Assembly (NCBI GenBank): GCA_947488155.1
Contig: CANKYK010000001.1
Span: forward strand, 1,194,439-1,258,438
Direction: 5' to 3'
Length of the DNA: 64,000 bases
Source: an uncultured Erythrobacter sp.
Lineage (GTDB): Bacteria > Pseudomonadota > Alphaproteobacteria > Sphingomonadales > Sphingomonadaceae
The notes beneath the pieces are model-generated. The model did no database searches, had not been told where the DNA came from, and worked only from the letters and a program-made list of their open reading frames with translations. Position numbers and translations under genes: made by a program. Every line of letters begins with the position of its first letter. Position 1 is the stretch's first letter. Positions 1 to 64,000 of the stretch are shown piece after piece.

Positions 1-130
1 GGTCCCGCGCGATCAATGCGCTATCACCCTCCCCGCCATAGCCGAATTGATGCGCGCCATTTGCATGTCCGAAAAAGCCGTGCGGAATGCGCCCAAGCGC
101 ATCAGCCCGGGTGATGTCGAACGCGCCCAC
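1..130 (-). CDS. Partial 5' end of a YfiH/PgeF (DUF152, laccase-domain) family protein; the gene runs off the window
   Basis: Not in the ORF track because there is no stop in the window. The reverse strand from GTG at 130 reads VGAFDITRADALGRIPHGFFGHANGAHQFGYGGEGDSALIARD. An HGF..R/H.GG motif near the N-terminus is typical of this family. The start lies 2 nt after the pepN stop. Confidence 0.4.
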   Translation of the reverse strand, partial: MGAFDITRADALGRIPHGFFGHANGAHQFGYGGEGDSALIARD

Positions 131-132
131 GC

Positions 133-2796
133 TCAGCCCTCCAGACTGCGCGTGACCTGCTCGGATGTGTCGCGTGACAGGCCGGATGCCGCGGCAATGC
201 GCTCCAGCTCGGCCTTCATCATGGCTGCTCGTCCAGCTTCAATCCGCCGCCATTTGCCCAGCGGCGAGACAAACCGCGCCGCTGTTTGCGGGTTGATCGG
301 GTCAAGCGCCAAAATGAGGTCCGTGATCAGGCCATAGCCGGAACCATCGGCCGCGTGGAACGCCGAGGGATTGCCAGCAAAGGCCATGTAGAGCGAGCGA
401 ACGCGGTTCGGGTTCTTGATAGTAAAATCGGGATGTTTGGCGAGCTCTTTTACATGCTCGATCACATCCTTGTGCGGCGCGAGCGCCTGCAGCGTGAACC
501 ACTTGTCGATCACCAGATCATTGCCGGTGTAGCGATCATAGAAAGCCTTAAGCGCATCGGCGCGTTGCCGGCTTTCAAGACCACATAGCACCATCAGCGC
601 GCCTTGGCGGTCGGTCATATTGTCCGCCGCATCAAATTGCTGCGCCGCCGTTTCCGCCGCTTGCTCTGGATCGCTCGCTGCCAGTAGCGCGAGGACCTGA
701 GTCTTCACTTTACGCGCACCGCGCCCAGCAGGATCGTCAAAGCCAATCGAGGCCGTGCGCGTGTAGAGCCCTTCAAGCTCCCGTTTGAGCACGGTACCCA
801 GCGCGGCCTTCAGCGCCTCACGCTCAGCATGGATCGCGCCCGGATCAGCCAAACGAGTGCCGCTTGCCATTTGCTCAAACAGATAGGTCTCACTCGGCAA
901 CATCATCAGCTCGCCGCGCATATTGTCGTCCAGCGCATCATCAGTCAGGATCGCGGCCAGCGCATCGCCAATCGCGGCCTTGCCCGCTGCGCGCTGCGCC
1001 TCGTCCAGCTCGCCAGAGGCCGCCGCGACCAAATAGCCCACGCTGAGCTGCTGCATCGCCTCATACCGCGCAAAGGGATCATCATCATGCGCGGCAAGAA
1101 AACCGAGGTCTTCGAGCGGCACCTCATGCTCTATCACCACCGGCGCGGTGTAGCCGCGATTAATCGAAACCACAGGGTCTGGCCCGGCCATTGGCAAAGT
1201 GAAACTCTGCTCACCCTCGGTAAGCACGATCAACTGCTCCTCGCCGAGCTGACCTGCCCTGCGGCTGTGCACAGCGATCCGCAGCGGAATCGGCATCGCC
1301 TGCTTGTCCGGCTGGCCCGGCGTAGGCGGCACGGTTTGAGAGAGCGTCAGGGTCAGGCCATCGCTTGCCACCTCTTGGCGAACTTTTACGCGCGGCGTGC
1401 CAGCTTGACGGTACCACAAGCGGAACTGCTCAAGGTCAAGGCCCGCGCCGTCTTCGACGGATTTGATGAAATCCTCGCAGGTCGCCGCCTCGCCATCATG
1501 GCGATCAAAGTACAGGTCGGTGCCTGCGCGGAACCGCTCTAGCCCAGCCATGCTGCGCATCATCCGGATGACTTCGGCGCCTTTGTTATAGACGGTGGCG
1601 GTGTAGAAATTGCTGATTTCGCGGTAACTGTCCGGGCGGATCGGATGCGCGAGTGGCCCTGCATCCTCCGGAAATTGCGCCGCGCGCAGGATCCGCACAT
1701 CTTCGATCCGCTTCACCGCTTCTCCGCGCATATCCTGGCTGAACAACTGGTCGCGCAGTACGGTAAAGCCCTCTTTCAAGGAAAGCTGGAACCAATCGCG
1801 GCAGGTGATGCGATTGCCCGACCAATTGTGGAAATATTCGTGCGCGATCACACCCTCAACGCCGTCATAATCGGCATCGGTTGCGGTGTCGGGATCGGCC
1901 AGCACATATTTGGTGTTGAAGACGTTGAGGCCCTTGTTCTCCATCGCGCCCATGTTGAAATCTGACACGGCAACGATGTTGTAGAGGTCGAGATCATACT
2001 CGCGGCCAAAGGTCTCCTCGTCCCATTTCATCGAATGGTGAAGCGATGCGAGCGCATGGTCCGTGCGGCTTAGATCCTCTGCGCGGACCCAAATGTTGCA
2101 CTCAACCTCACGGCCAGACATCGTGGTGAACGGCGCAGAATTGGCGACCAGATCGCCCGCAACAAGAGCGAAGAGATAGCTCGGCTTAGGCCATGGATCG
2201 TGCCATTCAGCAAAGTGCTGGCCGTTGCCCCCGCCCTCGGCGACCTTATTGCCGTTGCATAGCAGAACCGGAAACAGGTCTTTCGGCCCGCTCATATGGA
2301 CGCGGTAAGTCGAAAGGACATCGGGCCGATCCGGGAAGAAAGTGATCCGGCGAAAGCCCTCTGCCTCGCATTGAGTGCACAGCATGCCGTTTGAGGCGTA
2401 GAGGCCCATCAGGGTCGTGTTCGCGCTTGGATCGATTTCGGTCTCGATCATGATTGTGTGGCTGTCTCCCGATAGCGTCAGGATCAGGTCCGACCCGTCC
2501 ATCACAAAATTGTCGACCGTCACATCATCGACGGTAACGCGCGCTGGTGTCAGGCTGTCACCATTGAGCCGCAGCTCGTTGGAGGCCTCGGCAGCAGGAT
2601 TGCGCTCCACCTTAAAGCTGGCCAGCACCCGTGTCTTTTCGAGGTCAAGATTGAACACGAGCTTGGTTTCAGGGAGCAGCCAAGGGAACGGCTGATAATC
2701 CTCGCGCAGGATCACCGGCGGTTCGGCCGGGACCGGCGGCGCATCGGCGAGTTGAGGGTTGCCATCCGGGTTTGAGGGGGTCGTTGCAATATCCAT
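133..2796 (-). CDS. pepN: Aminopeptidase N (M1 zinc metallopeptidase)
   Basis: 887-aa ORF with a GAMEN exopeptidase motif (NMGAMENKGLN) and the zinc site HEYFHNWSGNR...LSLKEG. Confidence 0.95.
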   Translation of the reverse strand: MDIATTPSNPDGNPQLADAPPVPAEPPVILREDYQPFPWLLPETKLVFNLDLEKTRVLASFKVERNPAAEASNELRLNGDSLTPARVTVDDVTVDNFVMDGSDLILTLSGDSHTIMIETEIDPSANTTLMGLYASNGMLCTQCEAEGFRRITFFPDRPDVLSTYRVHMSGPKDLFPVLLCNGNKVAEGGGNGQHFAEWHDPWPKPSYLFALVAGDLVANSAPFTTMSGREVECNIWVRAEDLSRTDHALASLHHSMKWDEETFGREYDLDLYNIVAVSDFNMGAMENKGLNVFNTKYVLADPDTATDADYDGVEGVIAHEYFHNWSGNRITCRDWFQLSLKEGFTVLRDQLFSQDMRGEAVKRIEDVRILRAAQFPEDAGPLAHPIRPDSYREISNFYTATVYNKGAEVIRMMRSMAGLERFRAGTDLYFDRHDGEAATCEDFIKSVEDGAGLDLEQFRLWYRQAGTPRVKVRQEVASDGLTLTLSQTVPPTPGQPDKQAMPIPLRIAVHSRRAGQLGEEQLIVLTEGEQSFTLPMAGPDPVVSINRGYTAPVVIEHEVPLEDLGFLAAHDDDPFARYEAMQQLSVGYLVAAASGELDEAQRAAGKAAIGDALAAILTDDALDDNMRGELMMLPSETYLFEQMASGTRLADPGAIHAEREALKAALGTVLKRELEGLYTRTASIGFDDPAGRGARKVKTQVLALLAASDPEQAAETAAQQFDAADNMTDRQGALMVLCGLESRQRADALKAFYDRYTGNDLVIDKWFTLQALAPHKDVIEHVKELAKHPDFTIKNPNRVRSLYMAFAGNPSAFHAADGSGYGLITDLILALDPINPQTAARFVSPLGKWRRIEAGRAAMMKAELERIAAASGLSRDTSEQVTRSLEG

Positions 2797-2839
2797 GGGC
2801 TCAGATTTAGGTTGATTTGCCTCAGCGTCCAGCGATTAG

Positions 2840-3667
2840 GTGGCGCGCATGACAAATTTGCTGATCTTTGGCCTTGGCTACACCGCGAAACGCATCGCTG
2901 AGGAAATGCGAACGCGCGGATGGCAGGTGGACGCCACGGGCAGCGCTGGAAATGTGGATTTTACCGACCGCGACGCTGTGAAAGTTGCCTTGGATCGCGC
3001 GAGCCATGTGCTGTCCTCGGTCCCGCCGGATCGAAGGGTCGGGCTTGATCCTGTGCTGGACACCTATGGCCGCAATTTTGGCAAGGCCCCAAGTCAACGA
3101 TGGTACGGCTATCTTTCATCCACCGGCGTTTACGGCGATCAGCAGGGCGCATGGGTCGATGAAAGCACGCCCACCATTGCCGAAACGGGCGCAGGCCGCC
3201 GCAATGCGCGAGCAGAGGCTGACGCTCTATGGGTGAAGCTGGGCGCGCGGGTGTTCCGCTTGCCCGGCATCTATGGGCCGGGTCGCAGCGCACTCGACCG
3301 GGTGCGTGATGGCCGCGCGCGCCGGATCAATATGCCGGATCAAGTCTTCAGCCGGGTGCATGTCGATGACATCGTCAGCGGCGTGGTTGCCGCGCTAACC
3401 AGTGATGCGCCAGCGGGGGCTTACAACCTTGCCGATGATCTGCCGGCAAGCGGCAATGCCGTGACCGAGCATGCCTGCCAATTGCTAGGGATCGAGCCTC
3501 CGCCACTGGAAACGCTGGAGGAGGCAAATCTGTCAGAAATGGCGCGCGGATTTTACGCGGAGAACCGCCGAGTTGCGAATGGCAAGGCAAAGCGTGTGCT
3601 CGGCTGGCAGCCGCAATATCCAACCTTTGCGGAAGGACTAGGAAGTGTGCTTGGCTCGCAGAGCTAA
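2840..3667 (+). CDS. NAD(P)-binding Rossmann-fold protein, SDR/epimerase-like
   Basis: 275-aa ORF with an N-terminal LLIFGLGYTA dinucleotide-binding fold. The start could be GTG at 2840 or ATG at 2849. Confidence 0.7.
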   Translation: MARMTNLLIFGLGYTAKRIAEEMRTRGWQVDATGSAGNVDFTDRDAVKVALDRASHVLSSVPPDRRVGLDPVLDTYGRNFGKAPSQRWYGYLSSTGVYGDQQGAWVDESTPTIAETGAGRRNARAEADALWVKLGARVFRLPGIYGPGRSALDRVRDGRARRINMPDQVFSRVHVDDIVSGVVAALTSDAPAGAYNLADDLPASGNAVTEHACQLLGIEPPPLETLEEANLSEMARGFYAENRRVANGKAKRVLGWQPQYPTFAEGLGSVLGSQS

Positions 3668-4537
3668 CACCATGCCCACCACCGCTAGCGCCATTCCGCC
3701 AGCGGTCAGCCACGTCCACTGATAGTCCTCGAACAGAGTCGAAATCAGCATCGCGACCGAGATCGTGAGGATCGAATTGTAGGCAGCCCGCCCAGCCCCA
3801 ATCTCGCGCACCAGATTATAGTGCAGCGGGAAAGTCACTACCGATCCGATCACTGCCAGATAGACGATGCCCAGCCAATATCCGGCGTTTGTCGGGAATG
3901 GCGGCGGGCCTGAGGTTAGCGCGGCAAAGCCAAGATCAAACACCGTCCCATAAAGCATCGCCCATGCTAGCAGGCTGACCATTGGCACCGCGCGGCCGGT
4001 TGGGTTCGCCTGGATCACGTTGGCCACAGAGGCGGCCAGAATCCCGAACAAAGCCAGCACAATGCCTAGCCCGACATTGCCTCCGACAACTCCAGCATCA
4101 GGATTTGCGCGCCATTCGTGAACGAGCAGGAACGAGACGCCGATGATCGCAATCAGACTGCCCAGCACAAACCCGACCTGCACCTTCTCGCCAAGAAATA
4201 ACCTGCCGAACAAAGCGTTGGGCACCATCAGCAAGCCGAACATCATCGCGACAATGCCAGAGGTAACGTAAAGCTCGGCATGATAGACGAACAGAAAATT
4301 GCCGCTGAATTGGAAAATGCCGACAATCACGGCCAGCACATGTTCTGGCCGGGTTAGTTTCAGCCGCCGTTTCATGAGATACGCGACGAGAAACAGAGCC
4401 GGGGTCGCCAGAGCAAAGCGATAGAAAACCGACCATGCCGCAGGCACGCCATCAATCTGCCCGGTGATCACAAACCAGGTCGATCCCCAGATCGATCCAG
4501 TGAGCACAAACGGTAGGATGACACGCCAGCTCAGCAT
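3638..4537 (-). CDS. EamA/DMT-family permease
   Basis: Polytopic hydrophobic protein of about 10 TM segments and EamA-like length. The start is trimmed to ATG at 4537 (MLSWRVILPF...), which removes the overlap with the upstream gene. Confidence 0.8.
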   Translation of the reverse strand: MLSWRVILPFVLTGSIWGSTWFVITGQIDGVPAAWSVFYRFALATPALFLVAYLMKRRLKLTRPEHVLAVIVGIFQFSGNFLFVYHAELYVTSGIVAMMFGLLMVPNALFGRLFLGEKVQVGFVLGSLIAIIGVSFLLVHEWRANPDAGVVGGNVGLGIVLALFGILAASVANVIQANPTGRAVPMVSLLAWAMLYGTVFDLGFAALTSGPPPFPTNAGYWLGIVYLAVIGSVVTFPLHYNLVREIGAGRAAYNSILTISVAMLISTLFEDYQWTWLTAGGMALAVVGMVLALRAKHTS

Positions 4538-4568
4538 CGGCGTTTGGGTCGCGCTCAAGGGAATCGGC

Positions 4569-5588
4569 TCATAGCGCAGCAATCGCCTTGGCCAGCGCGC
4601 TCGCATCCTCATCGCGGGTGTTCCAAGCGGTCACAAACCGGGCCGCATCGGCACCCCAATCGTAAAAGGCAAAGTGCTGCGCACGCAGCGTCTCACGCTC
4701 GGCCTCGGTCAGGCGCACGAATAGCTCATTGGCCTCAACCGCGTGCATCAAACGGTCACCGCAAGCCCTGGCAATCTCAGCCGCCGCCGTGTTCGCATGG
4801 CTCGCATTGGCCAGCCACAGATCACCTTCGAGCATCGCGAGAATTTGCGCCGCGAGATAGCGACCTTTGCATTGCAAATGCCCTGCGCGTTTGCGGCAAT
4901 AGCGCACCAGATCGGCTTGGCTCTGGTCAAACAGCACCACCGCCTCTGCGCCCATGCCACCATTTTTGATGAAGCCAAAGGCGAGGCTATCAACCGGGCC
5001 AGATGCCGCACGCGCTGCCTCCCGAGCCGAGTCGCCAGCATTCGCCGCAGCATTGGCAAAGCGCGCCCCGTCCATATGCAGGCCGAGCTTGCGCACCGCC
5101 GCAAATTCTTTGAGCGCGGCGAGTTCTTCGCTGGAATAGGTCGTGCCATACTCGCTCGCCTGCGTGATCGCGATGGCATGCGCCTGCACCTGGTGGACAT
5201 CGTCTCGGATCGGATCGATCAAAGCGGCGATGCCGTCCGCCGTCAGCTTCGCGCCTTCGCCTGCCGCCAGCATCAGCTTCGCACCGTGGAGGTAAAAGCC
5301 GGGCGCGCCGCCTTCATCGACTTCGATATGCGCCTCTTCATGGCATACAACGCCGCCATGCGGCTGAACCATAGTGGCAAGCGCCAGGCAATTGGCCGCA
5401 GTGCCCGTCGCGATCCATTCCGCCGAGCATTCGCGCCCAAACAGGTCGCTAAAATGCTCGTCTAGCCGCGCCGACAGCGCATCGCCATCATAGGGGTTGT
5501 CGGCCTGATCCGCCGCTCGCATCGCCTCCCACACATTGGGGTGGACCGGCGCGGCATTGTCCGACAGGAAAGGCTTAGGGCTCGTCAT
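4569..5588 (-). CDS. Low-specificity L-threonine aldolase / beta-eliminating lyase family (PLP enzyme)
   Basis: 339-aa ORF. The N-terminus FLSDNAAPVHPNVWEAM...DNPYDGD...TGTAANCLAL resembles threonine aldolases. Confidence 0.75.
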   Translation of the reverse strand: MTSPKPFLSDNAAPVHPNVWEAMRAADQADNPYDGDALSARLDEHFSDLFGRECSAEWIATGTAANCLALATMVQPHGGVVCHEEAHIEVDEGGAPGFYLHGAKLMLAAGEGAKLTADGIAALIDPIRDDVHQVQAHAIAITQASEYGTTYSSEELAALKEFAAVRKLGLHMDGARFANAAANAGDSAREAARAASGPVDSLAFGFIKNGGMGAEAVVLFDQSQADLVRYCRKRAGHLQCKGRYLAAQILAMLEGDLWLANASHANTAAAEIARACGDRLMHAVEANELFVRLTEAERETLRAQHFAFYDWGADAARFVTAWNTRDEDASALAKAIAAL

Positions 5589-5640
5589 TACAAAGCGGCT
5601 TTAGTGCGAGCAGCGTTCTTGGCAAGAAGGAGCATGGCAA

Positions 5641-5946
5641 ATGACTGACATCACAAACATTCTTACTATCAATCACCACGATACAGATACCGGCGGGAAG
5701 TATGTCGCTGAGCTAGAGGGCGAGACGGCAACCGGATACCTTGAATGGGAACCGCGCGAAGAGGGCGTACGCATCGCAACCCACACCGTTGTTCCGCGAG
5801 CCATTGGCGGCCGCGGTGTCGCGGGCGAATTGGTGAAGCGCCTGGTCGCTGATGCTCGGACACAAGGGTTCAAGATTGTGCCGCAATGTTCCTATGTCGC
5901 CGCAAAATTTGAGAAGAATCCCGATTGGAGCGACTTACTCGCTTAG
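5641..5946 (+). CDS. Small GNAT-like N-acetyltransferase (YjdJ-like)
   Basis: 101-aa ORF. The C-terminal half, GGRGVAGELVKRLVADARTQGFKIVPQCSYV, is typical of the single-domain GNAT-like family. Confidence 0.65.
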   Translation: MTDITNILTINHHDTDTGGKYVAELEGETATGYLEWEPREEGVRIATHTVVPRAIGGRGVAGELVKRLVADARTQGFKIVPQCSYVAAKFEKNPDWSDLLA

Positions 5947-5977
5947 TTTTGGGCGTGTTGTAAGGCGAACCGCAGCC

Positions 5978-6013
5978 ATCCGGGTGGAAGGGTGGAGGGT
6001 CCGGGTGGCTAGG
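5978..6013 (+). repeat. G-rich repeat unit related to the right arm of the 53.8-kb inverted repeat
   Basis: TCCGGGTGGAAGGGTGGAGGGTCCGGGTGGCTAGG compared with TCCGGGTGGAAGGGCGGAGGGAGCGGGTGGCTCGG at 53823-53857. It lies between convergent genes and contains four GGG tracts. Confidence 0.7.
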
Positions 6014-6022
6014 ACCAAATAA

Positions 6023-7627
6023 CTACGCACTCTCGAGCTGGGAGAAGTCTCTGCTGACGATTGTTTCGAGCACAGCGGCGCGCACTTCTCGAGCCCGTTC
6101 CAATGGGACGCCAGGAATCGAAAAGCTGCCACCTGCCAATCCGAAATTCAGGCTCGCATAGCCGCGCCTTTGCGCAATCGGGCCTTGGCTGATTTCAACC
6201 GAATGCAATTTCACACGGTTGGCGATCATGCTGCTGGGTGAGAAAAGCCCGCTGACCGACATGATTTGACTGGCGTCCAGCGCGTGGCGCTTAAACTGCC
6301 AAGAATACAGCGCAGCAAAAGCAAAAAGCGCCGCCAGCGCAAGGGGGATGGCCACGAAAAAGGGCGGCGCAAAGATCGCCACCGGCACGGCGATGAGCAG
6401 AAACACGCCGCCATCGATCAGCGCGCCGTCAAAGCGATACTTCTTCGCGGCCCGGTGCCATTCCGCATCTTCACGCGGCAAATGAAAGCCGGAAGCCTCA
6501 ACGATTGGCGCGATCTCGTCCATCTGCGCAAAGGGCGCAACATCATGGTTCGATGCGCCCGCATCCTTCGCGAGGCTGATGAATTTGAGGCCATGCCAGC
6601 CGAACCGATAACGTATGAAGCGCGTGCCGATCTTGATGCCCTGCACCCGGTGAACCGGCATCACGACGTCAGTCTTGGTCAGCAGACCGCGCCGACGGCG
6701 AAACCCGCGGGGCGTCTTTTCCAGCCGAAAATCCCATTCGCGCAGAGCCGTACGGATCAGGCCGGTCGCGATCCCCAAGATGATCAGAGAAAGCACTGCG
6801 ATAACGCCGCCAACGATTTGCGCACTGCGGCCAAGGCTGGAGAGCGCATCGCTTTGCCCGATCAGACGCTCTTCCCAAGCCTCAAAATCCCACAGGTCAA
6901 ATGGTAGGAAGAACTCAAACTGCTGGGTCAAACCGAATAGGACGGCAACGACAGCGAGAGAGAAGCTGAACAATCCAAAGATGAAAATGCGGCGCGGCCC
7001 CATGGTGAAGAGCGCTTCAGCGGTTTCGTCTTGTGAAACCTCTTGCGTGGCGACGGCCTCGCTTGCACCTTCCACCGCTGGCTGTGCGGTTTCAGCGGCT
7101 CGGCGTTCGCGCACTACCTGGCGCAATCGCTCGCCTTCATCTTCGGTCAGAAAGGAAAGCGACAAATCCTCACCGCCGCCAGCACCGGTTTCAAACTTGA
7201 CCGAGACCAGGCCAAACAGGCGGGGCAGCAATTTCTGCTCCAGGCTGACGTCTTGAATGCGCTCAAACGGGACCGAGCGGGCGGTGCGCGACACCAGCCC
7301 GCTTTCCACCCGAATGTCCTCCGCGCCAACGGTGTACGTCAGCTTGCGCCAGCGGATGTAGCCAATGCCGAAACTTACCGCCATGATCAGCGCCGCGATC
7401 CCGAGGCCCAGGGCAATGGCGTAGCCGCTGCGACTGCTAAACATGACAAAGGCCGCCGGAATGACGGCGTTTTTCAGCCCGCTAACGACGCCCAAAGCAA
7501 CGCTGAGCGGGGCCGTACGTTGAGGCGCTATCTCGGCAGATTGCGCATCCGCTAGCCCAGCGCTTGGCGCAGCCGCAGAAGCGCCGCTGGCCTCAGCGCT
7601 CACCTCGTTGCCCACCTCGATGCTCAC
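6023..7627 (-). CDS. Membrane protein with repeated bacterial PH (bPH_2) domains, YdbT-like
   Basis: 534-aa ORF with alternating TM hairpins and soluble modules. It overlaps the upstream YdbS-like gene by 4 nt. Confidence 0.7.
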   Translation of the reverse strand: MSIEVGNEVSAEASGASAAAPSAGLADAQSAEIAPQRTAPLSVALGVVSGLKNAVIPAAFVMFSSRSGYAIALGLGIAALIMAVSFGIGYIRWRKLTYTVGAEDIRVESGLVSRTARSVPFERIQDVSLEQKLLPRLFGLVSVKFETGAGGGEDLSLSFLTEDEGERLRQVVRERRAAETAQPAVEGASEAVATQEVSQDETAEALFTMGPRRIFIFGLFSFSLAVVAVLFGLTQQFEFFLPFDLWDFEAWEERLIGQSDALSSLGRSAQIVGGVIAVLSLIILGIATGLIRTALREWDFRLEKTPRGFRRRRGLLTKTDVVMPVHRVQGIKIGTRFIRYRFGWHGLKFISLAKDAGASNHDVAPFAQMDEIAPIVEASGFHLPREDAEWHRAAKKYRFDGALIDGGVFLLIAVPVAIFAPPFFVAIPLALAALFAFAALYSWQFKRHALDASQIMSVSGLFSPSSMIANRVKLHSVEISQGPIAQRRGYASLNFGLAGGSFSIPGVPLERAREVRAAVLETIVSRDFSQLESA

Positions 7628-8190
7628 ATCGTATCCCGCTTGATATGCGCACGAATATCCTCGCGCATGTCGTCGGCCAGTGACTTATTAAGCCCCGGCA
7701 AATGCACAGAGGCATTGTGACTGCCCGCCGTGTGCACGGTAAGAGTGGCGAGATCGAAGAACCGCTCAATCGGGCCTTGATCCACATCAATGTGCTGAAC
7801 CCGGCCAAACGGCACAACCGTGTCGGAGTTCCACAAGATGCCGCGCACCACGCGCAGCCGGTCTGCACTCATATTGTATCCGCGCGCGTTGAAACGGCGC
7901 ATCGGCACGCGAATGATAAAGATAAGCGATAGGACGAGCAAAACGCTCATCACCACACCAGCAGGGATTGGCGTTTCCTCAACAATCACAGCCTCAAACA
8001 CCAGGCCGCCGATCAGAACGGGAATTGCTGTGAGGATTGCGGTCAAACGCAAGGAATGGACATAATTCGGATGCAGCTGCGTCAGCGCCGCATCGTCATG
8101 CGGAGCGACTTCGTGGGCGGCAGCAGGCGCAGCAGGCTTGTTGCCCGGTACAGGCGTGGCAGGGGTCGGATTAGTCTCGGGTGTGTCCAT
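7624..8190 (-). CDS. Membrane bPH_2-domain protein, YdbS-like
   Basis: 188-aa ORF with a TM hairpin followed by a ...PFGRVQHIDVDQGPIERFFDLATL... module. It is paired with the YdbT-like gene. Confidence 0.7.
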   Translation of the reverse strand: MDTPETNPTPATPVPGNKPAAPAAAHEVAPHDDAALTQLHPNYVHSLRLTAILTAIPVLIGGLVFEAVIVEETPIPAGVVMSVLLVLSLIFIIRVPMRRFNARGYNMSADRLRVVRGILWNSDTVVPFGRVQHIDVDQGPIERFFDLATLTVHTAGSHNASVHLPGLNKSLADDMREDIRAHIKRDTM

Positions 8191-8233
8191 AGTGCCTTAG
8201 ATGCGCAATACAGCCGCGCCGCACAAGTCCCAA

Positions 8234-9415
8234 TTACGCCCTTTGGTTGAATCGGCGGCCCACCATTGCGCTGGCGATATTGGTCTTCTGCACATCGATT
8301 GCGCCGCCTGCGATCCCCCAAGCATAGGCATCGCGCAGCCGCTGTTCCATCCCGTAATCCTTGTGATAGCCGTAACCGCCCATCAATTGCATGCCGAGCG
8401 CCGCAACCTCACGCACAATTTCATTAGCATAACATTTGGCGAGACTGCTCTCATAAACACTGGGCAGGCCATCAGGATTGCTGGACGCATTCACCGCCGC
8501 ACGGTGGATCAGCAGACGCGCGGCATCGACCTTCATCGCCATCTCAGCCAGCTTCATCTGCACCGCCTGAAAATCGACGATTGGCTTACCAAATGCCTCG
8601 CGCTCCTGCGTATAAGCAAGCGCTTGTTCCAGCGCCGCCGCCGCAACGCCCAGGCTCTGGGTCGCATTGCCGCAGCGCTCTAGCCCGAAAGCGCTCATCA
8701 GCTTGCCGAAACCGCCAGCGCCGATAATCACATTCTCGCCCGGCACTTTTACGTCTTCGATGGCATAGTCGGCGGTGGGGATGCCGCGAAAGCCCATCAG
8801 TTCCTCGCGCTTGCCAAATTGCATGCCCGGCATGTCTTTCTCGAGAAGGATCGCACCGATCCCTTTTGCGTCCGGATCGTCGGTGAAACGGCAATAGGTG
8901 ACGTAGTAATCAGAATGCCCGCCGCCGCTGGTCCACCGCTTGTAACCATTGACTATGTAGTCACTTCCGTCTGCCACCGCCTTCGTCGTAAGGTCCGTCA
9001 GAGCTGTCCCGGCATCAGGCTCCGACATTGAGACGGCCACAATCTTCTCGCCCTTAATCACCTCAGGCAGGATGCGCGCTTTCATCTCTGGGGAGCCGAA
9101 CCGGTCAATGGTGCGCACTGGTCCGGTCAGCGCCTCAAACACAGGAAAGGCGACCGCGTTGGAAACTTGGGCAAATTCCTCCAGCACGATCAGCGCCTCA
9201 ATATGGCCCAGGCCCAGACCGCCATATTCCTCTGGTAGGTTGACGCCAAGAAACCCCATCTCGCCATAGGTCCGCAGCATATCGGCCGGCACTGGAAAGT
9301 CGTTCGTCTCCATATCGCGCGCAAGTTCTGGCAGTTCAGCACGGGCAAATTTGCGCGCGGTTTCCTGCAGCTCGCGCTGCTGATCGGTCAGGTTAAAATC
9401 CATGGCTGTCCCCAA
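8234..9415 (-). CDS. Acyl-CoA dehydrogenase
   Basis: 393-aa ORF with ACAD-like organisation throughout (for example ...SEPDAGT..., ...GGYGY...). Confidence 0.9.
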   Translation of the reverse strand: MGTAMDFNLTDQQRELQETARKFARAELPELARDMETNDFPVPADMLRTYGEMGFLGVNLPEEYGGLGLGHIEALIVLEEFAQVSNAVAFPVFEALTGPVRTIDRFGSPEMKARILPEVIKGEKIVAVSMSEPDAGTALTDLTTKAVADGSDYIVNGYKRWTSGGGHSDYYVTYCRFTDDPDAKGIGAILLEKDMPGMQFGKREELMGFRGIPTADYAIEDVKVPGENVIIGAGGFGKLMSAFGLERCGNATQSLGVAAAALEQALAYTQEREAFGKPIVDFQAVQMKLAEMAMKVDAARLLIHRAAVNASSNPDGLPSVYESSLAKCYANEIVREVAALGMQLMGGYGYHKDYGMEQRLRDAYAWGIAGGAIDVQKTNIASAMVGRRFNQRA

Positions 9416-9547
9416 AAGGCGGTGTTCGCTGTTTGCCGCATCCTAGCGCATGTGAGTGGGCCTTGCGCAAGAGGAGCCTCGCAAACACACGGCCACCCTA
9501 AAGAAATCTGTAGACGGCCATCCGCCTCCATCGCCATAGTCCGCTAC

Positions 9548-10300
9548 ATGAGTATTTCTGCAGATTTGAGTGGGCGCAATGCGCTGATCACAGGGGCCTC
9601 TTCGGGCTTGGGCATGCGCTTTGGCCACATATTAGCGGCCAGCGGCGCGAATGTTGCGCTCGGCGCGCGGCGCAAGGACCGGCTCGAGGCCTTGGCCAGC
9701 GAGATCGGTGATAAGGCCGCGCCGATCACGATGGATGTGGCGAGGGAAGCGGACATCATCGCTGGTTACGATGCGGCGGAGGCCGCCTTTGGCACAGTCG
9801 ATACGGTCATCGCCAATGCCGGTGTCGATGGATTGGGTAAAGCCACGCAAATGCCTGAGGAAGAGATTGAACGCACTCTTTCGATCAATCTCAAGGGCGC
9901 GATCCTGACCGCACGCGAAGGGGCGAAGCGGATGATTGAGGCGGGCGTGCCCAATGGCCGGATTGTCATGATCGCCTCCATCACCGCCTTTGAGCCAGCA
10001 CCGGGCCTCGTCGCCTATGCCGCCAGCAAGGCAGGTGTCGTCCAGGCCGCGCGCAGTATGGCCCGCGAATGGGCGCGCACTGGCATTTGCGTGAATACGA
10101 TCTCGCCCGGCTATATCCGCACCGATATCAACAATGACTGGTTTGAGACCGAAGCTGGCAAGCGGCAGATGAAACGCTTTCCAAAGCAGCGCCTGATGGG
10201 CGCCGAGGGGCTGGATGCCGTGATGTTGATGCTGTGCTCTGACGCGGCGGAATTTATCACCGGCGCGGATTTCGTGCTGGATGACGGGCAATGTTTGTAA
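9548..10300 (+). CDS. SDR-family oxidoreductase
   Basis: Motifs TGASSGLG, NAG, and YAASKAGV (YxxxK). The start is trimmed to ATG at 9548 (MSISADLSGRNALITGASSGLG). Confidence 0.9.
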   Translation: MSISADLSGRNALITGASSGLGMRFGHILAASGANVALGARRKDRLEALASEIGDKAAPITMDVAREADIIAGYDAAEAAFGTVDTVIANAGVDGLGKATQMPEEEIERTLSINLKGAILTAREGAKRMIEAGVPNGRIVMIASITAFEPAPGLVAYAASKAGVVQAARSMAREWARTGICVNTISPGYIRTDINNDWFETEAGKRQMKRFPKQRLMGAEGLDAVMLMLCSDAAEFITGADFVLDDGQCL

Positions 10301-10391
10301 GGGTGCACTCGGATCCCGGATGGGATGCGGAACACAAATCAAAGAAAATGGTGCATGAGGCAGTCCACCTCTAACCCGTCTCTGGAAATTT

Positions 10392-10411
10392 AATCCCGTT
10401 TGAACGGGATT
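10392..10411. promoter_or_regulatory. 20-bp palindrome AATCCCGTT-TG-AACGGGATT
   Basis: Perfect 9-bp arms with a 2-nt spacer, at the left edge of the AT-rich block. It shares the ACGGGA(A)TT core with the downstream repeats. Confidence 0.6.
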
Positions 10412-10511
10412 CCCTGCCTGATCTCAATCATTGACGAGGGCCTCGCAGACGCACTTATCGTGCAATTGCAGAATCTTATCATTTAACTCAGGCTTTTTGC
10501 GAAATCACAAC

Positions 10512-10563
10512 ACGGGAATTCAATCGTTGCTCGACGGGAATTTTCTCAACGTGCACGGCAATT
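10512..10563 (+). repeat. Three phased direct repeats: ACGGGAATT, ACGGGAATT, ACGGCAATT
   Basis: Copies start at 10512, 10534 and 10555, spaced 22 and 21 bp apart (about two helical turns). They lie about 110 bp upstream of the ParB-methyltransferase gene. Confidence 0.6.
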
Positions 10564-10670
10564 GTGCTGACCACATCAGCCTAGCCGAAAACTAAATTTC
10601 TCATTTCAGCCTTACGGACCGATTTCCTTCGCGTCAGAATCACCTCTTTCGAGCAATTGAAAGGTGAAAC

Positions 10671-12002
10671 ATGACAACTCCCAAATCACTCAAGACAGAA
10701 CTCAAGGTCGAGTATCGTTCGATCGATAACCTTCACGAGAACCCGAACAACGCCAAGCTGCACCCCAAAGAACAGATTTCAAAAATCTGCCGTTCCATTG
10801 AGCAGTTTGGATTCCTTGTGCCGTTACTTGTTGATGGAGATGGCATGGTGCTTTGCGGGCACGGCCGATTGCAGGCAGCCAAGCAGCTAGGCGAGAAATC
10901 ACTCCCGGTAGTTTGTGTTGACCATCTCAGTGAGGCCGAACGCCGCGCATTTGTGATCGCCGACAATAAGCTTGCAGAGCAAGGCAAGTGGGACGAGGCC
11001 CAGTTAGCAATCGAATTCAACGCATTGCTCGAACTCGAGGATGAAATCGAGATCACCGATACAGCGTTTGAAATTGGCGAGATCGACTATTTGATTGAGA
11101 AGAGTCAGGACGATAGCGAACCTGAAGAGGAAAATTTCCTCGCCGCCGAGGTGGACCAGCTCTGCCAACTTGGCGATCTATGGCAACTCGGTAAACACAG
11201 ACTCTATTGCGGCGATGCGCTTGACCCAATGAGTTATGAGGTCCTGCTTGGTTCGGAGAAAGCGGCGATGGTGTTCACCGACCCGCCATACAACCTGCCT
11301 ATCGCCGGGGTCGCTTCCGGCAAAGGAAAGGTTCGGCATCAGGACTTTGTTCAAGCGAGCGGTGAGATGTCGCGAGCGAAGTTTGGAGAGTTCTTAGAGC
11401 GCTTCATCCAATGTTCGATCGCTTCGACCAAGGATGGAGCCATTCACTTCATTTGCATGGACTGGCGACAGATCGACCTCTTGGTCAGCATCGGTCGCCA
11501 GCGCTTCGAAGAGCTGAAGGCAATCTGCGTCTGGGATAAAGGCACAGGCTCGATGGGCTCGCTCTACCGCAGCCGCCATGAGTTCATCGCTGTCTTTAAG
11601 TCTGGCTCCGCTCCGCACATCAACAATATCGAACTGGGTCGTCACGGTAGAAACCGTTCGAACGTTTGGGCTTACCCAGGGATGGGATCATTTGGGAGGG
11701 GACGCTCCAAAGCACTGAGTTTCCATCCGACCGTCAAGAACTTGGAGATGGTGGCAGATGCCAACCTTGATTGTTCAAAACCGGGTGATCTGGTGCTTGA
11801 TCCATTCGCAGGATCGGGAACGACTGCCTTAGCTGCGCAGAGGACCAAGCGGCGAGCAGCATTGATCGAACTCGATCGACATTACTGCGACATTATCCTG
11901 CATCGCTTTCGTGAAGCGACGGGGATCGACCCAGTCAAAGTCAGTGAAGAGGAAGTCGCAAAGACATCGTCAGCTGCATCCACGGAGGCAGACAATGGAT
12001 AA
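10671..12002 (+). CDS. ParB-like nuclease domain fused to an N6-adenine/N4-cytosine DNA methyltransferase
   Basis: The N-terminus has the ParB/Srx-type segment ...LVDGDGMVLCGHGRLQAAKQLG. The MTase part has motif IV DPPYNL and the AdoMet motif DPFAGSGTT (beta-class order). Confidence 0.85.
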   Translation: MTTPKSLKTELKVEYRSIDNLHENPNNAKLHPKEQISKICRSIEQFGFLVPLLVDGDGMVLCGHGRLQAAKQLGEKSLPVVCVDHLSEAERRAFVIADNKLAEQGKWDEAQLAIEFNALLELEDEIEITDTAFEIGEIDYLIEKSQDDSEPEEENFLAAEVDQLCQLGDLWQLGKHRLYCGDALDPMSYEVLLGSEKAAMVFTDPPYNLPIAGVASGKGKVRHQDFVQASGEMSRAKFGEFLERFIQCSIASTKDGAIHFICMDWRQIDLLVSIGRQRFEELKAICVWDKGTGSMGSLYRSRHEFIAVFKSGSAPHINNIELGRHGRNRSNVWAYPGMGSFGRGRSKALSFHPTVKNLEMVADANLDCSKPGDLVLDPFAGSGTTALAAQRTKRRAALIELDRHYCDIILHRFREATGIDPVKVSEEEVAKTSSAASTEADNG

Positions 12003-12396
12003 CGAAGCGAGCGACGATACCGATTATGAGGTTGGCTACAAGAAGCCCCCGAAGATGTACCAGTTCAAGAAAGGGAACAGGGCAGCAGCGGGCAGGCGAA
12101 AGTCAAAGCAGCAGCAAAATACTGAAGAAATGTTGGCTAGGCTGTTCAATGAGAAGGTCACGGTTGCGCTTGAAGGCAAGAAGGTCCGAATGCCCTGGAA
12201 AGAGGCGATCATGAGAAGCCTCCTGAGTGAATCGCGAAAATCGACCCGAGACATGTTCCGTCTTTTAGAGTTGATGAGGGAGTTCCAGATCGATCTCGTT
12301 CACCCGGATACTGAAGTGGATAACCGGCCCAAGATCATATTGGAGTTTGTCGGCGATGACGTGAAACCAGTGCATGACACGTGTATCAAAGAGTAG
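11995..12396 (+). CDS. DUF5681-like small protein
   Basis: The ATG at 11995 overlaps the methyltransferase stop (ATGGATAA). The N-terminus, VGYKKPPKMYQFKKGNRAAAGRRK, resembles the DUF5681 signature. Confidence 0.55.
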   Translation: MDNEASDDTDYEVGYKKPPKMYQFKKGNRAAAGRRKSKQQQNTEEMLARLFNEKVTVALEGKKVRMPWKEAIMRSLLSESRKSTRDMFRLLELMREFQIDLVHPDTEVDNRPKIILEFVGDDVKPVHDTCIKE

Positions 12397-12425
12397 GCCA
12401 ACTATCCCTCGGATCAGCGCTACGC

Positions 12426-13277
12426 TCAGAGCTGACTGACGAGGTCAGCCTGTTCTTGCTCGATCTCTTCCACGAGCTCTGCTGCTCGAGCATCAAAGGC
12501 ACTCCGGGCCATATACTGGAGAGCGACATCCATACGATTGGTGCCAGTTCCAGAGCATTCCTGCGACCTTTGAAGATAGCTACTTCGGGCAATCTGATAC
12601 AGCGACCGAGCAAGCCGGTTGGCCGATCCAGGATAAGGAGGAGGACTCTCTGCCGAAAACGAGAGGGTCAAGAGAACCGCGATCCGTTGCGAAGCATAGA
12701 TCCGCGAGGTTTGAACGCTCTCTCCGCTACGCCGAGCTCTTCGGTTCGCGCGGGCGAGCTCAATTCGTCTGAATTCCTCTTCGAATATGGCCTCAGGATA
12801 TTTCGCTGAGAGACCTGCCGACACTTCGTCTAGCACCGTGACTGCATCGTTACTGCATTGATCAGTTGATGCGAGCCAGACCTGGTCGAGGAGTTTGCTT
12901 TTAAACCGTGGTTCGACCTTGAAGGGCATGCCCGCAATCTGAATCCCATCCGAACGGTATGATATTCTCACCTGGCTGGGATTATCGCTCGCTCTTCTTC
13001 GATAGAGTCTCGCCTTTGAGATTCCGGGAAGGACTCGGAGGATAGGCACAACCTCTTCCGGTGACATACCCACCCTGAGTTCTTGCCAAAGTGTCGGAGG
13101 CTCGGAAGAGTGAGTCTCTTCTCGGTCAACCGGCGCAACGTGCGAGCGTTCTAGGCTTTGCTCATCACTTTGCTGTTCGCGTGCGTGAGCATTTGGCGCG
13201 GCCAAAGTGAATGCAGAGCCCAAAGTGGCCACTAAGCCTAGCGCCAATATGCTCCTGCGGTTGCTTTTCGTAATCAT
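12426..13277 (-). CDS. Exported hypothetical protein
   Basis: 283-aa ORF with a Sec-type signal peptide (MITKSNRRSILALGLVATLGSAFTLAAPNAHA). I do not recognise a family. Confidence 0.5.
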   Translation of the reverse strand: MITKSNRRSILALGLVATLGSAFTLAAPNAHAREQQSDEQSLERSHVAPVDREETHSSEPPTLWQELRVGMSPEEVVPILRVLPGISKARLYRRRASDNPSQVRISYRSDGIQIAGMPFKVEPRFKSKLLDQVWLASTDQCSNDAVTVLDEVSAGLSAKYPEAIFEEEFRRIELARANRRARRSGESVQTSRIYASQRIAVLLTLSFSAESPPPYPGSANRLARSLYQIARSSYLQRSQECSGTGTNRMDVALQYMARSAFDARAAELVEEIEQEQADLVSQL

Positions 13278-13396
13278 CCATCACCCTCATGTCGCCAGTA
13301 AGTGACATCGACTACTGCTCGCTTCACTATTCCAGTCAAGTAAAATGTCACTCATCGTCTGTAGATTGATCGACGACACCCGTCTCAACTGCGCAC

Positions 13397-13600
13397 GTGG
13401 ATATTCGTCAGCGCCTCGCCGCAAATTTGCGCAAACTCCGTCTTGAAAAGGGCTGGAGTCAGGAGGAGTTCGCACACGAGGCTGATATCCATCGGACTTA
13501 CATCAGTGACCTTGAGCGCTCCGCGCGCAATCCATCGATCGAGATCATTGAGAGGTTAGCGAACACACTTGAGGTCAGAGCCGGTCAGTTGGTCGACTAA
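13397..13600 (+). CDS. XRE-family helix-turn-helix transcriptional regulator
   Basis: 67-aa ORF with a GTG start. LRKLRLEKGWSQEEFAHEADIHRTYISDLERSARNPSIEIIERLANTL is a classic Cro/C1 HTH. Confidence 0.8.
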   Translation: MDIRQRLAANLRKLRLEKGWSQEEFAHEADIHRTYISDLERSARNPSIEIIERLANTLEVRAGQLVD

Positions 13601-13717
13601 AGACCGGCTGCTGTCAGACACGAACTTCCATTGCACAAGCGTCAGCTTATGGGGGTGAAGGCGGACAGTTCAGCGATATCTCATTGTATAAATCTGCAGC
13701 CAAAGAGGTGCGACACA

Positions 13718-14743
13718 CTAGTCAGAGTTCTGCTCAGCCCCTTGACCTCTGGTTGTGGTCTCTAAAAACCGGAGTATCCGCGGCCACTGATCACGGCGAG
13801 CCGCCAAGTCTCCATTGGCATCCCCGCCCATACTTGCGAGCATCCGAGTGTCGCTTTCATCAAGATCGCTAGCGGGTCCAAAGGCCCAGTGTCCAGCATC
13901 GTCGTAAGCCAGCAATTCAATCGCAGCACCTTCTCTTTTTTCAACCTTTGCCTTGATTTCTTCAGCCATGCGGCAACCTGGCCAGAGCGTATCGTTCTTT
14001 CCGCAAATCAACAGAATTTGCGCCGTAGCTTTTTCAATTGGGATAAATGCCGACGGATGCTCTGTGGCGGCATCCCTACTACGTTTGAACATTTCTAGTC
14101 TCGGAGCATCTACCGTAAAATACTCATGCCAAGCGAGCGATTGATACGGTAAGTATGAGACCGGATCACCGCTTTCGCTCCACGAAGAACTGAACTGCGA
14201 CATATCGATGCTGTCAAAGTCGAACCCTTGCCAGATAACATCGCTAGGCATGGCCGCAACCACTGCTCCGACACGGGCGTCGCGCGTGGCTAGGAGCAAA
14301 GCACCTTCTGCCCCTTTTGAATGACCAATCACCGCAATCGGAACGGCGCGTACCTCTGGGTTGGAGCCTAGCCAATCAAGAGCGGCGTCAAAAGTTTCGA
14401 GCGGCACCATATTGAATGACCGATTGCTTTCCGAGGTAGCGTAATAGCTTTGATAAAGAACGGAGTAGCCCTCTTGTGCCAACTGCCTAGCAAAGACATT
14501 ACGGTACTCGCGCAGGCCGCCTTCCGAACCTCCGAGTAGCAAAATAGCCGGGCGTGGCCCGTCACCTAAACCTCGATAAAAATTGGCAGGCAAGCCATTG
14601 ACGGAGACGCGCTCACCTCCAACGCCCGCCTCTACTACGACGATCGGGCGCGGTTCCCTCGTGAACCAAGAATAGGCATTCACTCCAACGAAGACCAAGA
14701 TAACGGCCAGTAAACCAAGTCCAATCTTGTATCGACGCTTCAT
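13718..14743 (-). CDS. Membrane-anchored alpha/beta hydrolase (BAAT/acyl-CoA thioesterase C-terminal or dienelactone-hydrolase-like)
   Basis: N-terminal TM helix, nucleophile elbow GHSKGAE, and a late ...DDAGHW... segment. Confidence 0.65.
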   Translation of the reverse strand: MKRRYKIGLGLLAVILVFVGVNAYSWFTREPRPIVVVEAGVGGERVSVNGLPANFYRGLGDGPRPAILLLGGSEGGLREYRNVFARQLAQEGYSVLYQSYYATSESNRSFNMVPLETFDAALDWLGSNPEVRAVPIAVIGHSKGAEGALLLATRDARVGAVVAAMPSDVIWQGFDFDSIDMSQFSSSWSESGDPVSYLPYQSLAWHEYFTVDAPRLEMFKRSRDAATEHPSAFIPIEKATAQILLICGKNDTLWPGCRMAEEIKAKVEKREGAAIELLAYDDAGHWAFGPASDLDESDTRMLASMGGDANGDLAARRDQWPRILRFLETTTRGQGAEQNSD

Positions 14744-14788
14744 GCTGTATGCCTCTTGATTCGATTAATCTGATAAGCCTTAGGAAAC

Positions 14789-15580
14789 CTAGTATTCCGA
14801 ACCGGCATACTTTGCAGCGATTGTTGTTCTTGGAAAACGACCCGTAAGCATTAGCCGGGCTTTGTCAGAACAATTAGGCGCTGGCGTATGGAGCAGGCGC
14901 AAATCCATCAGGTACACATCACCAACGTTGCCGGAAAGCTCCACAATTTCAAGATCAACACCATGAACTGACCCTTTGGTTTCTGCGAGATTTGAGATTG
15001 GAGCGCGCTTGGGATCAAGCAGTGACTTGAAATAATGCTCCTTTTGCAGCTGGCTTTTAAGTTTCTTGGATGAGAGATCCGCGGCATTGTTTGCCAAACG
15101 ATGCGATCCCGCGATCACGAGGGTCGCCCCGCCTTTAGGTTCAACATCATCGAGAAATGTGAAAGCCTGCAAACCGGGCGAGGCCTTCTCGCCAATCTTG
15201 GGAAGGTCGATATGCCATGCGTCAGATGGAACCAACCAAGCATCCTCGCTCGGGAGGGAAAACAAGATTTGCTGGCCCGGTGAAAGCGGTGTTGCCGGTT
15301 GGCCAATTAACCGCTCAATCATGGGAGTTAGCTGAGCACCAATCAGGGTTGGAAATTCCTCCGCTCTGTTGAGCGTATTGAGGGCATTGCGAAATGGCTT
15401 CGGATATCCAAACCGACTTGGGGACTGCATCCAGCTTCCTGCCGAATAAATTCCATGTTCCTTCGCCAGATCAAGAACCATCTCGAACGCTTTTCGAGCT
15501 TCTTCAATTGGGACAACGCCCTCAAGTTTGATCAAGCCTCTTTCGTTCAATTCTCTCTCTAAATCGTCGAAGTGTTCCAT
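14789..15580 (-). CDS. Phytanoyl-CoA dioxygenase (PhyH)-like Fe(II)/2-oxoglutarate oxygenase
   Basis: 263-aa ORF with an HxD motif (AWHIDLP) and a distal His (GSHRL). Confidence 0.6.
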   Translation of the reverse strand: MEHFDDLERELNERGLIKLEGVVPIEEARKAFEMVLDLAKEHGIYSAGSWMQSPSRFGYPKPFRNALNTLNRAEEFPTLIGAQLTPMIERLIGQPATPLSPGQQILFSLPSEDAWLVPSDAWHIDLPKIGEKASPGLQAFTFLDDVEPKGGATLVIAGSHRLANNAADLSSKKLKSQLQKEHYFKSLLDPKRAPISNLAETKGSVHGVDLEIVELSGNVGDVYLMDLRLLHTPAPNCSDKARLMLTGRFPRTTIAAKYAGSEY

Positions 15581-15649
15581 CGGCTAGCGATTTACAGCAG
15601 GCTCCCAATGTCTGCAAATGGGTCGTTAGCAGAATGTCGGCTTCTAGCG

Positions 15650-16813
15650 CTACGTCTCGAAGAGCTGACTCTTTATCTCGGTTCCCACTGACTCAACGGT
15701 TTCTCGTAGGTAAGCATCATCCAGATGCGCGTATCTGGCGGTGGTTCTAACGTTGCTATGACCAAGCAAGCTGCCAATTATCGGGAGAGTTTCTGATGAT
15801 CTTGCAGCGAGGCTCGCATAGTTGTGTCTCAGGTCGTGCAATCTGACATCCTCGATGCCTGCTTCGACCCTCAGCATGCGCCAAAACCCTTCGATTTTAG
15901 AGACAGGCAGAATATCGAAGCGGAAAACTCGCTCGTGTTTCTTCGAGCGAGGGAAACCGTCAAGTATCGCCTTGGCCTCTTCACCAAGCCAAATGATACG
16001 GGACCCAGTCTTTGAATCGATCAGCTTGAGTTTGCGTCCCTGAACCTCGCCCCAAGTGAGATTGAGGATTTCGCCGCGCCGACATCCTGTCAAAGCGAGA
16101 AGCGAAATGACCGCCACCTCATTGGGCTTGTCGGCTCGATGCTGTGACAGGGCTTCTCCAAGACGGGCCATCTCGGCTTTGCTCAGAAAACGTTCGATCT
16201 TCCGCCCTTTGTTGCGCTTTACGCCACGAAAGGGATTGGAATGCTCTGGGAGATAGCCCCATGCTTCAGCCTTGCCGAACATGGCTTTTAGGATTTCCAT
16301 AGCGCGGTTGGCCGCGCCCGGTCCTGCCGAGCGCGTCAGCGTTGCGTGCCAGCGCACGGCATCAGCGTGCCTGATCTCGTCGATGAACTTTCCGGCGAAC
16401 GCATGTTCCAAGTGCGTTCGCCGATAGATGTCGTGTATCTCAAGCGTGGATGGCTTCCAGGTCGGAGCCGCCACCTCCCAATAGTGTCGAAGGAAGGAAG
16501 CGTAAGTCGGCGTCTTCTTCGCGCGTTGCTTCTTGTCCGCCGGATTCTGGCCCAGCTCGATCCTCAAGATTAGGCGGCGTGCAACATCCTTGGCGATACG
16601 CTCGGTTAGAATGGCAGCATCGCCGATTGTAATGAGCCTCTGCTTGCCGCCCATCGTGCGCTGCAGGACGTAACTCTTCCTGCCAGACGGATGGATACGC
16701 TCGCGAAAACCGGGAAGGACGTAATCGAACTTCGTGCGGCGCTTACCTGCATCACCCGGAACGATGCGCGCGAGCTCTTCGGCGAGGATACGTTTAAGGT
16801 CATAGCTGGTCAT
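15650..16813 (-). CDS. Tyrosine-type site-specific integrase (copy 2)
   Basis: Catalytic-domain motifs: ...LTGCRRGEIL..., HDLRHNYAS, LLGHSNVRTTARYAHL. Confidence 0.9.
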   Translation of the reverse strand: MTSYDLKRILAEELARIVPGDAGKRRTKFDYVLPGFRERIHPSGRKSYVLQRTMGGKQRLITIGDAAILTERIAKDVARRLILRIELGQNPADKKQRAKKTPTYASFLRHYWEVAAPTWKPSTLEIHDIYRRTHLEHAFAGKFIDEIRHADAVRWHATLTRSAGPGAANRAMEILKAMFGKAEAWGYLPEHSNPFRGVKRNKGRKIERFLSKAEMARLGEALSQHRADKPNEVAVISLLALTGCRRGEILNLTWGEVQGRKLKLIDSKTGSRIIWLGEEAKAILDGFPRSKKHERVFRFDILPVSKIEGFWRMLRVEAGIEDVRLHDLRHNYASLAARSSETLPIIGSLLGHSNVRTTARYAHLDDAYLRETVESVGTEIKSQLFET

Positions 16814-18054
16814 GCGGTCATCCCCATTGAGTTTGCGAGGCTGGAACAGATACGGTCGGCGCTTCTGGAAATGACCTCGTCCGCGAGATGCGCGTATCGT
16901 GCCGTCGTTTCGGGAAGCGCGTGACCGAGCAGCTTGCCAATCGTCGCAAGCGGTATCCCTTTCGCGATGGCCACAGAGGCAAAGCTGTGACGGAGATCAT
17001 GCAGGCGCACATCGGGCAAGGCGGCCTTGCGCCTGATTGTCGCCCAGTGCTGGCCCAGGTTGATCGGCACTTCGCGATACATTGCCGGGAAGACGAGCTG
17101 ATCGTCTCCGCGCCGTTGTAGCCCATTGAGCACAGCGATTGCCTGCGGGTTGAGATAGATCGTCTTTGGGCCGGTCTTGCTGTCAGGCAATGCGAGGCGG
17201 GGTATCTGGACGTAGCGCCAGCGCAATGTCGCAATCTCTGAAACCCGTGCGCCTGTATAGATCAGCATCAGGAGAGCTGGGACTACGAACGCATTGGTAC
17301 CGTCGTGCTCTGCCAGCACCTTACCGAGCCTTCGATATTCATCAGCTGACAGATAGCGTTCCGGCAGGTCCCGCTTAAAGCGAGAGACGCCGCGACAGGG
17401 GTTGGTGTTCTTCTCGCGATAGCCGAGTTTTTCGGCATATTGAATCATGACCGACATGACCGGGATGCTGCGATTGAAGGCTCCTCCCACGTCAGCCATG
17501 CTGTCTCGCCAGCGATTGATGTCAGCCCGTTCAATCGCGTCGACAGAGAGTGTTCCAAACCTTGGGATCAGCCGCTTGTCGATGCAAGCCCGCGAGGCAT
17601 CGCGCGTCGAAGGCTTCCAATGCGGCGAATAGTCGAGCCAGAACTCCTCAGCGTATTCTGAAAAGAGTGGGGCCCTTAGTTTCTCGGGAGCGGTCGGAAG
17701 GCCGACAAGAGTTGCCTTGATGAGCAATCTGCGCGCAGCAGCGCGCGCGGCTGGAGCGCTCAGCGCACCTGCCGCCACTCCCGCGCTTCCTAACGTCACC
17801 AATCGCTGCACGCCTCGCGGCCTATGCTTCACAATCCAGGTGAGGTGTCCCGACTTGCGCTTCCGAAGTCCGAAACCGGGAAGCTCTGTATCCCATGTGA
17901 TACCGATAGGAAGCGACTTTCGCCGGGCAACATGGCCGGTCAGTTTGAGGCGATGGGACTGCCTGCGGCGGGATACTGCTGTGCCTTGGCTACCACCTGA
18001 TTGCTCACCGCTGCCAACAAGCAATATCTTTGTTTCTTCGCGCTTTTTTGCCAC
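16810..18054 (-). CDS. Tyrosine-type site-specific integrase (copy 1)
   Basis: GTG start. Arm-binding-like N-terminus (LPGFGLRKRKSGHLTWIV), then YTGARVSEI, HDLRHSFAS, LLGHALPETTARYAHL. Its stop overlaps the start of copy 2 (ATGA). Confidence 0.9.
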   Translation of the reverse strand: MAKKREETKILLVGSGEQSGGSQGTAVSRRRQSHRLKLTGHVARRKSLPIGITWDTELPGFGLRKRKSGHLTWIVKHRPRGVQRLVTLGSAGVAAGALSAPAARAAARRLLIKATLVGLPTAPEKLRAPLFSEYAEEFWLDYSPHWKPSTRDASRACIDKRLIPRFGTLSVDAIERADINRWRDSMADVGGAFNRSIPVMSVMIQYAEKLGYREKNTNPCRGVSRFKRDLPERYLSADEYRRLGKVLAEHDGTNAFVVPALLMLIYTGARVSEIATLRWRYVQIPRLALPDSKTGPKTIYLNPQAIAVLNGLQRRGDDQLVFPAMYREVPINLGQHWATIRRKAALPDVRLHDLRHSFASVAIAKGIPLATIGKLLGHALPETTARYAHLADEVISRSADRICSSLANSMGMTA

Positions 18055-18313
18055 CCCATGCAGCTACCGCTGCGTAGGGTGAGCGTACTCAGCCATAGCT
18101 TCCGCTTTCGGCGTAGTTTAGAAGCCATCGGAATGTCCGAAATTGGAGCGCGAAGCGGACACCTAGAGCAGGTCAATAATTTCTGCGTGACTGGAAACCA
18201 CATACGCAGCCCCGCTTGCTTCTAGCCGGTTTGCCAAGCCGGCATCTGCATGGCTAAGCCAAACTCAGACTTTTGCTATAGGCCCTGACGAGGAACACAG
18301 GGCTACTCCTAAC

Positions 18314-18325
18314 TTAAACGTTTAA
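18314..18325. promoter_or_regulatory. Candidate LacI-family operator TTAAACGTTTAA (perfect palindrome)
   Basis: Lies 55 nt upstream of the 18380 ORF. Identical 12-mers occur at 25265 and 45501. Confidence 0.6.
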
Positions 18326-18379
18326 CTTATCTGAAGGGCACGCTAGAGGCAGCCCACTAAGACTAAGGGCAGACAGCAA

Positions 18380-18847
18380 TTGCATCACTCCGTCATCCTC
18401 ATTCTGTTGGGTATTCTCGTAGGCGCAAGTATCCCGCTTCAGGCAGCGGCCAATGCGAAGTTGGGCCAATCGCTTGACCAGCCTCTCTGGTCTGCTGCCA
18501 TTGCCCTGTCCATCAGCGCGCTCGTAGCCTTTTGCGCGATTGCGATAACCCGCTCGCCACGCCCTCCCCTCGACACAGCGTTTCAGGTTCCGTCTTGGTG
18601 TTGGCTCGGGGGACTATCTGGAGCTGCGTTCGTAATTTCTGGGACTTACCTGCTGCCCAAGATTGGTGCCGCTCAGTTCTTGGTGGCAACCGTAGTCGGT
18701 CAGCTAATCCTGGCAGTTGTTATTGATCATAATGGTTGGCTCGGCGTGGCAACAAAACCAATCGAACTCAATCGTTTGATCGGTCTGGCACTAGTCCTTG
18801 TTGGAACAGCGCTGGTGGTATCGACACAGCCACCGCGATCGATCTAG
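18380..18847 (+). CDS. Small DMT-superfamily membrane protein, YdcZ/DUF606-like
   Basis: 155-aa ORF with about 5 TM segments and a TTG start. The N-terminus ILLGILVGASIPLQAAANAKLG resembles DUF606. Confidence 0.55.
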   Translation: MHHSVILILLGILVGASIPLQAAANAKLGQSLDQPLWSAAIALSISALVAFCAIAITRSPRPPLDTAFQVPSWCWLGGLSGAAFVISGTYLLPKIGAAQFLVATVVGQLILAVVIDHNGWLGVATKPIELNRLIGLALVLVGTALVVSTQPPRSI

Positions 18848-18848
18848 A

Positions 18849-19874
18849 TTAGGCTGCTTGGGCTCCCGACACACGTCCGGGAAACGATCTGCGTACAGCA
18901 AGCTTCACCGGCAAGACAACGTCGTCGATCTTTGCTTCGGGATTTTCCATCCGTCGATTAAGAAGCCCAAAGGCTTCTCTTCCAAGGTCGCTGAGAGGCT
19001 GCGAGATTGTCGTCAATGGTGGGGATACGATGTCAGCAAACTGAATATCGCCGAAACCGGTTACCGCGATATCGTCGGGCACTTTCAGCCCGAGGGATGC
19101 AAGATAACGGATCGCCTCAATCGCGATCAAATCGTTTGGGCATACCAACACCTCAGCCTCAGATCTTGCCAGCCTGGCTAGAACGTTATCAGCTAGAGGT
19201 GGCGAGAAACTGTTTACCTCCTCCCAAACAACCTCAGCTTGCGGCCCAAGATTCTCTACAAATCCATCTCGCCGAAGGGACGCTGACCTGAAGTTTTCCG
19301 GTCCACGAACGAGCCCGACTTTCGTCCTCTCAGACTGATTGACCAAGCTCGCCAGCATTTTTCCTCCTACCCAGTGGTCGGAGGTAACCATATCGAATCC
19401 GTCGATTTTGGTGTCGACCAACACGGCGGGAACTGTGATGTCGGCAATCTTCTCACAATTTCCTGCGTGCGAGGGCCACCAAATAATTCCGTCGACACCT
19501 TGTTTCCCAAGACGATTGACCCCTTCAAACTCTCGCTGACTATCCCCATCGGAATCGAACAAAAGAACGCTCAGACCTTCGCCGCTCGCCGCCTGCTGGA
19601 CTGCTTTTGCAAATTGCGGAAAGAATGGGTTACTCAGGTCCGGCAAGACCAGTCCGACTGTATCCGTCTTTCCCGTCCGCATAGTTTGGGCGGACTTGCT
19701 TGGGCGGTATTGCAGCTTTTTGGCTACCGCCAGTATTCGCTCTCTAGTGGCTCGTCCGACACCTTCCCGACCGTTCAGAGCATAGGAAGCAGCGGCAATC
19801 GAAACATCAGCCTCACGCGCAACATCCTTGATTGAGGGTGGCTTGGTGCCAGTCTTCACCTTATTTTCCGGCAC
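18849..19874 (-). CDS. LacI-family transcriptional regulator
   Basis: N-terminal HTH (IKDVAREADVSIAAASYALNG...RERILAVAKKLQYRPS) followed by a periplasmic-binding-protein-like sugar-binding fold. Confidence 0.9.
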   Translation of the reverse strand: MPENKVKTGTKPPSIKDVAREADVSIAAASYALNGREGVGRATRERILAVAKKLQYRPSKSAQTMRTGKTDTVGLVLPDLSNPFFPQFAKAVQQAASGEGLSVLLFDSDGDSQREFEGVNRLGKQGVDGIIWWPSHAGNCEKIADITVPAVLVDTKIDGFDMVTSDHWVGGKMLASLVNQSERTKVGLVRGPENFRSASLRRDGFVENLGPQAEVVWEEVNSFSPPLADNVLARLARSEAEVLVCPNDLIAIEAIRYLASLGLKVPDDIAVTGFGDIQFADIVSPPLTTISQPLSDLGREAFGLLNRRMENPEAKIDDVVLPVKLAVRRSFPGRVSGAQAA

Positions 19875-19971
19875 TCTCTACTTCTCCCTACGTCCAATCT
19901 CTTACCGAACCACTCTAGTTGCCGAGTCTAGATTCGGGAACCCCGCTGGACGAAACTCGGTGAGAGAGACG

Positions 19972-21210
19972 CTACACCAAGAACATAAGTCCAGCGAGAG
20001 CGGCGCTCATGAGATTCGCCAGACTTCCCGCTAGCAGTGCACGCAAGCCAAGTGACGCGACGTTGGCTCGCTGACTAGGTGCGAGTCCGCCGAGCACCGC
20101 AAGTTGGATTGCAATGGAGCCAAAGTTTGCAAAACCGCACAGAGCAAACGTTGCGACTATGACTGATCCTGGCGAGAGGGTTTCACGAATTTGGGCCAAA
20201 TCGGCAAATGCAACGAACTCGTTCAATACAACCTTGGTCCCGAAAAGTCCGCCAACCGTCGCTGCCTCGTCCCAAGGCACGTTGAGCAAGTACATAACAG
20301 GAGCGAATAGGGTGCCGATTACCTGCTGAAAGCTGAGATCTGGATAACCAAACCAGCCGCCTATACCTCCCAAAAGCCCATTGGCGAGAGAGACCAAAGC
20401 AACGAATGCCAAGACAAGCGCCCCTACAGCTGCCGCTATCTTGAGACCCGTCTGCGCTCCTTCAGCGGCAGCCATGATGATGTTTGCAGGCTTGTACTCG
20501 TCGTCCACTCCGACGAGGTCGACTTCTGGATCCTTACCAAGTGCATCGAGTTCATCTGGGACAATGATCTTTGCCATCATGATACCACCGGGCGCAGACA
20601 TGAAGCTAGCTGACAGCAGATATGGAAGAATGTCCGTTCCGAGTACAGCGGCATAGGCAGCCAGGATCGTCCCTGCAACGCCTGCCATACCAACGGACAT
20701 CATCACGAAAAGCTGTGACCGGGTCATACTGGAAATATAGGGGCGAACCACGAGCGGAGACTCGCTCTGCCCCACGAAGATATTGGAGGCAGCAGCAAGC
20801 GATTCCACTCGAGAAATACCAGTAATGGCCTGCAGTGCCCCGCCCACCCATTTGACGATAAAGTCCATCACTTTGAGGTAATAGAGGATTGATATCAGAG
20901 TTGAGAAAAAGACAATGGCTGGGAGGGCAGCAATAGCGAAGCTCAGTCCTCCCTGATCTGCACTCGCGAGGTTGCCGAACACGAAATCAACGCCTGCCTG
21001 CGCATGACCAAGAAGAGCAGCAACGGCGTTTGCCATTGCAAGCACCACAGATTTTCCTAGCTCGGTACGCAGCACCAGAAACCCGATCGTCACTTGCAAA
21101 GCAAAAGCTGCGAGAATCACTCGCAATTTGATCGCCTTTCGGTCGACTGACGCCAGAACAGCAATACTAAAGATCACAAGAATGCCGATTAGGCCGATTA
21201 GACTTTCCAA
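19972..21210 (-). CDS. nupC: NupC-family concentrative nucleoside transporter
   Basis: 412-aa polytopic protein with NupC/CNT-like N- and C-terminal regions. Confidence 0.85.
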   Translation of the reverse strand: MESLIGLIGILVIFSIAVLASVDRKAIKLRVILAAFALQVTIGFLVLRTELGKSVVLAMANAVAALLGHAQAGVDFVFGNLASADQGGLSFAIAALPAIVFFSTLISILYYLKVMDFIVKWVGGALQAITGISRVESLAAASNIFVGQSESPLVVRPYISSMTRSQLFVMMSVGMAGVAGTILAAYAAVLGTDILPYLLSASFMSAPGGIMMAKIIVPDELDALGKDPEVDLVGVDDEYKPANIIMAAAEGAQTGLKIAAAVGALVLAFVALVSLANGLLGGIGGWFGYPDLSFQQVIGTLFAPVMYLLNVPWDEAATVGGLFGTKVVLNEFVAFADLAQIRETLSPGSVIVATFALCGFANFGSIAIQLAVLGGLAPSQRANVASLGLRALLAGSLANLMSAALAGLMFLV

Positions 21211-21322
21211 AATTTCTTATCCAAATCTTTGCTTGAGTTCGTCGACCACCTGTCAACCGATCGACGTCGCGTGCACACTATCAATGTGCTGACTAAGCCT
21301 ATCGCGGGGCCTTCCGACTGCG

Positions 21323-22867
21323 TTAACCCTGCTCGATGCCGTAGCTGCCATAGGGAATGTTGATGTCGCGCAAGGCGCTGATCGCTGCGTCAGGGACAAG
21401 AACGCTATCCACTTTTCGCGCTTGGGCGGAAAAACTGTTTCGTGTCACGTCGCATAGAAGATAGCCGTTCGCCCGGTTCTCAAAATAGAACGGTTGACCA
21501 AGACCATTGTAGAAACTGGTTTCGCTCTTGTAGCGCCCATCACCCCCACCACCGGACGAAATGGCTGCGCATACGACTTCACTAGCCAATGGAATTCCTT
21601 GCCCCTCACCCCGGACTTCACTGGCGAAGAAAGCATGGATGTCCCCACCGAGAAAGACCGTGTGACTATCAGGTCGGGATGCCACCAAATCGCACAGGCG
21701 ACTTCTAGCCTGCGGATAGGCGCCCCAGCGATCCGAGTGATAACTCGCGACGCCTTCGTGTTGTTCATAGTAGGTGTTGAGCTGAGTCGTTTGGGCTATC
21801 AGGTTCCACCTTGCACCTGCAATACCAAACCCTCTTTCTAACCAGCGCTCTTGCTGCGCTCCAAGAAGGGTTCTTGCCGGGTCATCTGAAGGGCAGCTAA
21901 CCCAAGTCGGAAACTGACCATCAGGCTCCGGGCAGGGGTGCGGGCTGCGAAATTGACGCGTGTCAAGCTGGTCCAGTTGCACCAGATCGCCGAAAACGGA
22001 GCGTTGGTATAACGCCATAGGCGAACGATTGAAGATTGCCCGCTTTCGGAGCGGCATATGTTCGTAGAATGCCTGATAGGCAGCGCGGCGTTTCTGCTCG
22101 ATCTGCTCGGCTGAAAATCCAGCAAGCGGCTGGCCTGGCTTGTAGTCGTCCCAGACCTCATGATCGTCCCAAATGACAAGCCAAGGCGCAGCGGCATGCG
22201 CCCTTTGCAAGCTCGGATCGAGTTTTGCAGCGACGTGCAGAGCTCGGTAATCATCTAGAGTATGTGGGGCAGAGACCGGGACCCTGCGTGTCGGCGAGGC
22301 CCAAGGCTCCTCATAAATGTAGTCCCCTACATGAAGAACAAAGTCGGGCTGTTGCGCTGCCACATCAGCATAAGCACCAAAGTAGCCGTCTCCGTAGCTT
22401 TGACACGAACAAAGCGCAAAGCGAAGCTTATCAAGTCGAGAGCCAAAAGGAGGAGCTGTTTTGGCGGCGCCGACCGGACTTTGCGCGTCTCGAACCAGGA
22501 AACGATAGTAGTATTGAGTTCTCGGACGAAGCCCACTGACCTCGACATGCACAGAGTTTGCTAGGGGCCTTGCCGCATATTGCGTTCCCTTTGCGACGAT
22601 CGTGCGAAAGGATACATCAGTCGCGACCTCCCACGACACCCGCACCGACTTGCCCTCAACTGCGTGCACGGTGCCAGCCGGAAAAATGCGTGTCCAGATG
22701 ACGAACCCATCCGGCAGAGGGTCTCCAGACGCCACCCCAAGCAAAAAAGGGTAATCGGCGTCAAAAAAAGAGCCCAATTCCCGAGCATGGGCTTGTGAAA
22801 TCGATGAGGGAGCACAGGCAATAGCTGCCAAGGCCCCCGTCAAGGCTGTCCTTCTATCAGTTTGCAT
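21323..22867 (-). CDS. PhoD-family phosphoesterase (alkaline phosphatase D-like), Tat-exported
   Basis: The start is trimmed to ATG at 22867 (MQTDRRTALTGALAAIA, a Tat-like signal). Metallophosphatase motifs are HVGDYIYE and WDDHEVWDD. Confidence 0.85.
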   Translation of the reverse strand: MQTDRRTALTGALAAIACAPSSISQAHARELGSFFDADYPFLLGVASGDPLPDGFVIWTRIFPAGTVHAVEGKSVRVSWEVATDVSFRTIVAKGTQYAARPLANSVHVEVSGLRPRTQYYYRFLVRDAQSPVGAAKTAPPFGSRLDKLRFALCSCQSYGDGYFGAYADVAAQQPDFVLHVGDYIYEEPWASPTRRVPVSAPHTLDDYRALHVAAKLDPSLQRAHAAAPWLVIWDDHEVWDDYKPGQPLAGFSAEQIEQKRRAAYQAFYEHMPLRKRAIFNRSPMALYQRSVFGDLVQLDQLDTRQFRSPHPCPEPDGQFPTWVSCPSDDPARTLLGAQQERWLERGFGIAGARWNLIAQTTQLNTYYEQHEGVASYHSDRWGAYPQARSRLCDLVASRPDSHTVFLGGDIHAFFASEVRGEGQGIPLASEVVCAAISSGGGGDGRYKSETSFYNGLGQPFYFENRANGYLLCDVTRNSFSAQARKVDSVLVPDAAISALRDINIPYGSYGIEQG

Positions 22868-22938
22868 AGCGCATTCCCCGCCCGGTTGTGGTTCTCGAAC
22901 TGATTGCCCGAGAACCACGGGAGAGCAAGCCAACTTGA

Positions 22939-25224
22939 TCAGAACTTGAATTCGGCTTCGACGCCCCAAATCCGGGGATCGTTGACGAAACCTGTAAGGT
23001 TGTTGAAATCGATCCCACCAATCAGATTTTCTTCATTGGTCAAGTTCCGCACAAAAGCAGCGATTTCAAAGCCATTGTCAAAATCGATGTATCCAGCGCG
23101 AAGGCCGACCTCGAAGTTGCCATTCACTTGGAATTCTTCCGATTCATAAAGGAAGAAGTTGGTGCGGCCGAGACGACTATAATCACCGAAGAGATATATC
23201 TCGCCGCCGCCAACCGGGATTGCATAGCGGCCCGTTGCCGTCAGAATTGTGCGAGGAGCCTGCGGAAACGGATTGCCGTCAATTGATGCACGCGTTGTCG
23301 TACCGACGGTCACTAGTGGATCGGTAACTGTGCAGCCCCCGCCGCAGAACGCAACGAGAAGATCATCGTCCTGAATTTCGGTATCGTTGAAACTATAGCC
23401 GAGAGACAGGTCGAGGTTGTCGACGGGGCTGAAATCGATGTCGAGTTCGAAACCCTGACCAACGCCCTTGTCCGCATTGATCAATTGGTTGAAATTCCCA
23501 AGGCCGCCGATCGCTGTAAATTGTTGGTCATCAACCTCATAGTAGAAACCAGCCAAATTGATTCTCAGTGCATTGTCGAGCAGCGAAGCCTTGACACCGG
23601 CGTCGAAAGAAATGACGTCTTCGCTATTTGCGACAGTCACGTTGTTGCTAAACACCAGACGCCCCTGGATCGACGGGCCGCGGAAGCCCGTCGCAACGCG
23701 TGAGAACAGAGTAACGCCTTCACTGATCTCATAGTTTAAAGCCAGATCCCAATTGATTGAGTCGTCTTGCGTTCTGGTTTCAGCGTTGATTGGGCCAAGG
23801 AACCCCAAGGGGCGTGTACCACGAAATACTTTTCGTTCGTCCGAATAACGAACACCGCCAGTCACAGTCAGAGCATCGGTAAGATCATAGCTTAGCTGAC
23901 CAAAAAAGGCGTACGCCTCGCTTTGCTGCGTCGTAATAGCAAGGATCGTTGGGTTCGGGTCTCCAGTACCGTTGAACGAGGCGCTATCGGCTGTGAACTC
24001 GTCCCAGAAGTAAAACGCACCGATTTGCCAGTTAAAGCGATCATTGCCGCTGTTAGAGACGCGAAACTCCTGAGTGAATTGCTCAACATCCGTGTCCAAG
24101 CTGCCAGTTTCGGAACGGAAGGGAATGAAACCCGGAAAAGAGGTCGCCCCCGTTCCGACACCGCCATCGATATCACCGACGCCGTCACTGTCTCCGACAT
24201 AATAGCCCGTCACAGAAGTCAACGTAACACTACCTGTATCGAGCTCATTACGCCAAGTTGCACCAAAGATTTCGGTATTGGATTCGTTGTTCCGACCACC
24301 GTCGAAGGCGACCTCAAAACGATCGAAGTTGTCGTTCAACTCGTTCGATCCCGGCGACAAAATATTCGCACGGAAAAGCGTCGTGGTGCCCCTGAGCCGC
24401 TGATATTGGAAAGTTAGGAGTGAAGAAAAGTCGAGAGCAGTGTCTGGCTCGAACAGCAAATGCGAACGCAATGCGACAGACGAGAACCCGCCCAGATCCG
24501 GTTCGCCATCATTGTTGCCAGCGAAGTCGGCACCAGGATTGACGTTCTCCACAAAGTCTGAGCGGCGAGTGTACTCACCGGCGACGCGAGCCGACAGGCT
24601 ATCGCTTAATGGTCCGCTAAGCGCCGCATTGAGCTTGACAGAATCGAAACGGCCATAGGAACCCGAGACATACCCCTCAAAAGACTGCGTGGGCTTCGCA
24701 GTATCGAACTTCACAATACCGGCTGGGGTATTCCGACCAAACAGCGTTCCCTGCGGTCCACGCAAAATCTCCGTTTGCGCAATATCGAATATGGGGAAAC
24801 CTTTCAGCAAGACGTTTTCGAGAACCACCTCGTCAGAAATAATCGAGACAGGCTGAGATGCAGATAGATCAAAGTCGACGTTGCCCAAGCCACGAACGTA
24901 GAACCTTGGTGCCGTGCGACCACTCGAACCCTCGACATACAGGCTAGGTACGCGTGCCGAGAGGCCGCGAATATCCGCGCCTGCATCAAGTATGGAAGAC
25001 AGCTTTTCTTCTGAAACCGTCGCAACGGAAATCGGAACGTCGAGAATATTCTGCGCACGCTTTTGGGCCGTCACAATGATAACCCCGGAATCTTCTGGAT
25101 CACCTTGTTCAGCCTCCACACTTGACTCGGCGTTCTGGGCCGATGCTGGATTAACCAGTCCAGCCGCCATCATCAACGCAGCAGCGCAAGATGAATATTT
25201 CAACAAAGCAGTTTTACGAGACAT
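22939..25224 (-). CDS. TonB-dependent outer-membrane receptor
   Basis: Signal peptide, plug region (VIIVTAQKRAQNILDVPISV), a long beta-barrel and a terminal aromatic residue (...AEFKF). The start is trimmed to ATG at 25224, which has GGGAGG 6 nt upstream. Confidence 0.9.
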   Translation of the reverse strand: MSRKTALLKYSSCAAALMMAAGLVNPASAQNAESSVEAEQGDPEDSGVIIVTAQKRAQNILDVPISVATVSEEKLSSILDAGADIRGLSARVPSLYVEGSSGRTAPRFYVRGLGNVDFDLSASQPVSIISDEVVLENVLLKGFPIFDIAQTEILRGPQGTLFGRNTPAGIVKFDTAKPTQSFEGYVSGSYGRFDSVKLNAALSGPLSDSLSARVAGEYTRRSDFVENVNPGADFAGNNDGEPDLGGFSSVALRSHLLFEPDTALDFSSLLTFQYQRLRGTTTLFRANILSPGSNELNDNFDRFEVAFDGGRNNESNTEIFGATWRNELDTGSVTLTSVTGYYVGDSDGVGDIDGGVGTGATSFPGFIPFRSETGSLDTDVEQFTQEFRVSNSGNDRFNWQIGAFYFWDEFTADSASFNGTGDPNPTILAITTQQSEAYAFFGQLSYDLTDALTVTGGVRYSDERKVFRGTRPLGFLGPINAETRTQDDSINWDLALNYEISEGVTLFSRVATGFRGPSIQGRLVFSNNVTVANSEDVISFDAGVKASLLDNALRINLAGFYYEVDDQQFTAIGGLGNFNQLINADKGVGQGFELDIDFSPVDNLDLSLGYSFNDTEIQDDDLLVAFCGGGCTVTDPLVTVGTTTRASIDGNPFPQAPRTILTATGRYAIPVGGGEIYLFGDYSRLGRTNFFLYESEEFQVNGNFEVGLRAGYIDFDNGFEIAAFVRNLTNEENLIGGIDFNNLTGFVNDPRIWGVEAEFKF

Positions 25225-25264
25225 TTCATTCCTCCCTAAGCTTTCCATACAATCAAACTTTTAG

Positions 25265-25276
25265 TTAAACGTTTAA
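25265..25276. promoter_or_regulatory. Candidate LacI-family operator TTAAACGTTTAA
   Basis: Perfect palindrome 41 nt upstream of the TonB-dependent receptor start. Confidence 0.6.
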
Positions 25277-25333
25277 GGCCATCCTGCCAAGTCCGCAACC
25301 GGTTTTCCCCCATTGCCATTATTTCTGATGTGC

Positions 25334-26344
25334 CTAAGCCACACGAATGTCGGAGCCTCCGTGCGCAGTAATCCTCTTTAGGTCCGTTTCAGGGCGAGGC
25401 CCAAAATGGCTTATCGCCTCAGAGGCACAGAGCGTTCCGATACGCAAACACTCTCGAGTTGTTGCACCTCTCAAGAACCCGGACAAGAAACCTGCAGCAA
25501 ACAGATCTCCCGCTCCTGTTGTGTCGACAACGGTAATGTCCTTGTCGGCAGGAACTTTTTCGACCTCACCTTGGCGCAGACAAGTCGCTCCGCTCTCCCC
25601 ATCTGTGCCCACGAGCACTGGGACTAGCCGCGCCAACTTCCGCAACGCCTCTTCAAATGTACCCGTCTGTGCCATGGAAATCGCTTCGAGCCGATTGGCG
25701 AAGATGATCGATATTTTCCCCGCTTGGAAAAGCGCTTCGAATTCATCACGATGTCGCTCAACCACAAACGCATCCGATAGCGTCAACGCGACTTGGCAAT
25801 CGTGCGCTAGTGCGAATTCTAAAGCAGCATTCATTGCCGGCCGCGCTTCATCCGAATCCCACAGATAGCCCTCAAGCAGGAGAATGCGCGACGCTTTGAT
25901 TGCGTCTTCATTGATGGCTTCTGTCGGTAGGGTTTGAGATGCGCCGAGAAACGTATTCATCGTCCGCTGACCATCGGGCGTCACCAAAATCAAAGAATGC
26001 GCCGTCGGCTTCCCATCAGTTGCTGGCTCCACTGTGTATTTTACGCCAGATGCGCGAATGTCATGCGAAAACACGCGTCCCAGTTGATCGTTAGCCACCT
26101 GACCTACGAATGAGCATGAGTGACCAAGATGGGCAAGACCAGCGATCGTGTTCGCGACTGAGCCCCCACTAAGCTCTCTGGCAGGCGCCATTCTGCCATA
26201 GAGTTCCTCGGCTCTCGATGCGTCGATCAATTGCATAGATCCTTTGGCGAGACCCTCTGCCTGCAAGAATTCATCCGTCGATTGGGCGATGACATCGACT
26301 ATCGCATTCCCAATGCCGATCACGTCAAGTTGCTTCTCAATCAT
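25334..26344 (-). CDS. PfkB-family kinase, adenosine-kinase-like
   Basis: 336-aa ORF. The N-terminus DVIGIGNAIVDV and the DTTGAGDLFAAGFL anion-hole motif are present, and the overall layout resembles alphaproteobacterial adenosine kinases. Confidence 0.75.
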   Translation of the reverse strand: MIEKQLDVIGIGNAIVDVIAQSTDEFLQAEGLAKGSMQLIDASRAEELYGRMAPARELSGGSVANTIAGLAHLGHSCSFVGQVANDQLGRVFSHDIRASGVKYTVEPATDGKPTAHSLILVTPDGQRTMNTFLGASQTLPTEAINEDAIKASRILLLEGYLWDSDEARPAMNAALEFALAHDCQVALTLSDAFVVERHRDEFEALFQAGKISIIFANRLEAISMAQTGTFEEALRKLARLVPVLVGTDGESGATCLRQGEVEKVPADKDITVVDTTGAGDLFAAGFLSGFLRGATTRECLRIGTLCASEAISHFGPRPETDLKRITAHGGSDIRVA

Positions 26345-26380
26345 TTACCATCCCTTCGATGACCGCTGCGCGAAAGCGCA

Positions 26381-27886
26381 TCAACGGAATGGTGGCTCTT
26401 CAAAGCTACGAAGTTTCCGGGAGTGCATTTGATCTCCCTGCCCTCGGAGCACTTCCATCGTCTCGATGCCGATCAGCATGTGCTCGGAGATCGCACGCTC
26501 ATAGAACCGGTTTGCTGCTCCGGGCAGCTTGATTTCCCCATGGAGGGGCTTGTCGGAAACGCAGAGCAATGTTCCGTAGGGAACTCGAAAACGGTATCCG
26601 TTTGCAGCTAGCGTTGCGCTTTCCATATCGATTGCGATCGCACGAGACTGGTTGAAGCGGAGAGCCTCGCTGTGAAATCTTAGCTCCCAATTACGATCAT
26701 CGTTCGTAACCACCGTACCCGTGCGCAAGCGGATCTTAAGATCAGCACCTGCATCACCGGTCACTCGCTTGGCTGCCTCAAACAGAGCTTGCTGAACCTC
26801 TGCAATCGGGGGCACTGGGACTTCGGGCGGTAAGTCCTCATCCAAGACACCGTCGAGCCTTAGATAGGCGTGAGCCAGTACGTAATCGCCAAGCCGCTGT
26901 GAATGACGAAGGCCGCCGCAGTGCCCAATCATGATCCAGCAATGCGGCCTCAGAACTGCGAGGTGATCCGTAATCGTCTTGGAGTTGGAAGGGCCGACAC
27001 CGATGTTAATGAGCGTAATACCCTGCCCGTTTTTTCCGGTCAGGTGGTAAGCTGGCATCTGGAACTTGCCGAGTTCGGAATCCAGAATCTTTTCTCTGGC
27101 ATTGGCAGTACCTTTGCCGACGCGAACACCGCCTGGAGCGACCAACTCTTCGTAGAAGTCGTCATTCTCGATCCGGTCGATCGCAAGATCGACGAACTTT
27201 TCCATGTAACGGTGGTAATTGGTAAAGAGGATGAAGCTCTGAAAATCGCTCGCCTTCGTACCCGTGTAGTGTTGCAAGCGATGAAGAGAATAGTCCGTTC
27301 TGAGGGCAGAGAACAGGTTTAGAGGTTGAGTGTCCTCAAGATCATCGCCGAGTCTGTCCAGCGTGAACTCCGAAGGCTTGTCAGCCTCGCCATTGGCGAT
27401 CTTATCATCGATCATTGCCAAGTTAGGGACAGGAAAGAACCGGGCCAATTCCGAAGGAGGCACCAGATCGGCGTCGACCCCCTTTGCGCCATCGAGAACG
27501 TAAGGGTAGGGAATTTCGGAGTCAGAAAGCGAGACGGCGAGCTCGCAATCATAGGTGTTCGTCAAAATTTCGAGTTGCGAAACTAGGTAATCACGAAACA
27601 GTTCTGGTTGAGCGATGTCGGTCTGATACACTCCAGGGCCGTTGAAGTTACCAAAGGCACGCGAGAAAGCAGGTGTCGCACCATCTGGCTGGTAGGTCAC
27701 CGTCAGTAAGGGATAGCTAAAGCGCCCAGACTTTCGTTCGTCGACATTTGGCGCCTCGCCAGATTCGACGAAAGTATCAAATGCGGCGCGGAGAGCGGTT
27801 TTGCTCTCGGCATAAAGCGCCTCGAGTTTGTCGGCAGCCTCCTCAGGTGTCGCACATTTGATGAGTGTACCGCGATCAATTGTCAT
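26381..27886 (-). CDS. amn: AMP nucleosidase
   Basis: The N-terminal regulatory domain plus nucleoside-phosphorylase-like catalytic domain (LFTNYHRYMEKF..., INIGVGPSN, MIGHCGGL) resembles Amn. The start is trimmed to ATG at 27886, which has a GGAGGA Shine-Dalgarno sequence. Confidence 0.85.
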   Translation of the reverse strand: MTIDRGTLIKCATPEEAADKLEALYAESKTALRAAFDTFVESGEAPNVDERKSGRFSYPLLTVTYQPDGATPAFSRAFGNFNGPGVYQTDIAQPELFRDYLVSQLEILTNTYDCELAVSLSDSEIPYPYVLDGAKGVDADLVPPSELARFFPVPNLAMIDDKIANGEADKPSEFTLDRLGDDLEDTQPLNLFSALRTDYSLHRLQHYTGTKASDFQSFILFTNYHRYMEKFVDLAIDRIENDDFYEELVAPGGVRVGKGTANAREKILDSELGKFQMPAYHLTGKNGQGITLINIGVGPSNSKTITDHLAVLRPHCWIMIGHCGGLRHSQRLGDYVLAHAYLRLDGVLDEDLPPEVPVPPIAEVQQALFEAAKRVTGDAGADLKIRLRTGTVVTNDDRNWELRFHSEALRFNQSRAIAIDMESATLAANGYRFRVPYGTLLCVSDKPLHGEIKLPGAANRFYERAISEHMLIGIETMEVLRGQGDQMHSRKLRSFEEPPFR

Positions 27887-28003
27887 TATTGTTCGTCCTC
27901 CATTTTTTGCCGCGGACGGCCGCGTTTTTTCATTTGGTTGCAAAATATCGCCCGAACCCGTTGGTCGGGCCGGCGCGATAAGTTGACATCCACTCTAATT
28001 TAC

Positions 28004-28015
28004 TTAATCGTTTCA
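28004..28015. promoter_or_regulatory. Degenerate operator-like site TTAATCGTTTCA (10 of 12 matches to TTAAACGTTTAA)
   Basis: In the divergent region between amn and the HAD-phosphatase gene, 49 nt upstream of the latter. Confidence 0.4.
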
Positions 28016-28063
28016 GTTAGTCGTCCGGAATGGACTTGTCAACGCCCCGCAAGTGGAGATGAA

Positions 28064-28993
28064 ATGAGGAACCTTAGATTTCGAAACTGGCTGAAATTGG
28101 CCGTTTGCTTGCCAAGTTTCGTCGGGCTATCATTAATTGCGTCGGCCACAGCAACTGCACAAAGTCAGCCATCCAATCAGGTTATGCAAACTGACGATCT
28201 GGCAGAGCCAGTTGAAAAAGCCCATGAGCTTCGGGCAGAGTCTGACACTCGCAATATCCTTTTGGTGTTCGACATCGACAACACCCTTCTAACAATGCCG
28301 ACCCGGCTCGGCAGCGATGCTTGGTTCAACCATAACGCAACTGAGATTGAACAGGGCAACTCATCCGATTTCCGCTCGTTCGAGGCGCTCGTAGAAGCTC
28401 AGAACTTGCTTTTCGCCGCATCTAGAATGAGGCCAACCCAAAACAACACGGCGGCGCTGCTACAATCGGTCAGGGACGCAGAAATGGATGTTTACCTGAT
28501 GAGTGCGCGGGGACCGGAACTGTTCAACGCTACAGTTCGGGAAACCGAAAGGCATGGTATCGATCCTTCCCCTATTCGCGCCTGCGCGCTCTTCATTTGC
28601 AATCAAGGTGTGCAGTACGATGGTTCCGATGTGTCGCGGGCGCTTTTGGCTATTGGATACACCCCGAGACACGCTCCCTATCGCCCAATATCAATACGCG
28701 ACGGCGTCATGCTTCTTGCAGGACAGCACAAGGGGGAGATGCTGGCGTTGCTGTTAGCTGGCGTCGATATGGACGATTATGCCGCTGTGATTTTCGTAGA
28801 TGACAATGCAGAGAACGTCCGGAAAGTTGCGGAGACCATGTACCCGCTACCGGTTTTCGTCTATCATTATACACGCTGGAACGGCCCACTTACGACCGCC
28901 GAAATAGCCCAAACTGGCCAGGAATATCGCACGTTGCAAAATGTTATCTGCTCTGCCTTGGTAGCGACGATTTGCTCGACCGATCCTCAATGA
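28064..28993 (+). CDS. Secreted HAD-superfamily phosphatase-like protein (DUF2608-like)
   Basis: The start is trimmed to ATG at 28064, which has a GGAG Shine-Dalgarno sequence. It has a signal peptide (LAVCLPSFVGLSLIASATATAQ), the DxDxT motif in LLVFDIDNTLL, and a late FVDDN acid motif. Confidence 0.55.
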   Translation: MRNLRFRNWLKLAVCLPSFVGLSLIASATATAQSQPSNQVMQTDDLAEPVEKAHELRAESDTRNILLVFDIDNTLLTMPTRLGSDAWFNHNATEIEQGNSSDFRSFEALVEAQNLLFAASRMRPTQNNTAALLQSVRDAEMDVYLMSARGPELFNATVRETERHGIDPSPIRACALFICNQGVQYDGSDVSRALLAIGYTPRHAPYRPISIRDGVMLLAGQHKGEMLALLLAGVDMDDYAAVIFVDDNAENVRKVAETMYPLPVFVYHYTRWNGPLTTAEIAQTGQEYRTLQNVICSALVATICSTDPQ

Positions 28994-29051
28994 CGAACAA
29001 ACTGTTTCTTGATGCTCAGCGTCTTCTGGAGATGTCATTTTTCTAGGTGAC

Positions 29052-29549
29052 ATGGTCATAGATTCCGGCTTTCGACCCACGCACATTGTTGGCATTTGGC
29101 GAGGGGGCGCTCCTATCGGTATTGCGGTGCAGGAGCTGTTGGAGTTCCGCGGCATCGCGTGCGATCACAGCGCGATCAGGACTTCCTCCTATACCGGCAT
29201 CGATTGCCAAGAGCCGATGGTGAAGGTGTATGCCCTTGGTTACCTGATCGACACACTCAATGCAGAAGATGCTCTTCTGGTTGTGGACGATGTATTCGAC
29301 TCAGGTCGGTCCATAGAAGCCTTCTTGCACGAACTGCGTGAGAAGTGCCGACGAAACATGCCCCGAACGGTGAAGATTGCGACCGTCTTCTACAAGCCGT
29401 CACGCAACCAGACAGATCTCGCTCCCGATTTCTATGTCGAGGAGACCGAAGATTGGCTGGTCTTCCCGCACGAACTTCAGGGATTAAGTGATGCGGAAAT
29501 ACGCGTCCACAAACCGGCTGCATCGCAGATTCTCCGCCCTACTTCATAA
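29052..29549 (+). CDS. Purine-type phosphoribosyltransferase, probably N-terminally disrupted by a frameshift (see findings)
   Basis: PRPP-binding loop LLVVDDVFDSGRS and an IVGIWRGGAPIG segment. A likely genuine N-terminus is encoded in another frame from 28990. Confidence 0.8.
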   Translation: MVIDSGFRPTHIVGIWRGGAPIGIAVQELLEFRGIACDHSAIRTSSYTGIDCQEPMVKVYALGYLIDTLNAEDALLVVDDVFDSGRSIEAFLHELREKCRRNMPRTVKIATVFYKPSRNQTDLAPDFYVEETEDWLVFPHELQGLSDAEIRVHKPAASQILRPTS

Positions 29550-29571
29550 AGCAGCGCAAAGAGGACAACCG

Positions 29572-30765
29572 CTAGGGCTTGGCACCCGCCGCTATCCATT
29601 CACCCAACACGTCCCGTTCGCTCTGGGTCATGCTTGACGTATTGCCGAGAGGCATCGAGTTCGTTTTGACTGCGCGAGCCTCAATCTGAGAAGCGGCTTG
29701 CTGGGCATGTTCAAAAGTGTCCAATCGCAAGCCCACAGCGGTCACGGGAAATGCTGGATCAGTCGGATTAGCGCTATGGCACGAGGTGCAATGCTGTTGC
29801 AGTATCGGAGCGACGGTAGCGTAAGTCACCGGCTCCGGTCTGCTTGCTTGCGATGGTGGCCGCGGATCATCTCTCTCAAGTGAAACATAGATCACGGCAC
29901 TGAGCGCCAGAATTGCAATCAACAGATACAGGGGTTCTGAGGATTGCCCACGATGGCGGAGATTAAATGCGTGCCGAATGGCAACGCCAAGCAGCGCAAT
30001 GATGCCGAGCACCAGCCAAGGTCGCTCCGCGCCGTAAGTCATCGGATGATGCTGGCTGATCATTATGAACAACACAGGCAATGTCATGTAGTTGTTGTGG
30101 ACTGATCGCTGTTTAGCCTGCTGACCAAGCTTCGGATCTGGTGTCTTGTCGGAAACCAGGTCCGCAACCACCTTTCGTTGATTGGGAATGATAACGAAAA
30201 AGACGTTCGCCACCATCACCGTGCCTGCCATTGCGCCTATATGGATATATGCCGCCTTGGAGCTGAAATAGCTGTCGAGCAGAGCCGCGGCGCCCACGAG
30301 AAACGAAAACCACAGCGCTCCGAGCCAACGATTATCCCGGCCAACAGGGGTTCGGCACAGTAAATCGTAGAAGAGCCAAGATACCACGATCGCTGCGAGC
30401 GCAAGGGCGATCGCCCATGGCACGCTTATGTCTGATTTCGCAGGGTCGATCAGGTAGTTATTGGCACCCCAGTAATAAATGAGCACCAGTAGGGAAAAGC
30501 CACTTATCCAAGTGAAATATGCTTCCCATTTGAACCAATGGAGATCCTGAGGCATCTTGGCAGGAGCGACCTGGTACTTCTGTTTATGATAGAAGCCGCC
30601 TCCGTGAACCGACCAAACTTCACCGGAAGCGTTGCCCTCTTCAGGACGTTTGAGATGATTGTCGAGCCAGACGAAGTAAAACGATGACCCAATCCACGCG
30701 ATCCCTGCAGTAATGTGTAACCATCGGAAGGCCAAGTTGAGCCATTCCACAAAATCAATCGACAT
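29572..30765 (-). CDS. puuD: Urate hydroxylase PuuD (integral-membrane cytochrome c urate oxidase)
   Basis: 397-aa polytopic membrane domain (DUF989-like) with a C-terminal haem c motif, CTSCH. It sits last in the hiuH-xdhABC operon. Confidence 0.8.
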   Translation of the reverse strand: MSIDFVEWLNLAFRWLHITAGIAWIGSSFYFVWLDNHLKRPEEGNASGEVWSVHGGGFYHKQKYQVAPAKMPQDLHWFKWEAYFTWISGFSLLVLIYYWGANNYLIDPAKSDISVPWAIALALAAIVVSWLFYDLLCRTPVGRDNRWLGALWFSFLVGAAALLDSYFSSKAAYIHIGAMAGTVMVANVFFVIIPNQRKVVADLVSDKTPDPKLGQQAKQRSVHNNYMTLPVLFIMISQHHPMTYGAERPWLVLGIIALLGVAIRHAFNLRHRGQSSEPLYLLIAILALSAVIYVSLERDDPRPPSQASRPEPVTYATVAPILQQHCTSCHSANPTDPAFPVTAVGLRLDTFEHAQQAASQIEARAVKTNSMPLGNTSSMTQSERDVLGEWIAAGAKP

Positions 30766-31793
30766 CAGGCATTTTCCGAAATTGTGTTGTTGACGTGCGT
30801 CTCGCAGCGCACGTTTGGTGCGATTGCGCGTGGCAGATTGGGAGTGAGAAATGGCAACAGTTGAGCAGCGGTAGAGAGCGCAACAGTTCCAGGATCCTTG
30901 GATTTGGTGCCAGGAATGCCAATGGGTGACGTGAGATGATCGATTTCATCTCGCGTGAGTCCGTCCTGGCGCAATCTCCGCACGAACCGAGCCCGCTTCG
31001 TTTTTGACCCAATCAGCCCGCAATAGGCACTATTGCCTGACCGCAGGATCGACTTCACCCAAGCATAGTCGAGATCGTGACTATGGGTAAGGATGACGGC
31101 TAGAACCTTATCGTCCCAGAAGTGGGCAATCTCATCCATTCGTTCAGTCAGCATCACTTCAAACCGTGGCGACAGTTCGGCGGAGACCTCTTCCCGCGGA
31201 TCGACAACGATTGTTTTGCAACGCACGGGCTCGAGAATGTGAGCGAGAGCGCGACCGATATGGCCTCCACCGAAGATGAAGACTTTTCGAGGGTTCGCCG
31301 TGGTCTTCTCTTCCCAAAAGGTGCCATCAAACCCGTCAATCGGATCGCTTGGCCCCGTTACCTCTCGACCTCCCAACGACGCCAAGCAGGATCCGTCTGG
31401 TGCCAACAGCCACTTCCCGTATTCGTCAGGAAGGCAGTTTGTCCGGATAGTTGCATCCTCAGTCTTGGCAGCCTCAGCGAAGGCTTGGTCAACTGGCGTA
31501 TATTTCTCGTAGACAAGCCTCACGCGCCCGCCACAACACTGAGAGAGAAGCGGTCCGAGTGGCAAATCTTGGTTGAGACAGCGCTGCTCATGCCTAATCA
31601 GACGACGCGACTGTTCAATTGCTTGAAATTCGAGGTTTCCCCCACCGATTGTGCCCCATATCCGGTCTTCTCCAACCAGCATTCGTGATCCAACCGAGCA
31701 TGGCGCTGATCCACGCACGTCAACGCACGTAACACTAACGATAGCTTTTCCGTCTTCTAGATTTTCACTGAGCGAGGAAAGCCAATCAATCAT
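30765..31793 (-). CDS. xdhC: Xanthine dehydrogenase accessory/maturation protein XdhC
   Basis: XdhC-like N-terminus (VDVRGSAPCSVGSRMLV...GTIGGGNLE) and a Rossmann-like C-terminal half (IFGGGHIGRAL). ATG at 31793 overlaps the xdhB stop. Confidence 0.85.
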   Translation of the reverse strand: MIDWLSSLSENLEDGKAIVSVTCVDVRGSAPCSVGSRMLVGEDRIWGTIGGGNLEFQAIEQSRRLIRHEQRCLNQDLPLGPLLSQCCGGRVRLVYEKYTPVDQAFAEAAKTEDATIRTNCLPDEYGKWLLAPDGSCLASLGGREVTGPSDPIDGFDGTFWEEKTTANPRKVFIFGGGHIGRALAHILEPVRCKTIVVDPREEVSAELSPRFEVMLTERMDEIAHFWDDKVLAVILTHSHDLDYAWVKSILRSGNSAYCGLIGSKTKRARFVRRLRQDGLTRDEIDHLTSPIGIPGTKSKDPGTVALSTAAQLLPFLTPNLPRAIAPNVRCETHVNNTISENA

Positions 31794-34107
31794 TGCTTCC
31801 CTCTCTTGCCATTTCCTCAATCGCCATCAGCACGCGCTCGGGTGTGATTGGGGTATCTATCTGCGGCAATGTCTTTTCAGGCTTGGTCTGAGCAATCGCC
31901 ATCTCAAGCGCAGAAACCACCGAGATCGCTAACATAAATGGCGGCTCGCCAACCGCCTTGGAGCGGTAGATTGTCGGCTCCTTGTTCTCACCCTTTTCCC
32001 AAAGGTGCATGTTAAAGGTCTTAGGGCGATCTCCGGCAGAAGGGATCTTATAGGTTGATGGAGCATGCGTCCGAAGGCGCAGCGATTGGTCGAAAAAGAG
32101 CTCCTCCGTGGTAAGCCATCCCATCCCTTGAATGAAGGCGCCCTCTACTTGCCCTAGATCAATTGCGGGATTGAGCGACCGACCAACATCATGCAGAATG
32201 TCCGTTCGAATGACTCTGTATTCTCCGGTCAATGTATCGACCAGTACTTCGGAAACCGCAGCTCCGTAAGCAAAGTAGTAAAATGGCCTCCCTTTGCCTT
32301 TTTCGCGATCGAAATCGAGATCCGGTGTCTTGTAAAAGCCAGCAGCTGAAAGCTGCACTCGGCCAAAGTAAGCGCGCTTGATAAACTCAGCGAAAGTTCC
32401 TTTGAAACTGCCCGCCACGACCCGGCCATCGCGAAATTCGACTTCATCGCGATTGCACCCAAATTCATCACGTGCAAAGTCGATCAATCGTGCCTTGATC
32501 TGCCGCACGGCATCAAATGCCGCCATTCCGTTGAGGTCGCTTCCAGATGAAGCGGCGGTGGCCGAGGTGTTGGGAACTTTACCGGTCGTTGTTGCCGTTA
32601 TCTTGATGGAGTTGAGAGGAACCTGAAATTCCTGAGCGACGACTTGAGCCACTTTCACAAATAGGCCTTGCCCCATCTCGGTGCCACCGTGATTGAGATG
32701 GATGCTCCCGTCAGAGTAGACATGCACCAGCGCGCCGGCTTGGTTGTAATGTTTGGCCGTGAAAGAGATACCAAATTTTACGGGCGTGAGGGCAATGCCT
32801 CTCTTGGAAAACTTATTCTGCCGATTGTAATCAAGTACATTCGCCCGGCGGTCCTGATAGTCACTGCTCTTTTCCAATTCCGAAACAATCTGGTCAGCGA
32901 CGAAATCCTCGACCCGCATACCGTAAGGTGTCTCGCAGTGCGCGCCGTGACGATAGAAGTTGCGCTTGCGAACATCCAGAGGATCGAGGCCAAGCTCGGC
33001 AGCGACCGCATCCATTACGCGCTCAATAGCCAGCATCCCTTGAGGGCCGCCAAAACCACGGAAAGCGGTGTTAGAAACCGTATGTGTCTTATAGCGATGG
33101 GAGATGATCTCGACGTCAGGCAAATGATAACAATTGTCGGAGTGAAACATCGCTCGGTCATTGATGGCGTTAGAGAGATCAAGCGAACGCCCGCATCGTG
33201 AAGCAAGCTCAAGACGCAAAGCCGACACCAAACCGTCTTCCTGAAACCCGACATCAAAACTTACGTGAAAATCATGACGCTTACCGGTCATGATCATGTC
33301 GTCATCCCGGTCGAGGCGCAGCTTGGCCGGACGCCCTGTTTTCTGCGCCGCAAGTGCGGCAATTGCGGCAACATGTGCTGGCGTCGTCTCTTTACCGCCA
33401 AAACCGCCGCCCATTCGGCGCACCTCTACAGTGACAGCATTGTCGCGCTGGTTGAGCGAACGCGCGACTAGGTGCTGTACTTCGGTGGGATGCTGCGTGG
33501 AGCTATACACGAGCATGTCGCCGTCTTCGGCCGGAGTAGCCATCGCTACTTGGCCTTCGAGGTAGAAGTGATCTTGCCCGCCAATGGCAAAAGCACCCGA
33601 TGCGCGGCGTGCCGAGTTCGCAAATCCAGACACGACATCGCCTTGCGTAAAGGTCATGCTGGGGGCAATCTTGTGATCGAGTTCGCGAGCGGCGGAAATA
33701 TCGCCGATGGCGGGGAGCGGAGTGTAATCGATCACCGCAAGCTTTCGCGCGGCTATGGCCGCGTCTCGCGAGGTGGCAATAACGGCAAAAATTGCCTGGC
33801 CAACATACTCGACTTTGCCATCGGCAAAAATCGGATCGTCACCGGCGATAGGGCTAACGTCGTTTACCCCAATCACATCCTCGACCGTTAGTACATCCAC
33901 GACGCCTGGAAAGTTTCGTACCTTGCTGAGGTCGACAATCGCAAATTCTGCATGAGCGTGTTCGCTCATTCCAACCTGTACGTGGAGAAGACCACGAGGT
34001 TCGGCGATGTCATCGGTATAGATCGCCGATCCGACCACATGTTTGTGCGCGCTGTCGTGTTTGACCGGCCGATGACTAAATTCGGTTGCTATGCCTTGCT
34101 TGGTCAT
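31786..34107 (-). CDS. xdhB: Xanthine dehydrogenase molybdopterin-binding subunit
   Basis: 773-aa ORF with aldehyde-oxidase/XDH a/b-hammerhead and Mo-binding domains (GGGFGGKE, ...GEPP...). Confidence 0.95.
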   Translation of the reverse strand: MTKQGIATEFSHRPVKHDSAHKHVVGSAIYTDDIAEPRGLLHVQVGMSEHAHAEFAIVDLSKVRNFPGVVDVLTVEDVIGVNDVSPIAGDDPIFADGKVEYVGQAIFAVIATSRDAAIAARKLAVIDYTPLPAIGDISAARELDHKIAPSMTFTQGDVVSGFANSARRASGAFAIGGQDHFYLEGQVAMATPAEDGDMLVYSSTQHPTEVQHLVARSLNQRDNAVTVEVRRMGGGFGGKETTPAHVAAIAALAAQKTGRPAKLRLDRDDDMIMTGKRHDFHVSFDVGFQEDGLVSALRLELASRCGRSLDLSNAINDRAMFHSDNCYHLPDVEIISHRYKTHTVSNTAFRGFGGPQGMLAIERVMDAVAAELGLDPLDVRKRNFYRHGAHCETPYGMRVEDFVADQIVSELEKSSDYQDRRANVLDYNRQNKFSKRGIALTPVKFGISFTAKHYNQAGALVHVYSDGSIHLNHGGTEMGQGLFVKVAQVVAQEFQVPLNSIKITATTTGKVPNTSATAASSGSDLNGMAAFDAVRQIKARLIDFARDEFGCNRDEVEFRDGRVVAGSFKGTFAEFIKRAYFGRVQLSAAGFYKTPDLDFDREKGKGRPFYYFAYGAAVSEVLVDTLTGEYRVIRTDILHDVGRSLNPAIDLGQVEGAFIQGMGWLTTEELFFDQSLRLRTHAPSTYKIPSAGDRPKTFNMHLWEKGENKEPTIYRSKAVGEPPFMLAISVVSALEMAIAQTKPEKTLPQIDTPITPERVLMAIEEMAREGSND

Positions 34108-35558
34108 GTGTCAGCACACTCCAGACGAGGCATGTCGTGTCCAACGGATTGCAGAAGGAATTTCTTAAGTAGGTTTCGCGCCACGAGTCGGCGATAGTCC
34201 GCCGACGCACGATGGTCGGCCAAGGGCGCAAAGTCTCGAGCCAGCGCATCCGCGGCCTTAGTGATTTGCTCATCAGAAAGAGGCTGCCCGCGCAGCACGC
34301 TTTCAGCCGCCGCGGCGCGTTTCGGAATGCCAGCCATCCCACCAAAAGCTATTCTGATCTCAGAGACTTTCTTGCCCGCAGTCCGGAGATAGAATGCTCC
34401 GCAAACCGAAGAGATATCCTGCTCGAAGCGTTTCGATATCTTGTAGACTTCGAACACGTCATTTTCTGCCGGAAGCGGAATGTTGATGCGAGCAAGGAGT
34501 TCGTCTGGCCGACGATCTTGGTGTCCATACTCAATATAAAAATCCTGGAGCGGCAGTTCGCGAGCGCCTTCCGAGCCAATAAGCTCGATACTGGCGCCAA
34601 GCGCGATCAACGCAGGCGGCAAGTCCCCAATGGGAGACCCGTTAGCAATGTTGCCTCCAACAGTCGCTCTACTTCGAATTTGCAGAGAGCCAAATCGCGA
34701 CAACATCGGATCTATCGAAGGGATCGCTTCGTTCAGCAAACGGCGTAACTGTGCCACCGTTGTCGATGCGCCAACCCGAAGTTGCTTCTCGCTTAGAGAA
34801 ATCTCTCGAAGCTCTTCGATGCGCGACACATCAACAAGGTGCTCAAAACGCACCTGGTGCTTGGTAACATGCAGTCCGAGATCCGTACCGCCCGCCAAGA
34901 AGCGGACACCCGTGCGGGTGCTGACCACATCTTTGAGCTGGTCTAAGTTTCGCGGTGCAGCGTAAGTCCGCTTCGCTTTAGACTGCGGACAATGGTACTC
35001 GAATTGTAGCATCTCACTAACGTCAAGCTCGCTCAGCTGGTCGACGAACGATGTTGACGCGTTCTCACTGGCAAGGAGGCCCTCTTCAGCAGCTTCAAGA
35101 ATAGGGCCGTAGCCTGTGCATCGACAAAGATTTCCGGCGATGATTTCTTTCGTTCTTTCCGGGCTTAGTTGGCCTCCGGAAGCTGAGGCCGAGAACAACG
35201 ACATGACAAAGCCCGGAGTGCAAAATCCGCACTGCGATGCGTGCCGATCAACAAAAGACTTTTGAATAGGATGCAGTTCACCATTCTCGTCGGCAAGGCT
35301 TTCGACGGTAGAAACCGCGCATCCATCCACTGCCGGCAAAAACAGAATGCATGCATTGACTGCGCGAGTTTCGACATTACCCGCGCTGCGCGTCGTTAGA
35401 GCCACCGTGCACGCTCCGCAGTCGCCCTCACGGCAACCCTCTTTCGTCCCCGTCAGCGCTCTTTGCTCCCTCAAAAAATCGAGAAGCGTCTGCGTAGGAT
35501 CGCAGCCACTCACTTCAACCAGTTCTCCATTCAGGAGAAATCTTATTGCTGCACCCAC
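34104..35558 (-). CDS. xdhA: Xanthine dehydrogenase small subunit (2Fe-2S plus FAD-binding)
   Basis: CREGDCGACTV and CRCTGY iron-sulfur motifs followed by an FAD-binding domain. GTG start. Confidence 0.95.
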   Translation of the reverse strand: MGAAIRFLLNGELVEVSGCDPTQTLLDFLREQRALTGTKEGCREGDCGACTVALTTRSAGNVETRAVNACILFLPAVDGCAVSTVESLADENGELHPIQKSFVDRHASQCGFCTPGFVMSLFSASASGGQLSPERTKEIIAGNLCRCTGYGPILEAAEEGLLASENASTSFVDQLSELDVSEMLQFEYHCPQSKAKRTYAAPRNLDQLKDVVSTRTGVRFLAGGTDLGLHVTKHQVRFEHLVDVSRIEELREISLSEKQLRVGASTTVAQLRRLLNEAIPSIDPMLSRFGSLQIRSRATVGGNIANGSPIGDLPPALIALGASIELIGSEGARELPLQDFYIEYGHQDRRPDELLARINIPLPAENDVFEVYKISKRFEQDISSVCGAFYLRTAGKKVSEIRIAFGGMAGIPKRAAAAESVLRGQPLSDEQITKAADALARDFAPLADHRASADYRRLVARNLLKKFLLQSVGHDMPRLECADT

Positions 35559-35563
35559 CTTCG

Positions 35564-35929
35564 TTAACTCCCGCGATATGTCGAGTAGCCAAATGGCGAG
35601 AGAATCAGCGGCACGTGGTAATGCGATTCCGAGTCCGATATCTGAAAATTCAACGCAACAATGCCCAAGAACGGGTCGACAGGAACGGAGCCGTCCAGCT
35701 TGAAATAAGTCTCCGCATCGAATTCAAGGCAATACGCTCCAGCTACTAAGCGATCACCTTCCAGCATTGGCGAAGTAGGGCGACCATCAGGTCCAGTCAC
35801 GCCGCGCGCGACCTCCTCTCGCGCAGATCCGAACCCATCCGAGTGCTTGAACAATACGAATCCCAGCCCCGACGCAGGCTTGCCTGATCGCGTATCCAGC
35901 GCATGCGTTGTCAATCGCCCAGTTGGCAC
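35564..35929 (-). CDS. hiuH: 5-Hydroxyisourate hydrolase (transthyretin-like)
   Basis: 121-aa ORF with the C-terminal signature YSTYRGS. GTG start with GGAGGG upstream. Confidence 0.9.
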   Translation of the reverse strand: MPTGRLTTHALDTRSGKPASGLGFVLFKHSDGFGSAREEVARGVTGPDGRPTSPMLEGDRLVAGAYCLEFDAETYFKLDGSVPVDPFLGIVALNFQISDSESHYHVPLILSPFGYSTYRGS

Positions 35930-35989
35930 TTGTCACCCTCCTCTCTCATCAATTTTGATTCCATTGATTGACTAGCACACTCTTAGAAC

Positions 35990-36001
35990 TTAAACGTTTC
36001 A
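35990..36001. promoter_or_regulatory. Candidate LacI-family operator TTAAACGTTTCA (11 of 12)
   Basis: In the divergent hiuH / puuE control region, 61 nt from hiuH and 48 nt from puuE. Confidence 0.55.
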
Positions 36002-36048
36002 TCTGACAAGTCACATAAATGCTCTACTAGGAAATTTTTCTGCGCGCG

Positions 36049-36963
36049 ATGGATAAAAACGACCGAAATCTAGCTGGTTACGGGGAGAAGCGCCCTAACC
36101 CGCATTGGCCAGATGATGCTCGGATCGCGGTCCAGTTCGTACTCAATTACGAGGAGGGTGGCGAGAATTGCGTGCTCTACGGCGATGAGGGCGCGGAAAC
36201 TTTCCTTTCTGACATAATGCCTGCGCCCGATATCGTCGGCATGCGCCATATGAGTATGGAGTCGCTTTTCGAGTATGGTAGCCGAGCTGGCGTCTGGCGG
36301 ATACTTCGCTTGTTTGAAGAACGCGGCTGGCCGCTGACGGTCTTTGCTGTCGCTAGCGCGTTGGCGAATTATCCTGCGCTGGCGCGACGGTTTTTGCACG
36401 GCGGTCACGAAGTCGCCGCTCACGGTTACCGCTGGATCGACTATCAGAATGTTACGGTGGACGAGGAGAGAGATCACATAGCGAAAGCTATCGACTCTCT
36501 TACCGAACTGCTCGAAGAGCGACCGGGTGGGTGGTACACTGGCCGAACAAGTCCGAATACCCTCGATATCATCTCCAATGAGCACGATTTAGTTTATTGC
36601 GCAGATGACTACAGCGATGACCTTCCCTTCTGGGACCATCGCTTTGGCAGCCCATTGCTCATCGTACCTTACGCTCTGGATACCAATGACATGCGCTATG
36701 CTGCGGCACACGGGTTCGCAAATGGCGAGCAGTTCTTTGCGTATTTGAAGGACACTTTCGATGTTCTGTATGCCGAGGGTGCGGAGCGGCCCGCCATGAT
36801 GTCGATCGGGCTACATTGTCGCCTCGCAGGAAAACCAGGCCGGTTTGCAGGTCTGAAGAAATTCGTTGAGTACGTTGCCGATCACGATCGTGTGTGGGTC
36901 TGTCGACGGCTAGATATCGCCAACCATTGGCGTGCAAATTTCCCCGCCGAAGAGACCCGCTAA
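36049..36963 (+). CDS. puuE: Allantoinase PuuE (polysaccharide-deacetylase fold)
   Basis: 304-aa ORF. ...HWPDDARIAVQFVLNYEEGGE...YGSRAGVWRILRLF... matches PuuE-type allantoinases. Confidence 0.9.
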   Translation: MDKNDRNLAGYGEKRPNPHWPDDARIAVQFVLNYEEGGENCVLYGDEGAETFLSDIMPAPDIVGMRHMSMESLFEYGSRAGVWRILRLFEERGWPLTVFAVASALANYPALARRFLHGGHEVAAHGYRWIDYQNVTVDEERDHIAKAIDSLTELLEERPGGWYTGRTSPNTLDIISNEHDLVYCADDYSDDLPFWDHRFGSPLLIVPYALDTNDMRYAAAHGFANGEQFFAYLKDTFDVLYAEGAERPAMMSIGLHCRLAGKPGRFAGLKKFVEYVADHDRVWVCRRLDIANHWRANFPAEETR

Positions 36964-37508
36964 TGCACGGCCGGCTCGACACTTTGCTTCCGCAGAAGAC
37001 CATGGCCGCCCTTGCCAGGTTCCTAGGGGTGTTCGGCGAAGTCTACGAGCACTCACCTTGGATTCCAGAAGCGGCATGGCGGGAATTGAAAGAAGAGAAA
37101 TCCCCTTCTTTCGCTTTGCTCGCGCAAAAGATGGAGCAACTCGTATGCGCAGCTCCAAAAGATAGGCAATTGGCATTGCTGCGCGCGCATCCCGAACTTG
37201 CAGGACGCGCAGCTCTGGAGGGCGATCTGACCAATAGCTCTCAATCGGAACAGGCGAGTGCTGGCCTGGACCAATGCAACCCCAGCGAGCTTGCTGAGAT
37301 TAGCCGGCTAAATGCGCTCTACCAAAAGCGTTTCGGCTTTCCGTTCATCATCGCGGTGCGGGGATTGTCGCGCGCTGACGTTTTAGCATCGATGCGCAAA
37401 CGCAGCGAGCTTGGCGCTGATGAGGAGCGCGTCGAAGCTCTAAAGCAGGTCAATAGAATCGCGAAAATGAGATTGGAACAGATTGCCACATGCAAAGGAA
37501 CTTTTTGA
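36963..37508 (+). CDS. uraD: OHCU (2-oxo-4-hydroxy-4-carboxy-5-ureidoimidazoline) decarboxylase
   Basis: ATG at 36963 overlaps the puuE stop (TAATG). The motifs EHSPWI...LRAHPELAGR...SQSEQASAGL are typical. Confidence 0.85.
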   Translation: MHGRLDTLLPQKTMAALARFLGVFGEVYEHSPWIPEAAWRELKEEKSPSFALLAQKMEQLVCAAPKDRQLALLRAHPELAGRAALEGDLTNSSQSEQASAGLDQCNPSELAEISRLNALYQKRFGFPFIIAVRGLSRADVLASMRKRSELGADEERVEALKQVNRIAKMRLEQIATCKGTF

Positions 37509-38526
37509 CGTGACCGCTCCCGAGACGATTCCGACATGGGCTCAACGAGCCGTCAATTTGGCACAGCCGCGTCTCGGAGCCAAAGTGATAGGCTCAAGCG
37601 ACGATTTCTTCGCCTCCCATGATCGTCTTATCGACCCGACCGATCCTGTTTTCAAACCGGGCGTATACGACGAGAACGGCAAGTGGATGGATGGTTGGGA
37701 GTCGCGTCGAAAACGTGGTCAAGGACATGATAACTGTGTAATTGCGCTCGGCCAGCCCGGCTTTGTCTTGGGCGTCGAAGTGGACACCCGCCACTTTACC
37801 GGCAACTACGTCCCAGCCGTGGCCTTAGACGCTTGCGTCTCGAAAGAAGGCGGTGATCCGACCGGGAGTGATTGGGTTCAAGTCCTTCCGCCCAGTGCGC
37901 TATCTGGCGATCATCGTCACTTCTTCAGATTGCCGGATAGCGAGACTGCTTGGACGCACCTGAGGTTGCGAGCCTACCCCGACGGCGGCATCGCGCGTCT
38001 TCGAGTTTATGGGCATGTTTGCGGAAACTTGGACACTCACAGCAGCACAGCCCCAATAGATCTAGCAGCACTTGAGAATGGCGGAAGAGCAGTGGTCGCG
38101 AGCGATGCTCACTTCGGTGAGCTTGCGAACTTGATCGCGCCTGGCAGAGGCAAAGATATGGGAGATGGTTGGGAAACCCGTCGGCGGCGCGAACCCGGCT
38201 TTGATTGGGGTATTATCAAGCTGGCGCATCCAGGTTCGATAGAGCGGCTCGAGATTGATACGGCGCATTTCAAGGGCAACTTTGCGTTTGAGACGATTGT
38301 CTATGGCGGGATGGTTGGTGATCTGCCCGATCTCGCTCTACCCACCTTGGCGATCTACTGGCCTGTCTTGTTGCCCGCCACACGCCTCACGGCTGACGCT
38401 GTGCATGAATTCGTCGCAGATTTGCAAGACATCGGGCCAGTTGATCACCTCCGGATCGACATGATCCCCGATGGAGGGATTTCCCGGCTGCGCGCCCTCG
38501 GAACCATTGCAAAGGGACACCAATAA
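37483..38526 (+). CDS. alc: Allantoicase
   Basis: Two allantoicase repeats (...DDFFAS...DGWESRRKR... and ...[11 protein letters not shown]...). The start is uncertain: TTG at 37483, or GTG at 37510 just after the uraD stop. Confidence 0.9.
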
Positions 38527-38528
38527 TC

Positions 38529-39560
38529 ATGTCAGACAATCGTAACGGCCTCACCGCGAAACTAATCGATCAGTTACCGAAGGCAGAACTCCATCTCCAT
38601 ATCGAGGGATCGCTCGAGCCAGAACTCATGTTCGCTCTCGCGCAGCGAAACAAGATCGATATCCCGTTCAAAAACGTCGAGGAAGTGCGTGCGGCTTATG
38701 ACTTCAGCAATCTGCAGGACTTCCTCGACATCTACTATCAAGGCATGGGTGTGCTGCTGCAGCAGCAGGATTTCTACGACCTTACGATCGCCTATCTCAA
38801 AAGAGCCCATGCCGACAACGTCCGCCACGTAGAGATATTTTTCGACCCGCAAGGGCATACCGACCGAGGCATCTCATTTGATACAGCGATAGGCGGCATC
38901 CTACGCGGACTTGAGCAAGGTGAAGCGCGCCTTGGTATCTCGTACCGCCTCATTATGTGCTTCCTGCGCCACCTCGACGAGGCGTCTGCTTTCAACACAC
39001 TCGAGCAGGCGGAACCGTGGATTGACCAGATTGCCGGTATCGGTCTTGATTCTTCCGAACTCGGTCATCCCCCATCGAAATTTGCTCGGGTTTTTGGAGC
39101 GGCACGAGCGAAGGGTCTCAAGATCGTCGCCCATGCCGGGGAGGAAGGGCCGCCTGACTATGTCTGGGAAGCATTGGATGAATTGAAGGTTGACCGCATC
39201 GATCATGGCAATCGCGCTCTTGAGGACGACGAGCTTGTCCAGCGGATTGTAAATGATGGACAGACTTTGACAGTATGCCCGCTTTCAAACCTCAAACTCT
39301 GTGTAATCGACACCATCGACCAAAGCCCGGTCAAGCGCATGTTGGACATGGGTATCAAGGCGACCATCAACTCGGATGATCCGGCGTATTTCGGCGGCTA
39401 TGTGAACGACAATTTTCGTGCTGTTGCCGAAGCCCTTCCGCTTACGCCCGAACAGATCGTCGTGCTGGCGAAGAACTCTTTCACGGGCTCATTTCTCCCC
39501 GAGGAGGAAAAAGCCCAGCGCTTAGAGGAAATTGATTCTGTCGCGAAACAGCTTTCCTGA
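38529..39560 (+). CDS. Adenosine/adenine deaminase family protein (the HLHIEGS subgroup, which includes adenine deaminases)
   Basis: Metal-binding motifs [15 protein letters not shown] and NSDDPAYFG. Confidence 0.9.
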
Positions 39561-40423
39561 TGGCGAGCCAGCCAGCAGAAAGTGTTCAAAGGTCCGATCG
39601 CTATTTGGGCATCCCTGCTAGCGTCAAGTCCTTTGGCAACTTGACGCTGGATTTTGTCGCAAAACAGGGACGAACCCAGCTTCAAAAGGAACATCAGTCG
39701 GGCTGTCTTCGAGCGCGTATGATCAAGACGGCAAACCAAGAATGGCCTACTTTGGCGACCATTAACACTGCGGGCGGCTTGACCGGCGGTGACCATCTGA
39801 AACAAACCCTTTTGTGGCAGCGCAATGCCGAGGCGTGCGTGACTTCGGTTGCGGCAGAAAAAATCTATCGCTCACAATCAGGCAAAGCTCGAATTTGCAC
39901 GCATATCTCCGTCAAGTCAGGCGCTTCTGCAGAGTGGCTACCTCAGGAAACCATCCTGTTTGACGGTGCTCATCTCGACCGAGAGCTTGAGGTACATCTT
40001 GATGGAGAAGCCAATTTCGTCGGCTGCGAAGCCATCGTTTTTGGCAGATTAGCTCGAGGTGAAAGCCTGCGTACGGGTTCCATTTGCGAACAACTTAAAG
40101 TCTTCCGTGATGGCGAGTTGATCCTCTTTGATCGCACGCAGCAGTCAGGCGACTTGAACGCCTGGTTGGATCGCAATTCGTGCGGGGCAGCCAACCGGGC
40201 CAGCGGCACGATTGTCATCGCGGCATCAGAGCCGGAAGAGAAGCTCAAAGAACTGCGCGAGGCTTTGAGCGATGCCAAGGGGCTGGTTGGCGCGACGCTT
40301 GTTCGCGGCCTGGTGCACGCGCGTTTCCTTGCCAAGACTGATTGCGCGCTGCGCCACGACATGAGCCTTGCTCTGATTGCAGCTCGCGGCGGTCATGACC
40401 TTCCTCGTAACTGGAGTTGCTGA
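39560..40423 (+). CDS. ureD: Urease accessory protein UreD
   Basis: Position immediately upstream of ureABC, plus a [12 protein letters not shown]-type motif. Confidence 0.8.
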
Positions 40424-40425
40424 CT

Positions 40426-40728
40426 ATGAGACTGTCGCCCAGAGAGAAGGACAAAATGCTTATCTCGGTTGCAGCCATGGTTGCGCAGCGACGCCTGGAG
40501 CGTGGCGTCAAGCTGAATCACCCTGAAGCCATCGCGCTGATTTCGGATTTCGTTCTGGAGGGCGCGCGAGATGGCACTAGCGTGGCAGACCTCATGGAAG
40601 CGGGCGCGAATGTCCTGACGGTTGATCAGGTGATGCCGGGAATCGCGGAAATGATCCACGATGTTCAAGTTGAAGCCACGTTTCCCGACGGCACCAAACT
40701 CGTAACCGTCCACAGGCCGATCCGATGA
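40426..40728 (+). CDS. ureA: Urease subunit gamma
   Basis: [39 protein letters not shown]... is the canonical UreA sequence; 100 aa. Confidence 0.95.
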
Positions 40729-41033
40729 TTCCGGGACAACTGATCCCTGCCAACGGGCATCTGGTGCTCAATGCACGTAGTGATGCCGTGCAGGTGACTG
40801 TCTGTAATCTTGGCGATCGCCCGGTTCAGGTGGGCAGCCACTACCATTTCGCTGAAGCGAATGCGGGTCTCGATTTTGACCGTGCCAAAGCCTGGGCGTG
40901 TCGTCTGGATATCCCAGCAGGCTCAGCCGTTCGATTTGAGCCGGGGCAGACGCGCGAAGTCGATCTGGTGCCCTATGCGGGCGATGAAATCGTGTGCGGT
41001 TTCAGGGGATTGACCAGAAAGGAACTGGGCTGA
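40725..41033 (+). CDS. ureB: Urease subunit beta
   Basis: MIPGQL...[18 protein letters not shown]. It overlaps ureA (ATGA). Confidence 0.95.
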
Positions 41034-42742
41034 TGCCGTTCAAGATATCGCGCCATGACTACGCGCATATGTTTGGCCCCACAAAAGGCGATCGGCTGCG
41101 GCTCGCTGATACCGAACTCATCATCGAGATCGAGAGCGATGCGACCGTCTATGGCGATGAAATCAAGTTTGGTGGCGGCAAGGTTATCCGTGACGGAATG
41201 GGCCAGAGCCAACGAACCAACGCTCAAGGTGTTGTCGATACCGTCATTACCAACGCCATCATCATTGACCATAACAAGGTGATCAAAGCAGACATCGGTA
41301 TCAAAGCCGGGCGGATCCACGCAATTGGCAAAGCGGGTAATCCCGATACACAACCGGGCGTCGAAATCGTCGTCGGACCGGGCACTGATGTCATCGCAGG
41401 CGAAGGCAAGATCGTGACTGCCGGGGGGGTCGATTGCCACATCCACATGATCTGTCCGCAACAAGTTGACGAAGCGGTCGCAAGCGGGATCACAACCTTT
41501 GTTGGAGGCGGCACTGGGCCGTCTACCGGAAGCAACGCCACGACGTGCACGCCGGGGCCCTTCCATATTGAGCAGATGCTGCGCGCGGTTGACGGGCTGC
41601 CGATCAATTTTGCGATTGTTGGCAAAGGCAACAGCAGCCGGCCTGAAGCGCTCATCGAGCAGATCGAGGCCGGGGCAGCTGCGCTCAAACTGCACGAAGA
41701 TTGGGGCACGACACCTGCCACAATCGATTGCTGTCTCACAGCTGCCGATGATCACGATGTGCAGGTTATGCTCCACACCGATACCCTCAATGAAAGTGGT
41801 TTCGTCGACGACACAGTCGCCGCGTTCAAAGGGCGCACGATTCACGCTTTTCATACCGAGGGCGCTGGCGGTGGGCACGCGCCCGACGTCATCAAGCTGG
41901 CGGGCCTACCCCACGTCATTCCCTCGTCGACTAACCCGACACGGCCCTTCACCGTCAATACGATTGAAGAGCATCTCGACATGCTCATGGTGTGCCATCA
42001 CCTCGACCCCTCTATTGCAGAGGACATTGCCTTTGCAGAAAGCCGCATTCGCAAGGAGACGATTGCGGCAGAGGACATCTTTCACGATGTCGGCGCGATA
42101 TCGATCATCTCTTCCGACAGCCAGGCGATGGGCCGTGTCGGCGAAGTGATTACACGCACGTGGCAGACTGCCGACAAGATGAAGCGGCAGCGTGGTCAGC
42201 TCGAAGGTGAGACTGGCGATAATGACAACCTGCGGGTTCGACGGTACATTTCCAAATACACGCTGAACCCGGCTATCGCCCAAGGGTTGTCGGCCGAGAT
42301 CGGATCGGTTGACATAGGCAAGCTTGCCGACCTCATCGTGTGGGATCCCGCCTTCTTTGGAGTCAAACCTGATCTAGTTGTCAAAGGCGGAACCATCAGC
42401 TTTGCCGCTATGGGCGACCCCAACGCCAGCATACCAACACCGCAACCGATGCATGGTCGGCCCATGTTTGGAATGTGTGGCAAGGCGCTATCCAGCTCAT
42501 CGCTCACATTCGTCTCACAGGCTGCATTCGCAGGTGGAGTAAAACAAAGGTTATCGCTGGAAAAAGACGTCGTTGCCGTGAGCAAATGCCGAGATATCGG
42601 TAAGAAAGACATGATCTTAAACGATGCCCTCCCAGAAATCGACGTAGACCCCGAAACTTACGAAGTGCGCATGAACGGCGAGCTTGCGACTTGCGAGCCG
42701 GCGAACATCGTTCCGATGGCCCAACGTTATTTCCTATACTGA
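41033..42742 (+). CDS. ureC: Urease subunit alpha
   Basis: [27 protein letters not shown]..., [22 protein letters not shown]. The start overlaps the ureB stop (TGATG). Confidence 0.97.
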
Positions 42743-42745
42743 GCT

Positions 42746-43231
42746 ATGACCGAACCCACTCTCATCAGCGCCATTGTTGAAAACGCATTCCAGGCCAGTG
42801 ACAGTGTTGCGCTCGATTACGATGCTCGCAGCAAACGCCGTGCGGTTTGGACCACAGCGAGCGGTAAGAAAATTCTGCTCGATCAGGAGCGACCCACAAC
42901 GCTTCGATCTGGTCAGGGCTTCGAGCTACCAGACGGCTCGGTTGTACGGATTGAAGCGGCTGAAGAAGACCTCATTGCCATCGCGACACCAAGCCTAAAA
43001 CTTCTGACACAACTGGCGTGGCATCTGGGAAATCGGCACTTACCCACCCAGGTAATAGCTAGCATTGATGGTGTTAGCCTCCATATTAGGGCCGACCACG
43101 TCATCGAGGAAATGGTCGTAGGGCTTGGCGGGCAAACTCGCAGAATTCGGGCTGGTTTCGATCCTGAGCGCGGAGCCTACGCTCGTGATGCGCGGCATAA
43201 AGATCATCAGGATGGTCATGCGCATGGCTAA
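42746..43231 (+). CDS. ureE: Urease accessory protein UreE
   Basis: AWHLGNRHLP motif and a His-rich tail ([11 protein letters not shown]). Confidence 0.85.
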   Translation: MTEPTLISAIVENAFQASDSVALDYDARSKRRAVWTTASGKKILLDQERPTTLRSGQGFELPDGSVVRIEAAEEDLIAIATPSLKLLTQLAWHLGNRHLPTQVIASIDGVSLHIRADHVIEEMVVGLGGQTRRIRAGFDPERGAYARDARHKDHQDGHAHG

Positions 43232-43955
43232 TCAAACAGATGATCGCAGCTGGCTCTACAGCACTCTCAGTTGGATGTCGCCCTCTTGGCCAATTGGCGC
43301 TTTTGCCTATTCGAGCGGGCTCGAATGGGCTCATGAAGCGGGCTGGCTTTATGATGCCAATGCGGTGGCGGAATGGATCCGCGATAGTCTCGACTGCGGT
43401 AGTCTGTCAGCGGATGCTGCCTGTTTTGTCCGATGCTTTAAACCATTGGACGGAAATGCTGGTGCTATCGAGTTCAAGGAACTGGCTACTTTTTCGCTTG
43501 CTGCTCAGATTTCGCGAGAACGCTCCATTGAAACGGCTGCGCAGGGCGATGCTTTCCGCGCCATCGCCATAAACGCTAACAGGCAGGTGCACCCCGGCAA
43601 GATCGCTGCCTACGAACGGGCGACAAGCAGTATCGAAAAGGGAAAACTGCCTTATCCGGTAGCAGCTGGCGTATTGTTCGCTATTTTTAGAGTTCCAGTA
43701 GAAGCGGCGCTGCTGGCTTTTCTGCACGCCGCAGTTGCCAACCTACTGTCAGCTTCCCAGCGCATCGTGCCGCTAGGACATACTGATACTCAAGTGCTTG
43801 CCTCCACTTTGCAGCATAACGTCCAGCATGCCGTCGACATCAGTCTCGAACGACGCTTGCTTCCCATCGAGCAGGCATTAGCTAGCGCCAATCTCGCTGC
43901 AGAAATTGCCTGTATCCAACATGAAACGCAATACACGAGGCTTTTCAGGACATGA
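43224..43955 (+). CDS. ureF: Urease accessory protein UreF
   Basis: The start is trimmed to ATG at 43224. The motif is [18 protein letters not shown]. Confidence 0.85.
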
Positions 43956-44587
43956 CCAACAAGAGGCTCTCACCACTCAGAGTAGGGATCGGCGGTCCCG
44001 TCGGAACGGGCAAGACCGCGCTCATGGACGCCCTTTGTAAACGGCTCCGCAATCAGCTCGAAGTCGCTGCCATTACAAATGACATTTATACCAAAGAGGA
44101 TGCAGAGTTTCTGCTTCGCGCAGGCTCCCTCGCAGCAGACCGTATCGTGGGTGTTGAAACAGGTGGTTGTCCCCATACGGCGATCAGGGAAGATGCATCG
44201 ATGAACCTTGCTGCCGTCGAGGACATTACCGCTCGCCATGATGGGCTCGACCTCATCCTCATTGAAAGCGGCGGAGACAATCTGGCCGCGACATTCAGCC
44301 CGGAATTGGCTGACCTCACAATCTACGTCATTGATGTGTCGGCGGGCGACAAAATTCCCAGAAAGGGTGGTCCGGGTATCACACGGTCGGATCTTCTCGT
44401 CATCAACAAGACCGACCTTGCGCCCTTGGTGGGAGCGGATCTGGACGTGATGGACCGGGACGCCCGGCGCATGCGTGGTCAGCGGCCATTTGTTTTTGCG
44501 AACATCAAAGCGGGAACCGCTGTTGAGGAGATTGCGAATTTCCTCATCGAAAACGGCTGCCTGCCAACTGAAGGAGACGACTTGTGA
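43952..44587 (+). CDS. ureG: Urease accessory GTPase UreG
   Basis: P-loop [16 protein letters not shown] and NKTDL. Confidence 0.95.
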
Positions 44588-44976
44588 AGAAGCTGACGCC
44601 AATGAAAACTGGGGTGACGATTGCCTTGCTCAGCATGTCGGCAAGCGGGGCTGCGCATGAAGGCCATCAGCTCGCTGATCATACTCTCGTGAGCGGACTC
44701 TTACATCCTCTAACCGGTATCGCACATCTTGTCGGACTACTGGGTTTAGGCGGCGTGATTGGGGTTGCGAGCGCGCTATGGTTGCGAGAGGAATCAGATC
44801 TGCTCCCGATTCTGTTACTCTCGGTGGCTTGTCTTGTCCTGTCAGTGGGTAAGGCCAATGGAGCCTTTGCTATAGGTTTCTTTGCATCAAGCCTCTTGCT
44901 GTCGGGCGTCGCTTACGCGCTTGGCAAATTCCTGACTAAGAAGAGTTCAGGTTGGCAACGATCCCGCAAGTTCTGA
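44584..44976 (+). CDS. HupE/UreJ-family (nickel-related) membrane protein, short form
   Basis: The GTG start overlaps the ureG stop. A signal peptide is followed by AHEGH...[12 protein letters not shown]. At 130 aa it is shorter than typical family members. Confidence 0.55.
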
Positions 44977-45471
44977 TGCTTCAATACACACTTTCTGATC
45001 ATTGAGGAGGAGCACCTCCTCGCAGTCTTCTTCTCGTGCAACTCGGTCGATAACTAGGAAATCACTAGTCTCGCCGAGCGCCAAACAAAAATGGTGCCAA
45101 GTGCCAGCCGAAAACTGGACACCCTGGCTGCCCTTCGCAGCGAACACGCGAATGCTATCGCTATCAAGATCGCCAGCAGGTGCGACGACCACCAGAAAGG
45201 GATTGCCACTAAGTGGCACAAAGGCTTGCGAACCCTGTCGATGCCTTTCCATTGTCTCGACGATGAAAGGCAAGGAGCGTGGTTTGGCACGGTAAATATG
45301 GATTGCCGCGTGGCCGGACCCGCGCCCGCAATCAGGCCGCGCAAGTTCTACAAACTTCAGACACGTGCCGTTGTTGATGATGGAAGCGGACGATTCATCA
45401 CCCGCTTCAATCACGTCTCCAAAGGGGTGAAACGCATCATCGGTCAACTGCTCTACGGGAATTGCCTTCAT
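44947..45471 (-). CDS. allA: Ureidoglycolate lyase
   Basis: 174-aa ORF. The N-terminus ...LTDDAFHPFGDVIEA... and a cupin-like body resemble AllA. Confidence 0.8.
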   Translation of the reverse strand: MKAIPVEQLTDDAFHPFGDVIEAGDESSASIINNGTCLKFVELARPDCGRGSGHAAIHIYRAKPRSLPFIVETMERHRQGSQAFVPLSGNPFLVVVAPAGDLDSDSIRVFAAKGSQGVQFSAGTWHHFCLALGETSDFLVIDRVAREEDCEEVLLLNDQKVCIEASELAGSLPT

Positions 45472-45500
45472 CTACTTTACCTCTTTCCATTCATTCTTGC

Positions 45501-45512
45501 TTAAACGTTTAA
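45501..45512. promoter_or_regulatory. Candidate LacI-family operator TTAAACGTTTAA
   Basis: Perfect palindrome in the divergent allA / tkt region, 30 nt from allA and 39 nt from tkt. Confidence 0.6.
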
Positions 45513-45550
45513 CTAAAGCTAGGCCAGAGAGAATTCTGAAAGGAGTAGGG

Positions 45551-47545
45551 GTGGAAAAAACCGAACAATCTCTAACTGAAATGGCGACCATGTTGCGGGT
45601 GCTATGTGCCGATATGATCGAAAATGCCGGATCGGGCCATCCCGGTATGCCCATGGGCATGGCGGATGCCGCGACCGTTCTGTTTACAAACCATCTTAGA
45701 TTTGACCCGCAAAACCCGCAATGGGCCGCTCGCGATCGGTTTGTCCTTTCTGCAGGGCACGGATCGGCGCTTATCTACGCACTACTTCACTTGATCGGTC
45801 TTCCAGAGATGGGCCTGGAACAGTTGCAGACGTTGCGTCGGAAGGGCAGCCTTACACCTGGACACCCTGAGCACGGCCACACAACTGGGATCGAATGCAC
45901 TACGGGCCCTCTTGGTCAAGGCTTCGCGACGTCTGTTGGTATGGCGATCTCTGAAAAAAAGCTCCGCGCTGAGCTAGAGTCCGACATCGCATCGCACCGC
46001 GTTTTCGCTATCGCAGGAGATGGCTGCCTGATGGAAGGCATTAGCCATGAAGCGGCTGCGCTTGCTGGTCACTTACAACTCGACAACCTCACGGTCTTGT
46101 TCGACGACAACTCCATTTCCATTGACGGAAAGATCTCAATCACGTCCTCGGAAGACGTTCTGTCACGCTTTACTTCTTATGGATGGAACACCATCAAAGT
46201 TGATGGGCATTCCCAACAGTCGGTCAATCAGGCGCTTCTTCAGGCCGAAGATGCATGTCGACCTACCCTGATTGCCTGTAAGACCAAAATTGGGTTTGGC
46301 GCACCGACTAAAGCCGGCAAGGCTGCCATTCATGGTGCTCCGCTGGGGCCTGACGAAGTGATCGGACTGCGAAAACTCGTAGGCTGGGAATCAGAACCAT
46401 TTCATCTCCCCAACAGGCTTTTGGAAATGTGGCGCGAAGTAGGGCGTCGTAACGCGAATTTGCATCGGGATTGGCAGAGCCGCCTAAGTGCCGAGAACAG
46501 CGAGGTTCGCTCTCGCCTTAAGGCTATTGAACAGGGGGAACTGCCTGCTCTCTCAACGGAGGCTGTCAAATCGCTACGCGCCGTTGCATTGGCACAATCA
46601 GATCCGCAGGCAACACGAGTATCGTCCAAGAACGCGCTCGAAAGCATCGTCCCAGAAATGCCTTCGCTTACTGGAGGCTCGGCTGATCTGAGTGGATCGA
46701 ACGGCACAAGAACGGATCATCACTCGGACTTCAGCAACGAAAATAGGTCAGGCAACTATATCCGTTACGGCGTTCGCGAACACGCTATGGCCGCAATAAT
46801 GAACGGTATAGCTCTGTCCGGGGCATACACACCCTATGGCGGAACGTTTCTGGTGTTTAGCGACTATTGCCGCCCAGCAATCCGCTTGTCAGCCCTAATG
46901 CGGCTTCGAGTGATCTACGTCTTCACGCATGACTCCATCGGTTTGGGTGAGGACGGACCAACCCACCAACCCGTTGAGCATCTGGCCAGCCTACGCCTGA
47001 TTCCTGGCCTACAGGTCTTGCGACCTGCAGACGCCGTCGAGGTCGCCGAATGTTGGGAGATGGCACTCAACAGTGACGGTCCGACCGCCTTGGTTTTGTC
47101 TCGCCAGAATCTCCCTCAGTTCCGCGTTCATGCAGACAAGAACCTTAGCGCCAATGGAGCCTATCGGGTTGCCTCGTGCCAAGAGCCTGCGGATGTGAGA
47201 ATTTTTGCGAGTGGGTCTGAAGTCCATTTGGCAGTAGAGGCCGGAGAACACCTTATGAAGGAAGGGGTCAAAACCGAGGTCTTCTCGGTTCCTCGCCTCG
47301 ACCGTGTGGCCCGCTCCGATTCCGTGCAATCAACACACAGGACACCGCCCGCGCTTCAAGTCGCGATCGAGGCTGGGTTGCCAGATCCTTGGCGACCGAT
47401 TGTCGGAGATGAGGGCTTGATCTTTGGCGTTGATCGTTTCGGCGAATCCGCATCCGCCGAAGAGCTTTTTGAGCAGTTCGGACTGACACCCGCGCATGTC
47501 GTCGCACGGATACAGAATCATCTAAATTTAAAGGTACAAACATGA
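45551..47545 (+). CDS. tkt: Transketolase
   Basis: [15 protein letters not shown], and the ThDP motif [13 protein letters not shown]. The start is trimmed to GTG at 45551, with AAGGAG 6 nt upstream. Confidence 0.92.
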
Positions 47546-48198
47546 AATTCTTTGCCGACACAGCCGAACTCGACGACATTAAAGAGCTTGCCGCAACCGG
47601 CCTCCTTGATGGCGCCACCACCAATCCTTCGCTGATCGCCAAGTCGGGTCGCGATTTCATGGAGGTAACGAAGGAAATCTGCGATATCGTTGACGGTCCG
47701 GTCAGCGCGGAAGTTGTCGCATTGGATCATGAGACGATGATGAAAGAGGCAGAAGTCCTGCGCAAGATCGCGGACAATGTGTGCATCAAGGTTCCGCTGA
47801 CGATTGATGGCCTGAAGACCTGCAAAGCGCTGACCAACGACGGTACGATGGTCAACGTCACGCTGTGTTTCTCTGCCAATCAGGCGCTGCTTGCAGCAAA
47901 GGCCGGGGCGAGCTTCATCAGCCCGTTTGTCGGGCGGCACGATGACAACGGCTTCACCGGAATGGAACTGATCGAAGATATCCGTCTGGTTTATGACAAC
48001 TACGATTACGGCACAGAAATTCTGGTCGCGAGCGTGCGGCATGTGATCCACGTGCTGGAAAGCGCAAAGATCGGCGCCGATGTTATGACCGCTCCGCCAA
48101 AGGTCATCCAGCAACTCTTCAATCACACGCTGACTGACAAGGGCATCGAGGGCTTTTTGAAAGACTGGAAATCGACCGGACAGAGTATTTTAGCGTGA
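47542..48198 (+). CDS. tal: Short-form transaldolase / fructose-6-phosphate aldolase family
   Basis: [16 protein letters not shown]...GATTNPSL...KVP...SPFVGR; 218 aa. It overlaps the tkt stop. Confidence 0.9.
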
Positions 48199-50318
48199 CT
48201 GCTTTTTCCCCTCGTTCGGGGCTTCAGATCGATACCAATCTTGCTGAATTTCTGGAGCATGAGGTGCTTGAGCCGCTGGGACGCGATGTGGTTGCTTTCT
48301 GGGATGGCTTTACGAAACTGCTGTCAGGCTTTGCGCCGCGCAATGCCGCGCTGCTTGAAAAGCGCGAGGATCTCCAGGCGAAGATCGATGCCTGGCATAA
48401 AGAGAGCGCAGGAAAGCCGCATGATGCCGTCGCCTATAAGGCGTTTCTGCAGGAGATCGGCTATCTCGTTTCCGAGCCGGGTGATTTCCAGATCGGCACG
48501 CAGAACGTCGATCCGGAAATCGCCACGATGGCAGGTCCCCAATTGGTGGTCCCAGTGCTCAATGCCCGCTTCCTGCTAAACGCTGCCAATGCGCGCTGGG
48601 GCAGCCTCTACGATGCATTTTACGGCACAGACGCACTTGATGCGCCACCCGCCAGGCCTGGCGGCTATGACAAGGAACGCGGTGCAGCTGTCATCGCTCG
48701 CGGGCGTGAGTTCCTCGATCAGACCATTCCTCTTGCTTCGGGAAGTTGGGCAGACCTGACCTTCCACGATATCCGCGCCGAAGGATTAGCGATCGCGGAC
48801 CAGGACCAGTATATTGGAGCCACTCACAAGGGCCATGTGTTCGTCAACAATGGCTTGCATATCGAAGTAGTATTCGATCGCGATCACCCGGTGGGCAAGG
48901 ATGACAAGGCGGGGATCGCCGATATCATCCTCGAGAGCGCGCTGACGACGATTGCCGATTGCGAGGATTCGGTCGCAGCGGTTGATGCCGCAGACAAGCT
49001 GCTGGCTTACAGCAATTGGCTGGGCGTCATTCGCGGCGATTTGGAAGCAAACTTCAAGAAGGAAAAAAGCACCCAAACCCGGAGACTAAGGGGGGACAAG
49101 GTCTACCTCACACCAAAAGGTGAACGGCTACGACTACCAGGCCGCAGCCTCCTATTCGTGCGCAATGTCGGGCATCTGATGACCAATCCGGCAATCCGGC
49201 TTGCTGATGGTTCGGAAGTGCCCGAGGGCATTATGGACGCAGTCTTCACCAGCGCGATTGGCACTCTGGATGTCGAAGGTCACGCGAGATTCGGCAATAG
49301 CCGCCACGGCAGCATCTACATCGTGAAGCCGAAGATGCACGGGCCCGACGAATGCGCCTTCACCAACGACCTGTTCAACGCGGTCGAGGATTTGCTTGGC
49401 CTGGCGCGTCACACGATCAAGGTTGGCGTGATGGACGAGGAACGCCGCACCAGCACGAACCTTGGTGCGTGTATCGAAGCGGTGAAGGATCGCATCGTCT
49501 TCATCAACACCGGTTTCCTCGATCGCACGGGCGATGAGATCCACACCTCGATGCAGGCCGGGCCAATGATCCGCAAGGCAGAGATGAAGAGCAGCATCTG
49601 GCTGACTGCATATGAGGCGCGCAACGTTGGCATCGGCCTCAAACATGGCCTGACTGGCAAGGCCCAGATCGGCAAGGGCATGTGGGCTGCACCCGGCCTG
49701 ATGGGACAGATGCTGGTTGAAAAGATCGGCCATCTCAAAGCTGGTGCAAACACCGCCTGGGTTCCGTCACCGACCGCTGCAACGCTGCATGCGCTACACT
49801 ACCATCAGACAAACGTGTTCGAAATTCAGAAACAGCTCGGTGAAATTCCCTCGGTGGACGAACTGCTGCAAATACCTTTGGCGGAAGGCACCAATTGGTC
49901 GGAAGACGAGCTGCGCGAGGAGCTCGACAACAATTGCCAGGGCCTGCTTGGTTATGTCGTGCGCTGGATCGATGCGGGCGTTGGCTGTTCCAAAGTGCCG
50001 GACGTCAACGATGTGGGTCTGATGGAAGACCGCGCGACATTGCGTATCTCATCGCAGCACATGGCCAACTGGCTGCATCACGGCGTGGTGAGCGAGGATA
50101 TGATCATGGATTCGCTGCGCCGGATGGCAGAGAAAGTCGATGCGCAGAATGCAGGCGATCCTTCTTACGAACCGCTCAGCGGTAATGACGACGGGATCGC
50201 GTTTAAGGCGGCTAAAGATCTGATCTTCAAGGGCGTCGAGCAACCGAGCGGCTATACCGAACCACTGTTGCACGCATGGCGGATCAAGAAAAAGTGGGGA
50301 ACAAAGAATGGGGGCTGA
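48195..50318 (+). CDS. glcB: Malate synthase G
   Basis: 707-aa ORF with G-type length and segments (...[13 protein letters not shown]...MDEERRTS...). The GTG start overlaps the tal stop (GTGA). Confidence 0.9.
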
Positions 50319-50697
50319 ACCAGGAGGAAAAACGACAACCGAGCAGTTGAGACAAGAACTCGATAGGCTTGCTGAGCTTCAAGGCGCTCTTGGGAAAAAT
50401 GAGGCGCGGGACGATGAGGGTTTTCGTAGGGAGTTGACCGCACTTCGCCGAGAAGCGTGGGAAACTATCTTTCAAATACAAAAGACCGCCGATCAGTATT
50501 TCAGGGAGCTAGGAAATACCGAGCTTTACAAAGAGTTCAAGACAAGATTTCAACACATGAAGGACGCCGTCTTCGATCATCAAGCAAAGTGGCGCGGCCT
50601 CGATGTCGATCACAACAGCCCCAGTTATCAAGAGTCTGTCAGGAAGGTCATCAAGGCAAACAAAGAATTCACTGGTTGGGCAAAGACAAAATTCTGA
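50308..50697 (+). CDS. Hypothetical helical protein, overlapping the glcB stop
   Basis: 129-aa ORF whose ATG lies 8 nt before the glcB stop codon. It is charged and helical and I do not recognise a family. Confidence 0.4.
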   Translation: MGAEPGGKTTTEQLRQELDRLAELQGALGKNEARDDEGFRRELTALRREAWETIFQIQKTADQYFRELGNTELYKEFKTRFQHMKDAVFDHQAKWRGLDVDHNSPSYQESVRKVIKANKEFTGWAKTKF

Positions 50698-51158
50698 ACT
50701 CACTAGTCAAGTGCCAAAGAAACAACGCAAGTCGAAGATACAAAATATCCTGGGAGCCTAAACTCGCGGAGTGATCCTTGCAACGGTTCTAATGTCTGCA
50801 ATACGAGTACCAACCGCTTGAAGGTTCTGTCGCATTTCAGTCATTGCGCGATAGATTGAGCAGCGGCAGCTAAGGTTGCGATCTTTGTTGAAACGTTAGC
50901 CAGTTCGTTGATGGCTGCCTTTCTTTCGTCACCCAATGAGCCGCCAATCGTTAGTGCCAGCGCGCTGTGGTCTTCCATCAACATACCGACCTTGGTGCAA
51001 AGCAGGCTGATAAGTTCGCGGTCAATGTCATCCATAAGCGCGGTAGTGCTCGAACTTCAGCACAAGTCCACTGCAAAGAGCACATGTACGCAGAAAGCAC
51101 TCGACTAGTGCGAGAAGTCGAGCATTCATGCCCGTGCTCAATGGCACGGAGAAGAATA

Positions 51159-51605
51159 ATGAGCTTGGATATGAACATTGATGCACTGCGATCAATGAAC
51201 GCGGCAGAGCTGCGCAATACTTGGCGCTCGATCATGAAAGACGTGGATCCCGATATTAGCCCAAGCTTAATGCGCTATGCGATTGCACAGCGCCTGCAAG
51301 AAAAGCAGCACGGCAGATTGTCACCAACCCACATGCGCCGCATCAATCGGCTACAAAAACAATTGATCGACAAAGGAACTATCGAACCCGCTCGCTCAGT
51401 GCAGCTCATGCCAGGAACTCAGCTGCTGAGGAAATGGGGAGGTGTGACCCATGTTGTTCTCGTTCTTGACAATGCGTTTGAATACCGCGGGAAGCGATAT
51501 TCTAGCCTGACGCAAATTGCTGAATCCGTTACCGGCGCGCATTGGTCAGGGCCGCGGTTCTTCGGCATCAGGAAGCGATCGAAGAGGCCCTTGCAAGATG
51601 GATAG
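51159..51605 (+). CDS. DUF2924-domain protein
   Basis: The start is trimmed to ATG at 51159 with a GGAGAAG Shine-Dalgarno sequence. ELRNTWRSIM...SPSLMRYAIAQRLQEKQHGRLS matches the DUF2924 signature. It overlaps the recombinase start. Confidence 0.75.
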   Translation: MSLDMNIDALRSMNAAELRNTWRSIMKDVDPDISPSLMRYAIAQRLQEKQHGRLSPTHMRRINRLQKQLIDKGTIEPARSVQLMPGTQLLRKWGGVTHVVLVLDNAFEYRGKRYSSLTQIAESVTGAHWSGPRFFGIRKRSKRPLQDG

Positions 51606-53211
51606 GTCAAAGAAACTTCGCTGCGCCATCTACACACGCAAATCAACCGAAGAAGGGCTAGAGCAGGAGTTCAACAGCTTGGATGCACAGCGCGAATCCT
51701 GCGCCGCCTACATACTTAGTCAGGCGCACGAAGGCTGGGGGAACATGCCTGAGCTTTATGATGATGGCGGTTATAGCGGTGGAAACATGAATAGGCCTGG
51801 CCTCGCCCAACTGATGCTCGATGTAAAAGCCGGGAAGATCGATGTTATCGTAGTCTATAAGGTAGACCGTTTAACGCGCTCGCTAGCCGACTTTGCCAAG
51901 ATCGTCGAAATCCTGGATGATGCCGGCGCAAGCTTTGTCAGCGTGACCCAGGCTTTTAACACCACTAGCAGTATGGGCCGGCTGACGCTTAACGTTCTGC
52001 TATCATTTGCGCAGTTCGAACGCGAAGTCACAAGTGAACGCATTCGAGACAAATTTGCTGCTTCAAAGAAGAAGGGCATGTGGATGGGCGGCTCAATTCC
52101 GTTTGGCTACCGGCTTGAGAAACGCAAGCTTCTGATTGATGTAGAAGAGGCAGAAAAGGTGCGGCACATTTTTCGCCGCTACGCCGCACTCAATTCAATC
52201 CCCCAGCTCCAACTAGAGCTCAAGAACGCGGGCTATCGAACAAGAAGCCGAGCACTAAAGACCGGCCAAACTATAGGCGGCGTTGAGTTTGGCACTGGCG
52301 CACTTGCCTACATGCTCAAGAACCCTGTCTACATCGGAAAAACCGCCCACCAAGGTAGCCTCTACGACGGCGAGCACAACGCTATCATTGACCAAGAACT
52401 GTTTGATGAAGTCCAGGCGATCACCAAATCAAACTGCCATGATGCCATGCTTGGAAAACGAGCCGCCAATCCAAGTCTTCTAACTGGCATGCTGCTGGAT
52501 CCCGATGGCAACGCTATGTCCCCTGTTCAGGCGCGCAAGAAAGACAGGCGTTACCGTTATTACGCCACCCGTGTCGATCTGATTGATCCTCATTCTAAAG
52601 CTTGGAGAACCTCCGCAGGGCCTCTTGAGAAGATCGTTATCGCTGAATTGGCAGCGGCCCTCGAAAACCCCGACCTGCGGTATGCGAATGATATCCGCCT
52701 GCAGGACCAATTGCGCGAAGCACAACAGATAGCGAACAAGCTTCGATCATCTGGAATAGTGGCGCAGCGCAGCATTCTGATGGACCTGAAAACAATCGCG
52801 GCCATCAGCGAAGAAAAACTTACGCTATCCTACGAATGTCCCATTGCGCGCGAAGTGCGACATCTCGTCGTCAACGCCAACTTAGCACAAAAAGGAAGCA
52901 ATATTCGCATCCTTCCTAGCAAATCAGGAAACGGGGCCGATAGCGCTGCGGATACCGGATTGCTTGAGCTTATCGCCAAGGCATTCGCAGCGCGGCAGCA
53001 CCTCTTTGAGGCAAAACCAAACCCTATCGTAGAAGACTTTAGTAGGCGCCATCAGATACGCCTCGCTCGGCTAAGTTGCCTTTCGCCCGAAATCATCGCA
53101 GCGATCTTATCTGGCAAACAGCCAGCAACAATGACCGCACGCAGTTTGCTTCGCATTGGAACCTTGCCGCTTTGTTGGAATGAGCAAAATAAGCAACTCG
53201 GCTTCTCCTAA
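51598..53211 (+). CDS. Large serine recombinase (resolvase domain plus recombinase domain plus C-terminal extension)
   Basis: CAIYTRKSTEEGLEQEFNSLDAQRE contains the catalytic Ser region. It is followed by VVYKVDRLTRSL and a recombinase domain (GGSIPFGYR...); about 537 aa. Confidence 0.92.
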   Translation: MDRSKKLRCAIYTRKSTEEGLEQEFNSLDAQRESCAAYILSQAHEGWGNMPELYDDGGYSGGNMNRPGLAQLMLDVKAGKIDVIVVYKVDRLTRSLADFAKIVEILDDAGASFVSVTQAFNTTSSMGRLTLNVLLSFAQFEREVTSERIRDKFAASKKKGMWMGGSIPFGYRLEKRKLLIDVEEAEKVRHIFRRYAALNSIPQLQLELKNAGYRTRSRALKTGQTIGGVEFGTGALAYMLKNPVYIGKTAHQGSLYDGEHNAIIDQELFDEVQAITKSNCHDAMLGKRAANPSLLTGMLLDPDGNAMSPVQARKKDRRYRYYATRVDLIDPHSKAWRTSAGPLEKIVIAELAAALENPDLRYANDIRLQDQLREAQQIANKLRSSGIVAQRSILMDLKTIAAISEEKLTLSYECPIAREVRHLVVNANLAQKGSNIRILPSKSGNGADSAADTGLLELIAKAFAARQHLFEAKPNPIVEDFSRRHQIRLARLSCLSPEIIAAILSGKQPATMTARSLLRIGTLPLCWNEQNKQLGFS

Positions 53212-53421
53212 CAGCATTTCCAAATAACCACAGTCTAGCAAATGGGATCCGACTTTTGGAACCTCAGAGAAACGCGCCGATAATCACGTCATTCGCGAGC
53301 CTCAAAGGCGTCTCTTGCAAATTGCACGGCTGTTTGAATCCACGTAACCTGCTGAAATAACGCCATAATAGACGTGCTCACCGCTATGGTTCTGGCGTTG
53401 GCCAGCTTCAGGTTTTGTGAA

Positions 53422-53496
53422 TGGTGCCACGAGAGAGAATTGAACTCTCGGCCTCGTCATTACCAATGACGCGCTCTACCACTGAGCTACCGCGGC
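53422..53496 (-). tRNA. tRNA-Thr (anticodon GGU)
   Basis: The reverse complement folds by hand into a cloverleaf: acceptor GCCGCGG/TCGTGGC, D arm GCTC-AGTGGTA-GAGC, anticodon arm CGTCA-TTGGTAA-TGACG, T arm GAGAG-TTCAATT-CTCTC, and an encoded CCA; 75 nt. Confidence 0.9.
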
Positions 53497-53586
53497 GCCT
53501 GTTCAAGACGCGCGCCTATCGTTGGGTGCAGCGCCAATGTCAAGCGGCGCTTGAACCTGAGGCCCGATATCGGCAAGGCGTTTCGT

Positions 53587-53745
53587 ATGAATGACAGCAA
53601 AAGCAATAATCTGTCGCGCGAGGAGCGTTTGGCCGCGAAATTGCGAGAGAATCTGCGCCGCCGCAAAGCGCAAGGCCGTGATCTTGCGAGCGGCGTGGAC
53701 GAATCGGGCGAAAGCAGGGTTTCCAAGGACGACGCCGGGGGCTAG
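53587..53745 (+). CDS. Small basic hypothetical protein
   Basis: MNDSKSNNLSREERLAAKLRENLRRRKAQGRDL... The GC-rich codon usage is consistent with the flank. No family is recognised with certainty. Confidence 0.35.
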   Translation: MNDSKSNNLSREERLAAKLRENLRRRKAQGRDLASGVDESGESRVSKDDAGG

Positions 53746-53781
53746 TGCGTTTGACTTAAATTTATGGGCAACCGGGGCCAG

Positions 53782-53848
53782 CCGCTCCCTCCGCCCTTCC
53801 ACCCGGATCGTATCCGAAAGTGTCCGGGTGGAAGGGCGGAGGGAGCGG
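53782..53848. repeat. Perfect 26-bp inverted repeat with a 15-nt spacer; the G-rich arm carries a G4 motif
   Basis: CCGCTCCCTCCGCCCTTCCACCCGGA (53782-53807) and TCCGGGTGGAAGGGCGGAGGGAGCGG (53823-53848) are exact reverse complements. Confidence 0.9.
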
Positions 53849-54574
53849 GTGGCTCGGAACAGCAAAGCGGAAATCCGGAGAAACACCATCCCTAAGCTTA
53901 TTCTCGTGCGCCACGGCCAGAGCCAGTGGAACCTGGAGAACCGTTTCACCGGATGGTGGGACGTTGACCTGACCGAGCAAGGCATCGCCGAGGCCAAGGC
54001 CGCAGGCGCGCTGATGCGCGAAAAGGGCGTGGTGCCGACCACCTGCTTTACCTCGCTGCAAACCCGCGCGATCAAAACGCTCAACCTCGCGCTTGAAGAA
54101 GCGGGCCTGTTGTGGCTGCCGGTGACCAAGAACTGGCAGCTCAACGAGCGGCATTATGGCGGCCTAACCGGCCTAAACAAGCAAGAAACGCGCGATAAGC
54201 ATGGCGATGAGCAAGTGCATATCTGGCGCCGCAGCTTTGACACACCGCCCCCACCGATCGAGCCGGGCAGTGAATATGATCCCGGCGCAGACCCACGCTA
54301 TGACGGGATTGATGTGCCTCAAACCGAAAGCCTGAAGCTGACAATTGAACGCGTGCTACCCTATTGGGAAAGCGCGATCCTGCCGGTGCTGGCCAGTGGT
54401 GAGACGGTGATCATTTCAGCGCATGGCAATTCGCTGCGCGCGCTGGTGAAACATCTTTCGAATATCTCAGATGAGGACATCACTGGCCTCGAGATTCCCA
54501 CCGGTGAGCCGATCATCTATGACTTTGATGATGCGATGGTCCCGGGCGAGCGGTACTATTTGAAGGACAGCTGA
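53849..54574 (+). CDS. gpmA: 2,3-bisphosphoglycerate-dependent phosphoglycerate mutase
   Basis: [29 protein letters not shown]... and [11 protein letters not shown]. The start is uncertain: GTG at 53849, or ATC at 53888 with a GGAG Shine-Dalgarno sequence (see findings). Confidence 0.9.
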
Positions 54575-54581
54575 GGGGCGT

Positions 54582-55076
54582 ATGGGCAAAGAAACCACCG
54601 GCAAAGTCGCCATCGTCATGGGCAGCCAGTCTGACTGGCCGACCATGAAACGCGCCGCCGAAGTGCTCGAAGAGCTGGAAGTGGAGCATGAGGCGCGGAT
54701 CGTCTCGGCCCACCGCACACCTGACCGGATGGCCGCCTTTGCCAAAGGCGCCGAAGGCGAAGGCTTTGACGTGATTATCGCTGGCGCTGGCGGGGCGGCC
54801 CATTTGCCCGGCATGATAGCGGCGATGACCCATCTGCCGGTGCTCGGCGTGCCGGTTCAGTCCAAGGCTCTGTCGGGCTGGGACAGCCTGCTCTCAATCG
54901 TGCAAATGCCCGCCGGTGTACCCACTGGAACGCTGGCGATTGGCGAGGCAGGCGCAACCAATTCTGGCCTGCTTGCCGCCAGCATTCTGGCGCTGTCTGA
55001 CGAAGGCTTATCGCAGCGGCTGCAAGATTGGCGTGCCGCGCGCAGCGCCGCCGTCACTGAAACACCGCAGGATTAA
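54582..55076 (+). CDS. purE: 5-(carboxyamino)imidazole ribonucleotide mutase
   Basis: [14 protein letters not shown]...SAHRTPDRM...[10 protein letters not shown]. Confidence 0.95.
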
Positions 55077-55085
55077 AAGGGCGAA

Positions 55086-56171
55086 ATGAGAACGCTTCCC
55101 TCCGGCTCGACAATTGGCATTTTGGGCGGCGGTCAGCTGGGCCGAATGCTGGCGGTTGCCGCGCTCCAGCTTGGCTATCGCTGCATTGGCTACGCGCCCA
55201 AAGGCGACAATATCGCGCGCGATGTCTGCACGGATTTCTTCGAGAACGATTGGAGTGATACCGCCGCGCTCGCCGCCTTTGCGGAAAAATGCGATGTGAT
55301 AACGTGGGAGTTTGAGAACGTCCCGCTCAGCACGGTTCACGCATTGCCAGAGACGATGCTGGCCCCCAGCCCAAAGGCGCTCGAGGTGGCGCAGGATCGC
55401 CTCAATGAAAAGAGATTTGTCGAAGGGTTAGGCGCACAACCAGCCCCATACAAACGCGTTGAAGATGATGCGGATTTTGCCAGAGCGCTTGAGATGGTCG
55501 GCGCGCCCGGCATCCTTAAAACCGCACGCGATGGCTATGATGGCAAGGGCCAATGGCGTGTCGCCTCCGCGCATGACGCGGATGGCATCCGCTTCCCCGG
55601 CGTCGCCTGCGTTTATGAGGGCATGGTCGATTTCGAAACCGAGTTTTCGGTGATCCTCGTGCGCGGATATGATGGCGAAGTGCGGTTCTGGGATTCCACC
55701 GCCAATACCCATGACAGCGGCATGCTGAGCAGCTCTATCCTGCCCGCAGGCCCTCTGGTCGAGGCTCAGGTTGAGGCCGCGCGCGGCATCGCCGGGCAGG
55801 TTGCCGATGCGCTGAATTACGTCGGCGTCCTGACGCTCGAATTTTTCGCCACAAAGGCTGGCCCCGTGTTCAACGAGATGGCCCCGCGCGTGCACAATTC
55901 CGGCCATTGGAGCATCGAGGGCGCGGCCACCAGCCAGTTTGAAAACCACATCCGCGCCATTTGCGGCCTGCCGCTGGGCGGCACAGAAACCCGCTTTGCC
56001 AGCATCGAAATGCGCAACATCATCGGCAAAGACGCGCTGGAGGCGCACAGCCTCTTGGCCGAAGAGGGGGAGCCGCATTTGCACCTCTATGGCAAGGCCG
56101 AGGCCCGCGAGGGCCGAAAGATGGGCCATGTCACCCGGGTGAGCCATGATGCGGGACAAGCCAGCGCGTGA
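55086..56171 (+). CDS. purK: N5-carboxyaminoimidazole ribonucleotide synthase
   Basis: ATP-grasp protein starting IGILGGGQLGRML, located directly after purE. Confidence 0.92.
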   Translation: MRTLPSGSTIGILGGGQLGRMLAVAALQLGYRCIGYAPKGDNIARDVCTDFFENDWSDTAALAAFAEKCDVITWEFENVPLSTVHALPETMLAPSPKALEVAQDRLNEKRFVEGLGAQPAPYKRVEDDADFARALEMVGAPGILKTARDGYDGKGQWRVASAHDADGIRFPGVACVYEGMVDFETEFSVILVRGYDGEVRFWDSTANTHDSGMLSSSILPAGPLVEAQVEAARGIAGQVADALNYVGVLTLEFFATKAGPVFNEMAPRVHNSGHWSIEGAATSQFENHIRAICGLPLGGTETRFASIEMRNIIGKDALEAHSLLAEEGEPHLHLYGKAEAREGRKMGHVTRVSHDAGQASA

Positions 56172-56692
56172 GCGAAGAGATATTCCTGATCTATGCCCGC
56201 GCTGGGAACGGCACGATTGGCAAGGATGGCAAGCTGCCCTGGCACCTGCCCGCCGACCTTAAGCGGTTCAAGGCGCTGACCATGAACCGCCCGATGATCA
56301 TGGGGCGCAAGACCTTTGAGAGCCTGCCTGGCCTGCTGCCTGGCCGCCGCCACATCGTTTTGACCCGGCGCGATCGCTGGGACAGCAGCGGCGCAGAGGT
56401 GGTGCATTCGATCGACGAAGCGCTGGAGCTGGCCCGCGACGGCAATGAAACCGGCGAGATCGCGGTCGTTGGCGGCGCAGCGATCTATGACGTCTTTCGC
56501 CCGCTGGCGGACAGGATCGAAGTGACCGAGATCCACGCGGAATATTCCGGCGACACCTTTATGAAACCGATTGGTGCGGAATGGGAAGTCACCGCCCGCG
56601 AAGACTACCCCGCCGAGGGCGACCATCCCGCCTACTCCTTCCTCACCTACCACCGGCAAGGGCGCAAAGACACGCAGGATGCAGAGGCATAA
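56168..56692 (+). CDS. folA: Dihydrofolate reductase
   Basis: ...NGTIGKDGKLPWHLPADLKRFKALTMNRPMIMGRKTFESL... Confidence 0.92.
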   Translation: MSEEIFLIYARAGNGTIGKDGKLPWHLPADLKRFKALTMNRPMIMGRKTFESLPGLLPGRRHIVLTRRDRWDSSGAEVVHSIDEALELARDGNETGEIAVVGGAAIYDVFRPLADRIEVTEIHAEYSGDTFMKPIGAEWEVTAREDYPAEGDHPAYSFLTYHRQGRKDTQDAEA

Positions 56693-57624
56693 TGCGCTGG
56701 CTCGATCACCGTGAACCTGTGGCAAAGGCCCTGCGCGGTGCGATCATCGCGCTGGGCAACTTTGACGGCTTCCATCGCGGGCATCAAGCCGTGGCGGGTG
56801 AGGCGATAGACTGGGCGCACGCCGAAGGTCGTCCCTCGATCATCGCCACATTCGATCCGCATCCGGTGCGCTTTTTCAAGCCAGACGTGCCGCCATTTCG
56901 CCTGACCACGCTGGAGCAGCGCCAAGAGCTGTACCTAGGCGCGGGCGCGACCGCTATGCTGGTGTTTCATTTCGATGCCGAGCTGTCCGGCACCAGCGCA
57001 GAGGACTTCATCACGGAGATCCTGATTGAGCGCTTTGGCGCGCATGGCGTGGTGACCGGCGGGGACTTTACCTTTGGCAAGGGCGCGAAGGGCAATGTCG
57101 ATCTGCTACGCAGCTTTGGCGGCGAGCATGGCCTCAAAAGCCGGGTCGTATCCCCGGTCGAGGGAGAAGGCGCGATTGTCTCCTCCAGCCGCATTCGCGA
57201 AGCTTTGCGCGAGGGCCAACCAGAGCTTGCCGCAGAGTTGCTCACCCGACCTTTCTCAATTCGAGGCATTGTCGAACATGGCGACAAACGCGGGCGCGAG
57301 ATTGGCTATCCCACCGCGAACCTGGCGATCGACAAATATCTGCGCCCCAAATACGGAATTTACGCGGTGACCGGCAAAGTGCTGGCAACCGGCGAGGAGC
57401 TGAAAGGCGCCGCCAATATCGGCATTCGCCCTCAGTTTGAGCCGCCCAAGGAATTGCTGGAGCCGCATTTCTTCGATTTCTCCGGCGACCTTTATGGCCA
57501 AGAAATCGAAATCGCCTTTCACCACTTCCTGCGCGGAGAGGCGAAGTTCGACTCGCTAGAGGATCTCATCACTCAGATGGACAAGGATTGCGAGGAAGCG
57601 CGAAGGCTTCTTGCCGCAAGTTGA
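56692..57624 (+). CDS. ribF: Bifunctional riboflavin kinase / FAD synthetase
   Basis: The start is trimmed to ATG at 56692 (TAATG overlap with folA). ALGNFDGFHRGHQ and a C-terminal riboflavin kinase domain (GYPTANL...). Confidence 0.92.
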   Translation: MRWLDHREPVAKALRGAIIALGNFDGFHRGHQAVAGEAIDWAHAEGRPSIIATFDPHPVRFFKPDVPPFRLTTLEQRQELYLGAGATAMLVFHFDAELSGTSAEDFITEILIERFGAHGVVTGGDFTFGKGAKGNVDLLRSFGGEHGLKSRVVSPVEGEGAIVSSSRIREALREGQPELAAELLTRPFSIRGIVEHGDKRGREIGYPTANLAIDKYLRPKYGIYAVTGKVLATGEELKGAANIGIRPQFEPPKELLEPHFFDFSGDLYGQEIEIAFHHFLRGEAKFDSLEDLITQMDKDCEEARRLLAAS

Positions 57625-57670
57625 GCTTTTGCCTAGAGGCCCAACACGAGATTCCCACGGGCCGTTCGCC

Positions 57671-57724
57671 CTGAGCCTGTCGAAGGGTTAATCGAACGAC
57701 CCGCCCATACTTCGACAAGCTCAG
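57671..57724. repeat. REP-like imperfect inverted repeat in the ribF-ileS spacer
   Basis: CTGAGCCTGTCGAAG (57671-57685) pairs with CTTCGACAAGCTCAG (57710-57724) at 14 of 15 positions. Confidence 0.6.
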
Positions 57725-57761
57725 CACGAGCGGGTCTTGGCTAGGAAATAGTGCAAAGCCG

Positions 57762-60700
57762 ATGACTGAACAGCGAGATTACAAGGACACCGTCTTCCTG
57801 CCGAAGACCGCGTTTCCGATGAAAGCCGGCCTGCCGCAGAAGGAGCCGGGCATTCTCGCGCGTTGGCAGGATGCGAACCTGTACCGCACCATGCGCGACA
57901 CCCGCGCGGGGCGCGAGAAGTTCATCCTGCATGATGGCCCGCCCTATGCCAATGGCGACATGCATATCGGCCATGCGCTGAACCATATCCTGAAAGACAT
58001 GGTGTGCCGCACGCAAAACCTGATGGGCAAGGATGCGCCCTATGTGCCGGGCTGGGATTGCCACGGCCTTCCAATCGAGTGGAAGGTTGAAGAGCTGTAC
58101 CGCAAGAAAAAGAAGAACAAGGACGAGGTTCCACCAAAGGAATTCCGCGCCGAATGCCGCGCCTATGCCCAGAAATGGGTCGATGCCCAGCGTGAGCAGC
58201 TGAAACGCCTTGGTATTATGGGTGATTGGGACAATCCGTACCTCACTATGGACCCTCAGGCAGAGGGCACGATTGTCGCCGAACTGATGAAGTTTGTGGA
58301 GACTGGCAACCTCTATCGCGGGTCGAAGCCGATCATGTGGAGCCCGGTTGAAAAGACCGCTCTGGCCGAGGCGGAGGTCGAATATGAGGACCTGACCGAC
58401 AGCCCACAGATTGATGTGGCGTTTGAATTCGTAGACGGCCCGCCGGAATTGGGCGAGTTTGCCTATGCAGTCATCTGGACGACAACGCCATGGACGATAC
58501 CTGTCAATCAGGCGCTCGCTTACGGCCCGGACATAGACTACGTCGCCTTGTACCCACGCATCGAGCTAGCCTTCGACGAATTGGCGGACGACGCCGTTCG
58601 TGAGGTGGGTAAGCAACTGAACGCTCATCCCGTTTATGGCCAGTTGGACGGCGGGGTGTCCTTTGTCGTCGCCAAGGATTTGGTCGCCGATTTCACTCAC
58701 CGTCTTCGAAAATCGGTTGAGCTTGCCCTTGGATCTCAAGGGCTCGAACTAACTTTCGAGGAGGGTGCGAGCTTTAAGGGCTCCCACTTGGCTGGAACCA
58801 AAGTTCGTCACCCGATGCACGGACTCAAAAAGGTGAATGTCGGCACTGAGGGCTTCTTCGCCACGCCCCGCCCGTTCCTCGCAGGTGACTTCGTCACCAC
58901 TGAAAGCGGCACCGGCCTTGTCCATATGTCGCCTGACCATGGTGAAGACGATTTCGACCTGTGCAAAGCGAACGGCATCAACCCCGTTTTCGCGGTGATG
59001 GACGATGGCCGGTACCGCGACGATTGGCCGTGGCTCGGCGCGGATGACCTGGATGCGGATGGCAAGGCGCGACGCCGCGCCGTTATCAACAAACCGTTCA
59101 ATGCGCCCGATGGCCCGATCTGCAACGACCTGCGCGAAGCGGGCGCGTTGCTTAGCGCTTCGGCCGATTACGCGCACTCCTATCCGCATTCCTGGCGCTC
59201 CAAAGCCAAGGTGATCTATCGCTGCACGCCGCAATGGTTTGTGCCGATGGACAAGGTTTTGGAGCCATTGTCTTCACTGCATTCTGCGCCTTTAGAAGAC
59301 TTGGACGCCGCCGTGGGCAGCGCACTGCCCAAGGGTGAAGGCGACACTTTGCGCGCCCGCGCCATGTCGGAAATTGAGCGGGTGAACTTCGTCCCCCCCA
59401 AGGGCCAGAACCGCATCGGCTCCATGGTCGAGGGGCGCCCAGATTGGGTGCTCAGCCGCCAGCGCGCCTGGGGTGTGCCAATCACGCTCTTCGTGCGCCC
59501 CGATGGCACCTATCTGCAAGACCCGGAAGTGAACGCACGCATTGTCGCCGCTGTCACCGCAGAAGGCGTCGATGCTTGGGAAGAGGCCCGCAAGGCCGAG
59601 TTCCTCGGGGCCAATCACAACCCGGATGACTATGAAATGGTCACCGATATTCTGGATGTGTGGTTCGACAGCGGCTGCACCCATGCATTTGTGCTGGAAT
59701 CGGACCGCTGGCCGGATCTGACCTGGCCTGCGAACCTCTATCTCGAAGGCAGCGACCAGCACCGCGGGTGGTTCCAATCCTCCTTGCTGGAAAGCTGCGC
59801 CACACGCGGCCGCGCGCCCTATGACGAAGTGCTGACCCATGGCTTCACCATGGACAAGGCCGGCAAGAAAATGTCGAAATCGCTCGGCAACACCATCGAT
59901 CCGCTGAAGGTCATGGAGCAATATGGCGCGGATATCATCCGGCTGTGGGCGCTCAGCGTGGACTTCACCGAAGACCACCGGATTGGCGATGAAATCCTGA
60001 AAGGCGTGGGCGATCAATACCGCCGCCTGCGCAACACATTCCGCTATATGCTCGGCGCGCTTGATGGCTTTGTCGGCGATATGTCGGATGGCAGCGAAAT
60101 CCCTGAGTTGGAGATCTATGTCCTCTCGCTGCTGGGTGATCTCGACGCCAAGCTGCGCAAGGCGGCGGAAGAATACGACTTTAACAGCTACACCCGCCTG
60201 TTGGTCGATTTCTGCAACGAAGACCTCTCGGCCTTCTTCTTCGATATTCGCAAAGACACGCTCTATTGCGACGGCGAAAACTCGACTCGCCGGACCGCCT
60301 ATCGCACAGTGCTCGACCTGCTGTTCCACGCTTTGGTCCGCTATGCCGCGCCAGTGCTGGTCTACACCGCCGAGGAAGTGTGGCAGAGCCGCTATCCCGA
60401 AGATGGCGAGCCAGATGAAGACGGAAATGTCGGCAGCGTGCACTTGCTCGAATGGCCGAGCATTCCGACTGTGCCTGCCGACACCGGCAAATGGGAAGCC
60501 CTGCGGGCTCTGCGCGAACGCGTGACCGAAGCAATTGAGCCCTTGCGGCGAGAAAAGACCATCCGCTCCAGCCTGGAGGCCGAGGTAACCGTGCCCGCCA
60601 GCGCGGTGCCGGAAGGCGTGAGCGACGAAGAGCTTGCCGAATTGTTCATCACTGCGACAGTCAGCCGCAGCCAAGGGGACGAAGTGACCGTCGTCAAAAC

Positions 60701-60812
60701 ATCCCACGCGAAATGCGGGCGCTGCTGGCGCCTGCTGCCTGACGTGCCTGAGGAAGGCGCGCTGTGCGGACGCTGTGATGACGTGATTGCTGATCTGGAC
60801 GCTGCCTCATGA
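57762..60812 (+). CDS. ileS: Isoleucine--tRNA ligase
   Basis: HIGH-type motif (PYANGDMHIGHALN), KMSKS (KKMSKSLGN) and a C-terminal zinc-finger CxxC pair. Confidence 0.97.
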   Translation: MTEQRDYKDTVFLPKTAFPMKAGLPQKEPGILARWQDANLYRTMRDTRAGREKFILHDGPPYANGDMHIGHALNHILKDMVCRTQNLMGKDAPYVPGWDCHGLPIEWKVEELYRKKKKNKDEVPPKEFRAECRAYAQKWVDAQREQLKRLGIMGDWDNPYLTMDPQAEGTIVAELMKFVETGNLYRGSKPIMWSPVEKTALAEAEVEYEDLTDSPQIDVAFEFVDGPPELGEFAYAVIWTTTPWTIPVNQALAYGPDIDYVALYPRIELAFDELADDAVREVGKQLNAHPVYGQLDGGVSFVVAKDLVADFTHRLRKSVELALGSQGLELTFEEGASFKGSHLAGTKVRHPMHGLKKVNVGTEGFFATPRPFLAGDFVTTESGTGLVHMSPDHGEDDFDLCKANGINPVFAVMDDGRYRDDWPWLGADDLDADGKARRRAVINKPFNAPDGPICNDLREAGALLSASADYAHSYPHSWRSKAKVIYRCTPQWFVPMDKVLEPLSSLHSAPLEDLDAAVGSALPKGEGDTLRARAMSEIERVNFVPPKGQNRIGSMVEGRPDWVLSRQRAWGVPITLFVRPDGTYLQDPEVNARIVAAVTAEGVDAWEEARKAEFLGANHNPDDYEMVTDILDVWFDSGCTHAFVLESDRWPDLTWPANLYLEGSDQHRGWFQSSLLESCATRGRAPYDEVLTHGFTMDKAGKKMSKSLGNTIDPLKVMEQYGADIIRLWALSVDFTEDHRIGDEILKGVGDQYRRLRNTFRYMLGALDGFVGDMSDGSEIPELEIYVLSLLGDLDAKLRKAAEEYDFNSYTRLLVDFCNEDLSAFFFDIRKDTLYCDGENSTRRTAYRTVLDLLFHALVRYAAPVLVYTAEEVWQSRYPEDGEPDEDGNVGSVHLLEWPSIPTVPADTGKWEALRALRERVTEAIEPLRREKTIRSSLEAEVTVPASAVPEGVSDEELAELFITATVSRSQGDEVTVVKTSHAKCGRCWRLLPDVPEEGALCGRCDDVIADLDAAS

Positions 60813-61360
60813 GCGGCCTGTTCACCCGCAACCGGATAATCGGCCTGGTGCTGGCGATCATCATCGCGGGCGTGGATCAGTTGATCAAATGGTATGTGAT
60901 CGGCCCGCTGGCCTTGCGCGAGGTGCGCAATATAGAGCTGCTGCCGTTTTTCGACCTCACCTATGTCGAGAACCGCGGCGTCTCGCTCGGGATGTTACAG
61001 GCCGACAGTATGGAAATGCGCTGGGCGCTGGTCGGGATGACCGCGCTGATCGCGCTGGTCGTGCTGATCTGGATCATGCGAGAGCGGCTGATGGGGGACA
61101 TCATTGGCCTGGCCATGATCCTGGGCGGAGCCATCGGAAACATCCGCGACCGTTATGAATTTGGCTATGTGATCGATTATGCCGATTTGCATATCGGCAC
61201 GTTTCGCCCCTTCCTTGTTTTCAACGTCGCCGATGCCGCTATCACCATCGGCGTGGTCTTAATCCTTATTCGCAGCTTTTTTGCGAGCGATAAGAGTGAT
61301 ACAGAAACCGCTGAAGAGCCAGTCGGCGAGCTTAACGCTGAGCGGCCAGCTGAGAATTGA
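60809..61360 (+). CDS. lspA: Lipoprotein signal peptidase II
   Basis: 183-aa membrane protein. It overlaps the ileS stop (ATGA) and has the conserved NRGVSLG and FNVAD motifs. Confidence 0.92.
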   Translation: MSGLFTRNRIIGLVLAIIIAGVDQLIKWYVIGPLALREVRNIELLPFFDLTYVENRGVSLGMLQADSMEMRWALVGMTALIALVVLIWIMRERLMGDIIGLAMILGGAIGNIRDRYEFGYVIDYADLHIGTFRPFLVFNVADAAITIGVVLILIRSFFASDKSDTETAEEPVGELNAERPAEN

Positions 61361-61374
61361 CTCGGAGATTTGCA

Positions 61375-61785
61375 ATGCGTGCCTACAAAACTGCCATCCT
61401 TCTGATTTCGACCAGTGCCATGCTGGGCGCGTGCGGAGGCTCGGGCATTTTCAACCGCGATCGGCCTGATGAATTCGCCGTCCAGCGCCAGGCACCATTG
61501 GTGGTTCCGCCAGATTTCAACCTTGCGCCGCCTGCGCCGGGCGCGCCGCGTCCAGCCGAAGGCACCGCCTCTGAGCAAGCGCTGGAAGCCATCTTTGGCG
61601 GTCCTGCTGCACGCAGCCAGGTGGAAACCAGCGCGCTTGACCGCGCCGGAGCCGCCGCACCGGGCATCCGTTCACAAGTGGGCGATGAAGGCACCAATAC
61701 AGTCGCCAAGGGACGCGTGACGCGGGATATTATCGCTGCGCCAGAGGGCGACGGCGCGTCGGCTCAGACGGTCGTACCGGGCTGA
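61375..61785 (+). CDS. DUF3035-like lipoprotein
   Basis: The start is trimmed to ATG at 61375 with a GGAG Shine-Dalgarno sequence. Lipobox LGAC; RDRPDEFAVQRQAPLVVPPDFNL resembles DUF3035. Confidence 0.7.
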   Translation: MRAYKTAILLISTSAMLGACGGSGIFNRDRPDEFAVQRQAPLVVPPDFNLAPPAPGAPRPAEGTASEQALEAIFGGPAARSQVETSALDRAGAAAPGIRSQVGDEGTNTVAKGRVTRDIIAAPEGDGASAQTVVPG

Positions 61786-63083
61786 GCCTCCGCTTCCTTA
61801 CGCACCAGAATCTTGCTGATCCGGCGGCGGTGCATTGTCACAACTTCAAAACGCCAGCCTTGGTCGCTGAACATGTCGCCCGCGACCGGTAAGCGTTTGA
61901 GCACTGACAGGACATAGCCCGCGGCTGTGCCGAATTCGCGGCTGTCATCATAGTCCAAGCCAAGCCGGTCAGCCAAAGCATCCGCTGAGATCGCGCCGGA
62001 AATGATCAGAGAGCCATCGGGCCGCTCGATCAGATCAGGCTCATCGCCTTCGTCCTTGTCGCTCACAAAATTGCCAGCCATTGCGGTGAGCAAGTCGACC
62101 GGCGTTACGATGCCGTCGAGATGGCCGTATTCGTCATGTACCATGGCGAGCGCAATATCCGCCTGCTGAAGAACCCGCAGGGCATCCATTGCGTCAAGCT
62201 GATCCGGCACAACCTCCGCCTTGCGCATCATATCCTTAAGCGAGACTTCTTCTCCGGCCACCATCTTGGCTAGAACTTCGCGCACTTTCACCACGCCCAG
62301 CACATTGTCGGGCGAGCCGTCGGCGATCGGCAGCAGCGAGTGCGGACTGTCTTCAATCGCGGCCTTGATCGCCTTTTCATCCGCGCCGATATCAATCCAG
62401 TCGAGCTCTGTACGCGGCGTCATCATTTCGCGCACAGGCCGCTCGGCCAGGCGCACAACGCCGGTCAGAATTTGATGCTGCTCCGCCTCGATCACGCCGG
62501 ACCGAGTCGCATCAGCGAAAATCATCTGCAATTCCTCAGCGGTCACCGAATTGGAGCTGCCCTTGCGAATGCCGAACAGGCGGATGATCCCGGCGGACGA
62601 TTTATCCAGCAACCAGACCAGCGGGGCGGCGATCTGAGCGATCAAGGCCATAGGCCGCGCCATAACCAGCGCGATTGGCACCGAGGATCGCAGCGCCAGC
62701 TGCTTTGGCACCAACTCCCCGATCACCAGGCTGAGATAGGTGGTCACCGCAATCGCAATGCCAAACCCGACATCACCGGCCATGTCTGCGGGCACACCCA
62801 TTGGGACCAGACGCTCACCCAGAGGCTCCTCCAGGCTGGCCCCGGAATACGCCCCGGTGATAATCGCCACCAAAGTGATGCCGATCTGCACGGTGGACAA
62901 GAATTTGCCCGGATCAGCCGCCAGCTCCAGCGCGGTCTTGGCCGCCGAAGATCCGTCCTCCGCCTTCGCCTTAAGGCGCGCGGTCTTCGCCGAAACAATC
63001 GCAAGCTCTGACATGGCGAATACGCCATTGAGCACGATCAATCCAAAAATGATGAACAGGTCTGGCCAAGGAAAGGGGGTCAC
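61764..63083 (-). CDS. HlyC/CorC-family (CNNM/TlyC-like) membrane protein with CBS pair
   Basis: N-terminal DUF21 TM domain (NGVFAMSELAIVS), a CBS pair and a C-terminal CorC_HlyC module. GTG start. Confidence 0.85.
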   Translation of the reverse strand: MTPFPWPDLFIIFGLIVLNGVFAMSELAIVSAKTARLKAKAEDGSSAAKTALELAADPGKFLSTVQIGITLVAIITGAYSGASLEEPLGERLVPMGVPADMAGDVGFGIAIAVTTYLSLVIGELVPKQLALRSSVPIALVMARPMALIAQIAAPLVWLLDKSSAGIIRLFGIRKGSSNSVTAEELQMIFADATRSGVIEAEQHQILTGVVRLAERPVREMMTPRTELDWIDIGADEKAIKAAIEDSPHSLLPIADGSPDNVLGVVKVREVLAKMVAGEEVSLKDMMRKAEVVPDQLDAMDALRVLQQADIALAMVHDEYGHLDGIVTPVDLLTAMAGNFVSDKDEGDEPDLIERPDGSLIISGAISADALADRLGLDYDDSREFGTAAGYVLSVLKRLPVAGDMFSDQGWRFEVVTMHRRRISKILVRKEAEAQPGTTV

Positions 63084-63306
63084 ACCCTATTCGCTAGCAC
63101 AATTGTTCGGCCTTGCCAGCCGGTCTCGTATCCATGCGCTCAAAAACCGCTGCCGCGATCTATGGTTTACAAGAATTAGCCTTATTCAGCTTGCCGAAAA
63201 GCAGGCCAAGGCACATGCACGCCAGATCAGCGCAGCTTTGGGCGCTGACACTTGCGCGCGAAGCACGATCTGTGCGAGCTTTGAGCCGTCGAGGAGGACA
63301 ACGACA

Positions 63307-64000
63307 ATGAAAACAGCAAGAATTTTCCTATCGAGCACAGCGGCCATCGCGCTGCTCGGCACCAGCGCCTGTGTCACGGACCCTAACACCGGACAGCAAA
63401 AGGTCTCGCGAACCGGTATTGGTGCGGTTCTGGGCGGCACTTTGGGCTATTTGCTCGGCGGCGTGGTCGGCGGCGATACGGCCCGCATCATTGGCGCAGG
63501 CATTGGCGGTTCTGCCGGCGCGGTTTTCGGCAAGCAATTTGACGACCAGATCAAGGAACTTGACGAGCAAACCGCAGGCAGCGGCGTTGATGTCGAAGAG
63601 ATCGGCGATCAAGACGCGATTCTGGTGCGCCTGCCAGATGGTGTCACCTTCGCCAGCGGATCGGCCGATATCAATCCCGGGTTCTACGACACGCTCAACA
63701 CCGTGGCCGACAGCCTGATCAAATATCCCAACAGCCTGGTCGATGTTTATGGCTTTACCGACACCACCGGCTCGAATGCACTGAACCAGCGCCTGTCAGA
63801 ACAGCGCGCACAGGTGGTTGCCGATTACCTTGGGTCGCGCGGTGTTGCGCGCAGCCGGATGGCAACCCAGGGCTTTGGTGAAAGCTATGATTATCTGCGC
63901 GTGAAGACCGGCGATAACGTCAACGAGCCGCTGAACCGCCGGGTCGAGATCAAGATCGTACCGATCAGCCAAGACGACGTGAACGCGGCCCGCGCTGGCT
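63307..64000 (+). CDS. OmpA-family lipoprotein (partial; 3' end beyond the window)
   Basis: Not in the ORF track because there is no stop. ATG at 63307 follows GGAGGA. It has a lipobox (LLGTSAC), a glycine-zipper segment and an OmpA-like domain (FASGSADI...VYGFTDTTGS...NQRLSEQRA...NRRVEI). Confidence 0.85.
   Translation, partial: MKTARIFLSSTAAIALLGTSACVTDPNTGQQKVSRTGIGAVLGGTLGYLLGGVVGGDTARIIGAGIGGSAGAVFGKQFDDQIKELDEQTAGSGVDVEEIGDQDAILVRLPDGVTFASGSADINPGFYDTLNTVADSLIKYPNSLVDVYGFTDTTGSNALNQRLSEQRAQVVADYLGSRGVARSRMATQGFGESYDYLRVKTGDNVNEPLNRRVEIKIVPISQDDVNAARAG

Follow-up and report, generated by a model that had tools for sequence, protein, structure and literature searches.

A 43-kb island carrying a predicted nucleoside and purine catabolic regulon at a tRNA-Thr(GGU) gene of an uncultured Erythrobacter, and its putative serine integrase

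A block of 43,073 bp within the 64,000-nucleotide stretch of Erythrobacter DNA that we analysed (the window) is probably a horizontally acquired integrative island that a large serine recombinase (LSR) placed at the very 3′ end of a tRNA-Thr(GGU) gene and that carries a LacI-regulated set of genes for nucleoside and purine use. An earlier note, made from the letters alone, had read the block as a probable genomic island, and this reading is supported by base composition, an empty site in a sister species, a border repeat and the coherence of the cargo. Every computational check that the note proposed agrees with it. The metabolic island is genuine and of an already known kind; its integration module is under-described. 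The island is a cleanly delimited case in which a whole nutritional trait moves as a unit, from nucleoside and purine uptake through catabolism and regulation to central metabolism and ammonia, and in marine Erythrobacter one 32-kb regulon is caught in two vehicles, at two tRNA genes. A single step could bring this ability to heterotrophs that feed on dissolved organic nitrogen and extracellular DNA.

Composition, empty site and borders

The GC content of the block is 0.541 (10355-53419), against 0.598 (1-10346) and 0.602 (53428-64000) in the flanks. GC3 lies between 0.50 and 0.68 in island genes and between 0.65 and 0.78 in flank genes (about 0.57 and about 0.70, respectively), and the tetranucleotide profile, computed in 5-kb steps, shifts at the same two borders. 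The compositional step behind the earlier description of an AT-richer block is confirmed by all three measures, and the block is compositionally foreign. A stretch at 16-18 kb that encodes two tyrosine integrases is host-like inside the island (GC 0.57-0.60).

The earlier note had proposed a search of relatives for an empty junction between the SDR gene and tRNA-Thr, and such a junction is present in the genome of a sister species (GCA_947499505.1, locus L173). There the order is pepN...acyl-CoA dehydrogenase-SDR-46 nt-AATGGTGC/tRNA-Thr-gpmA-purEK, with a single copy of AATGGTGC at 8839-8846 of that locus and no match to the island in L173. The flanks are 86-95% identical to the window at the nucleotide level; the closest comparators belong to a different species. 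The window likewise reads SDR stop, 46 nt and AATGGTGC, and diverges from the empty site thereafter; homology with relatives ends at 10290-10309 and picks up again at 53419-53422. The sister genome is otherwise colinear with the window, and relative to it the block is an insertion. Nor is it a common feature of relatives at this locus, which would have spoken against an island: no island genes were found within 10 kb of gpmA in the 80 Erythrobacteraceae species loci examined, in many of which g7624 or g8234 lies directly beside the tRNA.

The same 8-mer, AATGGTGC, flanks the insert on both sides. The attL core (10347-10354) lies between the tRNA's host trailer, on the left, and the start of the island, on the right, and the attR core (53420-53427) spans the final 6 nt of the tRNA and 2 nt beyond. 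The real borders are 10347/10355 on the left, 46 nt past the SDR stop and not at the stop itself, and 53419/53427 on the right. The earlier note had found the repeat at both positions, correctly, but had judged it too short to prove anything; the comparison with the empty site shows that it marks the true junction. Taken alone the 8-mer is not significant (five copies in the window, 2.4 expected), and we identify it as the att core because the empty site has a single copy and the window one at each border.

As first described, the block ends at a tRNA-Thr gene whose 3′ end faces it. ARAGORN places this tRNA-Thr(GGU), the integration target, at 53422-53496 on the minus strand and shows it to be intact; it adjoins gpmA in 28 of 28 relatives scanned as well as in L173. 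The spacer on the island side, which separates the LSR stop from the tRNA (53212-53419) and forms the P arm of attR, is missing in the empty-site genomes. It is kept at 78% in another member of the family (locus L013), where a related LSR survives as its final 70 bp and a fragment of tRNA-Thr lies displaced. Within the family the tRNA-Thr site is a hotspot, with a tandem arrangement in L013, a 30-bp fragment in L069 and different DNA between the SDR gene and tRNA-Thr in other relatives.

The cargo and its regulation

The 32.4-kb cargo regulon (18313-50729; Pfam, NCBIfam) starts with ydcZ, the lacI-family regulator, nupC, phoD, a TonB receptor, a PfkB kinase, AMP nucleosidase, DUF2608 and a PRTase. 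These are followed by the puuD urate oxidase, xdhCBA, HIU hydrolase, puuE allantoinase, OHCU decarboxylase, allantoicase and adenosine deaminase, and then by ureDABCEFGJ, ureidoglycolate lyase, tkt, fsa/tal, glcB and a gene for a 129-aa hypothetical protein. This content is as first described with one exception: the ureidoglycolate lyase, the enzyme that completes the route to glyoxylate and urea, is encoded at 44947-45471 on the minus strand (Pfam PF04115, 3.5e-53; NCBIfam) and not by the plus-strand ORF 45091-45504.

Family matches provide one predicted gene for each of the seven steps from purine to glyoxylate (7/7): xanthine dehydrogenase (XdhABC), PuuD (Urate_ox_N, 1e-125), HIU hydrolase (transthyretin/HIUase), OHCU decarboxylase, PuuE (TIGR03212, above cut-off), allantoicase and ureidoglycolate lyase. 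From this content we infer that the cargo serves the scavenging of extracellular nucleotides and nucleosides under LacI repression. Uptake would proceed via PhoD, the TonB receptor and NupC, and bases would be released by AMP nucleosidase and adenosine deaminase. The seven enzymes named above would convert the purine ring to glyoxylate and urea, and urease would convert the urea to ammonia. Glyoxylate would be consumed by malate synthase G, and ribose-5-phosphate by transketolase and FSA/transaldolase.

The repressor encoded at 18849-19874 on the minus strand is nearest to RbsR/UriR/CytR and is the presumed regulator of the cargo. A motif search with the operator-like palindrome TTAAACGTTTAA located five sites, at 18314-18325, 25265-25276, 28004-28015, 35990-36001 and 45501-45512. 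Four have at most one mismatch (0.03 expected) and all five at most two (0.63 expected), and every one falls in an intergenic or promoter region of the cargo. With these five putative operators the cargo is predicted to be a single LacI-type regulon. Gene content in Pfam and NCBIfam and the shared operator-like sites thus uphold the earlier view of a coherent nucleoside/purine/urea/glyoxylate pathway.

The cargo is also carried by a conjugative element that sits at another tRNA. The copy in Erythrobacter GCA_947488325.1 (loci L174, L169 and L171) is 93-95% identical in nucleotides to that of the island and colinear with it, with an unchanged gene order and shared end points at window positions 18313 and 50729. 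It has on one side a P4-like tyrosine integrase at tRNA-Leu(TAA), and on the other a LysR gene with a trbBCDEJKLFGI transfer operon. The likeness between this Trb-type ICE and the island is the 32.4-kb regulon; the island has neither that integrase, which is about 29-30% identical to Int1 and Int2 (the two tyrosine integrases of the island), nor the transfer genes.

Recombinases, integration and assembly

The earlier count of three recombinase genes in the block holds, the three being Int1, Int2 and the LSR. The LSR gene (51598-53211, plus strand) is the closest of them to a border, with its stop 211 bp from the tRNA, and encodes a full-length protein of 537 aa (Pfam Resolvase and Recombinase; PHROG 95 integrase), the presumed integrase of the island. 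It is overlapped by 8 bp by the gene of a DUF2924 protein (51162-51605, plus strand; Pfam, 8e-40; PHROG 11806). An N-terminal resolvase catalytic domain with the catalytic serine (5.8e-37, residues 10-162), which includes a YTRKST motif read directly near the N-terminus, is followed by a recombinase domain (6.6e-15, residues 183-278). In the C-terminal half no zinc-ribbon recombinase domain was matched by Pfam at E≤0.01 and the usual zinc-ribbon cysteines are absent when the sequence is read by eye; residues 419-536 match PHROG 14161 'recombinase'. Annotated homologues have 535-540 aa.

DUF2924, a family with 6134 cluster representatives at 50% identity, precedes the LSR in 67 of 85 related loci checked. 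For such pairs the distance to the 3′ end of a tRNA gene is recurrently 190-390 bp, with Thr, Ser, Gln, Arg, Phe and Leu as targets. A tRNA on the opposite strand within 450 bp downstream was found in 17 of 61 assessable metagenomic loci, and the same arrangement occurs in 9 of the 10 loci whose LSR is at least 48% identical to that of the island and in 8 of 47 assessable viral contigs. As 43 of 51 more distant loci have no tRNA downstream, tRNA targeting appears to be a property of certain clades only. tRNA-Thr(GGT) is again the partner in L081, L082, L092 and L162, the last with different flanking genes; for none of these other Thr(GGT) elements could the far end be delimited. A 3.1-kb unit of DUF3489, DUF2924 and LSR genes in L126 has repeats of the tRNA-Ser 3′ end, 37-43 bp long, on both sides.

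Since DUF2924-LSR pairs are found repeatedly near tRNA 3′ ends, the LSR, by its position and this family-wide association, is the likely integrase of the island. A circular form with attP (...GGTTTTGTG-AATGGTGC-ATGAGGCAG...) would recombine with attB (...AGAGAAG-AATGGTGC-CACGAGAG...) by the action of the LSR, encoded 211 bp from attR and presumably co-expressed with its DUF2924 partner. Crossover inside the 8-bp core would leave the tRNA intact, and the excised circle is predicted to carry the attP junction GTTTTGTGAATGGTGCATGAGGCAG. attL, attR and the empty site served to reconstruct attP and attB, in which dyad symmetry is not clear and extends to 11 of 22 positions at most. The common core of attP and attB is short in characterised serine integrases, for which small att sites around a central dinucleotide suffice (PMC1470463), and for this reason the 8-bp repeat fits an enzyme of that type.

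The island has a mosaic structure with four parts: a left arm, a module of two tyrosine integrases, the 32.4-kb cargo and the DUF2924-LSR module. The left arm encodes a ParB-N domain fused to an N6/N4 DNA methyltransferase (10671-12002, plus strand; Pfam N6_N4_Mtase, 5e-27; PHROG 498, 1.7e-111), a DUF5681-like small protein (11911-12396, plus; Pfam PF18932, borderline at 28.6 bits against a cut-off of 27.5), a hypothetical protein unique to this genome and with no family match (12426-13277, minus), an XRE/Cro-type HTH regulator (13397-13600, plus; Pfam HTH_3, 8.8e-17), a BAAT-type alpha/beta hydrolase (13718-14743, minus; Pfam) and a PhyH-family dioxygenase (14789-15580, minus; Pfam). The ParB-N/methyltransferase fusion is a mobile-element type of gene, and the exact protein was found in this genome only.

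The portable two-integrase module (15610-18084, minus strand) comprises Int1 (15650-16813, minus), which has a P4-like arm domain, and Int2 (16810-18054, minus), whose gene overlaps that of Int1 by 4 bp (both Pfam). Precisely this stretch matches positions 8730-11205 of L175 at 91.3% nucleotide identity, where the module closes a defence-gene island. Phage-family matches are limited to the methylase, DUF5681, XRE and the integrases; no capsid, tail, terminase or lysis genes were found within the island with Pfam and PHROGs. A Pfam scan of all likely-gene ORFs of at least 100 aa between 10.3 and 53.4 kb found no type IV secretion, coupling protein or relaxase genes. The island encodes no transfer functions itself; either it relies on mobilisation in trans, or it derives from a larger element and is now stranded.

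Such a mosaic might have been assembled on site, a small DUF2924-LSR element arriving first and the other three modules being inserted later and separately. Minimal LSR elements such as the 3.1-kb unit of L126 do exist, and the tRNA-Thr site, with its tandem arrangement in L013, its fragment in L069 and its varied DNA in relatives, is a hotspot. The four modules also differ in GC content (0.522, 0.574, 0.544 and 0.517, the Int pair having 0.574) and in their relatives: the cargo recurs in the tRNA-Leu conjugative element, Int2-Int1 in the defence island, and the BAAT and PhyH genes, at 90% identity or more, in two other uncultured Erythrobacter genomes. We nevertheless regard this history as unlikely, as no internal att-core copies or tRNA fragments were found within the island at the module junctions and the mosaic could equally predate a single integration, having been built in earlier hosts. 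It would refine the main model and not replace it, because neither the outer borders nor the role of the LSR would change.

It is quite improbable that Int1 and/or Int2 integrated the block, with AATGGTGC as the overlap region and the DUF2924-LSR pair as a passenger or remnant. Both are full length, and the P4-type arm-binding domain of Int1 is typical of tRNA-targeting integrases. Tyrosine recombinases need an identical core of 6-8 bp, and the 8-bp core would suit them too. However, although the pair is portable and ends a different island in L175, that copy adjoins no tRNA, and here the pair is not at a border but 5.3-7.7 kb from attL and 35 kb from attR. Its host-like GC, unlike that of the remaining island, suggests a separate and later arrival. 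A 15-nt match to the T arm of tRNA-Thr (15545-15559, E=0.005-0.007) does lie 50-65 bp beyond the end of the module homology at 15610 and about 90 bp past the Int1 stop, but it has the wrong orientation, lacks the acceptor end and falls within an ORF. The LSR, unlike the Int pair, occupies the stereotyped place of its family beside the tRNA.

That the block is ancestral to the lineage and was lost from relatives is close to refuted, even if the comparators are of a different species (flanks 86-95% identical), by its absence from the locus in all 80 species and L173, a precise 8-bp flanking repeat that occurs once only in the empty site, a GC content 6 points lower, three recombinase genes aboard and the presence of the same cargo at another tRNA in another element.

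Relation to known elements

Read as an LSR-integrated element, the island resembles classical tRNA islands (P4-like tyrosine-integrase islands, Islander/TIGER; catabolic islands such as ICEclc) in its insertion at a tRNA 3′ end that leaves the tRNA intact, its direct repeat, its atypical GC, the recombinase gene at the tRNA-proximal border and its diet-widening cargo. It differs in that the border recombinase is an LSR with DUF2924 instead of a tyrosine integrase, and the repeat measures 8 bp instead of a 15-80-bp tRNA fragment. Serine recombinases are an enzyme type rarely linked to tRNA sites, and the Islander paper states that serine integrases are not known to target tRNA genes (PMC4383910).

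Characterised serine integrases (Bxb1, phiC31 and relatives) share with the island LSR the Resolvase catalytic and recombinase domains and a gene position beside the att site. The characterised enzymes have protein-coding or intergenic targets and no constant upstream partner, whereas the island LSR has no detected zinc-ribbon domain and its gene is overlapped by the DUF2924 gene. By description, the tycheposons of Prochlorococcus are also alike, as site-specific elements at tRNA genes with nutrient-acquisition cargo, and 27 of 937 encode a large serine recombinase in place of a tyrosine recombinase (bioRxiv 10.1101/2020.12.28.424599). They are defined in cyanobacteria, and many have replication genes (primase, helicase), of which the island has none.

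We give about even chances to a broader proposal: that DUF2924-LSR pairs make up a large, largely uncharacterised family of serine integrases with several clades specific for tRNA/tmRNA 3′ ends, that DUF2924 is their obligatory targeting/directionality partner, and that in Sphingomonadales they act as interchangeable 'docking units' which take whole metabolic regulons over from conjugative elements and park these at tRNA genes. If true, such clades contradict the older rule that only tyrosine integrases act at these genes. This is relevant to island-finding software that presumes tyrosine integrases at tRNA genes, and to efforts to discover new integrases whose landing sites are conserved and ready-made. 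The island offers a concrete attB/attP pair and a compact module of DUF2924 and a 537-aa serine recombinase that bear on the tRNA specificity of serine integrases.

The same combination of genes stands at the genome end of the Acidithiobacillus phage AcaML1, as DUF2924 protein Gp4 and serine recombinase Gp3/Gp2, and this phage reportedly occupies the tmRNA gene ('srrA', tRNA-like) with 10-bp repeats (PMC3826726). AcaML1 differs as a 59-kb tailed prophage of another bacterial class with a cargo of phage genes. Its DUF2924 protein is 33% identical to that of the island, and its recombinase is annotated as two ORFs.

Borders of the island and its empty site

The AT-richer block that the earlier note had taken for a probable genomic island is confirmed as a real, precisely bounded, mosaic metabolic island. 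GC content is 0.598 in positions 1–10346, 0.541 in 10355–53419 and 0.602 in 53428–64000, with third codon positions as the main source of the difference (GC3 of 0.50–0.68 in genes of the block versus 0.65–0.78 in genes of the flanks). Tetranucleotide profiles, GC-normalised in 5-kb windows, change over at both GC borders, and the stretch at 16–18 kb is the only host-like one within the block. The compositional step described in the earlier note is real. ARAGORN identified a single tRNA in the window, tRNA-Thr(GGT) at 53422–53496 on the reverse strand, whose 3′ end points toward the block, as had been read from the sequence. Gene assignments from Pfam, NCBIfam and PHROGs agreed with the gene list proposed at that stage, in which only the ureidoglycolate lyase gene had been overlooked.

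Using the gpmA product as query, with one genome per species, 80 loci were returned, and the window was placed in the Erythrobacteraceae. Relatives carrying the same block at this locus had been named as evidence against an island; none of the 80 species loci has island genes in the 10 kb preceding gpmA. In every one of the 28 loci scanned, tRNA-Thr(GGT) immediately precedes gpmA, and in many genera the gene order pepN...g7624(-g8234) directly adjoins it. When the window was compared with the loci of relatives, homology ended at 10290–10309 and restarted at 53419–53422.

The empty SDR/tRNA-Thr junction that the earlier note had suggested looking for was found through protein-cluster look-ups in a sister species (locus L173, contig CANMOQ010000002.1 of GCA_947499505.1), whose flanks are 86–95% identical to the window at the nucleotide level. 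This locus includes the complete left and right gene order with nothing between. There, 46 nt separate the SDR stop from AATGGTGC, the final six bases of which form the tRNA 3′ end. At the left border of the island, 46 nt of similarly A-rich trailer come after the SDR stop, then AATGGTGC (10347–10354) and then unrelated DNA, and at the right border island DNA meets AATGGTGC (53420–53427), followed by the remainder of the tRNA. Five copies of this 8-mer are found in the window against 2.4 expected; it is common there and gains meaning only from the three-way comparison of both borders with the empty site, in which the candidate border repeat held. The comparison gives an island of 43,073 bp and confines the crossover to, or to the boundary of, a stretch made up of the final 6 nt of the tRNA gene and 2 nt more. 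Upon excision, the attP junction of the circle would read ...CAGGTTTTGTGAATGGTGCATGAGGCAGTCC... and the restored attB would read ...ATCAAAGAAAATGGTGCCACGAGAGAG....

A general repeat search of 9–55 kb revealed no border repeats or IS elements, only an operator palindrome. A longer tRNA fragment was sought at the left border with blastn-short (word 7) over the whole window, and the only match was a 15-mer in the wrong orientation at 15545–15559. This exact match to the tRNA-Thr T-arm (E ~0.005), opposite in orientation to the tRNA gene, is located 50–65 bp past the end of the homology of the tyrosine integrase module Int2-Int1; this position, about 90 bp after the Int1 stop, falls within the beginning of the PhyH ORF. 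It is probably a chance match or a decayed relic, and could be an att relic of that module. On the other side of the tRNA, a 31-nt inverted repeat (97% complementary, 15-nt loop) at 53777–53853, just upstream of the gpmA coding region, lies within a long ORF initially taken for gpmA. It is kept in L173 (about 9196–9270); candidate roles are those of terminator, REP-like element and regulatory structure.

The tRNA-Thr beside gpmA is a family-wide hotspot. Other relatives have 3–7 kb of unrelated DNA between SDR and tRNA, and an Erythrobacter MAG (L013, 3049–9721) exhibits a tandem arrangement at the same tRNA: a large serine recombinase (LSR) remnant, a spacer, a 45-bp fragment of tRNA-Thr that breaks off in the anticodon loop, a 6.2-kb block and the intact tRNA. 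The remnant corresponds to the terminal 70 bp of a related LSR, and the spacer is 78% identical to that of the window. The 6.2-kb block, which encodes an oxidoreductase, DUF417, two TetR proteins and PNPOx and includes no recombinase, is a later insertion that parted the remnant and the tRNA fragment from the intact tRNA. A 448-aa ORF beside the fragment was considered as an integrase and ruled out, being a pyridine-nucleotide disulphide oxidoreductase. A tRNA fragment, of 30 bp, was also found in locus L069.

The serine recombinase at the tRNA border

That genomic and catabolic islands insert at tRNA genes is textbook knowledge, and the present one is a new, well-delimited addition to them whose integration module is under-described. 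Less ordinary is the presence of a serine integrase at the border next to the tRNA, since the Islander paper (PMC4383910) stated that no serine integrases were known to target tRNA genes. Later exceptions to this statement include 27 of 937 tycheposon-like elements (bioRxiv 10.1101/2020.12.28.424599), and phage AcaML1, with a serine recombinase at a tRNA-like gene, is implicitly a further one. No description of the island was found in the literature searched.

The recombinase module (50730–53419, GC 0.517) includes a DUF2924 gene (51162–51605, forward) and a 537-aa LSR (51598–53211, forward). The LSR is full length compared with its homologues (535–540 aa) and has resolvase and recombinase domains, while a zinc-ribbon domain was not detected in it; its end lies 211 bp from the tRNA. 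An opposite-strand tRNA, 3′ end toward the LSR and 187–390 bp past the LSR stop, was observed in 17 of 61 assessable metagenomic DUF2924-LSR loci. A tRNA is downstream in nine of the ten loci whose LSR is at least 48% identical to that of the window, and more distant family members mostly have none there. In L162, with an LSR 57% identical and different flanking genes, tRNA-Thr(GGT) is again 211 bp downstream. In the metagenomic loci the targets were tRNA-Thr(GGT) (three), Thr(TGT), Thr(CGT) (two), Phe, Leu, Arg (three), Gln (three) and Ser (three). Scanning viral contigs with a DUF2924 profile revealed the same arrangement in 8 of 47 assessable ones; by a rough estimate based on tRNA density, chance would produce it in a fraction of one percent of loci.

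Two further cases agree with this pattern, as does the LSR remnant in L013. In L126, a minimal 3.1-kb DUF3489-DUF2924-LSR unit is located between a 37–43-bp displaced fragment and an intact tRNA-Ser. At the end of its genome, phage AcaML1 encodes DUF2924 together with a serine recombinase, and its insertion was reported to lie in a tmRNA gene and to have 10-bp repeats (PMC3826726). The sites of serine integrases are small and centred on a dinucleotide (PMC1470463), which makes a short repeat the expected outcome. The full-length LSR, the stereotyped tRNA-side position in its family and the cases of L126, L013 and AcaML1 together make the LSR the probable integrase of the island. Integration by the tyrosine pair Int1/Int2 is less likely, since these genes are internal to the island, have a host-like GC content and are not linked to a tRNA in L175 (GCA_947502395.1), where a close homologue of the pair resides. 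Against the LSR stand the undetected zinc ribbon, the mostly tRNA-free loci of its more distant family members and the reconstructed attP and attB, in which no dyad symmetry was seen. Searching for the far ends of the Thr(GGT) LSR elements in L081, L092 and L162 gave no candidates within 10 kb, and predicted terminators and promoters around the LSR module were not above background.

Also less ordinary is DUF2924 as the constant partner of the LSR. The family comprises 6134 representative clusters, and in the literature searched it appears only in three papers, each of them about Wolbachia phage WO. A profile search against PDB sequences gave no match and no solved relative, and a single-sequence AlphaFold model, at pLDDT 43, was too poor to serve in a fold search. 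A small DUF3489 gene often precedes the pair (L162, L164, L126), forming a three-gene module; the island lacks it and has about 430 bp of non-coding DNA in that position instead. Just past the LSR stop (53143–53260) is a short block, AAATGGGATCCGACTTTTGG, whose equivalent in L081, L082 and L092, AAAGTGGTGCCACGAAATTGG, resembles a tRNA 3′ end; the block is conserved even though these LSR loci are only 53% identical. In L087 (3332–3530) and L088 (3936–4134), a second, 39-nt copy of the tRNA 5′ half was observed about 85 bp beyond the LSR-associated tRNA-Thr(CGT).

A mosaic island with a purine regulon in two vehicles

Three other modules precede the recombinase module. The left arm (10355–15609, GC 0.522) encodes, from left to right, a ParB-methyltransferase fusion, a borderline DUF5681, an unknown protein, an XRE regulator, a BAAT-type hydrolase and a PhyH dioxygenase. 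By protein-cluster look-ups the methylase and the unknown protein occur in no genome but that of the window, and the hydrolase-dioxygenase pair has homologues of at least 90% identity in two other uncultured Erythrobacter genomes. To its right, the second module (15610–18084, GC 0.574) consists of the overlapping tyrosine integrase genes Int1 (15650–16813) and Int2 (16810–18054), both on the reverse strand, with about 35 bp on each side. It is 91.3% identical to L175 8730–11205, where it forms the end of a defence-gene island (NERD, MZB, helicases, TerB-UvrD, NOV_C); a tRNA was not found in the 21-kb L175 locus. With defence genes as neighbours in L175 and metabolic genes in the window, this 2.5-kb unit acts like a portable two-recombinase module. 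No att core copy or tRNA fragment was found at the module junctions.

The cargo (18313–50729, GC 0.544) encodes YdcZ, a LacI-family regulator, NupC, PhoD, a TonB-dependent receptor, PfkB kinase, AMP nucleosidase, DUF2608 and a phosphoribosyltransferase; PuuD urate oxidase, XdhCBA, HIU hydrolase, PuuE allantoinase, OHCU decarboxylase, allantoicase and adenosine deaminase; and ureDABCEFGJ, ureidoglycolate lyase (44947–45471, reverse strand), transketolase, FSA/transaldolase, malate synthase G and a 129-aa unknown protein. The palindrome TTAAACGTTTAA is present at 18314, 25265, 35990 (one mismatch), 45501 and 28004 (two mismatches), against 0.03 sites expected by chance with up to one mismatch and 0.63 with up to two. 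One site each precedes ydcZ and the TonB receptor, and the other three fall in the divergent promoters amn/DUF2608, HIUase-xdh/puuE and allA/tkt. The cargo regulator is closest to the ribose/nucleoside repressors RbsR, UriR and CytR, and the cargo is predicted to be one regulon.

Enzyme activities are assigned here from family membership. PhoD, the TonB receptor and NupC would serve entry, and AMP nucleosidase and adenosine deaminase base release. Xdh, PuuD, HIU hydrolase, OHCU decarboxylase, PuuE, allantoicase and ureidoglycolate lyase would oxidise and open the ring to glyoxylate and two urea, with urease next in the pathway. Malate synthase G would capture the glyoxylate, and ribose-5-phosphate would enter via transketolase and FSA/transaldolase. 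Orthologues of the TonB receptor (22939–25248) with 71–81% identity are found in other Erythrobacter genomes (L166, L167, L168) without purine genes nearby, for example between ybeY and phoH. Standing alone in unrelated contexts, they were ruled out as a lead to relatives of the island, and the regulon was evidently put together from parts.

The third less ordinary feature is that one 32-kb regulon occurs in two different vehicles at two tRNA genes. Among plasmids, the collection searched gave no close relative of the island, only scattered similarity of ureC and glcB at 72–77%. The cargo is colinear, at 93–95% identity, with contig CANKYZ010000001.1 of GCA_947488325.1, and on its left the common segment ends with the first palindrome site as the last element conserved. 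In that genome the cargo is bordered on its LacI side by DUF2490, a P4-like tyrosine integrase (about 29–30% identical to Int1 and Int2) and tRNA-Leu(TAA), and on its other side by a LysR gene and a trb transfer operon (DUF2274, TrbI, G, F, L, K, J, E, D, C, B). These flanks place the regulon in a conjugative element at another tRNA. Taken apart from the kinship of the window genome to GCA_947488325.1, the cargo identity of about 94% does not by itself indicate recent transfer. In GCA_947488325.1 (L169 1365–3012, L171 788–2435), the urease alpha subunit is called as 431 aa without its N-terminal domain, with a 115-aa ORF on the opposite strand; the shortened call could reflect a frameshift, pseudogenisation or an assembly error.

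Follow-up and report, generated by a model that had tools for sequence, protein, structure and literature searches.

A LacI-family regulator and five palindromic sites predicted to form the regulon of a nucleoside and purine catabolism island in an Erythrobacter-like genome

Does a single, locally encoded repressor govern an entire catabolic block, from outer-membrane uptake to urease and carbon salvage, through one palindrome repeated at its promoters? The question is raised by a 64,000-nucleotide stretch of DNA from an uncultured Erythrobacter sp. (the window; positions are counted from its first letter), in which a first-pass annotation had noticed the palindrome TTAAACGTTTAA in five regulatory regions and proposed a LacI-family regulon. 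Purines and nucleosides constitute a sizeable pool of marine dissolved organic nitrogen and, to our knowledge, the regulation of their use in marine Alphaproteobacteria is little characterized. Sequence comparisons indicate that the five palindromes are very probably operators of the LacI-family repressor encoded within the block (Table 1).

Allowing up to two mismatches, the 64-kb window contains five matches to TTAAACGTTTAA and no more. Three are perfect (O1, O2, and O5), O4 differs at one position, and O3 at two, in agreement with the earlier count. Across 100 dinucleotide-preserving shuffles, the chance expectation was 0.63 such matches per window, and none of the 100 reached five. Base composition would yield 0.0013 exact copies of the 12-mer in 64 kb and ~0.07 in 3.5 Mb; the window has three, all in a span of 27 kb. 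A weight matrix of 18 nt, derived from 20 sites that include the window's own five, scores these operators at 21.6–28.0 bits and the best other site in the window at 9.2 bits, with no site at ≥14 bits in shuffled sequence; the window therefore holds no further close match, as the first-pass annotation had supposed. The extended operator consensus is aaNT[T/G]AAACGTTT[A/C]ANtt. The further claim of the first-pass annotation that every copy is intergenic also withstands curation of the start codons, which leaves 900 nt (2.8%) of the block at 18.3–50.7 kb non-coding, with all five sites inside those 900 nt.

Table 1. Predicted operators, genes, and border elements of the island, in order of position
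Feature	Position	Strand	Predicted unit or context	Score or basis
Two tandem tyrosine integrases	15650..18054	-	directly outside shared block	Pfam
O1, TTAAACGTTTAA	18314..18325		54 nt upstream of ydcZ	28.0 bits
ydcZ-like DMT membrane protein	18380..18847	+	unit 1, O1	Pfam PF04657
LacI-family regulator, 341 aa	18849..19874	-	last gene of unit 2 (TonB-receptor string)	Pfam
TonB-dependent receptor, PhoD phosphatase, NupC nucleoside transporter	19972..25224	-	unit 2, O2	Pfam; NCBIfam (PhoD)
O2, TTAAACGTTTAA	25265..25276		40 nt upstream of TonB-receptor ATG at 25224	21.6 bits
AMP nucleosidase amn, PfkB-family kinase	25334..27886	-	unit 3, O3	Pfam
O3, TTAATCGTTTCA	28004..28015		divergent amn/DUF2608 region; 117 nt to amn (ATG 27886), 48 nt to DUF2608 (ATG 28064)	24.3 bits
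Exported DUF2608 protein, phosphoribosyltransferase	28064..29549	+	unit 4, O3	Pfam
hiuH, xdhA, xdhB, xdhC, puuD	29572..35929	-	unit 5, O4	Pfam
O4, TTAAACGTTTCA	35990..36001		divergent hiuH/puuE region; 60 nt to hiuH, 47 nt to puuE	26.0 bits
puuE, OHCU decarboxylase, allantoicase, adenosine deaminase, ureDABCEFG, HupE/UreJ-like	36049..44976	+	unit 6, O4	Pfam
Ureidoglycolate lyase allA	44947..45471	-	unit 7, O5	Pfam
O5, TTAAACGTTTAA	45501..45512		divergent allA/tkt region; 29 nt to allA, 38 nt to tkt (GTG at 45551)	25.1 bits
Transketolase, transaldolase, malate synthase G, unknown 129-aa ORF	45551..50697	+	unit 8, O5	Pfam
DUF2924 gene, large serine recombinase, tRNA-Thr	50967..53496		right-hand end of low-G+C island
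Large serine recombinase	51517..53211	+
tRNA-Thr	53422..53496	-

Placement of the sites suggests how they might work. Every operator has one or more start codons at a distance of 29–60 nt and must therefore overlap or directly follow the promoter, such that binding of a regulator dimer would block transcription. A generic sigma-70 scan revealed no convincing promoters, so this operator-promoter geometry is taken from distances only; the RNA runs searched included none with this sequence. At O3, O4, and O5, one site would control two divergent units. A small-molecule inducer would release the repressor; the likeliest candidates are purine nucleosides, purine bases, and other intermediates that carry ribose. 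The regulator gene, as the last of the O2 unit, is probably autoregulated. Because no operator lies directly before it in the window, autoregulation would require read-through of the operator-free gaps of 97 and 112 nt in this co-directional string. A different mode of action, in which the regulator binds the sites but activates or acts dually at some promoters, or needs a co-repressor, as PurR does, and not an inducer, appears very improbable. Dual regulators are known in the LacI family (Cra/FruR and the predicted PckR; PMC4052901), and O3 is set at a longer distance from amn. Most operators, however, are too close to their start codons to leave room for a downstream promoter, and repression relieved by the substrate is the usual mode of catabolic LacI-family regulons (PMC4052901).

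Comparative footprinting of orthologous LacI regulators, which the first-pass annotation had suggested, recovers the same motif at the same genes in independent genomes and thereby supports the predicted regulon of the catabolic block. In orthologue loci (identified by L numbers), T[T/G]AAACGTTT[A/C]A precedes the genes for the TonB receptor, ydcZ, amn, hiuH/puuE, and allA. It is the sole invariant block in three promoter alignments: that of the TonB-receptor upstream regions (O2; five loci), that of ydcZ, where O1 is kept in L001, L003, L007, and L012, and that of allA, where O5 is kept ~30–40 nt upstream in L005 and L010. Upstream of amn, one to three sites are present in L001, L003, and L007/L008, and in L001 and L003 the spacer that carries them also serves the divergent DUF2608 gene. 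The divergent hiuH/puuE spacer has sites in L005, L010, and L014 as well, loci in which the hiuH-xdhABC-puuD string recurs with its operator. Regulator gene and motif travel together in L003, L005, L007, L009, L010, and L012 despite different gene orders; the neighbours of the regulator gene are xdh/puuD in two of them (L005, L010) and the TonB receptor and nupC in the other four (L003, L007, L009, L012), and in each of the six the motif stands before orthologous genes. Distant relatives (36–42% identity) also have multi-operator nucleoside/purine regulons. L014 (42%) has sites at puuD and hiuH/puuE, and L056 (36%) has six, before iunh-nupC-lacI, a TonB receptor and phytase-like gene, pfkB and a 5'-nucleotidase gene, and uraD-hiuH-puuD.

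These comparisons bear on whether the palindrome is a transcription-factor site at all. It might instead be a dispersed repeat, a target of recombination or methylation, or an AT-rich palindrome retained in spacers by chance, and O1 does mark the outer limit of the shared block, with homology to L001 stopping just 1 nt beyond it, at 18313. The island also encodes a ParB-like N6/N4 DNA methylase and several recombinases. Such an origin is nevertheless extremely unlikely, given that no flanking similarity was found among the five copies, that orthologous promoters carry the motif even where their spacers cannot otherwise be aligned, and that the motif accompanies a LacI-family gene in 90 loci. 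A second possibility, that the operators are real but bound mainly or also by an RbsR-like paralogue encoded elsewhere, leaving the island regulator redundant or with another specificity, is decidedly unlikely. In L002, the identical core TTAAACGTTTAA lies upstream of a regulator with 41% identity, whose target is an operon for ribokinase and a sugar ABC transporter, and other ribose-operon regulators are preceded by similar sites (L072, L081, L083), such that a paralogue could share the operators or compete for them. Against this stand the joint movement of regulator gene and motif through at least six rearranged loci, the invariance of the recognition helix among orthologues, the location of a site in L009 between the divergently oriented genes for the TonB receptor and the regulator, and the presence of a site just upstream of the regulator gene in distant homologues such as that of L040.

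The island-encoded protein, confirmed as the only LacI-family product in the window, has the domain structure that its proposed role would need. PF00356 matches residues 14–59 (50 bits versus a cut-off of 27); PF13377, PF00532, and PF13407 match across residues 70–331, corresponding to a periplasmic-binding-protein-like effector domain; and the protein aligns over its full length with RbsR, CcpA, and PurR in the PDB (E 1e-29 to 1e-38). Its helix-turn-helix (HTH) domain, hinge helix, and effector domain are those of the LacI/GalR family, as are the even palindrome, central CG, and distance of 29–117 nt from starts on the operator side. The norm for the family is an even palindrome of 14–22 nt with a central CG, mostly ~30–140 nt upstream of target starts (PMC4052901). 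Recognition helix SIAAASYALNG and hinge residue Met65 are invariant among 16 orthologues (53–66% identity). The hinge helices would insert at the central CpG, with Met65 in place of the leucine lever of the family, and PurR L54M binds DNA almost like the wild type (PMC2577325). Methionine is found at this hinge position in 20/20 homologues with a nucleoside context and 5/6 with a purine context, and leucine in 19/19 with a ribose-ABC context. The regulator falls in a tree group of 50 rows with moderate support (94/87), whose known contexts are nucleoside, purine, or TonB-receptor genes, one row also having a ribose ABC gene.

None of the NCBIfam equivalog cut-offs is reached by the regulator. 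CytR (134 bits versus 436), UriR (142.5 versus 550), and RbsR (NF047341, 198.8 versus 382; NF007743, 144 versus 531) were all rejected as identities, as was PurR, with 126.5 bits versus 501 for NF007979, 24% identity, and a position in the other major clade. A PurR role was rejected as well, all eight predicted units being for uptake or catabolism and not purine biosynthesis. The resemblance to the PurR box that had been pointed out earlier holds for the CG-centred AAACGTTT core common to both, but the likeness is generic, a CG-centred even palindrome being the norm of the family (PMC4052901), and the regulator falls outside the PurR orthologous group. The E. coli PurR operator is GCAAACGTTTGC (PMC3159470). 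Its outer half-site bases are GC, whereas those of the island operators are TT/TG. The two systems share the LacI family, the core, and a purine-related signal; PurR, in contrast, is a repressor of biosynthesis whose co-repressor is hypoxanthine or guanine, and the island system serves catabolism. PurR derived from an RbsR-like ancestor (PMC4052901), and the clade of the island regulator likewise borders RbsR-like regulators.

RbsR-type repressors are in fact the best sequence neighbourhood of the regulator in NCBIfam and the PDB. Regulators of rbsK/sugar-ABC operons (38–41% identity) form sister groups, with an identical operator core in at least one case (L002). They differ in having a hinge leucine and in targeting ribose ABC transporters and ribokinase and not purine/nucleoside genes; no rbsA or rbsC was found in the loci of the 55–66% identical orthologues. 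Among predicted regulators in RegPrecise, AduR of Rhizobiales (RL3877, Atu4420) is similarly a local LacI-family regulator for the catabolism of purine nucleosides in Alphaproteobacteria. With 34% identity across 287 residues, it shares the 58-row major clade of the island regulator, where its branch is long and its placement uncertain. Its hinge leucine and recognition helix VSAATVSNALSG set it apart, and it is probably not an orthologue. Its regulons have one site per genome (four regulons, four sites; PMC4052901 supplement). HpxR of Ralstonia/Cupriavidus, likewise of the LacI family and predicted to control xanthine catabolism, differs in its 28% identity, its basal position in the tree, where its branch is very long, and its single-site regulons (three regulons, three sites). 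No description of the island regulator's clade and regulon was found in the literature searched.

Pfam and NCBIfam searches uphold the earlier gene calls, with amn at 704 bits versus a cut-off of 307 bits for the NCBIfam AMP nucleosidase equivalog and adenosine deaminase at 539 bits versus 419. Unit 5 encodes HIU hydrolase, xanthine dehydrogenase, and membrane urate oxidase; the 12 genes of unit 6 overlap or abut; and the L005 counterpart of unit 8 is a divergent unit with glcB and without tkt-tal. If the operons extend as predicted, the regulon would comprise ~31 genes in eight transcription units. Among LacI-family regulons, 93% have ≤20 genes (PMC4052901), a size that the predicted regulon exceeds, which would make it 'global' by the numeric measure of the same study. 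The regulon was originally described as unusually broad, which is apt for its relative size and less so for its function, a single coherent route. That route would begin with outer-membrane uptake by the TonB receptor, periplasmic dephosphorylation by PhoD and the DUF2608 protein, and nucleoside import by NupC. The PfkB kinase and Amn would carry out phosphorylation and AMP cleavage, with ribose 5-phosphate used by Tkt and Tal, while Add, XdhABC, and PuuD would deaminate and oxidize the ring. HiuH, OHCU decarboxylase, PuuE, and Alc could then lead to allantoin, allantoate, and ureidoglycolate, which AllA would split to glyoxylate and urea for malate synthase and urease.

The same block also has the character of a genomic island. 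G+C content is 0.51–0.59 (mostly 0.53–0.55) from ~10 to 54 kb, and 0.59–0.61 in the flanks. Recombinase genes lie at both ends and a tRNA-Thr gene at one, as expected from the original description of the block as horizontally mobile. Mobility is further supported by another Erythrobacter genome (L001), in which the block recurs at 93% identity in other chromosomal surroundings, with a different integrase and a tRNA-Leu as its neighbours. A search for exact attachment sites found none. The architecture resembles that of CUT loci, described in PMC1790865 as carbohydrate loci of Xanthomonas and aquatic bacteria that combine a TonB-dependent receptor, an inner-membrane transporter, degradative enzymes, and a LacI-type regulator. 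The TonB receptor, periplasmic hydrolases, inner-membrane transporter, and local regulator of the island correspond, and the island differs in its predicted substrates, nucleotides/nucleosides, and in reaching complete purine mineralization (PMC1790865).

A wider reading is, on balance, slightly favored. The regulator would represent an undescribed, widespread clade, derived from RbsR and independent of PurR/CytR, that senses nucleosides/purines, uses a hinge-Met lever, and couples TonB-dependent nucleotide/nucleoside scavenging to complete purine mineralization, with regulator, all operators, and all targets forming one transferable unit in this Erythrobacter-like genome. If this is correct, a recipient would gain a ready-regulated pathway from nucleic-acid debris to ammonia and central carbon. 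Because repression by a LacI-type protein at palindromic operators is textbook regulation, the gain is in annotation and ecology, not in principle. The locus offers a compact regulatory model of one repressor, five operators, and eight units, and the 18-nt weight matrix and hinge-Met signature could serve regulon annotation in many metagenomic genomes. Nucleotide or nucleoside uptake is the predicted role of the TonB-dependent receptor, and a part in purine scavenging is predicted for the exported DUF2608 protein, which has a signal-peptide-like N terminus, and for the YdcZ-family membrane protein, whose gene adjoins that of the regulator, with an operator of its own, in five further loci.

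The palindrome TTAAACGTTTAA is a real feature of the window, and sequence comparison supports its reading as the shared operator of a regulon governed by the island's LacI-family regulator. Exactly five matches with two or fewer mismatches (O1–O5) occur in the 64-kb window, a number never reached in dinucleotide-preserving shuffles, which contain 0.63 matches on average. Base composition predicts 0.0013 exact copies of the 12-mer per window and about 0.07 per 3.5-Mb genome; a 27-kb stretch contains three. A weight matrix of 18 nt, derived from 20 sites of the window and related loci, assigns 21.6–28.0 bits to O1–O5 and finds no site of at least 14 bits in shuffled sequence. The mismatch scan and the matrix bear out all particulars of the five palindromes described in the first-pass annotation, as well as its remark that the window holds no further close match, the next-best position in 64 kb scoring 9.2 bits. 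Non-coding DNA makes up 2.8% of the catabolic block at 18.3–50.7 kb (900 bases, with curated start codons) and holds all five sites. The sites generalize to T[T/G]AAACGTTT[A/C]A, flanked by weak a/t positions. This CG-centred palindrome of even length lies 29–117 nt ahead of start codons, a shape and placement typical of the LacI family (PMC4052901). The possibility that the palindrome is a dispersed, non-regulatory repeat was considered and rejected.

Predicted operators, transcription units and mobility-related genes of the island
Feature	Window position	Strand	Remarks
ParB-like N6/N4 DNA methylase	10671-12002		
Two tandem tyrosine integrases	15650-18054		
O1	18314		perfect copy of TTAAACGTTTAA
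O1 unit		+	ydcZ (18380-18847)
O2	25265		perfect copy
O2 unit		-	TonB-dependent receptor (22939-25224), PhoD (21323-22969), NupC, LacI-family regulator (18849-19874)
O3	28004		two mismatches; divergent
O3 unit 1		-	AMP nucleosidase, PfkB kinase
O3 unit 2		+	exported DUF2608 protein, phosphoribosyltransferase
O4	35990		one mismatch; divergent
O4 unit 1		-	hiuH-xdhABC-puuD
O4 unit 2		+	12 genes: puuE, OHCU decarboxylase, allantoicase, adenosine deaminase, ureDABCEFG, hupE/ureJ; reading frames overlap or abut
O5	45501		perfect copy; divergent
O5 unit 1		-	allA
O5 unit 2		+	tkt-tal-glcB, 129-aa ORF
DUF2924 gene and large serine recombinase	50967-53211		adjoins tRNA-Thr
tRNA-Thr	53422-53496		

Pfam and NCBIfam confirm the genes as first annotated, including the presence of a single LacI-family gene in the window. 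The predicted regulon comprises 8 putative transcription units with about 31 genes in total, whose predicted functions form one route that starts at extracellular nucleotides or nucleosides and yields ammonia, CO2, malate and pentose-phosphate intermediates. In a survey of 1,288 LacI-family regulons, 93% contain 20 or fewer genes and 69% span one or two operons, and the term "global" is applied to those with more than 15 genes, at least seven operons and several pathways (PMC4052901). The earlier description of this regulon as unusually broad holds by numbers, which fall within the "global" range; in function, though, the regulon amounts to one extended catabolic route, apparently restricted to a single island.

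The assignment of the palindrome to this regulator, proposed in the first-pass annotation, draws its support from comparative footprinting, binding itself being a prediction. Orthologues of the regulator (53–66% identity) have an invariant or nearly invariant recognition helix, SIAAASYALNG, and hinge, including Met65. Their loci were fetched and the window's proteins mapped onto them. Three of these loci (L003, L007 and L012) keep the order amn-pfkB-TonB receptor-(hydrolase)-nupC-regulator/ydcZ, and all three carry high-scoring sites ahead of the TonB receptor and of ydcZ; L003 and L007 also have such sites ahead of amn, the gene within which the L012 contig starts. In two others (L005 and L010), the regulator instead adjoins the xdh/puuD cluster, and sites lie in the hiuH/puuE spacer and about 30–40 nt before allA. 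In another locus (L009), a site separates the regulator from a divergent TonB receptor. In alignments of the regions upstream of the TonB receptor, ydcZ and allA, the motif is the sole invariant block among otherwise diverged spacers, the standard criterion for a phylogenetic footprint. The motif also tracks the regulator gene across differing gene orders, an argument that the two are a cognate pair. The window's TonB receptor is only 26–28% identical to those of L003, L007 and L012, versus 38–40% to receptors accompanying a group of regulators of 39–44% identity, and in the closest loci a metallo-beta-lactamase-fold protein takes the place of PhoD. By these comparisons, the uptake front end (TonB receptor and periplasmic hydrolase) is swapped between loci with retention of the predicted operator position. 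In six loci, the gene for the YdcZ-family (PF04657) membrane protein neighbours the regulator gene under a conserved operator of its own, an arrangement that hints at a purine- or nucleoside-related transport role.

A metagenome scan added 80 further loci. One (L014, 42% regulator identity) has three strong sites and links the regulator to puuD, allA, xdhCBA-hiuH and puuE-uraD-alc. Six strong sites occur in L056 (7179-19523, 36%), which comes from another metagenome; they precede nucleoside hydrolase-nupC-regulator, a TonB receptor with a phytase-like gene, PRAI-like-pfkB-5'-nucleotidase and uraD-hiuH-puuD; an IS240-type transposase adjoins this locus. In the large group of 39–44% identity, from assorted environmental metagenomes, the regulator's partners are nucleoside hydrolases, PfkB kinases and a divergently oriented TonB receptor, and the variant core GAAACGTTACA occurs in lower-scoring sites at a few loci. 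Judged against L005, L010 and L014, the core regulon would comprise hiuH-xdh-puuD, puuE-uraD-alc, allA and glcB plus uptake genes. The island version of this core seems enlarged, the puuE unit having gained adenosine deaminase and urease genes by insertion and the glcB unit tkt-tal.

The regulator reaches none of the NCBIfam equivalog cut-offs. Membership in RbsR (199 bits versus a cut-off of 382), CytR (134 versus 436) and UriR (142 versus 550) was rejected, as was orthology to PurR (126 versus 501). Identity is 34% to AduR, 28% to HpxR and 24% to PurR. The likeness to the PurR box noted in the first-pass annotation is genuine insofar as the AAACGTTT core is common to both (PMC3159470); given the missed cut-off and the low identity, however, the core is a family trait rather than a sign of PurR orthology. 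In a maximum-likelihood tree with a Thermus rbs-operon regulator as outgroup (at 40% the best match in a plasmid collection that contains no close homologue), the window protein falls within a 50-row group (support 94/87), whose known contexts are nucleoside, purine or TonB-receptor genes, with a ribose ABC gene also present in one row. Regulators of ribokinase and sugar-ABC operons form the sister groups. A long branch leads to RegPrecise AduR, which falls in the same 58-row clade (99/99); the other major clade contains E. coli PurR, RbsR and CytR. An alignment of 94 homologues shows Met at the "leucine lever" hinge position (residue 65) in 20/20 nucleoside-context and 5/6 purine-context proteins; the 19 ribose-ABC-context homologues, like E. 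coli PurR and RbsR, all have Leu there. From this distribution, the hinge Met may be diagnostic for the clade. It is plausible as a natural lever because the L54M variant of PurR binds DNA with a loss of only 0.38 kcal/mol (PMC2577325). Cross-talk with a paralogous regulator at the operators is possible, since an RbsR-like ribose-operon regulator (L002, 41% identity) has the identical TTAAACGTTTAA upstream of its own gene.

The earlier view that the block is horizontally mobile is upheld by several features. G+C content is 0.51–0.59 (mostly 0.53–0.55) from about 10 to 54 kb, versus 0.59–0.61 outside, and recombinase genes and a tRNA-Thr lie within this region or next to it. An uncultured Erythrobacter MAG (L001) carries the block in a different context, at 93.2% nucleotide identity across the covered stretch (window 18313-29864). 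Homology ends one base outside O1 (window 18313-18325; L001 11550-11562), so the operator marks the very edge of the shared cargo; beyond it lie the two tandem integrases in the window, whereas L001 has a tRNA-Leu and another integrase (about 30% identity). These features give good support to joint transfer of the block and its regulator. A search of 9–18.4 kb found no direct repeat of the tRNA-Thr end, the sole match being a perfect 15-nt inverted one just downstream of the integrases (53431-53445 versus 15545-15559), in the wrong orientation for a classical attachment-site repeat. The orthologous clusters of L005, L007, L010 and the P0014 contig are likewise flanked by recombinase, methylase or terminase genes. 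The recurrence of ParB-like N6/N4 methylase, DUF5681, terminase fragments, DUF2924 and large serine recombinase genes beside the purine clusters of several genomes (window 10671-12002 and 50967-53211; L005 1-7600; L010 11133-11744) suggests that such clusters are repeatedly associated with one type of phage-like or integrative element.

In the proposed mechanism, a dimeric repressor would bind each operator and occlude the promoter or block early elongation, since a promoter downstream of the site would not fit into the short distance between operator and start codon. Three operators would act in both directions. Release would follow binding of a pathway-derived inducer, for which a purine nucleoside or related ribose-bearing compound is the favored candidate, given the RbsR-like effector domain and the ties of the clade to nucleosides; a purine base would be the alternative. 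This kind of switch is already well known, and the system is valuable chiefly for annotation, for marine nitrogen ecology and for its hinge-Met clade signature. The open-access literature yielded no description of the regulon in Sphingomonadales, and in the rows consulted for that order, the RegPrecise LacI survey names only BglR and MalR.

Searches of sequencing runs recovered part of the region from three marine metagenome DNA runs and from no RNA runs. A generic scan for sigma-70 promoters and terminators was uninformative, with fewer promoter-like matches than in shuffles. The amn 5' leader contains, between O3 and the likely ATG at 27886, a G+C-rich hairpin (CGCGGCCGTCCGCG, 27905-27930) with an A-run on one side and a T-run on the other, which is terminator-like on the + strand. 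An Rfam scan of the window for riboswitches or other RNA control returned only the tRNA and a 5_ureB_sRNA match (77.8 bits; 41189-41471, - strand). The latter is antisense within the urease alpha-subunit gene; conservation of the urease coding sequence, not an sRNA gene, probably accounts for it.
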